DNA from: Haliotis rubra
Taxonomy: Eukaryota
Reading direction: 5' to 3'
DNA: 64,000 nucleotides
NCBI RefSeq assembly: GCF_003918875.1
Contig: NW_025767076.1
Span: forward strand, 682,001 to 746,000
A model generated the notes under the pieces. The model ran no database searches, had not been told where the DNA came from, and was given only the letters and a program-made list of their open reading frames with translations. The translations under genes and the position numbers were made by a program. Below, piece by piece: positions 1-64,000 of this stretch. Position 1 is the first letter of the stretch. Each line of letters opens with the position of its first letter.

Positions 1-845
1 GGTCTGAATGCACTCCCCTAGACACACTAGCTCTTAATGCACTCCCCTAGACACACCAGCTCTTAATGCACTTCCCTAGAGACACTAGCCGTTAATGCTC
101 TCCCCTAGACACACCAGCTCTTAATAAATGCTCTCCCTTGACACACCAGCTCTTAATGCACTCCCATGGACATACTAGCTCTTAATGCTCTCCCCTAGAT
201 ACACCAGCTCTTAATAAATGCTCTCCCCTAGACACACCAGCTCTTAATGCTTAATAAATGCTCTCCCTAGACACACCAGCTCTTAATGCTCTCCCCAAGA
301 CATACTAGCTCTTAATGCACCCCCCTAGACACACCAGCTCTTAACGCACTTCCCTAGAGACACTAGCCGTTAATGCTCTCCCCTAGACACACCAGCTCTT
401 AATAAATGCTCTCCCTTGACACGCCAGCTCTTAATGCACTCCCATGGACATACTAGCTCTTAATGCTCTCCCCTAGACACACCAGCTCTTTATGCACTCC
501 CATGGACATACTAGCTCTTTATGCACTCCCATGGACATACTAGCTCTTAATGCACACCCCTAGACACACCAGCTCTTAATAAATGCTCTCCCCTAGACAC
601 ACTAGCTCTTAATGCACTCCCCTAGACACAACAGCTCTTAATGCACTCCCCTAGACACACCAGCGCTTAACAAATGGACTCCCCTAGACACACCAGCTCT
701 TAATGCTCTCCCCTGGACATACTAGCTTGTAATGCTCTCCCCTAGAAACACTAGCTCTTAATGCACTCTCTAGAAGCACCAGCTCTTAATACTCTCCCCA
801 GACACACTAGCTCCTAATGCACTCCCCTAAACACACTAGCTCTGA
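1..845. repeat. Minisatellite, ~30-bp unit (cccctagacacaccagctcttaatgcact)
   Basis: Tandem copies visible, running off the window start. Confidence 0.95.
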
Positions 846-1172
846 ATACTCTCTGAGCAAACTGTGCACATCCACAGAAAACGTCCTGTCCGCTGGTCAT
901 GCACAAGGTGGCTAAGTATATTATACCCTGTCCAGAGCGTATATAGAGAATATCATAATATGATGTTCCCCGAGAGCAGCACACGAGGAATTCGCTGTTA
1001 GGCAGCACACAAGTCAATGCGCCATATTGAACGTGAAGCATCATGTATTGTCGTGTAAAACATTAATGAGATAAGGTTATGTATATATATGCCTGCATAA
1101 ATAATGTTAAAGTCCTGTCGTCTGACTGGATAGAATGTGCATATATTTACAACAAAACTGGTGAACGTTATA

Positions 1173-1319
1173 GTGAGTGAGTGAATATAGTTTTACACCG
1201 CTTTTAGCAATATTCCAGCAACATCACGTCGAGGGACACCAGAAAAGGGCTTCACACATTGTAACCAGGTGGGGAATCGAACCCGGGCCTTCGGCGTGAC
1301 GAGCGAACGCTTTAACCAC
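1173..1319 (-). mobile_element. tRNA-derived SINE (family B), 5'-truncated
   Basis: Reverse strand reads GTGGTTAAAGCG...GGTTCGATTCCCC (A/B-box-like) and ends in a (CACT)n tail. Homologous to 22822-22957 and 41980-42090. Confidence 0.85.
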
Positions 1320-1738
1320 GTTATAACATTATGACATAAGAATATAATGTATTATGCAATACATCAAGGTGTTATAACATTATGACATAAGAATAGAATA
1401 TATTGTGCAATACATTAAGATGTTATAACATTATGACATAAGAATAGAATGTATTGTGCAATACATACATTAAGATGTTAAGATAGTTATTGTGCAACAT
1501 TATGACATAAGAATAGAATTATTGTGCAACATCACGATGTTATAACATTATGACATAAGAACAGAATGTATTGTGCAACATTAAGATGTTATAACATTAT
1601 GACACAAGAATAGAATGTATTGTGCAACATTAAGATGTTATAACATTATGACACAAGAAAAGAATGTATTGTGCAACGTTAAGATGTTATAACATTATGA
1701 CATAAGAATAGAATTATTGTGCAACATTAAGATGTTAT
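1320..1738. repeat. Minisatellite, ~48-bp AT-rich unit (gttataacattatgacataagaatagaatgtattgtgcaacattaagat)
   Basis: About 8 tandem copies. Confidence 0.93.
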
Positions 1739-2079
1739 GGACAGCATGTTAGTCTAATTTTGTACCAGTGATGTCTTGAGGTGATGGCGAGAATAAATGG
1801 TGTTGCTTGAACGTAATGGTCGTATACACATACAAGGTCAGTCACAAACTATCTATATATGTAGAGAGTATATCCACTTTCTCAAAAGCGCTTCAGTTTA
1901 CACGTGTATATAAAGGCCTGCACACATAGGTGCATGTACGTAGTTCGCATCAACGTGGCCAGTTGTGGCCTGTCAGCGACAGTACAGACACCTACCTATA
2001 TACATCACGACGGTATACCGAGCACTTGCACACGCACGCACGCGCAGATTTTCAATATTGCATGTGTACGCATTGTCTG

Positions 2080-2490
2080 CGTAATTGCATGATGCGTAGT
2101 GCGTAGTGCGTAGTGAGTAGTGAGTATTACGTGTGCGTTGTGTCCAGTTCCATGTGTACATGTATAAAGGCAATGTGAGGCGTTAATCAAGTCTTTCTTT
2201 CTTGTGTGTGCAATGAAAACCACGTGACACTGGGAAACCCTTTGGGAATCCCTCTTCCGGCCTCCGTATAGCTGCGTGATGCGTATTCGTGCACTTTTTT
2301 TTAGCGTAAGCAATATCACGCACTACGCAGCACGCGTGCATGGGAACGGCTATTATTATTTCAGTATAGAGTGTTGTTCACGCACTACGCAGCTCGCGTG
2401 CATGGAAACGGCTATTACTATATTTTAGTATAAAGTGTTGTTTACGCACTACGCATCACGCACTACGCACAAATGGAAACCTGGCTTTAG
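2080..2490. mobile_element. Degenerate non-autonomous DNA transposon fragment with (gcgtagt)n / (cactacgca)n inverted subterminal repeats
   Basis: gcgtagt repeats at ~2094-2120 and complementary cactacgca repeats at 2320-2470, ending tggaaacctggctt. Left TIR not clearly found. Confidence 0.45.
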
Positions 2491-3502
2491 AATAAAACAA
2501 CGCTCGACAAATACACGATTAATTGTTGGCTTGACGTGTGGCTAGTGATATTAAAAGTGTCGATGACAGTGTGTAGTGTATATTCTATATAGCCAGAATT
2601 GAGTGTGTGCGCTCCTTTGTATTACCATGCACATGTATAGAGCGTTCATTCCACTGTGTAATTCGAATCAGCTATCCAGTGTCTCCTTCAGCTACGCGTC
2701 ATATCGCTCGGGGAATATAACACTACACTTGACGCGTATAGCTGTGTTCTCATTTAAAGTCGGGGCCAAAGATTTATAAGTCTTATTTACATGCATGTAT
2801 GACGAAATTCATACATATGACCTGGTGTCGGGGCGGGACACTAATGGCACCATCCGTCACAGTATGTAATGTATCTACATAATGTTTAATTCATCTGTCA
2901 CCGTCTACACCGCGTACACCCAGCTAAACCTCGGCGTGATTGCGGCTGCACTCGTCGTCTATCAAACGCTGGGCAAGCGAGCGTTCACGCGTTGTGGAAA
3001 CTGGTTGTTAATAAACACGTGTCCGTCACAGTATTTTGTCTCTTGGTGTTGAAGCGTGCACACACGGGTTGTGACTGATGGAGTACTTGTCGATACCCGT
3101 GATATGTCTCCCGGCACGAAGAAGTTGGTGCTACAACCCTGTTTATTATATTGTTCTAAAACCAGTGTGTTTCTTTCTAATTACCATCAATTATACATGG
3201 CAGTCTCGCGGGTTTGATTGACCTTTCTCCGTGGAAAAGAACAGGTACAATCGGCGCTCCAACACGTATCGCTTTGATGCGTGTGTATCGAGATCCGGGG
3301 CTCTATTAATAATTGATTATTATAGAACCGAAGATTTATATCACTGACAGAAACCGAGGGAACGCTAGATAAATGTCCTATTCCTGGACAATAAAAGTGA
3401 TATTTCTTTACTTGCCTTGGGTGCTTCAAGTAGAAACAAAATATTACAAACTAATTAATCCAGCAGTACACCAGTAGTAACCTTAGTTGTTTGTAAGTAC
3501 AT

Positions 3503-3901
3503 TACTGCCATATAGCTAGAATATTGCTGCCATATAGCTAGAATATTGCTGCCATATAGCTAGAATATTACTGCCATATAGCTAGAATATTGCTGCCATA
3601 TAGCTAGAATATTGCTGCCATATAGCTAGAATATTGCTGCCATATAGCTAGAATATTACTGCCATATAGCTAGAATATTGCTGCCATATAGCTAGAATAT
3701 TGCTGCCATATAGCTAGAATATTGCTGCCATATAGCTAGAATATTGCTGCCATATAGCTAGAATATTGCTGCCATATAGCTAGAATATTGCTGCCATATA
3801 GCTAGAATATTGCTGCCATATAGCTAGAATATTGCTGCCATATAGCTAGAATATTACTGCCATATAGCTAGAATATTGCTGCCATATAGCTAGAATATTG
3901 A
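3503..3901 (+). repeat. 22-bp minisatellite (gccatatagctagaatattgct) derived from a SINE 3' tail
   Basis: About 18 copies. The unit matches SINE family A 'gccatatagctggaatattgct' (23477-23498), and the array is followed by gagtgcggcc, as in the SINE. Confidence 0.92.
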
Positions 3902-4299
3902 TGAGTGCGGCCTTACAAACCCTCAAACCAATGTCAGTACAATATGGCTTAATTTGTTCTTAACACCCACTATTTATGAATATCTGACTGTAGACGGATG
4001 TAACCTACTAATTTACGAGGCTTGTTTCAGATATCTATGGGAGTTGTTTAAAGTCGGGCGGGGCCAACGAGATCTTACTTACATATCTACTTACTCCATC
4101 ACCCTCGACAACCATGTGTATGCATTGTGATGACACAAACAAGCGTTAGGAAGCTCAATTTAAAAAAAATTCCAAGTAAATATAGCATGTACAATATATA
4201 TTGTTTTAATCGGAATAGATCGGAAAACTTGATAGAACATCTGACAGAAACATGTTCGCTTTATTGTTTAAGGTTGTCTGTCTAAGGAGCTAAAAAATG

Positions 4300-4776
4300 T
4301 CTGGAAAAAGATGGTAGTCAAATTACGTGATGTCTGCAACTTGTAATCCCAAGACAAGACGTGAGATCAGATCAAAGAATCACCGCAAATATTTGATTGG
4401 TCAGCGGGGCTGGTATGGGAGTACCCACTTCCATAGCGGGGGTGGCCGGCACTTGTTGCCAGGTCCCATGTCAACAAATAAGACGCGCTGCGCTTTTTTA
4501 CCCTGGTTGAAAGGTCCTCAAGAGTATTGAAATAAACTGTAGGAGGTGTCTATGACACACTTAGATTCGATTCACATGCGCGGAATGTAGTGACGAGTCT
4601 GTAAATCACTTGTCACCCCCCACGATCTAACGGTACCACAGTTCGCCTTGATTTAACGAGCGAGCGTGGTGTGGCGGTAGGATGTAAACATTGCCAGTGT
4701 GTAGGGAGAGGGATATGGCCGGGAGTAGTGGACACGTGGGTCAGCTGGCTGGACATACTGGATACCTAGTGACATC
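4300..4776 (+). promoter_or_regulatory. Probable promoter/5' UTR of the smoothelin-like gene
   Basis: Directly upstream of the first ATG, visibly richer in CpG than the introns, reverse CCAAT (gattgg) near 4394 and a GC box (gggcgggg) near 4056. TSS not determinable. Confidence 0.45.
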
Positions 4777-4821
4777 ATGACAGAATATATCGGCAAGGAC
4801 GAGCACACCCTGCGTTCTCTT
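4777..4821 (+). CDS. SMTN: Smoothelin-like gene, first coding exon (MTEYIGKDEHTLRSL)
   Basis: ATG in gacATCATGa context, 15 codons, then a GTAAGT donor at 4822 (phase 0). Joined to 33809 it gives MTEYIGKDEHTLRSL|LDACTSFEERRKIRAAIRQLK, which resembles the vertebrate smoothelin N-terminus as recalled (DExxLRxLLExxxDxxERRxIRxAIRxL). The symbol means family-level similarity, not proven orthology. Confidence 0.85.
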
Positions 4822-6539
4822 GTAAGTTTATGTGTACACACTTCATATGCTCCGCCGAACAAGTTCACATGTTTCTATTGTTTAGGATGGACAACCTGCA
4901 GAAACATGTCGATCTCAAATAATCTTCCTAATAGATTTAAGAGCATTTCGCAATTGAAATAAAAGCTATAAACCTCGTGACAATGCGCCGACCTATATCC
5001 ATGCTGGTCTGACAGAATTATGTAGGCAGAAGACATAACCTGCCGCCTAATGACAGGACACTCTGCTGTCGGGCCGGCGTTACTCGGCAGTATATTTAGT
5101 GAATGGCATTGGCTGTAATATGTTTACACACGAGTGGGTACAGGCACTGCTTCAGTACAACAAACGATAACGATATGGAGAAATGAGCATTAAAATATTT
5201 GTACTGAATATATGCATTGTTTACATATTGTTTACTGATGATGTTTATCATATGGCGAAATATTGTCCTTTTTATGTGTATGACATTGTTGTGTATCCTT
5301 TGATGTGTACGACACAGTTTATTGTCAATGACATGTCAATAGCATTAAGGAAGTGCACAGACATATTCAGTATTTCTTTGTGTTAAAGTATTCATCATCC
5401 AAGGAAACAATGCACAGTGAATATTGTTACCTTTACTGTTGCGCCCATAAGATATGTGACAAATTACAGTTCCTATGCCTGAAGTCCAGACATCTTGGTC
5501 TAATGATGTGAATTACAATGTGTCAGGTAAACGCAACATTACATTTTATGTGTAATGTATGATGGTTGATTGTGTTTCAGTATTTGCTGGTAACGTAGGT
5601 AATTTGACACTGATCAATATTCATGATTTCTGGCATTAACAAAATATAGGCAAGTACTATCAACAGATGACAGCTTGAAATTACAACTCGGTGAAACCAA
5701 TGGAATATATTTTTGTGTCAACAGCACATTCATATTTGCCACCAAACTTGACTGCAGTATGAGTTTCTCAGATTAAATATTGAGATATGACAATTTGATA
5801 AGGTTAGCAAACATTCCTTGTTCAACAGAATAACTGCAAATACATTCTGATCAGGGAAACAAGATATTTGATATGGCATACTTTTGTGACACGCCTCTAT
5901 AATAATCATTATCATAATCATAATGTAGTGTTTAACGAGTAAATAATTCCGAAATGTGTCCCAACCTTTTTGTTCACTGTCATGTAATGAAGTTAATATA
6001 TGTGTCAGAGTGTGTTAATGGCTGTCCACAGCAAGCCGTGTGAAGGAAGAAAAACACTGCATGAATGTCGGGAATGAAAGATAAACATGGCCGTCATGAT
6101 TGAAATCAATAACACTTATCAGAGTCCCTTTTCTTGCAGGGTTACACAAACATATAGAAAATGTCTTGTGAGAAAAGTAATATCTACAAGTTTTATCGGC
6201 ATGTAATAAACCTTTAATCGATTATCTTATTTATCTTTTTCATTATTTGCTGTGAATACCTGAGCTTGCCTAGGCTTGATGTTTTATACCTGATGTTCAC
6301 AGTTGTCCAGGGAAGAGGGAAGGTACAGATTCAGTAACATATCTTTGTTAACATTTGTGTTGTGTGTATGGAGTACGAAGGTGTAGTAACCGAACAGGAG
6401 AGACTCCATACCTGTCTACCTTAGGACGAGAGGAACAAACAGGTGTTTTACAATAGTGGTATAGGTACATCTCGGGTGCGATGTTAGGTTCACGATGTAG
6501 TAGTAGAAGTAGTGATGGTAATAATAGTAGCGGCTGTAG

Positions 6540-6763
6540 TTGGTTGGTTTGTTGTTTAACTCTGCACTCAGCAATATTCCAGCTATATGGTGGCAGTCGG
6601 TAAATAATCGAGTTTGGCCCAGACAATCCAGTGATCAACAGCATGAGCATCAATCTACGCAATTGGGATACATTGACGTGTGTCAGCCAAGTCAGTGAGC
6701 CTGACCACCTGATTCCGTTAGTCGTTTCTTGTGACAAGCATGGGTTGCTGAAGACCAATTCTT
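6540..6763 (-). mobile_element. SINE-like interspersed repeat (family A)
   Basis: Reverse complement of the 23289-23530 element (cagcaatattccagctatatgg...gacaagcatgggtt). Confidence 0.88.
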
Positions 6764-7734
6764 GTAGTTGAAGGAGGAAACTAAAGTTTGTCCTTGAAGA
6801 CATCATGTTGAGTGTTCCAGTATTTGGTCTCCCCAGTGTCGGAGGTGTGTTGAGGGGGATGTACATACCATATACACAGTCTCTGACCAGAAAAACATAC
6901 ACACCTATCTATAAGTGTAGTTTGATGTTAAAGTTTATGATATATTAACAGAAAGTTACTTGAAGTATAATTTGTACTGGATTACATTTGTTGTTTACTA
7001 CTTTGTTTCCATGGTTACCACAGTGCTAAGTATCACTTACAAAGTAGAGTAGACTGAGATTGGCAGTGTTCAAGCAGGTTTACTGCACAGCATGTTGTGA
7101 AGTGAGCTCCTGAACATGTACAGGGTGGATCAAGTGGAGTTGTGTCATGTTTATGATAGTACAGCTGCATCACGGAGCTTTGTGGCATATTAGACACCAG
7201 CACCCTCTTAACCAAAATTTATGTTTCTTTTCATGTTTAACACTCAGCTGTGTGACAATGTCTTGTAGATAAATAAGTCTGGATCAGACAAGCTTGGGGT
7301 TGACATTATGAGCACTGATCCATGCAGTCAGGGTGTAAAGACACAGTGTCAACCAATATGCTAAGTTGGATCTCTATATGCATTAAGCTGCTTCTTCCGA
7401 CAAGCACAGTTTGCCAGAGACCTAACCCAGTGTTCCAGAGGGGATCACAGGTTATGACAACTTGAGATGAAATAGTCCCTTTCCTATCTGACATTTATGA
7501 AACTTTCTCATGTTTCTCTATTTGACTGTTTGCCATATAACCTGTCATAATATTCTATTCATTGCAAATAAGACCACCTTTGTTAAATCAAGTCAGGTAT
7601 GAACAACCAGGCTCTGTGATATGTTAAATCCACATTCACGTACATTAGGCCAGATACTTTTATAGTTGGTTCACCTTTCAGAGCATGAAGTCCTCATATG
7701 ATATTCGCAAGAATGACATGTGACAATTACTCTT

Positions 7735-7950
7735 TGGTTGGTTGAATGATTGACTGATTGAGCAATATTCCAGCTATATGGTGGTGGTCTGTAAATAATC
7801 AAGTCTGAACCAGGCAATCCAGTGATCAATAGCATGAGCATCATTCTACACATTTGGGATCTGATGACATGTACCAACCAAGCCAGCGAGCCTGACCACC
7901 TGTTCCTGTTAGTCGCCTCTTACGACAAGCATGGGTTACTGAAGACCAGT
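7735..7950 (-). mobile_element. SINE-like interspersed repeat (family A)
   Basis: Third copy. The shared pseudo-peptide LMLLITGL..IIYRPPPYSWNIA appears in the ORF track for all three copies. Confidence 0.88.
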
Positions 7951-8251
7951 ATTTACTCTTTGGATGCCTCCCTTCTAAAATGAGATCTAAAGAAAAAACA
8001 ACAAGATTAGATTCTGTTATTGCCACTGCATGATGTGTAAGTAATGATGATTAATATGTATGAATATCCTTATTCTAATGAAAGGTCAGTGATATATTTC
8101 TGTGTGTTTTGCTATAGTGAAGCATGGTTTATTTATATATTCATAGGACTAGGAGTATTAGTTTGTTAAAAAAGTAGAATTTGAAATAAAACCCCAGCTC
8201 TGCAACCACCTGCACTGAATTTGAGGTCAAACTATATTTCAAACCTTCTCA

Positions 8252-8577
8252 GGCCAGACCAATTTAATTTCTTGTTTTACGGATTTTTGTCCTCAGAAAA
8301 CCTAAAGGCAGGAGGGAAATAAATAAAAATATAATCACCAGTCAAAGTAATATTCCTTCTAAATACTCAAAGTATTTTACTTTTGGCAATTTATGAAGTG
8401 TATATTGGGCAAAAAACAATCTAAAAAAGAAATTTCTTGTAAGTTTACATTTGTGGCCAATAAAAACATTAGGATTTTATTTTTTTGAGCAGGGAAAATT
8501 CTTTTTTTTTTTTCTTCTTATTCTTGAAAAAATATGACAGGCGGATCCATAAAACAAGAAATAATATTGGTCTGGCC
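8252..8577. mobile_element. MITE, PIF/Harbinger-like
   Basis: ~33-bp imperfect TIRs (ggccagaccaatttaatttcttgttttacggat / atccataaaacaagaaataatattggtctggcc) with a 3-bp TCA duplication (8249-8251, 8578-8580). Confidence 0.8.
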
Positions 8578-9202
8578 TCATTATAAATAAGATGCTTCAC
8601 ATGCAGTGTTTTTACTAAATACTAGTATCTCATTTACTTGGTGTGTATTGCATGGTTTTATGTGTTGTAATATTTATTTCATCTCTGGAGCTGTCTAAAA
8701 CATTGTTTCATTAATGTACTTGTTAGGCTCCTTATAGACAGAGTGATGCCATGTTAGCATGATTAAAGTGTACAGTGCGTCACTTTCAGCTATACAAACA
8801 GTCCTATTTTAACCAGTATGTATACTTCAGTTACCATGACTACTGGCGTTAATCTGTAAGTCATGTATAATTTTCCGGTTTTGTGACAATCCATTTATTT
8901 CAAACTGATGACACCAGATACAGGAAATATTGCATGAAGCTGAACATTTGGGAAGATTGTGTAGAACACCTAACGTTATGTATATGCTAGCGATACAGGT
9001 TTAGATTCAGTCTAGTGTCTGCTGGGGAGGTGCACCTATGTCAGGGTACAGTACCTCTCCATGTCGCTGCTGATCAAGGCATTGTGTAGGAAACTGCCCC
9101 TGTACAAGCTTGTTGTCAAGTAGTGCAATTACCTTGTTCCTGGTTCAGTGGAACAACGGAAGGCAGCACTTCAATAGAATCAGATTGGGAGGATGTACTA
9201 CC

Positions 9203-10800
9203 ATAGTCGCTTCCATGCTGTATAGTTGAGGGATGGGCTACTATAGTCGCTTCCATGCTGTATAGTTGAGGGATGGGCTACTATAGTCGCTTCCATGCTG
9301 TATAGTTGAGGGATGGGCTACTATAGTCGCTTCCATGCTGTATAGTTGAGGGATGGGCTACTATAGTCGCTTCCATGCTGTATAGTTGAGGGATGGGCTA
9401 CTATAGTCGCTTCCATGCTGTATAGTTGAGGGATGGGCAGTAAGTCGCTTCCATGCTGTACAGTTGAGGGATGGGCTACTATAGTCGCTTCCATGCTGTA
9501 TAGTTGGGGGATGGGCAGTAAGTCGCTTCCATGCTGTATAGTTGAGGGATGGGCTACTATAGTCGCTTCCATGCTGTATAGTTGAGGGATGGGCTACTAT
9601 AGTCACCTCCATGCTGTATAGTTGAGGGATGGGCTACTATAGTCACCTTCATGCTGTATAGTTGAGGGATGGGTTACTATAGTCGCTTCCGTGCTGTATA
9701 GTTGAGGGATGGGCTACTATAGTCGCTTCCGTGCTGTATAGTTGAGGGATGGGCTACTATAGTCACCTCCATGCTGTATAGTTGAGGGATGGGCTACTAT
9801 AGTCACCTTCATGCTGTATAGTTGAGGGATGGGCTACTATAGTCACCTTCATGCTGTATAGTTGAGGGATGGGTTACTATAGTCGCTTCCATGCTGTATA
9901 GTTGAGGGATGGGCTACTATAGTCGCTTCCATGCTGTATAGTTGAGGGATGGGCTACTATAGTCACCTTCCATGCTGTATAGTTGAGGGATGGGCTACTA
10001 TAGTCACCTTCCATGCTGTATAGTTGAGGGATGGGTTACTATAGTCGCCTTCCGTGCTGTATAGTTGAGGGATGGGCTACTATAGTCGCTGAGGGATGGG
10101 CTACTATAGTCACTTCCATGCTGTATAGTTGAGGGATGGGCTACTATAGTCTTCCTCCATGCTGTATAGTTGAGGGATGGGCTACTATAGTCGCTTCCAT
10201 GCTGTATATAGTTGAGGGATGGGCTACTATAGTCACCTCCATGCTGTATAGTTGAGGGATGGGCTACTATAGTCACCTTCATGCTGTATAGTTGAGGGAT
10301 GGGCTACTATAGTCGCTTCCGTGCTGTATAGTTGAGGGATGGGCTACTATAGTCGCTTCCATGCTGTATAGTTGAGGGATGGGCTACTATAGTCGCTTCC
10401 ATGCTGTATAGTTGAGGGATGGGCTACTATAGTCGCTTCCATGCTGTATAGTTGAGGGATGGGCTACTATAGTCGCTTCCGTGCTGTATAGTTGAGGGAT
10501 GGGCTACTATAGTCACCTCCATGCTGTATAGTTGAGGGATGGGCTACTATAGTCGCTTCCATGCTGTATAGTTGAGGGATGGGCTACTATAGTCGCTTCC
10601 ATGCTGTATAGTTGAGGGATGGGCTACTATAGTCACTTCCATGCTGTATAGTTGAGGGATGGGCTACTATAGTCGCTTCCGTGCTGTATAGTTGAGGGAT
10701 GGGCAGTAAGTCGCTTCCGTGCTGTATAGTTGAGGGATGGGCTACTATAGTCGCTTTCATGCTGTATAGTTGAGGGATGGGCTACTATAGTCGCTTCCAT
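9203..10800. repeat. Minisatellite, 40-bp unit (actatagtcgcttccatgctgtatagttgagggatgggct)
   Basis: About 40 near-identical copies. Confidence 0.97.
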
Positions 10801-13800
10801 CATTGTATGTCTGTATTGTTAGTTAAGTGTCCTCACACTAAGGGTTGTGTGTATTGTATGTCTGTCTTGTTAGTTAAGTGTCCCAACACTATGGGTTGTG
10901 TGTATTGTATGTCTATCTTGTAAGTTAAGTGTCCTCACACTAAGGGTTGTGTGTATTGTATGTCTATCTTGTTAGTAAGTGTCCTCACACTGAGGGTTGT
11001 GTGTATTGTATGTCTATCTTGTTAGTAAGTGTCCTCACACTAAGGGTTGTGTACTGTATTGTATGTCTGTCTTGTTAGTAAGTGTCCTCACACTGAGGGT
11101 TGTGTGTATTGTATGTCTATCTTGTTAGTAAGTGTCCTCACACTGAGGGTTGTGTGTATTGTATGTCTATCTTGTTAGTAAGTGTCCTCACACTAAGGGT
11201 TGTGTGTATTGTATGTCTGTCTTGTTAGTTAAGTGTCCTCACACTAAGGGTTGTGTGTATTGTATGTCTATCTTGTTAGTAAGTGTCCTCACACTAAGGG
11301 TTGTGTGTATTGTATGTCTATCTTGTTAGTAAGTGTCCTCACACTAAGGGATGTGTGTATTGTATGTCTATCTTGTTAGTAAGTGTCCTCACACTAAGGG
11401 TTGTGTGTATTGTATGTCTATCTTGTTAGTAAGTGTCCTCACACTGAGGGTTGTGTACTGTATTGTATGTCTGTCTTGTTAGTAAGTGTCCTCACACTAA
11501 GGGTTGTGTGTATGTATTGTATGTCTGTCTTGTTAGTTAAGTGTCCTCACACTGAGGGTTGTGTATACTGTATTGTATGTCTGTCTTGTTAGTTAAGTGT
11601 CCTCACACTGAGGGTACTGTATTGTATGTCTGTCTTGTTAGTAAGTGTCCTCACACTGAGGGTTGTGTACTTGTATGTCTGTGTTATGTCTGTCTTGTTA
11701 GTAAGTGTCCTCACACTAAGGGTTGTGTGTGTATTGTATGTCTATCTTGTTAGTAAGTGTCCTCACACTAAGGGCTGTGTGTTAGTGTACAAGGGCTGTG
11801 CAAGGGTGTATGTCTGTCTTGTTAGTAAGTGTCCTCACACTAAGGGTTGTGTGTGTATTGTATGTCTGTCTTGTTAGTAAGTGTCCTCACACTAAGGGTT
11901 GTGTGTATTGTATGTCTGTCTTGTTAGTAAGTGTCCTCACACTGAGGGTTGTGTGTATTGTATGTCTGTCTTGTTAGTAAGTGTCCTCACACTGAGGGTT
12001 GTGTGTATTGTATGTCTGTCTTGTTAGTAAGTGTCCTCACACTGAGGGTTGTGTGTGTATTGTATGTCTGTCTTGTTAGTAAGTGTCCTCACACTGAGGG
12101 TTGTGTACTGTATTGTATGTCTGTCTTGTTAGTAAGTGTCCTCACACTGAGGGTTGTGTGTATTGTATGTCTGTCTCCTCACACTGAGGGTTGTGTGTAT
12201 TGTATGTCTGTCTTGTTAGTAAGTGTCCTCACACTGAGGGTTGTGTGTATTGTATGTCTGTCTTGTTAGTAAGTGTCCTCACACTGAGGGTTGTGTGTAT
12301 TGTATGTCTGTCTTGTTAGTAAGTGTCCTCACACTGAGGGTTGTGTACTGTATTGTATGTCTATCTTGTTAGTAAGTGTCCTCACACTGAGAGCTGTGTG
12401 TATTGTATGTCTGTCTTGTTAGTAAGTGTCCTCACACTAAGGGTTGTGTGTATTGTATGTCTGTCTTGTTAGTTAAGTGTCCTCACACTGAGGGTTGTGT
12501 ACTGTATTGTATGTCTGTCTTGTTAGTAAGTGTCCTCACACTAAGGGCTGTGTGTATTGTATGTCTGTCTTGTTAGTAAGTGTCCTCACACACTGAGGGT
12601 TGTGTACTGTATTGTATGTCTGTCTTGTTAGTAAGTGTCCTCACACTGAGGGTTGTGTGTATTGTATGTCTATCTTGTTAGTAAGTGTCCTCACACTAGG
12701 GGGTGTATGTGTCTTGTTAGTGTGTCCTCACACTGAGGGTGTATGTCTGTCTTGTTAGTAAGTGTCCTCACACTAAGGGGTTGTGTGTATTGTATGTCTG
12801 TCTTGTTAGTAAGTGTCCTCACACTGAGGGTTGTGTGTGTATTGTATGTCTGTCTTGTTAGTAAGTGTCCTCACACTGAGGGTTGTGTACTGTATTGTAT
12901 GTCTGTCTTGTTAGTAAGTGTCACACTGAGGGTTGTGTGTATTAATATGTCTGTCTTGTTAGTAAGTGTCCTCACACTGAGGGTTGTGTACTGTATTGTA
13001 TGTCTGTCTTGTTAGTAAGTGTCCTCACACTGAGGGTTGTGTGTATTGTATGTCTGTCTTGTTAGTAAGTGTCCTCCTCACACTGAGGGGTGTGTGTATT
13101 GTATGTCTGTCTTGTTAGTAAGTGTCCTCACACTGAGGGTTGTGTACTGTATTGTATGTCTGTCTTGTTAGTAAGTGTCCTCACACCGAGGGTTGTGTAC
13201 TGTCTGTCTTGTTAGCAAAGTCCGTCACTGATTGTATGTCTGTCTTGTTAGTAATGTGTCCTCACACACCAAGGGTTGTGTACCGTATTGTATGTCTGTC
13301 TTGTTAGTAAAGTGTCCCACACACACTGAGGGGTTGTGTAATGGCTGTATTGTATGTCTGTCTTGTTAGTAAAGTGTCCTCACACACTGTGTGGTATGTC
13401 TGTCTTGTTGTTGTGTGTATTGTATGTCTGTCTTGTTAGTAAGTGTCCTCACACTGAAGGGTTGTGTGTATTGTATGTGTACACTAAGGGTTGTGTCTGT
13501 CTTCTTGTTAGTAAGTGTCCTCACACTAAGGGTTGTGTGTGTATTGTATGTCTGTCTTGTTAGTAAGTGTCCTCACACTAAGGGTTGTGTATTGTATTGT
13601 ATGTCTGTCTTGTTAGTAAGTGTCCTCACACTAAGGGTTGTGTACTGTATTGTATGTCTGTCTTGTTAGTAAGTGTCCTCACACTGTTGTGTGTATTGTA
13701 TGTCTGTCTTGTTAGTAAGTGTCCTCCACACTAAGGGTTGTGTGTATTGTATGTCTGTCTTGTTAGTAAGTGTCCTCACACTGGGTTGTGTGTAGGTCTG

Positions 13801-16800
13801 TCTTGTTAGTAAGTGTCCTCACACTGTTGTGTACTATTGTATGTCTATCTTGTTAGTAAGTGTCCTCACACTAAGGGTTGTGTGTATTGTATGTCTGTCT
13901 TGTTAGTAAGTGTCCTCACACCAAGGGTTGTGTGTATTGTATGTCTGTCTTGTTAGTAAGTGTCCTCACACTTGTGTGTCTTGGTCTGTTGTGTACTGTA
14001 TTGTATTGTCTGTCTGTGTTAGTTAAGTGTCCTCACACTGAGGGTTGTGTACTGTATTGTATGTCTGTCTTGTTAGTAAGTGTCCTCACACTGAGGGGTT
14101 GTGTACTGTATTGTATGTCTGTCTTGTTAGTAAGTGTCCTCACACTGAGGGGTGGGTTGTGTGTGTATTGTATGTCTTGTTAGTAAGTGTCCTCACACTG
14201 GGTTGTGTGTATATGTCTGTCTTGTTAGTAAGTGTCCTCACACTAAGGGCTGTGTGTATTGTATGTATGTCTGTCTTGTTAGTTAAGTGTCCCTCACACT
14301 AAGGGTTGTGTACTGTATTGTATGTCTGTCTTGTTAGTTAAGTGTCCTCACACTAAGGGTTGTGTGTATTGTATGTCTGTCTTGTTAGTAAGTGTCCTCA
14401 CACTGAGGGTTGTGTGTATGTATTGTATGTCTGTCTTGTTAGTAAGTGTCCTCACACTGAGGGTTGTGTACTGTATTGTATGTCTGTCTTGTTAGTAAGT
14501 GTCCTCACACTAAGGGTTGTGTGTATTGTATGTCTGTCTTGTTAGTAAGTGTCCTCACACTGAGGGTTGTGTGTATTGTATGTCTATCTTGTTAGTAAGT
14601 GTCCTCACACTAAGGGCTGTGTGTATTGTATGTCTATCTTGTTAGTAAGTGTCCTCACACTAAGGGTTGTGTGTATTGTATGTCTATCTTGTTAGTAAGT
14701 GTCCTCACACTAAGGGTTGTGTGTATTGTATGTCTGTCTTGTTAGTTAAGTGTCCTCACACTAAGGGTTGTGTGTATTGTATGTCTGTCTTGTTAGTTAA
14801 GTCCCTCACACTAAGGGTTGTGTGTATTGTATGTCTGTCTTGTTAGTAAGTGTCCTCACACTGAGGGTTGTGTACTGTATTGTATGTCTGTCTTGTTAGT
14901 AAGTGTCCTCACACTGAGGGTTGTGTGTGTGTATGTATGTCTGTCTTGTTAGTAAGTGTCCTCACACTGAGGGTTGTGTGTGTATTGTATGTCTGTCTTG
15001 TTAGTAAGTGTCCTCACACTGAGGGTTGTGTGTATTGTATGTCTGTCTTGTTAGTAAGTGTCCTCACACTGAGGGTTGTGTGTATTGTATGTCTGTCTTG
15101 TTAGTAAGTGTCCTCACACTGAGGGTTGTGTACTGTATTGTATGTCTGTCTTGTTAGTAAGTGTCCTCACACTGAGGGTTGTGTGTGTATTGTATGTCTG
15201 TCTTGTTAGTAAGTGTCCTCACACTGAGGGTTGTGTGTATTGTATGTCTGTCTTGTTAGTAAGTGTCCTCACACTGAGGGTTGTGTACTGTATTGTATGT
15301 CTATCTTGTTAGTAAGTGTCCTCACACTGAGAGCTGTGTGTATTGTATGTCTGTCTTGTTAGTAAGTGTCCTCACACTAAGGGTTGTGTGTATTGTATGT
15401 CTGTCTTGTTAGTTAAGTGTCCTCACACTGAGGGTTGTGTACTGTATTGTATGTCTGTCTTGTTAGTAAGTGTCCTCACATTAAGGGCTGTGTGTATTGT
15501 ATGTCTGTCTTGTTAGTAAGTGTCCTCACACTGAGGGTTGTGTACTGTATTGTATGTCTATCTTGTTAGTAAGTGTCCTCACACTGAGGGTTGTGTACTG
15601 TATTGTATGTCTGTCTTGTTAGTAAGTGTCCTCACACTAAGGGTTGTGTGTATTGTATGTCTGTCTTGTTAGTTAAGTGTCCTCACACTGAGGGTTGTGT
15701 ACTGTATTGTATGTCTGTCTTGTTAGTAAGTGTCCTCACACTAAGGGCTGTGTGTATTGTATGTCTGTCTTGTTAGTAAGTGTCCTCACACTAAGGGTTG
15801 TGTGTATTGTATGTCTGTCTTGTTAGTAGTAAGTGTCCTCACACTGAGGGTTGTGTGTATTGTATGTCTGTCTTGTTAGTAAGTGTCCTCACACTGAGGG
15901 TTGTGTACTGTATTGTATGTCTGTCTTGTTAGTAAGTGTCCTCACACTAAGGGCTGTGTGTATTGTATGTCTGTCTTGTTAGTAAGTGTCCTCACACTAA
16001 GGGTTGTGTGTATTGTATGTCTGTCTTGTTAGTTAAGTGTCCTCACACTGAAGGTTGTGTACTGTATTGTATGTCTATCTTGTTAGTAAGTGTCCTCACA
16101 CTAAGGGCTGTGTGTATTGTATGTCTGTCTTGTTAGTAAGTGTCCTCACACTAAGGGTTGTGTGTATTGTATGTCTGTCTTGTTAGTAAGTGTGCTCACA
16201 CTGAGGGTTGTGTACTGTATTGTATGTCTGTCTTGTTAGTAAGTGTCCTCACACTGAGGGTTGTGTACTGTATTGTATGTCTGTCTTGTTAGTAAGTGTC
16301 CTCACACTGAGGGTTGTGTACTGTATTGTATGTCTATCTTGTTAGTAAGTGTCCTCACACTGAGGGTTGTGTACTGTATTGTATGTCTGTCTTGTTAGTA
16401 AGTGTCCTCACACTAAGGGTTGTGTGTATTGTATGTCTGTCTTGTTAGTTAAGTGTCCTCACACTGAGGGTTGTGTACTGTATTGTATGTCTGTCTTGTT
16501 AGTAAGTGTCCTCACACTAAGGGTTGTGTACTGTATTGTATGTCTATCTTGTTAGTAAGTGTCCTCACACTAAGGGTTGTGTGTATTGTATGTCTGTCTT
16601 GTTAGTAAGTGTCCTCACACTAAGGGCTTGTGTGTATTGTATGTCTGTCTTGTTAGTTAAGTGTCCTCACACTAAGGGTTGTGTGTATTGTATGTCTGTC
16701 TTGTTAGTAAGTGTCCTCACACTGAGGGTTGTGTGTATTGTATGTCTGTCTTGTTAGTAAGTGTCCTCACACTAAGGGTTGTGTGTATTGTATGTCTGTC

Positions 16801-16988
16801 TTGTTAGTAAGTGTCCTCACACTGAGGGTTGTGTGTATTGTATGTCTGTCTTGTTAGTAAGTGTCCTCACACTGAGGGTTGTGTACTGTATTGTATGTCT
16901 GTCTTGTTAGTAAGTGTCCTGACACTGAGGGTTGTGTACTGTATTGTATGTCTGTCTTGTTAGTAAGTGTCCTCACACTGAGGGTGTG
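10801..16988. repeat. Minisatellite, ~50-bp unit (gtattgtatgtctgtcttgttagtaagtgtcctcacactragggttgtgt)
   Basis: Roughly 120 copies, directly abutting the 40-bp array. Confidence 0.97.
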
Positions 16989-17505
16989 TGAGTTGTGATA
17001 CAGGGAGGAGGTAATCTGATCTATCTAACACCCAATCTTTTCAGGTGAAGGGCCATTATGTTGGGAACAGTGCCTGTAATTACTGCCCTTGAAGCAGGGC
17101 AGGGTTAGTATGGTGGACTTGTCCTTCACTGTAGGCTGCAGGGGAATAAAGGCATGGGTTCTCAGGCTGGGCTGGTATTGTTTTACCGTGTGACAAGTGA
17201 CTTGTTGAGGCCACCATGCTGGCTTCAGTCATACACTATAGGTACATGTATCACAATAAGCATAATGTAGAATCTATGGCAGAACAGTTAGGTTGTTTCT
17301 TTGTGTTTTCCTGCTGAGAAAGCCTGTCATTCCCTGCCCAAGAAGGACAGTATGTACAATATGTATAGGAACATCTCCTCTCACCAACACATGGATATAT
17401 TCTGGAATTAATTATCAGTGGCTGCTATCATGTCTGCAGAGGGAATGAGCTATGGAAAACAGCAGCAATTATATTTCAATTTATCTAGTCTTCTTTATTT
17501 ATATT

Positions 17506-18911
17506 TGTCAGGGTAGAGACTGCGATCTGGTAGAATCGGAGATTCTACCAGTAGAGATTGCGATCGTAGTCTCTACTGGTAGAGACTACGATTATATGGA
17601 ATAACCTATGCAAGCAAGTGCAAGCTTATGCAAGCAAGTATAATAAGTGGGGATAATGTTTTCCTATTATTTGCCAGTTATAATTGAACTTATTTATTGT
17701 TATCTTGTTAACTTTATTTGTTAAGTCTGTTTTGGAGTAAGGTATTTTGTTATTGTTTTTTGAGTGGAGTCCAAATTTGGCAGCTTGGTCTCATGAGGTA
17801 AATACAGTGTTACAAACCATTTTAATTTTTTATTTTGATATTGTTTACAGTGAGGTGTTAAATGTTTGTTATCAAAGTCTCAGTTAAAAGTAGGAAGTTC
17901 ATTCAGATGTATTTCAAAACTTATGATCAGTAATTGTTACAAAAACACTGCTTTCCAAAGAGGTGGGGTAATGACCAGGTGGGGATATGGCAGATGGGGT
18001 AATGACCTGGTGGGGAATTGCCCTACACCTATCCTCCCAAAATGCCGACATGCCGATACACCTATAGCTTATAACAACAAACCAGTTCTGTATTTCCTGG
18101 AGCAGTGTTACAATAAGCCAACATGCTTGTTTAATGATCATTTGAAATTTATTGTTAAATAAAGAAATGGGTTTATGAGCATTCACATATGTATTGTATT
18201 ATTTAATTTGGAAAAAAAATAATTGTTTTGGGGATTAAATGACTAAATGTGAGTTATGTCTCTGAAAAATCAGGCGTGTGAAAAGGGCACCGAGAACATT
18301 TTTTAGCCGTGCCATTTCAATAATGACCGTGCCATGGCACACTAATATATGGGGTATTTCGAACCCTGATAACAGTTGATCTCTTGATGAAAGAAGTTGA
18401 CTCCAAAAAACATGTCCATGACTCCCTCTGATGATGACTTCTAAATTTTTATGCCTAGGGCAAACACTGATTATGCAATTGATCTTGCTTGTAAACAGTT
18501 TTGTAATATATGTATATATTGTAATATGATCTCTCAAGTCACATTTGTATTTTTAGTCCTTAATATATCTGTAGAAGTGGAAACAGTCTAGTGTTATATC
18601 TGAATAAAATTCATAGTACTGTTCAGAAAAAGTGTCTTTGTTGTTTACCCACAGATCACTCAGAGTTTCTACCAGTTGAAGACGATTGCAGCCTCTACTA
18701 GTAGGATCGGAGTTTCTACCAGTTGAATTGGAAAATGTACTGGTAGAATCTCCGATTCAACCAGTAGAGACTACGATTGCAATATCTACTAGTAGGATCG
18801 GAGATTCTACCAGTAGAGTCTCCGATCGCAGTCTCTACTGGTAGAGACTCCGATCGCAATCTCTACTGGTAGAATCTCCGATTCTACCAGATCGCAGTCT
18901 CTACCCTGACA
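17506..18911. mobile_element. Non-autonomous TIR DNA transposon, Ginger-like
   Basis: TGTCA...TGACA termini, long TIRs built of palindromic sub-repeats (ctggtagaatcggagattctaccag), and a 4-bp TATT duplication (17502-17505, 18912-18915). Confidence 0.8.
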
Positions 18912-19967
18912 TATTCATCTGAATCAGTTTTTGGTTCCCCCTCTCCATGGTGATATCACATCAGTTGGAGTTTGTTCTCTTTTGTTATTTCTTTTGCTAT
19001 CAGTCCATTAGTACAGAAACTTAAACCACTTCTTTTCCCAACCTGCTGAACATTTTCACATAACTTGTTTCTCCGTCCATGTGTACAACAAAGAAAACTT
19101 TTCTTTTTGTGTACGAATTTAAAATGGCCACCATGTTTGGGTGTAAAACATTGTGTGACTGCTGTCAAAGTTTAAGGTCACTGTCATTCCAGTATGGCAG
19201 TTGTCTCTCTCTTTTATGAAAGAACACCAGAAATATACTTTGGGCCATTATCACATTTCTAAACGCTGATTGGTTAATGTGATCTATGATGAGTTTGATA
19301 GTACATTGGGTGCAGGTTGGTATACGTTGTTCTCTCTATTAATTAACTTCTTCAACATAAAGAAACAGACTAAATAAACGATGGAAGCTCAGCAGATGCT
19401 GTTACTTAGAAATACCCTTGTTGATTTGATTATACAGAAGTTACCCCTGCTGTGAAAGCATGTTTGGATTTATGATCTTATAGATGATAATTTGAGTGAG
19501 ATTGATTTTGATACCAGTTTTGTGTTTCGTAGCATCATGTATCTTGCTCCATATTTATGTATCCTGTTTAACTGCAGAATAAAATGTGGAAATGTCTCCA
19601 AACAATGGTTAAGGAGTGTAGTGTTTCCTTTACACAAACTAGGTAACTTAAAACATGTGAAAAACTCCACAAAAGACAACATGTTTCTTTTGCAAAGTCA
19701 TATTAAGAAATATTTATCAAAATTGATAACTTGATTTTATTGTCTATTTGTCTATTTATGAAAAGCATTCAATTCAGTTAATAGGGATCTTTTATGGTTT
19801 GTAATGTAATTGCTTGATTTCAGCATTCAGCGTAATATGTTGAATATAAGAAGAGATACATACTTGGGTAAAGTTATCAGAATTTTCTGTATCTGAGTAT
19901 TTTGACTCCTCGAGTGGAGGTATTCAAGGTTGTGTTTCAAGTCCGCTCTTGTTCTCCATGTGTATAT

Positions 19968-21806
19968 TAGTGGTGTAATGATTCATTGATAGTATCGATG
20001 TTTGCATCGTCAACTACAAATTACGAGTGCATCGATACAAACACATTTAGGCAATATATCAGGATATTTATATCGCAAGGGTCCATGATACATCGATGTA
20101 TCGCCACAAGAGACGATATATCCCGATACTACTTAAATACTACTTAAAGGTCACATGCAACCAAAAAATCAAACATAATTAAAACACAATTATCACTTAT
20201 TCATGACATATAATATACATTGCTGGTTATGAAAAAACTTATAAACAAAATTATAAGCGTACAATCGCAAATCAGAAGTGCAATATTGTGTACTTGAGTT
20301 TACTTCCCAAGAAACGAAGCAGCCGGGATACCGAACCCAGTCAGAGCGGGTGGGTGTGCACTCAAGTGTAACGGCTGGTTCATTTGCAGATGCCCTCACG
20401 GCTGATTATGTGTGTATATAGAGATGTTGGGTTTTGTAAATACATGCTCATTTTTTGTGTATAACATTTTACAATCAACAGACATCATAACATGTCATGT
20501 GTTCAAGTATCACACCTGCTTGTCTGTGTAATTACATAATGTGACAGAGACCGAAATCGGGCCATAAATCAATGCATTTTGTTTATGGTGTATAGCCAGA
20601 TAGGTGTTAAGTTCAAATTGCATGTGGTCAGTGATAGCAGCTGTGTATTGAATATTGTCATTAGCAGACAGGCAGGTGTCAATAAAACAAGACATTGAGT
20701 TTTGTCTGTGACAACAACATATCTATATCACAGTTAGAAATTCTGTCAACGCTAAATAACGACATTGCTTTTAAGTATCGAACTGAGAAAGTGACTCGGT
20801 AAGAAGAACGTGTGGTGAAATAGACAAACCCGCTTCCAAGCTGCGCGAACCTATTTCACTGCGCACGTGCTATGAGCGCAGCCCAGCTGTTGAAACCAGT
20901 TTTCCCCAGAAAAGTCGGGGGAAAATTAGTGAAACGTTTGAACTCCGATTTCGCGTGTTTTTTTTCATCGCGTTATTTTTCAACTTTATAAGTTGAACTT
21001 GCATTTTTGACGATTTGTTTCGGTAAGTCCATACCGAAAGGTATCAGAATCTGCAAAGTTGTGTTTTACGTTGCATGTGACCTTTAAGGTTGTAAGGAGT
21101 ATTGCATTAGGATTAGGAAGGGAGTCTCTTTGAAATACTTCTAAATTTTAAAAACAAACTGAACCTTTAGGAATTTGTTTGTGTCTGTCATCTTTGTTAC
21201 ATGAACAAAGGAGTTGGTGTATCAGTGAAAGAATGTGAACATTTTTCAATCTCTGTGAACTGGTAAGACTTGTCTTTAAGTAATTGAAACATGTTTTAGT
21301 TGTTTGACAAATATCACATTTTATTAACAACTATGAACGATGTCTTAGCTTTGTTAAGAAAGAGAAGATAAAATTTTGAAAGCATACTTAAAGAGTTTTT
21401 TTCAGTGATTCTGGTATAAATGACATTGAATTGTCTGTGAAAGCATTGGTGCAGAAACACAACTTTCCAAGGGAAACCTAGATCAAGGTATACTGAATAT
21501 GTTTAATTATACTGTCTTAAGCATTAAATGCTGAAACTTTATTAGATGAACAGCCTTTTAAGTGTGTGTGAATGTAACACCTGTTCTCCTGTATAACAAA
21601 TAAAGATTCAGTAATTTTATCTATCATATATGTCCTGTATTTAGAATTGTAAAGTATCGGGATACGTATCGTATCGCCATCACTGTATCATGATGATAAT
21701 CGTGTCGCAGGTTACTTGCCAATACTATCATGATATATCATCTCGCCTCATTAAACTGGTATGAGGATATATCGTCTCACCACTTAGGCACCGATACACA
21801 GCTCTA
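19968..21806. mobile_element. Old hAT-like non-autonomous element hosting a Kolobok-like insertion
   Basis: TAG...CTA ends, gatac/gtatc-rich inverted subterminal blocks (tcccgatact / agtatcggga), and a degenerate 8-bp flank gtgtatat / gtggatag (6/8). Confidence 0.5.
20148..21083. mobile_element. Non-autonomous DNA transposon, Kolobok-like
   Basis: TTAA|aggtcacatgcaac ... gttgcatgtgacct|TTAA: perfect 14-bp TIR, purine-purine terminus, TTAA target duplication. Confidence 0.85.
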
Positions 21807-21899
21807 GTGGATAGACCAGTTACAGTCAGATATTGGACAAAATGTTGGAGAAGGTATTTTTGAAGTTTTTGAAAGGCATTTAGAAGTTGGATGAACATG

Positions 21900-22070
21900 A
21901 ATACATGACACGTGTTATGGAAAACAACTTCTTTTTTTATTCTTTACATAACGTTTCAGAGCTAATTCTTGCTCTTTCAGCATTCACCTGATGAAGGAGC
22001 AAGATTTAGCTCTGAAACATTGTGTAAAGAATAAACAAGAAGTTGTTTTCCATAAAACATGTCATGTATT
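21900..22070. repeat. ~170-bp foldback palindrome containing a hammerhead-ribozyme-like core (probable Penelope-like element end)
   Basis: The two arms are near-perfect reverse complements. The right arm reads CTGATGA-a-GGAGC-loop-GCTCT-GAAA-CA-ttg-TG-TA at 21988-22026. Confidence 0.7.
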
Positions 22071-22123
22071 GAGGTATTTGTGGTACTCAGGAGTCTGCAG
22101 AGTACCTTATTGTTTTGTTGTAT

Positions 22124-22451
22124 CAGTGTTTCCGTTCTCCGGTATATACCTGAAAATCACGGGTAAAATTTGCTGGGGACCGGTAATTTGAAACCCAGCC
22201 GGACACTGCGTCCGGTAAATAATCATGTATTAAAATAAAAAAATCATGGGTAAGCGAAATGACAGTCTTGGCTGTGCTTTCATGGTCGCAAAAACTCGTA
22301 TGTTTCGGAAATACCCAGGCTAAAAATAACTTTAAAATGAGTACTTACAGTATGGCAATAAGATACGACCGACAAATTTCATTCATGACCGGTAAAATTT
22401 TAGGTCGCCTGACACAGTGTCAGATAAATAATTAAGTCAGCGGAAACACTG
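22124..22451. mobile_element. MITE with CAGTGTTTCCG TIRs (hAT/P-like)
   Basis: cagtgtttccg ... cggaaacactg flanked by an exact GTTGTAT direct repeat, with internal ccggtaaa motifs. Confidence 0.75.
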
Positions 22452-22821
22452 GTTGTATGCAGGTGATTTGTGTTTGTTTGCAGATGATTTTTCAGTTTGC
22501 AACAAAAGATCGATTTATTAAACCAGTTTTGTCAATGAGAGAGAAATGCTGGTCTTTAGAAATGGGGGTAAAATTGAGGGTCAGGAAGTGGTCGAAAGTT
22601 TTCACATATTTCAATTACTTAGGATTACATTTGTAAAACAGGCTTTGCTGCACCAAATCAATTCAGAATTTGATAAGTAAAGCAAATAAGGCATTAGCTT
22701 CTATTAAAATGTGCTCATCCATCATATTACTTTAATTTTGTTCAGCATGTTTGACACACAGTAAAGCCAGTCATTTTATATACAGCTGAAATTTGGAGAT
22801 ATCAATATTGGGCTAAATTAA

Positions 22822-22957
22822 AGTGAGTGAGTGAGTATGGTTTTACGCTGCTTTTCATGGCGGGGGACACCAGAAATGGGCTTCACACTTTGTACCCATG
22901 TGGGGAATCGAACCCGGGCCTTTGGCGTGACGAACAAACACTTTAACCACTAGGCTA
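22822..22957 (-). mobile_element. tRNA-derived SINE (family B)
   Basis: Homologous to 1173-1319, with B-box GGTTCGATTCC on the - strand. Confidence 0.85.
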
Positions 22958-23288
22958 ATATGTACTTGGTGCTGGGTATAAGTGTACAACTGCTGCTACT
23001 CTGGAGTGTGGACTGACTGTGGAGTTATTGTGTACCGGCTTAAGCTGTTAGAAATGCTATGTCACAGATACCCTAAACAATGTTATAAAGGGCTATTGGA
23101 GTATAACATGGGGTTCACATGTGAAATAAAAGCTGTACTCAATGGTTTTGATTTTGTATGGGAAGCCCAAGCTGTGGTTAATAAAGAGGTTTTTATGTTT
23201 GATTTTATATTGAGAATAATCTTTTCTGGTATCTATAATAGCACATCCCTTGACCAGTACACAGACTTTTTATACCTGGAACCAACCT

Positions 23289-23530
23289 GTGAAGGTCCGG
23301 GTTAGATTATTGGCCTTCAGTAACCCATGCTTGTCGTAAGAGGCGACTAATGGGATCGGGTGGTCAGGCTTGCTGGCTTTGTTGACACATGTCATCGGTT
23401 CTCATTTGCGCAGATCGATGCTCATGCTGTTGGTCACTGGATTGTCTGGTCCAGACTCGATTATTTACAGACCTCCGCCATATAGCTGGAATATTGCTGA
23501 GTGCGCCGTAAAACTAAACTCACTCACTCA
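23289..23530 (+). mobile_element. SINE-like interspersed repeat (family A), longest copy
   Basis: Matches the two - strand copies and ends in a cactcactca tail. Confidence 0.88.
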
Positions 23531-23612
23531 CCATAACTGGAACCATATCTCGTAAGAATTCAATCGAGGCATATCAGGAAGAGAATCATCTTCCACAGAC
23601 CTGCTGCACTTC

Positions 23613-23849
23613 AGTGTCCCAATCCACAAAGCATTTATAGCGATACAACATTTGTAAGTCTATGGTAAACTATAGAGCTACGACAGGTCATAACATTTCA
23701 TTTGTAGCGATACAACATTTGTAAGTCTATGGTAAACTATAGAGCTACGACAGGTCATAACATTACATTTGTAGCGATACAACATTGGTAAGTCTATGGT
23801 AAACTATAGAGCTACGACAGGTCATAACATTACGAGGATCGGGACCCAG
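23613..23849. mobile_element. Small MITE-like element with an internal 3x ~67-bp tandem repeat
   Basis: Imperfect inverted ends (gtcccaatccac / gaggatcgggac) surround three copies of agcgatacaacatttgtaagtctatggtaaactatagagctacgacaggtcataacatt. Confidence 0.55.
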
Positions 23850-24553
23850 ATTATTATAGACATTGGAAGATGGGAAGCCATAACCTGCCCTATAAGAATA
23901 TGTCAAAGTTGCAACAATAAGACTGTGGATGATGAGTTTTATTTTTTGTATACTTCTCCTGTATATGGTGATATAAGCTACAAATATTGTAAAGATACAC
24001 CACCACATGTTGATAAGGACTTCAGAATACAAAGTTTGAAATCGGGAAACATATACATATGTACAAATATATTGTTGTCGGAAATTAGCCAATACCTACA
24101 GGATGCAGTTCTGTGTGCACCTGATACTAGAATATTGAGTCTGTACTATAGCCATTGACACAGGTTGGAATCTTTATGCTGCTGCCTTGGAACATTGGCC
24201 TAAGACCTTATACTGAATACAGACTGATATGTTGAATCATGCCATATGGTAATATTGTGTCAACAGATCTATAATATTACCAATGTACATTTGATGTATT
24301 TGAGGATGGAAGTCCGTATAGTCTCGGCATGTATGGTATAGCTCTCAGTGGTGTACTGAACATGGTGAACAAGGAGATCCAGTCATCCCTGGGACCATTA
24401 AACATGGTCACAAATCCAACAAGTGTACACATCTGTCATAGACTTCCTTATACCAGAAAAGGGTGTCTGAGTACAAGGACTGACACTATGACTGATACGG
24501 CTCATAACTAAACCACAACATGAATCCTTCACCAGAACCTTTGTTCAACTTGT

Positions 24554-24890
24554 GACCGCCTCCGTGGTGTAGTGGTTAGAGCGTCCACCCAGAGAGCGGA
24601 AGGTCGTAGGCTCGATCCCCGACCGCCTCATACCAAAAGACATTAAAATATGGTACTTGTTGGTACATTATTGGGTACAACAAGGACTGGTCGGCTCGGG
24701 AGTCAGTATATTGTGTCTGAGTGGGGTATTCATGCTTCACTGCGGCATGGTATCTCAGTGGGCTAGCACTATAAAACCAGCTTCAGTCTGGGCTAGTACA
24801 AGCAGACACACATACACATACACATGTATGCACGTCGTCATATGAACGAAATATTCTCAAGCACGACATAAAACCCACTTTCACCTCACC
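24554..24890 (+). mobile_element. Full-length tRNA-derived SINE (family C) with 13-bp TSD
   Basis: tRNA-like head (GGTGTAGTGGTTAGAGCG ... GGCTCGATCCC) and exact TTGTTCAACTTGT duplication at 24541-24553 and 24891-24903. Confidence 0.88.
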
Positions 24891-25816
24891 TTGTTCAACT
24901 TGTTAAAACAAATATTATTCTTGAATAGCACAAAGCTTCAGTACAATGTATGATGGATGTGTATGCAAAGTGACATGTAAAAATATCAAATGGTTTACGG
25001 TTACACCGTGTTTGTGGGTGGGGCATCATACAAACAAACCATTAAAGTATATGTGCATGTACACTTATGTTCTATAGTATACAGCAGATATTAATATGTT
25101 TGTGCACCAATGAAGTTAGTGACACACCCGAAACAGACACAACCCTAGTTTTTCAGATAACTTACTGACAACTATTTCCACTCAAGTGTTGTCATCCCTG
25201 GTATAAACCTACATCTGTTGTCATTCACTTGATGCTCAGTTACAGACTTTATTACAGGTACAGTTAGTGGCAGAACTACTCTCATTACCTCAACTCAATA
25301 ACTGAATATTTCCACCTCTAAGGGTGTCCAGGATATGTAGTTCAGTGGTTCCCACTTGGCATTTCTCATGTTTGGATAAAACGGCCATCTAAGATTGGGT
25401 TATTAATCCACACCAGATGTGCTGGATGTATTGCTTGTCATGTAATATGCACAGGACATAAAAAGGAAGGATTTATCGTGAGTAAGTGTTTATATATTTA
25501 GGTCTGCTAGAGCAGACGGCATACACCCATATCTCGGCCTGAAGTGCCGATGTAAAAGCAACATACTTTGTAAAGGATTAGCAGATGTTATGTTGACTGA
25601 TTGCTCATTGGTGTCTAACCCCTGATATGATAACCTGCCCATAGGTGCAAGCAGTTTGTTTTGCAAGTCAAAGTAGTGTATACAAAAATTGCCGAAAATC
25701 GGTCAAGTGATTTATCAAAACTTTGTCACCATGACCGGCACGGCCTGCGAACATACCCATATTTCCTCATCAATGCCAATACATAACTCTATTTCATTGT
25801 GTGACAGTTTGCCTTT

Positions 25817-25988
25817 ATATACTGAGAGAAACAAATAAAGGAACACAGGAAAATTCAAGCGTTCCTTTATTATTTTCAAGTTTTCATCACCACAGCGCTA
25901 TTCAAAGCTGGTGATGAAAACTAGAAAATATTCCAGGAACACTTGAATTTACGTGTGTTCCTTTATTTGTTTCTCTACGTATAGTATA
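25817..25988. repeat. ~170-bp foldback palindrome (MITE-like)
   Basis: agagaaacaaataaaggaacaca...ttttcatcacca / tggtgatgaaaa...tgtgttcctttatttgtttctct. Confidence 0.85.
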
Positions 25989-26776
25989 AATAATGTGTGA
26001 AGTGCATTTATGGATCATACAGCATAGGTTGTGAACTTGTGTACAACTCTGTGATGTCATTGGGTTATACACAGTGGAAAAATCATAACAGAGGGGACAT
26101 TGTGCCTTAGAAAATAACTCATGAATCTTTGGTGGGAAGAGCCTCTTTGATTAATGTGCTTGTACAATTTAAATGGTATACAATTAGCTATTCTAGCTGG
26201 GGTATGGTGTATTTACATTTGTTAGAAACGTTTAATTCACAGCCCCAAATACAAGGCTCTTTGTTCAACTATAAAACACTCCTGCCTGTTATTCTGTCAG
26301 TCTTCTTACCATCTGTCAGCTACCACCAAGTCATTATACTCAGTTGTTTGTTGTATGTTCCTCTAACTCTCTTGTGTGTGGCAGGTTTCACATCCTCCTC
26401 AACAAGCCTTGAATCAGTTTAACCCCCAACCAACCAACCGCCCCCTCCTCCCTTCCTCGACAACCTAGTTTGCTAACAACCTCCCACTGTTGTGTCGTAT
26501 ATTACCTGGTGAATTGTCCTAAGACCATCACATCTTTCTTTCTTTGTATAAGAATTATGTACCTTGATCTTGACCTCTTGAGGCCAGCCTCCAGGATATC
26601 AAACAAAGCCACCTCAATAAATTCTACAAGAATTTTCAAACCAAAATGAAAACAGAATGCCTTTTCCATTTTTTTCAGAAATCTTGTGTTTGATGTTTGA
26701 CAATTAAATTTTAATGCAACAATAAATTACTATGACTCTTATGAGATTTGTGGTGAGTATTGTCCAGAGTCTGCTA

Positions 26777-26864
26777 GTGATGTGCTGATTGTCTGCTTGT
26801 GATGTGCTGATTGTCTGCTTGTGATGTGCTGATTGTCTGCTTGTGATGTGCTGATTGTCTGCTG
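26777..26864. repeat. 22-bp tandem repeat x4 (gtgatgtgctgattgtctgctt)
   Basis: Direct reading. Confidence 0.9.
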
Positions 26865-28919
26865 CCCATTATGGAGGACAAAGAACTTGGTAGCTTTGGA
26901 CAAACTGGGAAACAATCATGATTTTGTTCAACATTTGGAGTTTTGTTTGATTCTCATGTTTCAAAATTCTGAGGAACTTTAAGTCTCTGCTCTCTGGGGG
27001 TGAAACGGAATACTGCGTTATTAGTAGAACCGCAGTATTTTGCCTTCGGTTCAGTGTACCTTAATGCAATCCAAAATTCAATATTTTCGGCTTTTGTACC
27101 GTCATTTTATTAACCTTTTTAAACCTTTTCTAAAATGTCTAGAAATTCATTGTGTCAAAATCTATGCATTTCTGTAAGGTTTGACTCTTGTTGTCAATTT
27201 TCTGCATTATGATCCTGTCTCATATACTGAACCGAAATGGACTGAACCTAAATGGACCGAACCGAAAGCCTTGTACGTAATGCGTGGTGAGAGCGTAATG
27301 TTTCACTCCTACTGCTCTCTTTATGATGGGGTATGTATCTGGAGACACCAGAGCATCAGCTTCTGAGCAGGTCTAATTTAGTCAGTGCCTATGCTCAGGG
27401 AACAGTATGTAACTGGAGACACAATGTACCTTCAAGTGTCACCCCTCCCAGAGGTTGCAGACAGATATTCAACATAGTTGTACGGCAGCTTGACACTGAC
27501 GTAAATGTTTTGTCAAGTCAGATATAACTGCTGGACCTGTGACAAGACGGCATTATGACACATCACCCTGCTTAGCAATATGTCATCCACCATGCCTGAT
27601 TGGAGATAGTATCTTTTGTTGTGTCACACAACACGGAGCTCTGGCTGTGTGCTGCCCATACACACTGATTTACTCACACCTAATAGAGCAGAAACAGGGA
27701 TTGTTCACTCACAGTCAAACTTGAATGGAAGTTACGCACCAAAAGACATTTCGTAAATAAATTTGTTTCAGCCATAACTGAATTTGTTTGAATATCTCCT
27801 GAATATTTTTATTGCCATGTCTCGGATCTTTCATCTGTTCAATATTCTTCTCGCCATACATGTTTTTGGGGCAGTAGGTCCGAGTCTCGCTGGAGTCGGT
27901 GAGAGAATAAGTGAATGAATGTGTTACACTGTGTCAACATTGATAGTTATAGCTCAGGGACCTGTAAGTAATGGAGTCTGAACAGTTTAAACCAATGGCA
28001 GATAGTGTAATGATAGGCACCTACCCCTTTGTCACCAGTACACTTGATGAAATGTTACATGGATGCCAAAATTTCAATGTTGAAATATATTTTTAGTAAT
28101 GTTTTTCAACTTGCAATAATAAGACTATGATGTGCATTGTAAAAGGCATTAGATGTGAAGGTCCCAGTCTGATATGCTTCTACCAGCTGTGTACACTGAG
28201 ATGACTATAGGTTTTCACAGATCTGGAGGACGACACACGTTTTGTTACAGTCTAAGATTTTGGCAAATATTCTTCTTGTGGTAGGTACATCACAATTTAG
28301 TGTAGATTGTTCAGAATTTGAAAGTTGGATGAAGTAAGGACAATGTATAGTATGGTAGGTTACTACATACAAGCAGTAACTCCCCTCACAGTAGGTTCAA
28401 TGCAGCCCCACGTAATGACTTGCCATGTTGGAGGGCAGGCCATGTCGCATGTGATATAATATCAGATACAAATAATCTGATCAAGTCTATAATTTGTGTG
28501 GTGGTGTAATGAGTTGGGGACATTGTCCAGCGGATTATCCCTGGTGGGTTGAGTGTGTGTTTAGCCCTGCCCCCAGCCACGGGGGATGATCTCCAGCCCT
28601 AATACAGCCGGAACACACTGGGATATGCAGCCAGCCGGTGGGATCAGCCATTAATACACAAGCACCTGCTGCAGATTGACGTTATCTCTTAAGCTGGGGA
28701 TTATCACAATTACTTGCTTACTATGTGGTTGACTACTGGACTTGTTGTTAATGTTTAGGCAAAGAGAATAATAACTCATGCTTGATCCTGTCGATTTTGC
28801 TGCACGTTCAAGTGATCATGGTGATTTATGGTTTGTTAACTACGAGAAGTCATTTTGTGTATGTGTACATTTATTTCGAGGAATTACGAATTAATCAGTA
28901 TATATGTTCTTTAGCATGT

Positions 28920-30578
28920 CTGTGTGTAAGGATGGTGTGATGGATGTTGTGTCAGGATAGTGGGAAGGTCTGTGTGGAAGGTTTGTGTGTCAGGATAGTG
29001 GGAAGGTCAGTGTCAGGATAGTAGGTAGGACTGTGTGTCAGGATAGTGGGAAGGTCTGTGTGTTAGGATTGTGGAAAGGTTTTGTGTGTCAGGATAGTGG
29101 GAAGGTCTGTGTGTCAGGATTGTGGGAAGGTCAGTTTCAGGATAGTAGGAAGGACTGTGTCGGGATTGTTGGAAGGGTTTGTGTGTCAGGATAGTCGGAA
29201 GGTCTGTGTGTCAGGATAGTGGGAAGGTCTGTGTGGATAGTGGGAAGGTCAGGATAGTGGGAAGGTCTGTGTTTATGTCAGGATAGTGGGAAGGTCTGTG
29301 TGTCAGGATAGTGGGAAGGTTTGGATAGTGTCAGGATAGTGGAAGGTCTGTGCGTGTCAGGATAGTGGGAAGGTTTGTCCAGGATGTGTCAGGATAGTGG
29401 AAGGTCTGTGGAAGGTGTCAGGATAGTGGGAAGGTCTGTGTGTCAGGATAGTGGGAAGGTCTGTTTTCAGGATCAGGATAGTGGGAAGGTCTGAGTGTCA
29501 GGATAGTGGGAAGGTCTGTGTCAGGATAGTGGGAAGGTCTGTGTGTCATGGGAAGGTCTGTGTGTCAGGATAGAGGGAATGGATAGGTCTGAGTGTCAGT
29601 AGGAGGTCTGTGTGTCAGGATAGTGGGAAGGTCTGTGTCAGGATAGTGGGAAGGTCTGTCAAGATAGTGGGAATGTCTGTTTTATCAGGATAGTGGGAAG
29701 GTCTGTGTCAGGATAGTGGGGGACGTGTGGAAAAGTCATTTTGTGTATGTGTACAGGACGTGTGTCAGGATAGTGGGAAGGTCTGTGTGTGTCAGGATTG
29801 TGTCAGAATAGTGGGAAGGAAGGTCTGTGTCAGGGATAGTGGGAAGGTCTGTGTGTTAGGATGTGTCAGGATAGAGGGAATGTCTGTGTGGGAAAGGTCT
29901 GTGTGTCAGGATAGTGGGAAGGTCTGTGTCAGGATCTGGGAAGTGTCAGGATAGTATAGTGGGAAGGACTGTGTGTCAGGATAGTGGGAAGGTCTGTGTG
30001 TCAGGATAATGGGAAGGTCTGTGTGTCAGGATAGTGGGAATGTCTGTGTGTCAGGATAGTGGGAAGGTCTGAGTGTCAGGATAGTAGTAAGGACTGTGTG
30101 TCAGGATAGTGGGAAGGTCTGTGTGTCAGGATAGTGGGAAGGTCTGTCAGGATAGTGGGAATGTCTGTTTTTTTAGGATAGTGGGAAGGTCTGTGTCAGG
30201 ATAGTGGGAAGGACTTGTGTCAGGATAGTGGGAAGGTCTGTGTGTCAGGATAGTGGGAAGGTCTGTGTCAGTATAGTGGGAAGGTCTGTCAGGATAGTGG
30301 GAATGTCTGTTTTATCAGGATAGTGGGAAGGTCTGTGTCAGGATAGTGGGGAGGACGTGTGTCAGGATAGTGGGAAAGATTGTGTCAGAATAGTGGGAAG
30401 GACTGTGTCAGGGTAGTGGGAAGGTCTGTGTGTCAGGATAGTGGGAAGGTGTGTGTGTCAGGATAGTGGGACGGTCTGAGTGTCAGGATAGTAGAAAGGT
30501 CTGTCAGGATAGTTGTAGGGTCTGTGTGTCAGGATAGTGGGACAGTCTGTGTGTCAGGATAGTGGGAAAGTCTGTGGG
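28920..30578. repeat. Minisatellite, ~25-bp unit (gtgtgtcaggatagtgggaaggtct)
   Basis: Direct reading. Confidence 0.95.
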
Positions 30579-31143
30579 AGCGTCATCTGGGTCCCTGTTG
30601 TTCCCCACTGGGGGTGAGTGTCACCTGTGGCTATGTCCCACTGATATGATCTGATCTATTATCAGTGGGATCAAGTGTCACCTGTATAATTAGTGTTTCT
30701 GTATGGTCCAGAATGTACACATATCTGGTAGGCATGGATCCTTCTGATCTAATCTGTCAGTCATTGTGTTGTTAATCTCTGTACCACGGTTAGGTATTCT
30801 CAGTGGGGATTGTCACTACTGTACTTGATGTTTACAATAATTGCACCTTTAATTTGATGTATTATTGCATAAACATCATCATGATAATGATCTTTTTAAC
30901 ATGTATTGTACCTTATCCTGCATAAGGCATGAGAGGTCTGGTGTTTCACCTAGAGGACAATATTGATATGAGGAAGTGACCAGCTTTAGTTGAGCCTCAG
31001 CAAACTTGACTTAGAGATTGTACAAATAGTTGAGATTTTTGTCAGTGAAGTCACAGATATGTGTGACCTTTCTGCCTTAAGGAAGGACATTCAGTAAACT
31101 ACTCCCAAGTTGTTTTGTTTGCTGTCTTTGTTGTATTGCAACA

Positions 31144-32140
31144 ACAGTGGCTGATGTTGGTGCGAGGCCAGGGTAGGGACATCACTCTACAGTGGCTGAT
31201 GTTGGTGAGAGGCCAGGGTAGGGACATCACTCTACAGTGGCTGATGTTGGTGAGAGGCCAGGGTAGGGACATCACTCTACAGTGGCTGATATTGGTGCGA
31301 GGCCAGGGGAAGGACATCACTCTACAGTGGCTGATGTTGGTGCGAGGCCAGGGTAGGGACATCACTCTACAGTGGCTGATGTTGGTGTGAGGCCAGGGGA
31401 AGGACATCACTCTACAGTAGCTGATGTTGGTGCGAGGCCAGGGTAGGGACATCACTGTACAGTGGCTGATGTTGGTGCGAGGCCAGGGTAGGGACATCAC
31501 TCTACAGTGACTGATGTTGGTGAGAGGCCAGGGTAGGGACATCACTCTACAGTGGCTGATATTGGTGAGAGGCCAGGGTAGGGACATCACTCTACAGTGG
31601 CTGATGTTGGTGAGAGGCCAGGGTAGGGACATCACTCTACAGTGGCTGATGTTGGTGAGAGGCCAGGGTAGGGACATCACTCTACAGTGGCTGATATTGG
31701 TGAGAGGCCAGGGTAGGGACATCACTCTACAGTGGCTGATGTTGGTGAGAGGCCAGGGTAGGGACATCACTCTACAGTAGCTGATGTTGGTGCGAGGCCA
31801 GGGTAGGGACATCACTCTACAGTGGCTGATGTTGGTGAGAGGCCAGGGTAGGGACATCATCACTCTACAGTGGCTGATGTTGGTGTGAGGCCAGGGTAGG
31901 GACATCACTCTACAGTAGCTGATGTTGGTGCGAGGCCAGGGTAGGGACATCACTCTACAGTGGCTGATGTTGGTGAGAGGCCAGGGTAGGGACATCACTC
32001 TACAGTGGCTGATATTGGTGAGAGGCCAGGGTAGGGACATCACTCCACAGTGGCTGATGTTGGTGAGAGGCCAGGGTAGGGACATCACTCTACAGTGGCT
32101 GATGTTGGTGCGAGGCCAGGGAAGGGACATCACTCTACAG
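31144..32140. repeat. Minisatellite, 45-bp unit (acagtggctgatgttggtgagaggccagggtagggacatcactct)
   Basis: About 22 copies, matching the 15-aa periodicity in the ORF track. Confidence 0.97.
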
Positions 32141-33239
32141 ACCATAGGTGGTTGGTCACCACTTGGGAGACACATCACTCCACAGCAAAGTCTGGACAGC
32201 AGCACCAGCTCCAGCAGTTAGAATCACAGTTGAAGGGATATACAATCAATGAAGTTATTGCATTAAATATTGTTCAGTTTATTTTGTTTATTCTGCTTGA
32301 ATAGACAACATGTGCTGAAGTATTTCGATTCAAAGGCACACATTATGTTTTGTATGCCAGTGATAAATATACGAATCATGGGTGGAAAAGAAGTCAAATA
32401 TTCTTTTGTACAGAGTTGCATCGCCTTACCACAATATGGTTATGATCCAATCTCACTAAAATACGATCTTTTGCTGGGATGTGCTGTCAGATGATCCAGT
32501 GGTAAAGTAGCCACCGTGTGTGGCTCCACCGTGGTTGTCCTGTTCACTGTCCCCTTGTTCATGAACTTCACTGAGTGGCATTTTTAGAAGTACAATAAAG
32601 AACAGACTTTATGGATAAGAGGGTGTCAAAACCAGCTTGAATACCTCAGGTTTTTTTTCTCTTATTCGTGAGTGCGACATTTCGATACAGATTCTTGTAC
32701 CGTTGTCAACAGAATAAAAAAAAGTTGTTGTCCAAAAAGTTTGTTCTATATTTTTGTGTACTAATCTTTCCATTGAAGCATTTCTTAATTTAAAAAGCAG
32801 CTTTTGAAGATTGAAAACAAAGTTTCAATAACAAACTGCTGGTCATCCTCATTAGTCATCCATTATTTGAAGAAGATTACTATTGCTGCTCAATCACCTT
32901 CAGTCTTTGAGAAGTGATTTGACCATGGTTATAAAGTGTTGAAGCAGTTATGTGTAAAGGCCCTAGAGGTTGATGCAGTGTGTCAGTAATCCCATGCTAC
33001 TCCGAGGTCTCAGCAGCCTTTGACTCAACACTGCCAGGGAACAAGAAAGTTTACACACACCCTTTGAGTTGATTCTTAGGAGAAATGAATAACGTCTAGC
33101 TTCTGATCCCATTAATTATATGATTGGCTGGGTTCTAAAGTGATTGTTGATAACTGTTGATTGTGTACTATTGGGCTGACAGAGTTTCCCACAGTAGGGC
33201 GCTGGCATACCATAGCGAATGTATACTCTGCAAAAAACA

Positions 33240-33376
33240 NNNNNNNNNNNNNNNNNNNNNNNNNNNNNNNNNNNNNNNNNNNNNNNNNNNNNNNNNNNNN
33301 NNNNNNNNNNNNNNNNNNNNNNNNNNNNNNNNNNNNNNNNNNNNNNNNNNNNNNNNNNNNNNNNNNNNNNNNNNNN
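33240..33376. other. Assembly gap (N run)
   Basis: Run of n. Confidence 0.99.
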
Positions 33377-33808
33377 AGTATTATATAAATAGATTAAAAT
33401 ACATGTACATTGTTCTAATTGGGCACAAGCCATTGTCATTGACTGAGATTCATCATGGCATGGAAACAATGGAAGGTTATGTCATCTGTTTTCAATATTG
33501 TGTATGGCCACCATAAACACCCAGAACTGCCTGGCATTGACACAGTATATAGCTATGTTGGTGTATTTTGGATTGCTCAATACTACAATACACAGTATGA
33601 TATTATGCTTTACGGTGGAGAATACATAGCTTTATTTTGTTGTCTTAATGACAGTGTGGACACTGTCATATGAATATGAAGAGTTTCTGGTCGATGATGA
33701 ACCATGTGTTTTAATGATAACCAATATCCAGTCCTTTCATCATGTTATTTTACAGTTATTCTGTCTCCTATTGTTGTTCTGTGTCCTATTATTCTGTTCT
33801 TGTTTCAG

Positions 33809-34861
33809 TTGGATGCTTGTACCAGTTTTGAAGAGAGGAGAAAGATACGAGCTGCCATTCGCCAGCTGAAAGATGACGGAGTTAAATCTCACAGTTTCTC
33901 GGTCAAACCCTCTGTCTCCAGCTCATTAGACAATAAGGAGGCCTATACTGGCACAGTACGACCAAGCCCAAGTCTTCAGAGGACTTCCAGTGATGGCTAC
34001 AGTAGAGTTTCTCGACCCAGGAGCTTTCACTACGGTGTCTCTCCAAGTGACGGTGCATCTAGATCAAGCAATGGATATTCTTGGACACCAGCAGGCAGTA
34101 GCAATGAAGTGCCTAGGCATGGTGGATGCTGGTCAAGTTCAGAGGAGAGGAACAGTGTGGACAGATGCAGGTCTGGGTACACCCCTGTAGGCACAACTAA
34201 CACTAGAACAGAGACTCTGCACCAGAATAGTTATCATTCATCTCCCTCTAATGGCACCAGTGAGTCCCGATCCAATGTTGTGTCTCCAGATAATGACAGT
34301 GTATCTCAACTCAGGAGCACCCGTCTCTCTTCATCTCACAGCAATGTGTGCCCAAGCAGTGTAGTCAGTCCGTCCACCGGCCATGTATCTAGTCACAACC
34401 CAAGGGTGGAGTTGCGTCACCCAATCATCAAAGCAGGGCATGACAAGCATAGTAATGTCAGCAGAAGTCTTGTCAATATCCGCGAGTCAATAAACTCTAT
34501 GGCTTTGAGAAAGAATGTTTTAAATGTCCGTCCAACCCATCCACAGACTTCAAGCAGTGTTGAATTCAGGAACGTTGTTTCTACCTCTGTCACCAACCTC
34601 ACATCAACGGCAGAGGAGTCAGCAACCTCTCTCCAGGAGAGGTATGTAAGCAGTGCTGATACCAGTACCAGGTCAGTGTCTCTCAGTTCGGAGAACCTCA
34701 CCAGAACCAGTGACGCCGATGTCCCTCGGTGGCGGAGTGCCTCCTACACCTCACTACAAAGGGCAGATAACAGCATGAAGGAGGAGCCCCCTGCAAGTGG
34801 TCTGGGGATCCATGACTCGGTTATAGACAACTGCAAATCTGAGGATTACCTGCAGTTCCTG
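33809..34861 (+). CDS. SMTN: Smoothelin-like gene, exon 2 (351 codons: second half of repeat 1, long Ser-rich low-complexity linker, first half of repeat 2)
   Basis: Acceptor ttctgttcttgtttcag ends at 33808 and donor CTG|gtaagc starts at 34862 (phase 0/0). Lies inside the non-repetitive ORF 33704-34870 and ends ...IDNCKSEDYLQFL. Confidence 0.92.
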
Positions 34862-35350
34862 GTAAGCTAATGAAAGATACATCTAATCATTTATTGATTT
34901 TTTACATACATTTTGAAGTTGTATGTGATGACATGACATCTTTTCCATCAGATCTATGTAAGAATTTCTTGTTACTCAATCCTGAAACATCAGGCGTTAC
35001 ATTGAAAGTGATTGTTTACCAGGATTAATGTCTTCCAAGTCATATTCAGCATCAGTCAAGGAAACTCCTTGTGACAATAGGCTCATAGAGATCTGCACAT
35101 AACAATGTTCACTGATGTCCAGGAAGAAAGAGACTGTGCCAATATTCATAAGTCTTCTTGGTTGTAAAATAGAGCAGAGTCTCCAGGAGTGTTTCAACAT
35201 ATGTATAAGTAATACATGTTTCTGTAGCTATCCCCCTAAATTCATGGTTATGTTACACTGGCGTGTGTTGTGGTGTGTGTGCAGCATGTAGGAGATATAC
35301 TGTAAAAATGTCTCTTGAAGGTTTCCATGGTGACATGTCTTTATTTTCAG

Positions 35351-35447
35351 TTGCTGAGATCCTCCGAATTTGTGGAGAGACGAAAAATTAGAACCAGGAT
35401 AAGAGAGCTTCGTGAAAGCAGAGAAGACATTGGCCTAGTTGAGGAAG
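35351..35447 (+). CDS. SMTN: Smoothelin-like gene, exon 3 (LLRSSEFVERRKIRTRIRELRESREDIGLVEE)
   Basis: Acceptor ctttattttcag, donor G|gtaaca at 35448, phase 0/1. Contains the ERRKIRxxIRELR motif. Confidence 0.9.
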
Positions 35448-35549
35448 GTAACATCTTTGAGACTAATTGTTCTCTGTAGAATCACCCTGCTAACACTGAA
35501 TGGCAAACATGATCATACATCTCAACAACAAATCACGAACCTACTTAGC

Positions 35550-37425
35550 ACACACGTAGCAGGACAACACTGCCTGACATATGTGGCAGGACACAACTGC
35601 TTGACACATGTAGCAGGACACAACTGCTTGACGCATGTAGCAGGACACAACTGCTTGACACATGTAGCAGGACAAAACTGCATGACACAAGTAGCAGGAC
35701 ACAACTGCTTGACACAAGTAGCAGGACACAACTGCATGACACATGTAGCAGGACACAACTGCTTGACACAAGTAGCAGGACACAACTGCATGACACACGT
35801 AGCAGGACACAACTGCATGACACAAGTAAAAAGACAACACTGCCTGACACAAGTAGCAAGACACAACTGCTTGACACACATAGCAGGACACAACTGCTTG
35901 ACACAACTGCATGACACACGTAGCAGGACAAAACTGCTTGACACAAGTAATAAGGCAACACTGCATGACACACATAGCAGGACCCAACTGCTTGACACAC
36001 GTAGCAGGACACAACTGCTTGACACAAGTAATAAGACAAGACTGCATGACACACATAGCAGGACACAACTGCTTGACACAAGTAGCAGGACACAACTGCT
36101 TGACACAAGTAATAAGTCTGCTTGACACACATAGCAGGACACAACTGCTTGACACACATAGCAGGACACAACTGTTTGACACAAGACAAGACTGCTTGAC
36201 ACACATAGCAGGACACAACTGCTTGACACATGTAGCAGGACACAACTGCTTGACACAAGTAGCAGGACACAACTGCTTGACACATGTAGCAGGACACAAC
36301 TGCTTGACACACATAGCAGGACACAACTGCTTGACACATGTAGCAGGACACAACTGCTTGACACACATAGCAGGACACAACTGCTTGACACAAGTAATAA
36401 GGCAAGACTGCTTGACACATGTAGCAGGACACAACTGCTTGACACAAGTAGCAGGACACAACTGCTTGACACATGTAGCAGGACACAACTGCTTGACACA
36501 CGTAGCAGGACACAACTGCTTGACACACGTAGCAGGACACAACTGCTTGACACAAGTAATAAGGCAAGACTGCTTGACACATGTAGCAGGACACAACTGC
36601 TTGACACAAGTAGCAGGACACAACTGCTTGACACAAGTAGCAGGACACAACTGCTTGACACAAGTAATAAGGCAAGACTGCTTGACACATGTAGCAGGAC
36701 ACAACTGCTTGACACAAGTAGCAGGGCACAACTGCTTGACACAAGTAGCAGGACACAACTGCTTGACACAAGTAATAAGGCAATACTGCTTGACACATGT
36801 AGCAGGACACAACTGCTTGACACACATAGCAGGACACAACTGCTTGACACATGTAGCAGGACACAACTGCTTGATACAAGTAATAAGGCAATACTGCTTG
36901 ACACATGTAGCAGGACACAACTGCATGACGCACATAGCAGGACACAACTGCTTGACACACATAGCAGGACACAACTGCAGGACACAAGTAATAAGGCAAC
37001 ACTGCATGACACACATAGCAGGACACAACTGCTTGACACAGGTAGCAGGACACAACTGCTTGACACAAGTAATAAGGCAACACTGCTTGACACAAGTAGT
37101 AAGACAGAACTGCATGACGCACATAGCAGGACACAACTGCTTGACACAAGTAGCAGGACACAACTGCTTGACACAAGTTATCAGACAACACTGCATGACA
37201 CACCTAGTAGGACTCAACTGATTGACACAAGTAGCAGGACACAACTGCTTGACACAAGTAAAAAGACAACACTGCTTGACACAAGTAGCAGGACACAACT
37301 GCTTGTCACATGTAGCAGGACACAACTGCTTGACACAAGTAGCCGGACACAAGTGCTTGACACAAGTAGCCGGACACAACTGCTTGACACAAGTAGCAGG
37401 ACACAACTGCTTGACACAAGTAGCC
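35550..37425. repeat. Minisatellite, 27-bp unit (gtagcaggacacaactgcttgacacaa) with variant units
   Basis: About 70 copies, matching the 9-aa periodicity in the ORF track. Confidence 0.97.
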
Positions 37426-38489
37426 TGACAGCAGTATGTGACAGGACTGTGTGTATCCAACAGAAGTAGTGTGAACAATATGTCCAAACTAAGCAATGCC
37501 TCGTTCCTGTATTTATTCAGGTATTAAGACTGGTGTAAAACAGGCCCATAGAAGTTGCTTGAGACCTGGCCACACAGTATCAGTATGCCCTGCTTTAGCA
37601 GATAATGCCTCACAAGTTATGAGGGGTTTGTTTGGACCAAGGTAATATGTGTCAGAGCCAGACTTAATCATGTCGATAGTGTGAGTAGCCAAAACCATTT
37701 ATTGGTGTGTCAGGCCTGGATCTCCTAAGCTGGGGTATCACACACACAGATCCATACAGCTTTGTGGAGAAGACGTTTAGGCCAAAGTTTAGTAACCAGA
37801 CTGATAAAAAAGACATGCAAACATTTCCAGGCTGAAGCTCATACATAATTATATATATGCTTTTTCCATGGGATACAATGACATAATGGTACGCATGGCA
37901 TATTCCAGCAAATAAGTGATCAATTATGTCTTTAAGACCTATGATCATGTGATGCGGTTATCATTGGTTCCTGTGTAACTGGTTGGCTGAATCTTATTGA
38001 AGGTAGTGATGGCTGTTTTATTACCATCACGCCTGACTGACACCAGCCTGGAGGAGGACATATTGTGGAGGTGCTCTGTCATCATTTGTCCACATTGTAC
38101 AAGACATTTGTCTGCAGGGCTGTTTCACTGTCACCTGATTTCAATCTGGTTCTGTACCTGGTGTTGGCACGATGATGTGCAGGTTATCTCCACCTCCGGT
38201 GTGATCGGAGATTTACATGGACCACCACACTGTGACTCATCAGTCAAACCTCCACCTACAAGTGTTACCTCGTCTCTGTTACCTGTCTGCTCATATGATT
38301 GCATTGGTATAGTGTAAATCTGTTGGCGGATGAAAAACATTCAAGCTGACAGCTTTACAATACCACTGACGATTCTTGTTTTGAAAGATTATTTTTAAAT
38401 TGCCGTAGAACTTGTGGATGCTGAGTGACCATATATGGATAAGATGCAATATTTTGACCATTGGGTCTTCTGGTGATCCATATTGATTG

Positions 38490-39050
38490 CATTCTCTTCC
38501 CACAGAGGATACTCCTGTCATATCTTCCTACGTAACCTCTGTTCTAATACGGCCATATTTCCCGGTTCTCGTAAAATCCCCTAGCGGCAAAAGATCACAA
38601 CACGAATTATCTCCCTTCTTTCTATCCAATCAGAACACGTGTTACATCGACTTAGATTCAACTTGACTAACACAAGCAAATGTGGGGCCACAAATATCCC
38701 CCCATCTGCCGGGGACTTGTGTTGATGTTACACACAAGACGTTTAATGGCTAGCTTGTCCGTTGTCAACGAGGGCGATGGAGACGCCACTGATCCGCCAT
38801 AACATGACTGAGTACTGTCTAGAAGAAACGTTTACGCATCGCGCAGGGGAAGAAGTTTAGTTTTCTCGAAGCATACGGAAATTACCGAGGCCTTGCGAAT
38901 GATCACTTTTGAAACAACGTTGCTGATTGCACAACTAAATCTGATTGCCTCCAATCACGAGTCCTGAACGCTCACACCATGAAAGGGCCGTATTAGAACA
39001 GAGGTTACGTAGGAAGATATGACAGGAGTAACCTCTGTGGGAAGAGAATG
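38490..39050. mobile_element. MITE, Mutator (MULE)-like
   Basis: ~65-bp near-perfect TIRs (cattctcttcccacagagg...ctaatacggcc) and a perfect 9-bp TSD TATTGATTG (38481-38489, 39051-39059). Confidence 0.92.
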
Positions 39051-41204
39051 TATTGATTGTGGACAGTATCGATATATTTCTGGTCTAAGCTGGACTTCAT
39101 GGATCAGATTGTCAGTCTTTGCAGTAATATGTCTTGATCAATACTCTACTTTGTTATCTCTTATAATCATACAAGTGTCATTATCTTAGTTTGTTATATG
39201 GAGACATGGTCGTTTGTATGGAGAGAGTCTTTGACAAAGGATGTGAAAGCCGTTGGCAGCAGAGATGTGTCATTCTTCATGAAGCCATGACCCCAGTCAG
39301 GTCCTCGCTGTCCTGCGATGATGTGGTGTATGTATTTGGCTTCTACTGCAGGTCTATATTCTGTGGAATCATTCAGCTGGAATCATTCAATGGATGGACC
39401 TGCATCACACACCTCCCTGTCTACCAGGGTGGGGTTCCTTCAAAGGGGGGTGACTCCTGGGTGGGGTCCCTTTTGGGTGGGCTTCCTTCTGGGTGGGGTT
39501 CCTTCAGGGTGGGGTTCTCCTGGATAGGGGGAGAGGAGGGGAGGGTTGTGTGAGGCATTGTTTGTTGACAGTCATTCAGGACACATCTGCTCCTGATCAA
39601 GCCTCACAGGAAAGGTCAAGTCTGTCTCCACGTGAACAGCTAGTGAGGTGGACATACCACAAAGCCCACCTTGTGGATGTGGAGTGAATACACGTGTGTT
39701 GTACAAATAGTTGACATACACTGTACCAGGGATAGTTTCAACCCTTGTGATAGTTCCACATAGAGTCTTGTTGAAGAAGAGCAAGTTGAATATAAACAAT
39801 AATCTCAACATTCAATAATTTATTCAATTGTACAAGTTTTGTTCTTATAATTTTATATGTACTAGTATAAGACTATAATTGACTTGAATGCTACTATCAT
39901 CAATGGTCTGTAGGTTCTCTGTTTCTCTCCAGTCATTGTGTCCCATGCTGCCATCATGTTGTCTGCGTAAGGCTCCAATGAAAAAATGTTTACCAAGTTG
40001 TGTAATATAGGCATAGTTTACAAAAACTAACGAGGTAATCATAGTGTGATACTTTCTCATAATGCTGATGGGACACCCAAGTAGTATGTATCATTCCGTG
40101 ATAAAAAAGTATATCAAATCTTAAGGTGGCTTTCTATAAACTGAAGACTGTAAATGGATAAATTGTGAATTTCTTGCAGATGGCCATTTTGTTATGTATG
40201 ATCTATAACAAGGGGATATATAGTTTGATATTTGTGTTTGTTAACCTATACACACGTGTCCCTTGATACATGGTCTATGATTAGGCTGAGCTAATGGCAC
40301 ATTCCCTGACCATGTTACTTCAAGAGAACTCTGGAGATATTTTTAAACATTTTTGATTCTTTGACTGTCATTTTCAGAGAGTAGTAGAACTTTGGTTCAT
40401 ATGTGAGAATGCCATTGCATTGCACAATTTGACTCTTGCTATACAAGATGCTGTCATAAGGTGATGTTTATGATAGTCCATGTGGACAATTCTGACCTTT
40501 GACTTGTGTCATCTGCCCCACAATGTGACAGAGATTGTATCCTCTCCTCCATAATGTGGACTGACAGAAGGCTATTAACGTGGTGAACAGTGTTTGTAGT
40601 AGGGTTTCAATGGACTTGTAGTCAGCAACCGGAGACTTGTTAGATCAGGAAGGCTTCCTATTACCTGTGGCCATGAATGAACCGATTAGTTGAGCAAGCA
40701 GCCTGATGTCATTAACTGGTAGCTGGTATATATCATGTAAACTCCATAACTTCAACACCTCCTTCATTCAATGCCGTTCCACACCTCTAGAGGTCAAACA
40801 AATATTTACGACAATCATGTGTTGACACAAATTTGAAACTAGCTAGATTGCAAATATATTGCTGGTTTCTTACTGTGCAATTACACATGTTTGGTAATTG
40901 TGATAACTATTTCCTTTAGTTGGGGAAATGCTTAGGCTGGGCTTTTCAGTAAGAGAATTATTTGCTGAGAATGGGAGACTTGACCCGAGCAAGGCTGAAC
41001 ATACAAGCTATTGAGTTTGACATACTTGGTGTTTAACACAGAATGAAAGGAGGTTTGGAAATGTAATAAAGCTGCATTGAAAACAAGTGCCCCATGTTTC
41101 TAAGGTGTTCTAAGCATACTGACTGATTTACAGCTGAAGGCTTGTGTTAACTGGATTGTCATACTGTATTTATGAAGCCTCCGCTCCCATCCAGTGTAGC
41201 TGTG

Positions 41205-41980
41205 GTGTGGGGGCTACTGACAGGGGTGTGATGTGTGGGGCTACTGACAGGGGTTGTGGGGAGAGGGGCTACTGACAGGGGTGTGGGGAGAGGGGGGCTA
41301 CTGACAGGGGTGTGGGGTGGGGCTACTGACAAGGGTGTGTGGGAGAGGGGCTACTGACAGGGGTGTGGTGTGGAGGCTACTGACCGGGGTGTGATGTGTG
41401 GGCTACTGGCAGGGGTGTGGTGAGAGGGGCTACTGACCGGGGTGTGGGGGAGAGGGGCTACTGACAGGGGTGTGGTGTGGATGCTACTGGCGGGTGTGGT
41501 GTGGAGGCTACTGACAGGGGTGTGGGATGGGGCTACTGACAGGGGTGTGGGGAGAGGGGCTACTGACAGGGGTGTGGTGTGGAGGCTACTGACCGGGGTG
41601 TGATGTGTGGGCTACTGGCAGGGGTGTGGTGAGAGGGGCTACTGACCGGGGTGTGGGGAGAGGGGGCTACTGACAGGGGGTGTGGTGTGGATGCTACTGA
41701 CGGGTGTGGTGTGGAGGCTACTGACAGGGGTGTGGGATGGGGCTACTGACAGGGGTGTGGGGAGAGGGGCTACTGACAGGGGTGTGGGGAGAGGGGGCTA
41801 CTGACAGGGGTGTGGGCACTACTGACGGGTGTGTGGGAGAGGGGGCTACTGGACGGGAGTGGGGGCTAGTGACAGGGGTGTGGGGGCTACTGGCGGGTGT
41901 GGGGAGAGGGGGGGCTACTGAAAGGGGTGTGGGGGCTACTGACAGGGGTGTGGGGAGAGGGGGCTACTGACAGGGGTGTG
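41205..41980. repeat. G-rich minisatellite (~28 bp, ggggctactgacaggggtgtggggaga)
   Basis: Direct reading, with dense GGGG runs. Confidence 0.93.
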
Positions 41981-42090
41981 TTCGATTTCCCACATGGGCA
42001 AAATGTGTGAAGCCCATTTCTGGTGTCCTCCGCCGTGATATTGCTGGAATATTGCTAAAAGCGGAGTAAAACCAAACTCACTAACTCACT
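41980..42090 (+). mobile_element. tRNA-derived SINE (family B), truncated at the B-box
   Basis: gttcgatttcccacatggg...gctggaatattgctaaaagcgg...ctcactaactcact. Confidence 0.82.
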
Positions 42091-42132
42091 CCCTCAAGTT
42101 GGCTGGGGAATTGTTGGGTGACTTTAAGTTGA

Positions 42133-42320
42133 CTGGGTAAGGCAGGGGTGGCCACTGTTGGGTAGCTTAAAGTCGACTGGCTAAGGCAGGGGTGGCCACT
42201 GTTGGGTAGCTTAAAGTCGACTGGCTAAGGCAGGGGTGGCCACTGTTGGGTAGATTCAAGATGACATGGTAAGGCAGGGGTGGCTACTGTTGCAGTAAGG
42301 AAGGTGTGGCTACTGTTGAT
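42133..42320. repeat. ~44-bp tandem repeat, 3-4 copies (taaggcaggggtggccactgttgggtagcttaaagtcgactggc)
   Basis: Direct reading. Confidence 0.85.
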
Positions 42321-43709
42321 GAACCTCCCAGTGTGGGACATGTATGGGTTGTGGTGAAGACAATACAGCTTCTACCATCAGGATCCATGTCAGAGTCGGA
42401 AAGCTTCATGTTGTATAGACATAGTTCATACAGAGTAAAACAAAACTGCCAGTCAAATTAATTTTGTACTGTTTTGAAGTTTGTGTTCACCAGACTGTTG
42501 GCTTAAAAAGAAGAGTAATATTTCCTTCAATAATATTGTTTGCCCTGATGGTGGCTGACCTTCAGTGAGAGGGTGGGGGAGAAGTTGCGTCACTCTGTAA
42601 ACACTACTTGCCATCACAGTGGTGGAAACGTAGAAGCCGCATGTGTGTGTCCTGGTAGCTTTGTCAGCATAGCTGGAGTGTCAACACATTTGTCCCTTGT
42701 TTTGGGAGCAGCAACGGAACTCCCATCAGCTGGCAAGCTGTTCCCAGCTGCACTACTTCCAGTGATGCCAGCGTAGCTGTGAGGCTGGAATACTACCTGA
42801 CATTATACATTTCTCTTAGTACCAGCATGGTCAATGGAAGGACAATATTCCTGGACATGTTTCTGATGAAGAGGAGGCTGAAGGATTGAGGGAGATGTTT
42901 AGAGAGATTAACATATCATTCTTTGATGTGGTGGATCTGTGAACCTCTCCCAGGAAAGTCCATTCCGTGCTAAGGAGGTGAACCTGACCAGCTGAGATTG
43001 ACTCCTCTGAACGAGCGTGCTACAAGACTGTGGAGTGTACTGTGAGAGAATGTGTGATCTGTGTCACCTAGCTGTCACCATCTTTACACCAAGTCTCACT
43101 CACATGCCAACAGACAGGTGGAATATACTCGCAGTCGTCCTATATATGCAGCACTTGATTTCTCCTCCACAGGAGTAGTAATCCATTTGATGAATGCCCC
43201 ACCTGACCTGAGTACGTGATCCTTGTGATGACTGCAGGTCGACCTCTCACCCGTTGCACCCTTTGCCAACATTTGCAGTGAGCAACTCACTCCATTCACG
43301 TCACAGTCAGTCATAGCAAGCAAATATCATTGTGAAGTTCTGTACTCTCTGTCACTGATTACACAACCAATACCAGCTTTAATGTGTGCGGTGAATGACA
43401 ATCACACATGACCCTATACTTCACCTAGAGCCTGTATCTGGACGGGAATTTGAGTGGATCGACATGTATGCTATAAGTGATTTGATGGTGTGTATGTTAA
43501 TGGCTGGAGAGAAGTATTTGTTCAGAGGAGGACACCATTCATCATGAGTGAGGGAACTGTACACTGGGCACACAACGTAGGTAATTGGGAGTCTGTAGTT
43601 CCACAGTGTATATGTTGTCCATCCCAGACATGATGTCACTGTGGTGCCACTGAATGGACTTGCGATACTTGTGATACTGTGTGGCTACTGACGGGTATCT
43701 CCCAGGATC

Positions 43710-43761
43710 ATGGCTTCTCTCTCCAGGCAGAAGAGAGGAACCTCAGCTAGAAGTAAGCCTG
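43710..43761 (+). CDS. Candidate alternative first coding exon (MASLSRQKRGTSARSKP+G)
   Basis: ATCATGG start context, 17 codons + 1 nt, strong CTG|GTAAGT donor at 43762. Phase 1 splices in frame to exon 4 (56374). Confidence 0.55.
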
Positions 43762-43844
43762 GTAAGTGCAGTGATGAGGTCGGGATATGTCCTCAGTGTG
43801 TGCATGTTCCCCTGGATACGGAGGCTGGTGCTGCTGACACCACT

Positions 43845-45822
43845 ACAGTATGTGGGTGATGTCTCAGGGATAGACTAGCACTAAGTCTCTGCTACTGTCA
43901 GTATGTGGGTGATGTCTCAGGGATAGACTAGCACTAAGTCTCTGCTACTGTCAGTATGTGGGTGATGTCTCAGGGATAGACTAGCACTAAGTCTCTGCTA
44001 CTGTCAGTATGTGGGTGATGTCTCAGGGATAGACTAGCACTAAGTCTCTGCTACTGTCAGTATGTGGGTGATGTCTCAGGGATAGACTAGCACTAAGTCT
44101 CTGCTACTGTCAGTATGTGGGTGATGTCTCAGGGATAGACTAGCACTAAGTCTCTGCTACTGTCAGTATGTGGGTGATGTCTCAGGGATAGACTAGCACT
44201 TATACTCTCTGCTACTGTCAGTATGTGGGTGATGTCTCAGGGATAGACTAGCACTAAGTCTCTGCTACTGTCAGTATGTGGGTGATGTCTCAGGGATAGA
44301 CTAGCACTAAGTCTCTGCTACTGTCAGTATGTGGGTGATGTCTCAGGGATAGACTAGCACTAAGTCTCTGCTACTACTGTCAGTATGTGGGTGATGTCTC
44401 AGGGATAGACTAGCACTAAGTCTCTGCTACTGTCAGTATGTGGGTGATGTCCTCAGGGATAGACTAGCACTAAGTCTCTGCTACTGTCAGTATGTGGGTG
44501 ATGTCTCAGGGATAGACTAGCACTAAGTCTCTGCTACTGTCAGTATGTGGGTGATGCCTCAGGGATAGACTAGCACTAAGTCTCTGCTACTGTCAGTATG
44601 TGGGTGATGTCTCAGGGATAGACTAGCACTTAGTCTCTGCTACTGTCAGTATGTGGGTGATGTCTCAGGGATAGACTAGCACTAAGTCTCTGCTACTGTC
44701 AGTATGTGGGTGATGTCTCAGGGATAGACTAGCACTAAGTCTCTGCTACTGTCAGTATGTGGGTGATGTCTCAGGGATAGACTAGCACTAAGTCTCTGCT
44801 ACTGTCAGTATGTGGGTGATGTCTCAGGGATAGACTAGCACTTAGTCTCTGCTACTGTCAGTATGTGGGTGATGTCTCAGGGATAGACTAGCACTAAGTC
44901 TCTGCTACTGTCAGTATGTGGGTGGTCTCAGGGATGATAGCACTCTCAGTATGTGATGTCTCAGGGATAGACTAGCACTAAGTCTCTGCTACTGTCAGTA
45001 TGTGGGTGATGTCTCAGGGATAGACTAGCACTAAGTCTGCTGTCAGTACTGACTCACTAAGTATGTCAGTATGTGATGTCTCAGGGATAGACTAGCACTT
45101 AGTCTCTGCTACTGTCAGTATGTGGGTGATGTCTCAGGGATAGACTAGCACTTAGTCTCTGCTACTGTCAGTATGTGGGTGATGTCTCAGGGATAGACTA
45201 GCACTTAGTCTCTGCTACTGTAAGTATGTGGGTGATGTCTCAGGGTTAGACTAGCACTTAGTCTCTGCTACTGTCAGTATGTGGGTGATGTCTCAGGGAT
45301 AGACTAGCACTAGTCTCTGCTACTGTCAGTATGTGGGTGATGTCTCAGGGTTAGACTAGCACTTAGTCTCTGCTACTGTCAGTATGTGGGTGATGTCTCA
45401 GGGATAGACTAGCACTTAGTCTCTGCTACTGTCAGTATGTGGGTGATGTCTCAGGGATAGACTAGCACTTAGTCTCTGCTACTGTCAGTATGTGGGTGAT
45501 GTCTCAGGGATAGACTAGCACTTAGTCTCTGCTACTGTAAGTATGTGGGTGATGTCTCAGGGTTAGACTAGCACTTAGTCTCTGCTACTGTCAGTATGTG
45601 GGTGATGTCTCAGGGATAGACTAGCACTTAGTCTCTGCTACTGTAAGTATGTGGGTGATGTCTCAGGGATAGACTAGCACTTAGTCTCTGCTACTGTCAG
45701 TATGTGGGTGATGTCTCAGGGATAGACTAGCACTTAGTCTCTGCTACTGTAAGTATGTGGGTGATGTCTCAGGGTTAGACTAGCACTTAGTCTCTGCTAC
45801 TGTCAGTATGTGGGTGATGTCA
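43845..45822. repeat. Minisatellite, 53-bp unit (cagtatgtgggtgatgtctcagggatagactagcactwagtctctgctactgt)
   Basis: About 37 copies. Confidence 0.97.
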
Positions 45823-46744
45823 CATCACCCATATCACATGTAGCAAAGCGAACATACCCACAGGTTGTATAGGGACGATATCACATGTAGAAAGGGGAAC
45901 ATACCCACAGGTAGTATAGGGAAGATATCACACATAAAAAAGGGAACATACCGTAAGGTAGCAAGGGTTTGAATAGATGACAAGGGTATGAAAACATTGG
46001 GCAGTGTGTCTATCAGCTGAGATTTACTGCTGTGTGACTTAGACAACAAATCACACGCCTCTGATATGGCTATAGTGATGTGAAGGATACATTATAGTGA
46101 CAAAGAATACGATGTTGAAAGTATGCACTGACCAGTGAAATGGGTGACTTTATCAGGTGTAGTGTGTAACGTATGGGTGAGTGGAGACAATGGCCCTGGG
46201 AGAGATTACACTGTGCCCAGCTCCCTCTTTGCTGGAGAGCTCAGCTAAATTGCCTTAATCTTGTATACAGGTATGATGGAATATCAAAGCGCTATCTTCA
46301 GCTGTCAATCTACCCTGGCTTTGATGGCTTTCAGGCTGAGGCTATGGCCTGTGTCACAGTGTGTGCCTAACATCGGGAGTAACGCTGGGGGCCAGCGGTC
46401 CGCTCACTACAGGTCCCCATAGCTCGTAGCCTGGTCAGAGGGGGAGGAAAACACTGTGTTTAGTGTGGGATGATAGATATATTACTGTAAACTCCCATTT
46501 ACAGCCATGTGCCACTCCTTTACAGATACATTTCTGTACTTGTACAGTCCATCTACAAGAGTATCATCTGTCATGTACTTATGTGTCGCCCACACAACTC
46601 AACCCATGTGTGACATTATCAACACATACACAACATTTCAGGCCATAACCTGCTGCATGCCTGGCTAATTGGCCTCACTTATCAGCCTCACCAATGTCCA
46701 ACATACAGGACTGATTTCCTGTCTGTTACAACAACTACTATGTC

Positions 46745-49700
46745 TTCACAACCCTCACTCTGGATCCACAACCCTTCTACATTGGCTCCACACCACACAC
46801 TCTGACTCTCCACCACTCACTTTGGCTCCACACCGCTCAATGTGGCTCCATGCCCCTTCTACACTGGCTCCACACCACTCACTCTGGCTCCACACCAGTC
46901 ACTCTGGCTCCACACCACTCACTCTGGCTCCACACCACTCACTCTGGCTCCACACCAGTCACTCTGGCTCCACACCAGTCACTCTGGCTCCACACCAGTC
47001 ACTCTGGCTCCACACCAGTCACTCTGGCTCCACACCAGTCACTCTGGCTCCACCACTCACACTCTGGCTCCACAACACTCACTCTGGCTCCACAACACTC
47101 ACTCTGGCTCCACACCAGTCACTCTGGCTCCACACCAGTCACTCTGGCTCCACACCACCACTCTGGCTCCACAACACTCACTCTGGCTCCACAACACTCA
47201 CTCTGGCTCCACACCAGTCACTCTGGCTTCACACCACTCACTCTGGCTCCACAACACTCACTCTGGCTCCACAACACTCACTCTGGCTCCACACCAGTCA
47301 CTCTGGCTCCACACCAGTCACTCTGGCTCCACACCAGTCACTCTGGCTCCACAACACTCACTCTGGCTCCACACCAGTCACTCTGGCTCCACAACACTCA
47401 CTCTGGCTCCACAACACTCACTCTGGCTCCACAACCCTTCTACACTGGCTCCACACCAGTCACTCTGGCTCCACAACACTCACTCTGGCTCCACAACACT
47501 CACTCTGGCTCCACAACCCTTCTACACTGGCTCCACACCAGTCACTCTGGCTCCACAACACTCACTCTTGCTCCACAACCCTTCTACACTGGCTCCACAA
47601 CCCTTCTACACTGGCTCCACACCACCTGGCCTCCACAAATCACTCTGGCTCCACACCAGTCACTCTGGCTCCACACCAGTCACTCTGGCTCCACACCAGT
47701 CACTCTGGCTCCACACCACCAACTCTGGCTCCACACCAGTCACTCTGGCTCCACACCAGTCACTCTGGCTCCACACCAGTCACTCTGGCTCCACACCAGT
47801 CACTCTGCCTCCACACCACCAACTCTGGCTCCACACCAGTCACTCTAGCTCCACAACACTCACTCTGGCTCCACACCAGTCACTCTGGCTCCACAACACT
47901 CACTCTGGCTCCATAACACTCACTCTGGCTCCACAACACTCACTCTGGCTCCACACCAGTCACTCTAGCTCCACACCAGTCACTCTGGCTCCACAACACT
48001 CACTCTGGCTCCACACCAGTCACTCTGGCTCCACAACACTCACTCTGGCTCCACAACACTCACTCTGGCTCCACACCAGTCACTCTGGCTCCACAACACT
48101 CACTCTGGCTCCACAACACTCACTCCGGCTCCACAACACTCACTCTGGCTCCACAACCCTTCTACACTGGCTCCACACCAGTCACTCTGGCTCCACAACA
48201 CTCACTCTTGCTCCACAACCCTTCTACACTGGCTCCACAACCCTTCTACACTGGCTCCACACCAGTCACTCTGGCTCCTCAACACTAACTCTGGCTCCAC
48301 ACCAGTCACTCTGGCTCCACAACACTCACTCTGGCTCCACAACACTCACTCTGGCTCCACACCAGTCACTCTGGCTCCACAACACTCACTCTGGCTCCAC
48401 AACCCTTCTACACTGGCTCCACAACCCTCCTACACTGGCTCCACAACCCTTCTACACACTGGCTCCACAACCCTTCTACACACTGGCTCCACACCAGTCA
48501 CTCTGGCTCCACACCAGTCACTCTAGCTCCACAACACTCACTCTGGCTCCACAACACTCACTCCGGCTCCACAACCCTTTCTACACTGGCTCCACAACCA
48601 GTCACTCTGGCTCCACAAGTCACACTCACTCTGGCTCCACAACACTCACTCTGGCTCCACAACCCTTCTCTACACTGGCTCCACACCCCCTTCCACTGGC
48701 TCACAACCCTCACTCTGGCTCCACAACCCTCTCACTCTGGCTCCACAACACTCACTCTGGCTCCACACCAGTCACTCTGGCTCCACAACCCTTCTACACT
48801 GGCTCCACACCAGTCACTCTGGCTCCACAACCCTCACTCTGGCTCCACACCAGTCACTCTCTGGCTCCACAACAGTCACTCTGGCTCCACAACCTGGCTC
48901 CACACACTGGCTCCACACCAGTCACTCTGGCTCCACAACCCTCCTACACTGGCTCCACACCAGTCACTCTGGCTCCACAACCCTTCTACACTGGCTCCAC
49001 ACCAGTCACTCTGGCTCCACAACCCTCTACACTGGCTCCACACCAGTCACTCTGGCTCCACAACCCTCACTCTGGCTCCACACCAGTCACTCTGGCTCCA
49101 CACCAGTCACTCTGGCTCCACAACCCTTCTACACTCCACAACTTGGCTCCACACCAGTCACTCTGGCTCCACTCCACCCCTCACTCTGGCTCCACACCAG
49201 TCACTCTGGCTCCACACCAGTCACCTCTGGCTCCACACTGGTCACTCTGGCCTCCACAACCCTTCTACATTGGCTCCACAACCCTCCTACACAGGCTCCA
49301 CAACACTGGCTCTACACTGGGCCCACAACCTCTGGCTCACACAGGCTCCACAACCCTCCCACACTGGCTCCACACACCACACTCCTACTCTGGCTCCACA
49401 ACCTCTTCTACACTGGCTCCCACAACCTTCTACACACACAGGCTCCACAACCCTTTCTACACTGGCTCTCCACACCAGTCACTCTGGCTCCACAACCCTT
49501 CTACACTGGCTCCACACCAGTCACTGGCTCCACACCAGTCACTCTGGCTCCACAACAGCTCCACAACACTCACTCTGGCTCCACACAACCCTCCTACACT
49601 GGCTCCACAACAGTCACTCTGGCTCCACAACCCTTTCTACACTGGCTCCACACCAGTCACTCTGGCTCCACACCAGTCACTCTGGCTCCACAACACTGGC

Positions 49701-51025
49701 TCACTCTGGCTCCACACACCAGTCACTCTGGCTCCACAACACTCACTCTGGCTCACAACCCTTTCTACACTGGCTCCACAACCCTTCTACACTGGCTCCA
49801 CACCACACTCTGGCTCCACACCTTCCTCACTCTGGCTCCACACCAGTCACTCTGGCTCCACAACCCTTCTACACTGGCTCCACACCAGTCACTCTGGCTC
49901 CACAACACTCACTCTGGCTCCACAACCCTCCTACACTGGCTCCACAACAGTCACTCTGGCTCCACAACCCTTCTACACTGGCTCCACACCAGTCACTCTG
50001 GCTCCACACCAGTCACTCTGGCTCCACACCACTCACTCTGGCTCCACACCAGTCACTCTGGCTCCACAACACTCACTCCGGCTCCACAACCCTTCTCACT
50101 CTGGCTCCACACCCTCAACTCTGGCTCCACACCAGTCACTCTGGCTCCACAACACTCCTGGCCCACACCAGTCACTCCTGGCTCTACACTGGCTCCACAA
50201 CCCTTCAACACTGGCTCCACACCAGTCACTCTGGCTCCACACCAGTCACTCTGGCTCCACACCAGTCACTCTGGCTCCACAACCAGTCACAACACCTGGC
50301 TCCACACCAGGCTCACTCTGGCTCCACAACCCTTCTACACTGGCTCCACAACAGTCACTCTGGCTCCACACCAGTCACTCTGGCTCCACAACACTCACTC
50401 TGGCTCCACACCAGTCACTCTGGCTCCACAACACTCACTCTGGCTCCACAACACTCACTCTGGCTCCACAACACTCACTCTGGCTCCACAACACTCACTC
50501 TGGCTCCACAACCCTTCTACACTGGCTCCACACCAGTCACTCTGGCTCCACACCAGTCACTCTGGCTCCACAACAGTCACTCTGGCTCCACAACCCTCAC
50601 TCTGGCTCCACAACCCTTCTACTCTGGCTCCACAACCCTGGCTCCACAACCCTCACTCTGGCTCCACAACCCTCACTCTGGCTCCACAACCCTCTACTCT
50701 GGCTCCACACCAGTCACTCTGGCTCCACAACCCTACACTGGCTCACTGGCTCCACAACCCTCACTCTGGCTCCACAACCCTTCTACACTGGCTCCACAAC
50801 CCTCACTCTGGCTCCACAACCCTTCTACACTGGCTCCACACCAGTCACTCTGGCTCCACAACCCTTCTACACTGGCTCCACACCACTCACTCTGGCTCCA
50901 CAACCCTTCTACACTGGCTCCACACCACTCACTCTGGATCCACAACCCTTCTACACTGGCTCCACACCAGTCACTCTGGCTCCACAACCCTTCTACACTG
51001 CCTCTCCACCCCTCACACTGGCTCC
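46745..51025. repeat. Minisatellite, ~20-bp unit (cactctggctccacaccagt and variants)
   Basis: About 200 copies. Source of the spurious 1401-aa ORF. Confidence 0.97.
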
Positions 51026-52436
51026 CATCTTGCCAAGACTGGTATGAGTGAGTGGCAGTTGGTGAACTGTCATCCACCCTTGTGAGCTGGCAGTTTGGTG
51101 TAGGTAGAGCGAGTGTTTGCAGGTGATTATCCCTTGTGTTCAACTGAATGAGGACAACTGAAGGACACAACACAAGCCTGTCCAGACTGTGTACACAGAT
51201 TTGCATTCCTCTAGGGTCAGTATAGGCCACCTTCAAACATGCTACACTTTGATACTAGCTGTCTAGCATGAAGCCTCCTAGGGATGACCTCACTCAGGCA
51301 AATTACAGTCAGCGTAATCTCCTTTCTTTTCTAGGATTGATTCTTTACTATCAGATTGTTTTTTATTTGTAAAGACAATTATACAGATGCACTTCCATTG
51401 TATGTTGAGAGTCCTGCTGTGTTACAAGGGCCTGACCTCTGTAACTGCCTGATGTTGCATCTCTCCTACTGATTATGTTGATGGGGATCACCATCGCTCT
51501 TGCAACCTGACCCCAGCCACCCCTCAGTTGACTGGAGATGTATACCCATGTCCTTTCCATCACACACTTTACAGGGGGCAGGGATCCAGGTAACCCTACA
51601 CCAGGGCTTTTCTGTCCACATAATGAGATGTCTTCAAAGTCAGTAGTAGGTAATGTTGTTCAATTTGGTGGACAATATGGGGCCTACTCTCCCCTATGGG
51701 TGGAATTTACACAGGTAATCAGATCTGTCCACCGGTGTGGATATACAGACCACGGGGAACAAATCCACATTCATAAATCACATATCACAGAACATGGCTT
51801 TGTAAATACAACAAGCAAATACCCACACGGACCCTGGTGGAGTGAGACTGGCTGAAGCATGGCAGGAGTCGTGGCAGGGATATAGGTGTCACATGGGGTC
51901 CACTAACACTTGGGAACAAACCTTGGTGTACTGGGTTTCCATGTAGAATGTAGTATGACATGTTCATGATGGTAGGCTGGGAATACTGCTCCTAAATGCA
52001 GTCACCTAAATATTTAGGGCTTGATTTCTTATACCGTCAGGTGCTTTTGTCCTCAGAATTTCTCACATAAAGGTAGACCCTACATGACACAAAGGTGAAC
52101 AACCATTCATGACATGTAAATCAAGAGATTTCCCTTTCTCTCATTCAATATCTACCTTTCAGTATGTGTGTGTTGTCCCTTTAAAATATTCTGTGAACAA
52201 AATGTTACGTGTTAACCTGTTAAGAAATGTTTTCCTAAGAAGGGCTTGGCTGGCCAGTGGGAGGGACTGTTTTGTTTATTAACCGTGCACTGCTGAAACT
52301 GTTTTCCTTGAAGCAAACAATGTTTCTACCAGCTAAAATGAGCACGTAAACCGTTGTGTAATATATGTATTGGGAAAGCATCTTGCCAACCCCACCCACC
52401 TTCCACTCACCAACCCATGTTCTTACCTATGTACTC

Positions 52437-52564
52437 NNNNNNNNNNNNNNNNNNNNNNNNNNNNNNNNNNNNNNNNNNNNNNNNNNNNNNNNNNNNNNNN
52501 NNNNNNNNNNNNNNNNNNNNNNNNNNNNNNNNNNNNNNNNNNNNNNNNNNNNNNNNNNNNNNNN
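52437..52564. other. Assembly gap (N run)
   Basis: Run of n. Confidence 0.99.
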
Positions 52565-53038
52565 CTCACATACTCACACTCCACTCACAACCCCGCTCTC
52601 CACTCTCACACCCACACACCGCTCACATACTCACACTCCACTCACTACCCCATTTTCCACTCAAACACCCACACACCGCTCACACACCCACACACCACTC
52701 GCATACTCACACTCCACTCACACCACCACTCTCCACTCACACCACCACTTTCCACTCACACCCAACTCCCCACTCACACACCCACACACCACTCACACAC
52801 CACACTCACACCCACACACCACTCTCACACCCACACACCACTCACACCCCACACCCCACTCACACCCACACACCACACACCACACACACACATGCTCCAC
52901 TCAAACACCCGCTCTCCACTCTCATACCCACACACTACTCACATCTCCACTCCCCACTCACACCCCGCTCATAGCTCCTAACTCACGCCGACCACTCACG
53001 CCCCCACTCACACACATGCTTCACTCATCTTTCCCCCC

Positions 53039-53098
<60 letters not shown>
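52565..53098. repeat. CA-rich low-complexity tract ending in a compound (CA)n(CT)n microsatellite
   Basis: Direct reading; the pure microsatellite spans ~53040-53098. Confidence 0.93.
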
Positions 53099-53100
<2 letters not shown>

Positions 53101-53369
53101 TTGACTGAACAAGGTGTCCATTATCTCTCCTGTGCTCAATTTGCAGGAAGTTATAATTGTCCTTGCATGTCGACTTCGACAAACATTTCTTGATCTTTGT
53201 GTGTGAGAGGGGATACAGCAGTAATGACTGGTAATTACAGTGATTGTGTGGTGGGAAAGTGGTTATTGATCTGCGGCCACAAAGGACAACAGTACAGCCG
53301 TGTATGTCCTTCTGCTGCCGCCAGTTGGTGCGGGCCGCATGTATCTCAGCCATATGTATTGTTTAGAAC

Positions 53370-55672
53370 CTTTGTCGTGGAAGACAGTGGTAGGAACACC
53401 AACTGTGAAGAGTCGTTGTTATAGTTTGTCATGGAAGACAGTGGTAGGAACACCAACTGTGAAGAGTCGTTGTTATAGTTTGTCGTGGAAGACAGTGGTA
53501 GGAACACCAACTGTGAAGAGTCGTTGTTATAGTTTGTCATGGAAGACAGTGGTAGGAACACCAACTGTGAAGAGTCGTTGTTATAGTTTGTGATGGAAGA
53601 CAGTGGTAGGAACACCAACTGTGAAGAGTCGTTGTTATAGTTTGTCATGGAAGACAGTGGTAGGAACACCAACTGTGAAGAGTCGTTGTTATAGTTTGTC
53701 ATGGAAGACAGTGGTAGGAACACCAACTGTGAAGAGTCGTTGTTATAGTTTGTCATGGAAGACAGTGGTAGGAACACCAACTGTGAAGAGTCGTTGTTAT
53801 AGTTTGTGATGGAAGACAGTGGTAGGAACACCAACTGTGAAGAGTCGTTGTTATAGTTTGTCATGGAAGACAGTGGTAGGAACACCAACTGTGAAGAGTC
53901 GTTGTTATAGTTTGTCATGGAAGACAGTGGTAGGAACACCAACTGTGAAGAGTCGCTGTTATAGTTTGTCATGGAAGACAGTGGTAGGAACACCAACTGT
54001 GAAGAGTCGCTATTTATAGTTTGTGATAGAAGACAGTGGTAGGAACACCAACTGTGAAGAGTCGCTAGTTTGTGATGGAAGACAGTGGTAGGAACACCAA
54101 CTGTGAAGAGTCGTTGTTATAGTTTGTGATGGAAGACAGTGGTAGGAACACCAACTGTGAAGAGTCGTTGTTATAGTTTGTGATGGAAGACAGTGGTAGG
54201 AACACCAACTGTGAAGAGTCGTTGTTATAGTTTGTCATGGAAGACAGTGGTAGGAACACCATCTGTGAAGAGTCGTTGTTATAGTTTGTGATGGAAGACA
54301 GTGGTAGGAACACCAACTGTGAAGAGTCGCTTGTTATAGTTTGTGATGGAAGACAGTGGTAGGAACACCAACTGTGAAGAGTCGTTGTTATAGTTTGTGA
54401 TGGAAGACAGTGGTAGGAACACCAACTGTGAAGAGTCGTTGTTATAGTTTGTGATGGAAGACAGTGGTAGGAACACCAACTGTGAAGAGTCGTTGTTATA
54501 GTTTGTGATGGAAGACAGTGGTAGGAACACCAACTGTGAAGAGTCGTTGTTATAGTTTGTGATGGAAGACAGTGGTAGGAACACCAACTGTGAAGAGTCG
54601 CTGTTATAGTTTGTGATGGAAGACAGTGGTAGGAACACCAACTGTGAAGAGTCGTTGTTATAGTTTGTGATGGAAGACAGTGGTAGGAACACCAACTGTG
54701 AAGAGTCGTTGTTATAGTTTGTGATGGAAGACAGTGGTAGGAACACCAACTGTGAAGAGTCGCTATAGTTATAGTTTGTGATGGAAGACAGTGGTAGGAA
54801 CACCAACTGTGAAGAGTCGCTTGTTATAGTTTGTCATGGAAGACAGTGGTAGGAACACCAACTGTGAAGAGTCGTTGTTATAGTTTGTCATGGAAGACAG
54901 TGGTAGGAACACCAACTGTGAAGAGTCGTTGTTATAGTTTGTCATGGAAGACAGTGGTAGGAACACCAACTGTGAAGAGTCGTTGTTATAGTTTGTCATG
55001 GAAGACAGTGGTAGGAACACCAACTGTGAAGAGTCGTTATAGTTTGTGATGGAAGACAGTGGTAGGAACACCAACTGTGAAGAGTTGTTGTTATAGTTTG
55101 TGATAGAAGACAGTGGTAGGAACACCAACTGTGAAGAGTCGTTGTTATAGTTTGTGATGGAAGACAGTGGTAGGAACACCAACTGTGAAGAGTCGTTGTT
55201 ATAGTTTGTGATGGAAGACAGTGGTAGGAACACCAACTGTGAAGAGTCGTTGTTATAGTTTGTAGTGGTAGGAACACCAACCGTGTCGCTGTTATAGTTT
55301 GTCATGGAAGACAGTGGTAGGAACACCAACTGTGAAGAGTCGTTATAGTTTGTCATGGAAGACAGTGGTAGGAACACCAACTGTGAAGAGTCGTTGTTAT
55401 AGTTTGTCATGGAAGACAGTGGTAGGAACACCAACTGTGAAGAGTCATTGTTATAGTTTGTGATGGAAGACAGTGGTAGGAACACCAACTGTGAAGAGTC
55501 GTTATAGTTTGTCATGGAAGACAGTGGTAGGAACACCAACTGTGAAGAGTTGTTGTTATAGTTTGTCATGGAAGACAGTGGTAGGAACACCAACTGTGAA
55601 GAGTCGTTATAGATTGTGATGGAAGACAGTGGTAGGAACACCAACTGTGAAGAGTCTTTATAGTTTGTCATC
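53370..55672. repeat. Minisatellite, 54-bp unit (tttgtsatggaagacagtggtaggaacaccaactgtgaagagtcgttgttatag)
   Basis: About 43 copies, matching the 18-aa periodicity in the ORF track. Confidence 0.97.
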
Positions 55673-56373
55673 ACTTTTATCTACTGGTGGATGATTGTAA
55701 AAATATATCCTGTGCCTGATGACAAGATAGATGTTGGGTTCTTAATTACCTTTCTATACACTGGTTTAGGAGGACTGTGAACTAGGTAGTGTGACGTATG
55801 ACAGGACATTGTAGGTGGAACAACATTGTGGTTGAACATCACAAGGACAAAATGAAAATAATGTTCCTGACAAAATTCAATTTTACACTATCATATATGA
55901 TGTTTGAAAGTACAAAGATTGTACAGCTTATTGGACCACATTTTTTGTGGACATGTGAATGATATCAATATTTTTATGTAAAACCACACTTTTTAATATA
56001 TATGAAAACCAATGAAAATTCTACTTTATTTTTGCTGTCTGCAATGCTACACAATATTAATGTCCAAATGTGAGTACACTTTATGAATTATGCATGGAAA
56101 TGTGTCAAAATGAAGTCATGATCTGTACACATACAAGGTAGCTTTGCAGCAGAAACTTATTTTAGACTAAAATACAAACTTACATAGACAAATCTTACAT
56201 GCAGTAACAAAGCCAGGAGGAGAAAACATAGCACCAGTGAATATATGACGGTTCCATTCCTTCAGGTGATAGGCATTCCATATTCCTGATTATACAGAGA
56301 CTATCACACCAACCCTCAGGGTCTGTCAGGGTCAGCCTTATAGGGAATTGTAATCATCAGTTGTTGTTTTCAG

Positions 56374-56543
56374 GTGATTTGAAGAAGAGCAACTCCGATG
56401 ACAGCAAACATAAACGTAGTAACCGTGGCCTTTCCCCAAGGGGAACAACCTCCACTAGTGTACCTAGAGACAGCGGTACTGGTGGAGCCAAACTACACCT
56501 GGACTATGACCAGATAGAAACACTGGAGGAATTCAAAACATTG
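56374..56543 (+). CDS. SMTN: Smoothelin-like gene, exon 4 ((G)DLKKSNSDD...LDYDQIETLEEFKTL)
   Basis: Acceptor ttgttgttttcag, donor TTG|gtaggt at 56544. Phase 1/0 matches exons 3 and 5. Ends with the acidic first half of a smoothelin repeat. Confidence 0.88.
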
Positions 56544-57124
56544 GTAGGTTTTCTTTGCCATGTAGTAGATTGTTCCTCTGTGGGCCAGTGGTTACACGTA
56601 GCACTGTTCCTGCCATCAGCAATCCATCATTGCCTTCATGTATATTTCAGTAACTGTTATCAGAGTCACAGCAAAACATCTGAAGGTCATGTTACAGCAG
56701 CAGATACAATGGCCGAGTAACTCTGATGCTGGTGGTCAATGTCTTTTGTATATTGCAGACATGACAAGAAACTGATATGGTTACGTCAGCCTTGCCAGAT
56801 CACACGGGGCACTTCTAACAAATGTGTTACCAATATCGTCAGAGAGGCGTACTTGTATGGCATTCTCTACTGTCAGTTTGAAAGGGGAATGCACTGATCT
56901 CACTCTATTTGTAAGGGGAAGTGCTTATGATAGTGTTTCTGCAAGAGCAAGTGAGCTTTTTAGTGTGTTCATCTCAAAATGACACTATATATGACAGATG
57001 GCAACTGTGTAACACCTACACCTACAACACACATACAATTTGTCAAAATCCTGTAGTAGTGTCAAAAGTTGAGCATAATTTACGGCATATTTGAGGATAG
57101 TCCACCATGATGACGCCAGTGAAG

Positions 57125-58240
57125 AACCACTGATCTACACAAGTCACCAACTATCCCAGTGTAGAACTACCGATATACACAAGTCAACAACTATCCCAAG
57201 AACTACCATATCACCAACTATCCCAGTGTAGAACTACCGATATACACAGTCACCAACTATCCCATTGTAGAACTATCGATATACAGAAGTCACCAACTAT
57301 CCCAGTGTAGAACTACCAATATATACAGTCACCAACTATCCTAGTGTAGAACTACTGATATACAGAAGTCACCAACTATCCCAGTGTAGAATTACCGATA
57401 TACACAAGTTACCAACTATCCTAGTGTAGAACTACTGATATACACAAGTCACCAACTATCCTAGTGTAGAACTACCGATATATACAAGTCACCAACTATC
57501 CCAGTGTAGAACTACCGATATACACAAGTCACCAACTATCCTAGTGTAGAACTACTGATATACACAAGTCACCAACTATCCCAGTGTAGAACCTCCGATA
57601 TACACAAGTCACCAACTATCCCTGTGTAGAACTACTGATATACACAAGTCACTAACTATCCTAGTGTAAAACTACTGATATATACAGTCACCAACTATCC
57701 CATTGTAGAACTAATGATATACACAAGTCAACAACTATCCCAGTGTAGAACTACCGATATATACAAGTCACCAACTATCCCAGTGTAGAACTACCGATAT
57801 ACACAAGTCACCAACTATCCCAGTGTAGAACTACCGATATACACAAGTCAACAACTATCCCAGTGTAGAACTACCGATATACACAAGTCACCAACTATCC
57901 TAGTGTAGAACTACTGATATACACAAGTCACCAACTATCCCAGTGTAGAACTACCGATATACACAAGTCACCAACTATCCTAGTGTAGAACTACTGATAT
58001 ACACAAGTCAACAACTATCCCAGTGTAGAACTACCGATATACACAAGTCACCAACTATCCTAGTGTAGAACTACTGATATACACAAGTCACCAACTATCC
58101 CAGTGTAGAACTACCGATATACACAAGTCACCAACTATCCTAGTGTAGAACTACTGATATACACAAGTCACCAAGTATCCTAGTGTAAAACCACTGATAT
58201 ACACAAGTCACCAACTATCCTAGTGTAGAATCACTGATAT
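57125..58240. repeat. Minisatellite, 40-bp unit (aagtcaccaactatcccagtgtagaactaccgatatacac)
   Basis: About 27 copies. Confidence 0.96.
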
Positions 58241-58673
58241 TCTCAAGTAGGTAGGAAGCCATTGGGTTGCCTTCCCAAATCCAGGAGTGTGATGAAGATA
58301 TCTTGGAGTTAATGGTGTATCTGTAAGTCAGGTGGGTCGGTGGACACTGGGATTACTCCCCAGACACCTTGGTGTGGAGGGGAGAGCAGTTCTGTCTGTA
58401 CACAGCTAGAATCGATGAGAGACAAGTCCCACACAACACACCAACACTCTATCAATATTGTCCCAACAAATAACCTCACAACAGGATAACACTTCAATTT
58501 AGTTTGATTAAAGAAACATTGCCAATTTTGTGATGGTTGGGTGGGATCGTGTGTGTTTAATAGGCTTTGGCCACAATACTTCTGACTTTTTGAATTTTAT
58601 GACAATTGGTGTCGTACAAGTGAAACTTGGTGCTGGGATGTATGGCTGGTAAACCTGATTGACTTGTTTGCAG

Positions 58674-58752
58674 CTCGCGGTCACAGAAGATTTTGAAGAG
58701 AAGAGGAAAATCAGGAATTCTATGCGTCAGCTTCGAAGACGGTTGGAATTAG
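58674..58752 (+). CDS. SMTN: Smoothelin-like gene, exon 5 (LAVTEDFEEKRKIRNSMRQLRRRLEL); gene continues downstream
   Basis: Acceptor cttgtttgcag, donor G|gtaagt at 58753, phase 0/1. Contains the DFEEKRKIRxxMRQLR motif. Confidence 0.9.
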
Positions 58753-59432
58753 GTAAGTTATTATAAGCCATTTGTTTACTTTCCTCTGTACTAGGCAGTG
58801 TAACAAAAGCATGTGAATGGCATATACTACAATGGTGGTTGATACCCAGTATGTGTAATGAATATAAAACTTTCTTTCTCATTTTCTAGATTGTTATTAA
58901 GTGATATTATTGCCATTGACCACCTAGAGCCACAGGTCAAAAGCTCCATGCAAATATGTTTAGTTTATTGTGTTTATAAATAATGGTCACTTCCCGTGAT
59001 TTACAGCCACAATGAGGGTTTCTGTGGCGTCCATGTACACACTGTGTCCCCTCCACTGTATCTACCATCTCAGTGTAACAGGACTTTACCACCATAATCC
59101 GATATAACTGTGTACCTAGCTGGGATATTTTTAATGAGGGTCTTATACTTAACAAGTAAACACTGCTGAAAACCGAGTAATGGGCCAAATGCTTCAACAA
59201 ACATTGTGTAGAATATTTTAGCATTATTCATTTTGAGGGTGAGGACTGTGTTGATGTGAGGGTGGCTGGATATATATGAAGTGGGGTTGTGAGGTATCTT
59301 ACACCCAGATACAGGAGCCTGCAGTGTGTTCAGGTGGAGAAGCTGGTGTACTGCTGGGGAGCAGGGTAGGATCAGAGAGCTGTCAGTGGTTTTTGCTGTC
59401 TGTGCTTATGAACTTTTATTGTTGATTTACAG

Positions 59433-59441
59433 ATTTAGAAA
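59433..59441 (+). CDS. Candidate 9-nt frame-preserving microexon (ATTTAGAAA)
   Basis: ttttattgttgatttacAG|ATTTAGAAA|GTAAGT. After phase-1 exon 5 it reads D-L-E with no stop. Confidence 0.4.
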
Positions 59442-61884
59442 GTAAGTATGGGCCATTAATTAGCTAGTCCGAGTTGTGATAGCTTAGTCGTTTTGTTGAG
59501 AGAGTTTATCTAGATAGCCCTTATATCAAGTATAGCATATATATCAGGGGACACATGCTTTTAACTTTAGTAAATTATTAACATTTTGATATTTTTAATA
59601 AATGTGGTATTCTCTTTGAGATGCTGGGATCTATGTTGGCAGTGGTACAACGATGTACCCAGGTACAATTCAGTAACCACCAAACACTGAAGGAACATGG
59701 ATGTACCTTGTGCAGAGTAGTGATATATTGTACCCTTGTTACAAATGTACACCTTAACAGCCTCAGTAGAACTAACAGGTGCTTTCATCATAGCTTCTTA
59801 TGCATGGCTTCTTCAGCTTGATGAATGTAGCGTGGTGTGGTGGGAGGATGATGAGTTGTCTGTGGTGGGCTACCAGGTTGATGGGAGAAACTTTGGGGAA
59901 ATCAGTGATGTGAAGGTAGTGGTATTGAGGGGTACAGATTGGTGTTAAGAGATAATAAGGGGCACAGGTCGAGGGTAATGATATAAAAAAATATAGACTA
60001 GTGGTTAGCAGTATTAATGGTTACAGGGTATTTAGGGGGTACTTAGGGGTACAGATGAAGGGTAGTGGTAGTAAGGCGTATATTTAGGAGGTAGTGCTAT
60101 TAAGGTGGAAGGTAGTGGTATAAAGGGAAATGCTTGTCTTTGCCATAGTCAGTAACATGGTCATCAAGTAAGACAAACAGGGGAGTGATGGGTATTGTGT
60201 TGTATAGTATTTCTAGGACTTTTTGTTGGGCTAAAATATTTTGAGTATTTTAACTTCAGCTCCCAGATATCCTGGGTTTTTTTTAGTTAATAAATTTAAG
60301 AAGTGCAGTTGCACAACATTCATGCATGAAATCTACCTTGATGTTGATCCTCAGAGAAACATAACAAATGTTCATGAGAACAAGTTCAACCCACAAATAA
60401 AAGCCTCCACCTTGCCTGTGTGTTTAGAAAGAGCTCCTTACATAGTCAGTGCTTGTGAGCATTGTGCTAGAGGCTGCAGGCTGCAGTGACATAGGTATAC
60501 TGAGATGTTTGAGATTCCCAGGACTCCTGTGTGATGAGGAACATGGAGGAAATCTGTCACCAAGAACTAGTGAAACAACAGAGCTGTTGTGAAGGAAATA
60601 TAGCAGCAGGGACACTGTGACAACTGATTGTTGCTGCTTTTCAATGATTTCTTTGAGTGGCATTTAGAAGCTGGAATGATGAACAGGAATGATTCTTATG
60701 GATACTTGCTTAGAACAGTGTTAGCATCTACACCAAAACATTGCATCCATTGCAATAAAGAAGTTGTCTATCCATAACTAATTGGTCCTGTTTTTCAATG
60801 ATTGTGTTTTAAAATATAAAATTGTTGAAGATTCCAAGTTGAAGGAGTTGAAGTATATTTGATGGCAGCCATGTTGACCTTGACTGTATTCCTGAAGGTG
60901 TGATTCTCAGTTCAGATGATAACAACTCGTTTGTCATGTTGTGACAGAGCAGAAGCATTATAATTGGAAGTGAACAATCTAATAATAATTATAGCTCCAC
61001 TATTATAGACTCCACTGTAACTGCAGGACCATGGTGTTTTAGTTGTGGATGGTGTGTAGTGGGGAAGGCAGTATCTACCACCATCAGCCTCCTCCCCTGA
61101 TGACTGTAGACAGACGTACCAGTCACAGACAGGTCCTTGTATAGGGTGTCTCACACCAGACCACCCACCTATGTATGTCTGTATGTCTGTATGTATAACT
61201 TGGGGCTGTCTGCTTGACACTGGGCTGCTGTGAGGTTCAAGGTCCTGTGATTCTGCTGACCAGGGGTCAGCCACAGCCTCCAGCCTCCTCATTACACACT
61301 TGACCACGTAGGGATTAGACAGGAGACACAGGATGTCCTCTGTACCGGAACTGTTATGTCAGCAGACTGCTTGTTTTCAAATGCTTTGGCAGAATACGCA
61401 CTCATCATTTACCTTACCTCATTTGTCAATCTTTGTTTTAAAATAACACATATCTTTTTAATTCCTCTTTCATCAATGTCATATTTGATCGTTTGATCTA
61501 TTAAGAAAAAGTCACCAAAAATATATATACCCTTTGCTTGATCAACTGAGTGTCTGATGCTGCATGTTAATGGTATGTTCAGTATGGCAATTTGTACTTC
61601 ATGTTATTAATGGTAAATTTTGCCTGTGACCTGCATGAAGGAAGGGTATGGGGTTTATGACATCCTGTGCACTTTGTCCTGTATGTGACACTTGTTGTGT
61701 AGCTAAGCCTTCAGATGGTCACACAATACCTTCATTCACACAGACAGCGGGAACCAGACACTGACAATTACTGCTGGCCTATTCTCATATCCTTAAATCT
61801 ACACTTGAAACAGTTACACCTTGAGAATGTGCCAGGAGGCACTGTGTACCTCAGCTGAAGCCTGGTAGTGGTAGTGAACCCGGG

Positions 61885-62985
61885 TACAGGTAGAGGGTAG
61901 TGGTATTGCCTTGTAGGGATGCAGGGTAGTGGTATTGACTGGTAGGGATGCAGGGTAGTGGTATTGCCTTGTAGGGATGCAGGGTAGTGGTATTGACTGG
62001 TAGGGATGCAGGGTAGTGGTATTGATGGGTACTGATGGAGGGTAGTGGTATTGATGGGTACTGATGGAGGGTAGTGGTATTGATGGGTACTGATGGAGGG
62101 TAGTGGTATTGACTGGTAGGGATGCAGGGTAGTGGTATTAATGGGTACTGATGGAGGGTAGTGGTATTGATGGGTACTGATGGAGGGTAGTGGTATTGAT
62201 GGGTACTGATGGAGGGTAGTGGTATTGACTGGTAGGGATGCAGGTAGTGGTATTGATGGGTACTGATGGAGGGTAGTGGTATTGATGGGTACTGATGGAG
62301 GGTAGTGGTATTGATGGGTACTGATGGAGATTAGTGGTATTGACTGGTAGGGATGCAGGGTAGTGGTATTGACTGGTAGGGATGCAGGGTAGTGGTATTG
62401 ATAGGTACTGATGGAGGGTAGTGGTATTGATGGGTACTGATGGAGGGTAGTGGTATTGATAGGTACTGATGGAGGGTAGTGGTATTGACTGGTAGGGATG
62501 CAGGGTAGGGGTATTGATAGGTACTGATGGAGGGTAAATGTATTGATAGGTACTGATGAAGGGTAGTTGTGTTGATATGTACTGATGGAGGGTAGTGGTA
62601 TTGATAGGTACTGATGGAGGATAGTGGTATTGACTGGTAGGGATGCAGAGTAGTGGTATTGATGGGTACTGATGGAGGGTAGTGGTATTGATATGTACTG
62701 ATGGAGGGTAGTGGTATTGATAGGTACTGATGGAAGGTAGTGGTATTGATAGGTACTGATGGAGGGTAGTGGTATTGAGTGGTAGGGATGCAGGGTAATG
62801 GTATTGATGGGTACTGATGGAGGGTAGTGATAGAGGGGTACAGGTAGAGGGTAATGGTATTGATCGGTACAGGTAGAGGGTAGTGGTATTGATAGGTACT
62901 GATGGAGGGTAGTGATAGAGGGGTACAGGTAGAGGGTAGTGGTATTGAGGGAAACAGGTGGGCGCTAGTGGTATTGATGGGTACA
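61885..62985. repeat. Minisatellite, ~29-bp two-variant unit (agggtagtggtattgatgggtactgatgg / ...ctggtagggatgc)
   Basis: Direct reading. Confidence 0.94.
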
Positions 62986-64000
62986 GGTGTGTGAGGGGGG
63001 AGGGGGGATGGAGGGGTACAGGTGTTGGGGTATTGTGAGGTACAGATGGAGTTAAGCTGTATTGTAGGACAGGTGGTTGATCTCCCCCCAGCCTGTCCAG
63101 GACCTCACTTCAGATCTCTTACACCTGAGAATTGTTTTCATTCTGTGATTGTGACCTGAAGGTGGGAGGTAGGCCAGCAATAAAAGTGGTCCTCCATTCA
63201 TTCTGAAGTTTTAGTTTGTTTGATACAGGCGGCAGAGTTATGCCTGTTTTCAAGTTCCCTCCTTAAATGTGTATGATGTATGTGTGGCATGTAATGTGTC
63301 TGCGTAAAGGGGTTGTATGCACACATACAGTTTATGATTTTTGCACAGTATATGGAGGTTGTCAGCTGATGTACCGTAGAGGTACTTGCAGGACACTATT
63401 ATAGTAGCCAAGATGACTCAACATGGAATATGTTCGCCACTGTATACAAGGTGCCTCATCTGCACCTACCAGGCTGCCACCATGCTGTTCCAAAACGTAT
63501 TTTATATCTTCACATACCCAGGGGGCATATTTTATAACTTTCACAAAGTCCATTTGTGTTGTAAAGTGAAAAATGGAAATACCTAAGATTACTTTATTTC
63601 CTAAACTTAGAGCATGTAAGATTTTTTCATTTTTTTCGTATGTTTTGTTTTGTGTTTGATAATGATAAGTGGGGATCCTATGGATGACCCTTGATAAGAA
63701 AAATGATTCCTCAGTGCTGTAGAATTTAATTTGAAAACTATGACACTAGGTGGAGATGTAAGATTGTTTGTTGTGTCAGTGCACTGTTCCTACTTGACAA
63801 CAGTGGACAGAGAACACTCCTTTTCCACCAATCGTCACAATAAGGGGGAAAAAGTATCCATCAGTGAGGTGCGTCGTGGCTACACCTGACCTACATCCAG
63901 CCTTCATCACATGTACAGGAAGAGAGGCAGGCAGGTATAGCTCACCTCAACCCAGTCTCCACACAGTCACCCACCACCCGGGCTTCTGTACGAAACACTC

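Follow-up and report, generated by a model that had tools for sequence, protein, structure and literature searches.

The window analysed here, a 64,000-nt stretch of Haliotis rubra DNA, carries three short repeats, each interrupted by an intron at the same codon boundary. This recurrence raises the question of whether half-domains can be re-paired by splicing to adjust protein length, as the initial annotation proposed, or whether the pattern simply represents an old gene structure. We addressed it through the exon anatomy of the gene, its domain matches, the intron positions of related genes in six other animals and the annotated isoforms of relatives.

Exon anatomy of the window

The window holds the 5′ fifth of a large smoothelin gene with immunoglobulin (Ig) domains, which spans ~140 kb and extends ~80 kb past the window end. 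Five coding exons (E1 to E5) were observed directly on the forward (+) strand; all have canonical splice sites and they total 1444 nt. E1 (4777..4821, 45 nt, 15 aa, phase 0 at both ends) starts with the ATG, is followed by a gtaagt donor and codes for the first, N-terminal half of Smoothelin repeat 1. Within 164 kb, Patella exon 1 finds its best match here, and E1 tiles residues 1-15 of the X1 proteins of H. asinina (13/15 identical) and H. rufescens (14/15); the first coding exon measures 45 nt in Patella and Saccoglossus too. The observed/expected CpG ratio is 0.9-1.0 near E1, against 0-0.4 across the gene body. Intron 1 (4822..33808, GT..AG, phase 0) lies within repeat 1 and, at 28,987 nt including an estimated gap length, separates its two halves by the 29 kb initially reported. 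The orthologous intron occupies the same domain column and its length ranges from 12.8 kb (Patella) through 16.6 kb (Chanos) to 20.9 kb (Saccoglossus).

E2 (33809..34861, 1053 nt, phase 0 at both ends, acceptor cag, donor gtaagc) carries a Ser-rich linker with the C-terminal half of repeat 1 before it and the N-terminal half of repeat 2 after it, and tiles H. asinina residues 16-357, of which 272 are identical. In a second individual the sole indel in E2 is 3 nt long and the flanking introns have 1-nt indels. E3 (35351..35447, 97 nt, phases 0 and 1) carries the C-terminal half of repeat 2 and tiles residues 358-389 (30/32 identical). E4 (56374..56543, 170 nt, phases 1 and 0, with splice sites) supplies a linker followed by the N-terminal half of repeat 3; it tiles residues 392-446 and its end aligns with that of Patella exon 4. 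Finally, E5 (58674..58752, 79 nt, phases 0 and 1) codes for the C-terminal half of repeat 3, is identical to H. asinina residues 447-472 in 26/26 positions, and has a counterpart of the same 79 nt in Patella exon 5. Assembly gaps (N) are located at 33240-33376 in intron 1 and at 52437-52564 in intron 3; the next acceptor comes 432 nt after the first and 3.8 kb after the second, and no reading frame crosses either of them.

RNA evidence from the species consists of one contig and the other junctions rest on orthology. This 197-nt RNA-type contig (run X4) contains the E2-E3 joint (34861>35351, GT..AG) and continues 64 nt past the E3 end. Three other sequencing runs were considered as RNA support and rejected: they consisted of DNA contigs from a different individual, which cover introns and show ~2% differences.

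The spliced protein of 481 aa initially described agrees with the 1444-nt total. It represents just the N-terminal fifth of the product, because E1-E5 tile residues 1-472 of the 2495-aa H. asinina protein. The exons of the window would thus be joined to downstream exons, to judge from this tiling on Haliotis proteins, which are RefSeq/GenBank models and partly computational. The locus very probably represents the single smoothelin orthologue of Haliotis rubra and, judged by relatives' models, would encode a muscle-cytoskeleton protein of ~2450-2500 aa.

Divided Smoothelin repeats and the downstream domains

The three repeats of the window were confirmed from the sequence to be cut by phase-0 introns between two Leu codons (RSL/LDAC, QFL/LLRS and KTL/LAVT, the slash marking the intron). 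Likewise, the ends of E3 and E5 are in phase 1, in keeping with the phase-1 intron noticed soon after repeats 2 and 3. The count of three holds for the window; the gene has four repeats, the fourth lying beyond the window with the same split.

We then examined the domain matches exon by exon with the Pfam Smoothelin profile (PF12510, cut-off 23 bits). E2 scored 30.0 bits (E 4.9e-7, profile 27-47 at residues 1-21) and E5 25.4 bits (profile 28-49 at residues 2-23), while E3 alone reached 20.6 bits, under the cut-off (profile 29-48 at residues 3-22). The three Smoothelin hits expected on the spliced protein were therefore obtained in part, with E2 and E5 above the cut-off and E3 by itself below it. 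Given the offsets of these matches, all three exons begin at profile position 27. Only C-terminal half-domains scored since scanning was exon by exon; first-half exons by themselves gave zero Pfam matches because they are too short. These first halves were placed with a small HMM of repeats from other species, in which the last residue of the upstream exon falls on the final column before the intron and the N-terminal halves of repeats 2 and 3 give weak matches by themselves. This HMM is somewhat circular because its seed repeats were picked by their intron; it recovered one unseeded repeat with the intron and one fly repeat without it. The residues at the intron are conserved as L or M before it and L after it. 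Each Smoothelin repeat is divided at one codon boundary, between profile positions 26 and 27 in phase 0, and all repeats but the first are closed by a phase-1 intron 24-32 residues further on. In the predicted helical hairpin, the mid-domain intron would fall inside helix 1, not between structural units.

The fourth repeat and a smoothelin-type calponin-homology (CH) domain were located 59-80 kb past the window, on the same strand of the contig (C2186). The upstream half of repeat 4 (C2186:804968-805081) ends in phase 0 and its second half (C2186:811565-811640, 76 nt, phases 0 and 1) scores 24.8 bits for PF12510. A scan of the genome of the species itself returned above-cut-off Smoothelin matches confined to the gene's own contig and strand. 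Four I-set Ig domains are located between repeat 3 and the last Smoothelin repeat, as in lophotrochozoan Ig-containing smoothelins: three Ig exons score 75-87 bits for PF07679 and a fourth Ig, split in two (90890-91196 in coordinates of the enlarged region), aligns with the second Ig of the Patella and Haliotis proteins. The CH domain, stated beforehand to be usual at the C-terminus of this family, is present (C2186:826071-826244, PF00307, 44.3 bits). Its penultimate exon (C2186:826074-826225, 152 nt, phases 0 and 2, acceptor cag, donor gtaagt) is 78-84% identical in translation to the CH exons of smoothelin-like proteins, and a terminal exon with the stop codon comes after it. The size of 152 nt is common to Patella, Saccoglossus, Ptychodera, Chanos and Lucilia; in vertebrates the conserved penultimate 152-nt exon encodes CH helices II-IV (Garg and Fisher 2023, PMC10643981). 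Together with the Pfam Smoothelin matches, the CH domain bears out the assignment to the smoothelin family. The predicted protein would run from three Smoothelin hairpins, set apart by Ser-rich linkers, through four I-set Ig domains and a fourth hairpin to the C-terminal smoothelin-type CH domain.

Age of the shared intron and repeat skipping

Intron positions were mapped by exact-match chained spliced maps in six animals: Patella (limpet), Saccoglossus and Ptychodera (hemichordates), Chanos (milkfish, which serves as the vertebrate comparison), Clytia (hydrozoan) and Lucilia (blowfly). We directly observed a phase-0 intron in the same domain column in 19/20 of their repeats (Patella 4/4, Saccoglossus 5/5, Ptychodera 5/5, Chanos 3/3 in teleost SMTN, Clytia 1/1 and Lucilia 1/2); the column is thus shared with vertebrate SMTN and with a mollusc homologue, the comparison initially suggested. 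All non-first bilaterian repeats that keep the mid-domain intron are closed by a phase-1 intron, which leaves an exon of 73-82 nt. For the first and the last repeat, orthologues at corresponding positions occur in hemichordates and annelids.

With the same phase-0 position in 19/20 repeats, duplication of an intron-bearing module is the only reasonable reading. The intron-containing modular duplication first put forward is in this respect supported, although it must be placed before the bilaterians and is no trait special to the mollusc. The two-exon module probably existed, already duplicated, before the protostome/deuterostome split, and the mid-domain intron itself would be older than the cnidarian-bilaterian split. 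Independent intron gains at a favoured site in each repeat, instead of duplication of one intron-containing unit, appear extremely improbable. Beyond the general precedent of parallel gain at proto-splice sites, this explanation has no specific support; the codons at the repeat junctions (CTT/TTG, CTG/TTG, TTG/CTC and ATT/ATG) are unlike an AG/G proto-splice site, position and phase agree in 23/24 repeats of cnidarian, lophotrochozoan, insect, hemichordate and fish genes, and a second conserved intron, in phase 1, accompanies the shared position. Since the duplicated module is ancient and shared, the recurrent pattern would be inherited gene structure, presumably with constitutive splicing.

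Could the divided repeats nevertheless be put to use in splicing? The initial annotation proposed that skips from E1 to E3, E1 to E5 or E2 to E5 rebuild chimeric Smoothelin domains, drop linkers and so tune protein length. Their compatibility with the frame was verified, the candidate skipped segments (E2, 1053 nt; E3+E4, 267 nt; E2+E3+E4, 1320 nt) all being multiples of three, and a hybrid hairpin is conceivable given the conserved residues flanking the intron. Moreover, alternative first exons of Saccoglossus X3 and scallop X2 enter a mid-domain acceptor, which therefore accepts other partners. However, repeat-to-repeat skips were absent from the ~45 annotated isoforms of relatives (12 Haliotis from two species, 10 Patella, 6 Saccoglossus, 3 scallop, 2 Ptychodera, 3 amphioxus and others), catalogues that are incomplete and from which rare skips could escape. 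The single RNA contig of the species has the constitutive E2-E3 joint, and the predicted position of the intron inside helix 1 does not suit an exchange of structural units. Regulated skipping as a length tuner is consequently very improbable.

Retention of the mid-domain phase-0 acceptors as entry points for alternative promoters or first exons, giving isoforms that start with a half-domain, is unlikely as well. Saccoglossus X3 opens with an 8-residue exon spliced to the repeat-2 acceptor, scallop X2 has a different first exon spliced to the repeat-1 acceptor, and in Chanos, repeat 1 likewise has an annotated first exon unrelated to the domain; first exons entering a mid-domain acceptor were found in the Saccoglossus and scallop models only. 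In Haliotis, and by prediction in the window, the known alternative first exon is spliced to E4 through a phase-1 acceptor and not to a mid-domain one, Patella short forms also join phase-1 acceptors, and conservation of the intron position requires no such function. That the intron persists because half-hairpins can be re-paired, by rare skips or by alternative first exons, is highly doubtful; were it true, the number of repeats and linkers could change without breaking a domain.

The predicted alternative first coding exon of the window (43710..43761, + strand, 17 codons and 1 nt, phase 1, donor gtaagt) has a translation that matches the N-terminal sequences peculiar to H. asinina X5 (2123 aa) and H. 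rufescens X6 (2116 aa); both isoforms then run on into E4 sequence. Joined to E4, it would give a short isoform without repeats 1 and 2. Isoforms of relatives differ by an internal first exon, Ig cassettes and C-terminal cassettes: full-length ones retain every repeat with the spacing unchanged, and alternative first exons account for the short ones. In these close relatives, isoform length is set by an internal promoter and first exon together with Ig and C-terminal cassettes, not by re-pairing of half-domains.

The value of these results is mainly corrective, the recurring intron representing inherited structure and neither a local invention nor a splicing device. The intron position in the Smoothelin domain, kept from hydrozoan to molluscs, fly, hemichordates and fish, ranks among the more deeply conserved ones; the published account of SMTN gene structure that we found treats the CH exons alone as well conserved. 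Such deep conservation, and the Ig-containing smoothelins, may be of modest interest for specialists of muscle evolution and gene structure.

Comparison with known smoothelins

The abalone gene is an ordinary orthologue of the annotated abalone, limpet and scallop smoothelin genes, with conserved structure. The nearest relatives are XP_067684073.1 of H. asinina (2495 aa) and XP_046374422.2 of H. rufescens (2498 aa), LOC124147724-type records that RefSeq calls 'uncharacterized protein'. E1-E5 tile them without gaps (residues 1-472 in asinina X1 and 1-482 in rufescens X1, each exon being 66-100% identical), the order of the downstream exons is likewise preserved across the Ig domains, repeat 4 and CH as far as the stop codon, and the alternative first exon is the same as that of the window. 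The differences are that they belong to other species, exon 2, which evolves fast, being 77% identical, and that the records are not named smoothelin and are silent on intron positions.

Proteins of Patella caerulea (A0AAN8KAG8, 1946 aa), Mizuhopecten yessoensis (OWF42675.1, 2458 aa) and the annelid Owenia fusiformis (A0A8S4Q7D1, 1343 aa) are annotated 'Smoothelin' and share the order of three Smoothelin repeats, four I-set domains, a further Smoothelin repeat and CH. In Patella, exon sizes of 45, 79, 76 and 152 nt and all phases equal those of the abalone gene. Linker exons of these proteins diverge strongly from the abalone ones in length and sequence, and the scallop gene measures 205 kb. 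In scallop, catch muscle is enriched for a smoothelin-like protein, in mRNA as well as protein (PMC5963113); by analogy, the predicted abalone protein may be expressed in muscle and bind actin.

The mollusc and annelid smoothelins examined contain Ig domains and range from ~1300 to 2500 aa, and vertebrate and hemichordate forms are without the Ig block. The smoothelin-like proteins of the hemichordates Saccoglossus kowalevskii (XP_006817117.1) and Ptychodera flava (XP_070571568.1) thus differ by five repeats and absent Ig domains; they resemble the abalone gene in the phase-0 intron of all repeats, second-half exons of 73-76 nt and the 152-nt CH exon, and Saccoglossus also in its 45-nt first coding exon (M-x-x-Y-x-G-K-D-E-x-x-L-R-K-L). 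Vertebrate smoothelin (SMTN, with SMTNL1 and SMTNL2 grouped with it) has no Ig, three repeats instead of four and ~900-1100 aa. Alternation differs too, affecting the last CH exons (E20/E21) in vertebrates and two exons just before the 152-nt exon in the Haliotis models. Conversely, Chanos chanos SMTN (XP_030650211.1) has three repeats with the phase-0 intron at the same column and second-half exons of 79 and 76 nt ending in phase 1, and vertebrate smoothelin shares the single C-terminal CH with a 152-nt penultimate exon (PMC10643981). The vertebrate short isoform SMTN-A is made from an internal promoter (PMC10643981), and the abalone exon at 43710 would likewise give a short isoform.

Exons of the split Smoothelin repeats

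Exons were found by direct sequence reading and tabulated by script. Five coding exons of the gene, E1 to E5, lie in the window, all on the + strand. E1 (4777-4821, 45 nt) carries the ATG start and ends in phase 0 at a gtaagt donor; it is followed by E2 (33809-34861, 1053 nt, phase 0 at both ends), E3 (35351-35447, 97 nt, phases 0 and 1), E4 (56374-56543, 170 nt, phases 1 and 0) and E5 (58674-58752, 79 nt, phases 0 and 1). Reading of the splice sites gave a pyrimidine tract plus AG at every acceptor and GT at every donor, and the summed length, 1444 nt, agrees with the 481 aa of the initial annotation. The three repeat motifs quoted there, each cut in phase 0 between two Leu codons, were recovered at E1/E2, E2/E3 and E4/E5, and the phase-1 intron placed after repeats 2 and 3 is present, E3 and E5 both ending in phase 1. 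This exon/intron arrangement is real and far beyond chance. Close to E1, at window positions 3000-5000, CpG observed/expected is 0.9-1.0 against 0-0.4 in the gene body, a contrast that would fit an unmethylated promoter island where the main transcript starts.

Three Smoothelin domains had been expected from Pfam, and E2, E3 and E5, run exon by exon, all match PF12510: E2 with 30.0 bits (E 4.9e-7; exon residues 1-21 on profile 27-47), E5 with 25.4 bits (E 1.4e-5; residues 2-23 on 28-49) and E3 with 20.6 bits (E 4.2e-4; residues 3-22 on 29-48). The matches are in register, so that all three second halves (the parts downstream of the mid-domain intron) begin at profile position 27. All searches used single exons or database proteins. 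The first-half exons, too short, gave no Pfam score when scanned alone; with a small HMM built from the repeats of other species, their last residue was the final column before the intron, the fit being clear for E1 and the repeat-4 exon and marginal for the ends of E2 and E4. AlphaFold2 was run on Patella repeat 3 with a 12-repeat alignment (mean pLDDT 80.8) and predicted two helices, a short one (residues 19-28) and a long one (32-55), joined by a loop of three residues. In this predicted fold, the mid-domain intron, after residue 25, is inside the end of helix 1 and does not separate structural units.

Three runs containing E2, aligned over 33377-39376, are DNA of another individual. X4, a small RNA-type run, gave one 197-nt contig whose first 33 nt match the 3′ end of E2; after a GT..AG joint omitting 489 nt, equivalent to 34861>35351, it continues through all of E3 and 64 nt more. 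The match reaches 2 nt past E3, which fits, as weak evidence, an E4 starting with GT. In the second individual the sole indel of E2 is an in-frame 3-nt deletion at 34608, the neighbouring introns having 1-nt indels. Its E2 has at least 22 substitutions (33923-34735); of the 22 listed, 15 change an amino acid and 7 are silent, and all are located in the Ser-rich linker, none of those listed being in the Smoothelin-coding ends. This suggests weak constraint on the linker.

Two assembly gaps interrupt the introns, at 33240-33376 in intron 1 (432 nt upstream of the next acceptor) and at 52437-52564 in intron 3 (3.8 kb upstream). No reading frame crosses either gap, and no constitutive coding exon is expected in them since the Haliotis protein models have no extra residues between E1 and E2 or between E3 and E4. 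Intron 3 also holds, just 3′ of E3 (35540-35700), a tandem array of a roughly 30-nt motif (...catgtagcaggacacaactgcttgac...). Further on, another individual's DNA contigs lack the 570 bp at 38481-39050, their joint 38480>39051 having 9 letters common to both ends; word depth over the segment exceeds that of its flanks by a factor of thousands, and the segment resembles a high-copy repeat element whose insertion is polymorphic.

Extent and identity of the gene

PF12510 matches over or near the cut-off in a 1.38-Gb whole-genome scan were confined to this contig (C2186) and its + strand: three are E2, E3 and E5 and the fourth is C2186:811565-811640. The latter is a 76-nt second-half exon of repeat 4 (+ strand, 24.8 bits), bordered by cag and gtaagt and running from phase 0 to phase 1; the corresponding first-half exon, C2186:804968-805081 (+), ends in ...EEELMKI before gtaagt, in phase 0. 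The interval between repeats 3 and 4 contains I-set Ig exons of 75-87 bits together with long exons rich in Ser and Thr. A CH domain (44.3 bits) is located at C2186:826071-826244 (+); its exon (positions 74-225 of the fetched locus L010) measures exactly 152 nt and precedes a terminal exon with the stop codon. According to Garg and Fisher (PMC10643981), every vertebrate SMTN, SMTNL1 and SMTNL2 gene has a conserved penultimate exon of 152 nt as its hallmark.

With the 51-residue CH exon as query, HMMER found 541 proteins at E<=1e-10 across the library. Long matches colinear with the whole 164 kb starting at the window start were the Patella caerulea 'Smoothelin' (1920-1946 aa), the Mizuhopecten yessoensis 'Smoothelin' (2458 aa), an Owenia fusiformis protein (1343 aa) and an Octopus sinensis isoform. 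By Pfam, the Patella, Mizuhopecten and Owenia proteins carry three or four Smoothelin, four I-set and one CH domain; the Octopus isoform combines two I-set domains with a single Smoothelin and a single CH. Starting from the Patella N-terminus, a word search further recovered proteins of 2116-2565 aa from Haliotis rufescens, H. cracherodii and H. asinina. The five exons tile the annotated H. asinina isoform X1: E1 on residues 1-15 (13/15 identical), E2 on 16-357 (272/351), E3 on 358-389 (30/32), E4 on 392-446 (43/56) and E5 on 447-472 (26/26). H. rufescens X1 is tiled likewise, and exons 3′ of the window follow the H. asinina and H. rufescens order up to the stop codon with 70-100% identity. 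These matches mark the genome as that of an abalone-like vetigastropod, and the gene is orthologous to the Haliotis LOC124147724-type locus. By the tiling, the 481-aa product would be only the first fifth, at the N-terminal end, of a protein some 2450-2500 aa long.

The PF12510 matches, the downstream CH domain with its 152-nt exon and the colinear 'Smoothelin' proteins bear out the assignment to the smoothelin family. We infer the function of the abalone gene from this family. In vertebrate smoothelins, the CH domain and muscle expression are established (literature cited in PMC10643981), and scallop catch muscle shows enrichment of a smoothelin-like protein at both mRNA and protein level (PMC5963113).

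Intron position and age of the repeats

For six relatives, proteins were mapped to genomic loci by exact matching with GT..AG refinement, all junctions being unique. A phase-0 intron occupied the same column in 4/4 repeats of the limpet Patella caerulea, 5/5 in each of the hemichordates Saccoglossus kowalevskii and Ptychodera flava, 3/3 in SMTN of the teleost Chanos chanos, the single repeat of the hydrozoan Clytia hemisphaerica and 1/2 in the blowfly Lucilia cuprina. Counting the four of the abalone gene, 23/24 repeats share the position. The intact Lucilia repeat (locus L017) has the phase-0 and phase-1 intron pair around a 76-nt exon; the other, intron-less within a 1552-nt exon, looks like an ordinary dipteran intron loss, the one exception among the repeats mapped. 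A phase-1 intron 24-26 residues further on closes every intron-keeping non-first bilaterian repeat, giving exons of 73-82 nt in the relatives compared with 97, 79 and 76 nt in abalone. The first repeat is devoid of it in every mapped multi-repeat protein, abalone included, and a first coding exon of 45 nt (15 aa) with a common residue pattern is found in abalone, Patella and Saccoglossus. Parallel intron gain at this column is not credible since the exon ends are unlike a proto-splice site. The comparison with vertebrate SMTN and mollusc homologues proposed initially thus places the intron in the same column in both, and annotated orthologues already imply the mid-domain pattern, an ancient gene structure that has been conserved.

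Repeats were then compared across species, with those of H. asinina as stand-ins for the abalone gene; at 35 residues each, the matches are indicative only. The closest counterparts of repeat 1 were the first repeats in Saccoglossus, Ptychodera and Patella; those of repeat 4 were the last repeats in Owenia, scallop, Ptychodera and Saccoglossus, and repeat 3 was closest to the third repeat of Patella. Taken with the sizes conserved for the first exon (45 nt) and the last-repeat exon (76 nt), these indicative matches suggest that at least the first/last split predates the protostome-deuterostome divergence. The shared intron position supports the duplication of an intron-containing module put forward in the initial annotation, here dated as an ancient event.

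Alternative exons

Skipping between the phase-0 junctions had been proposed to build chimeric domains. E2, E3+E4 and E2+E3+E4 are indeed all multiples of three, but no such isoform appears among the annotated ones compared. The comparison covered H. asinina (6 isoforms), H. rufescens (6 and a truncated model), Patella (10), Saccoglossus (6), scallop (3), Ptychodera (2), amphioxus (3) and others; in none of these annotated isoforms was the first half of one repeat joined to the second half of another, and full-length forms kept every repeat at constant spacing. The chimeric-domain mechanism has no support. Alternative first exons spliced to the mid-domain acceptor, in Saccoglossus X3 and scallop X2, indicate that this acceptor can take other partners; the product is a half-domain, not a chimera.

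In H. asinina X5 and H. rufescens X6, an alternative first exon yields a form about 375 aa shorter starting at E4. The segment 43710-43761 (+ strand; 17 codons and 1 nt, phase-1 donor gtaagt) is a likely alternative first coding exon: its translation matches the unique N-termini of these two isoforms, which run on into E4. The resulting short form would be devoid of Smoothelin repeats 1 and 2.

Annotated cassettes in relatives are Ig exons of 95-96 aa and one 47-aa cassette. Just before the CH exon, two mutually exclusive exons (26 or 34 aa) are both annotated in H. asinina and in H. rufescens: C2186:820290-820427 (4290-4427 of the fetched locus L009; 138290-138427 of the 164-kb stretch), used in H. 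rufescens X1, and C2186:821568-821708 (L009 5568-5708; 139568-139708 of the stretch), used in H. asinina X1. They probably encode a stretch including CH helix I. Vertebrate SMTN alternates exons after the 152-nt exon (PMC10643981), whereas Haliotis alternates those just before it.
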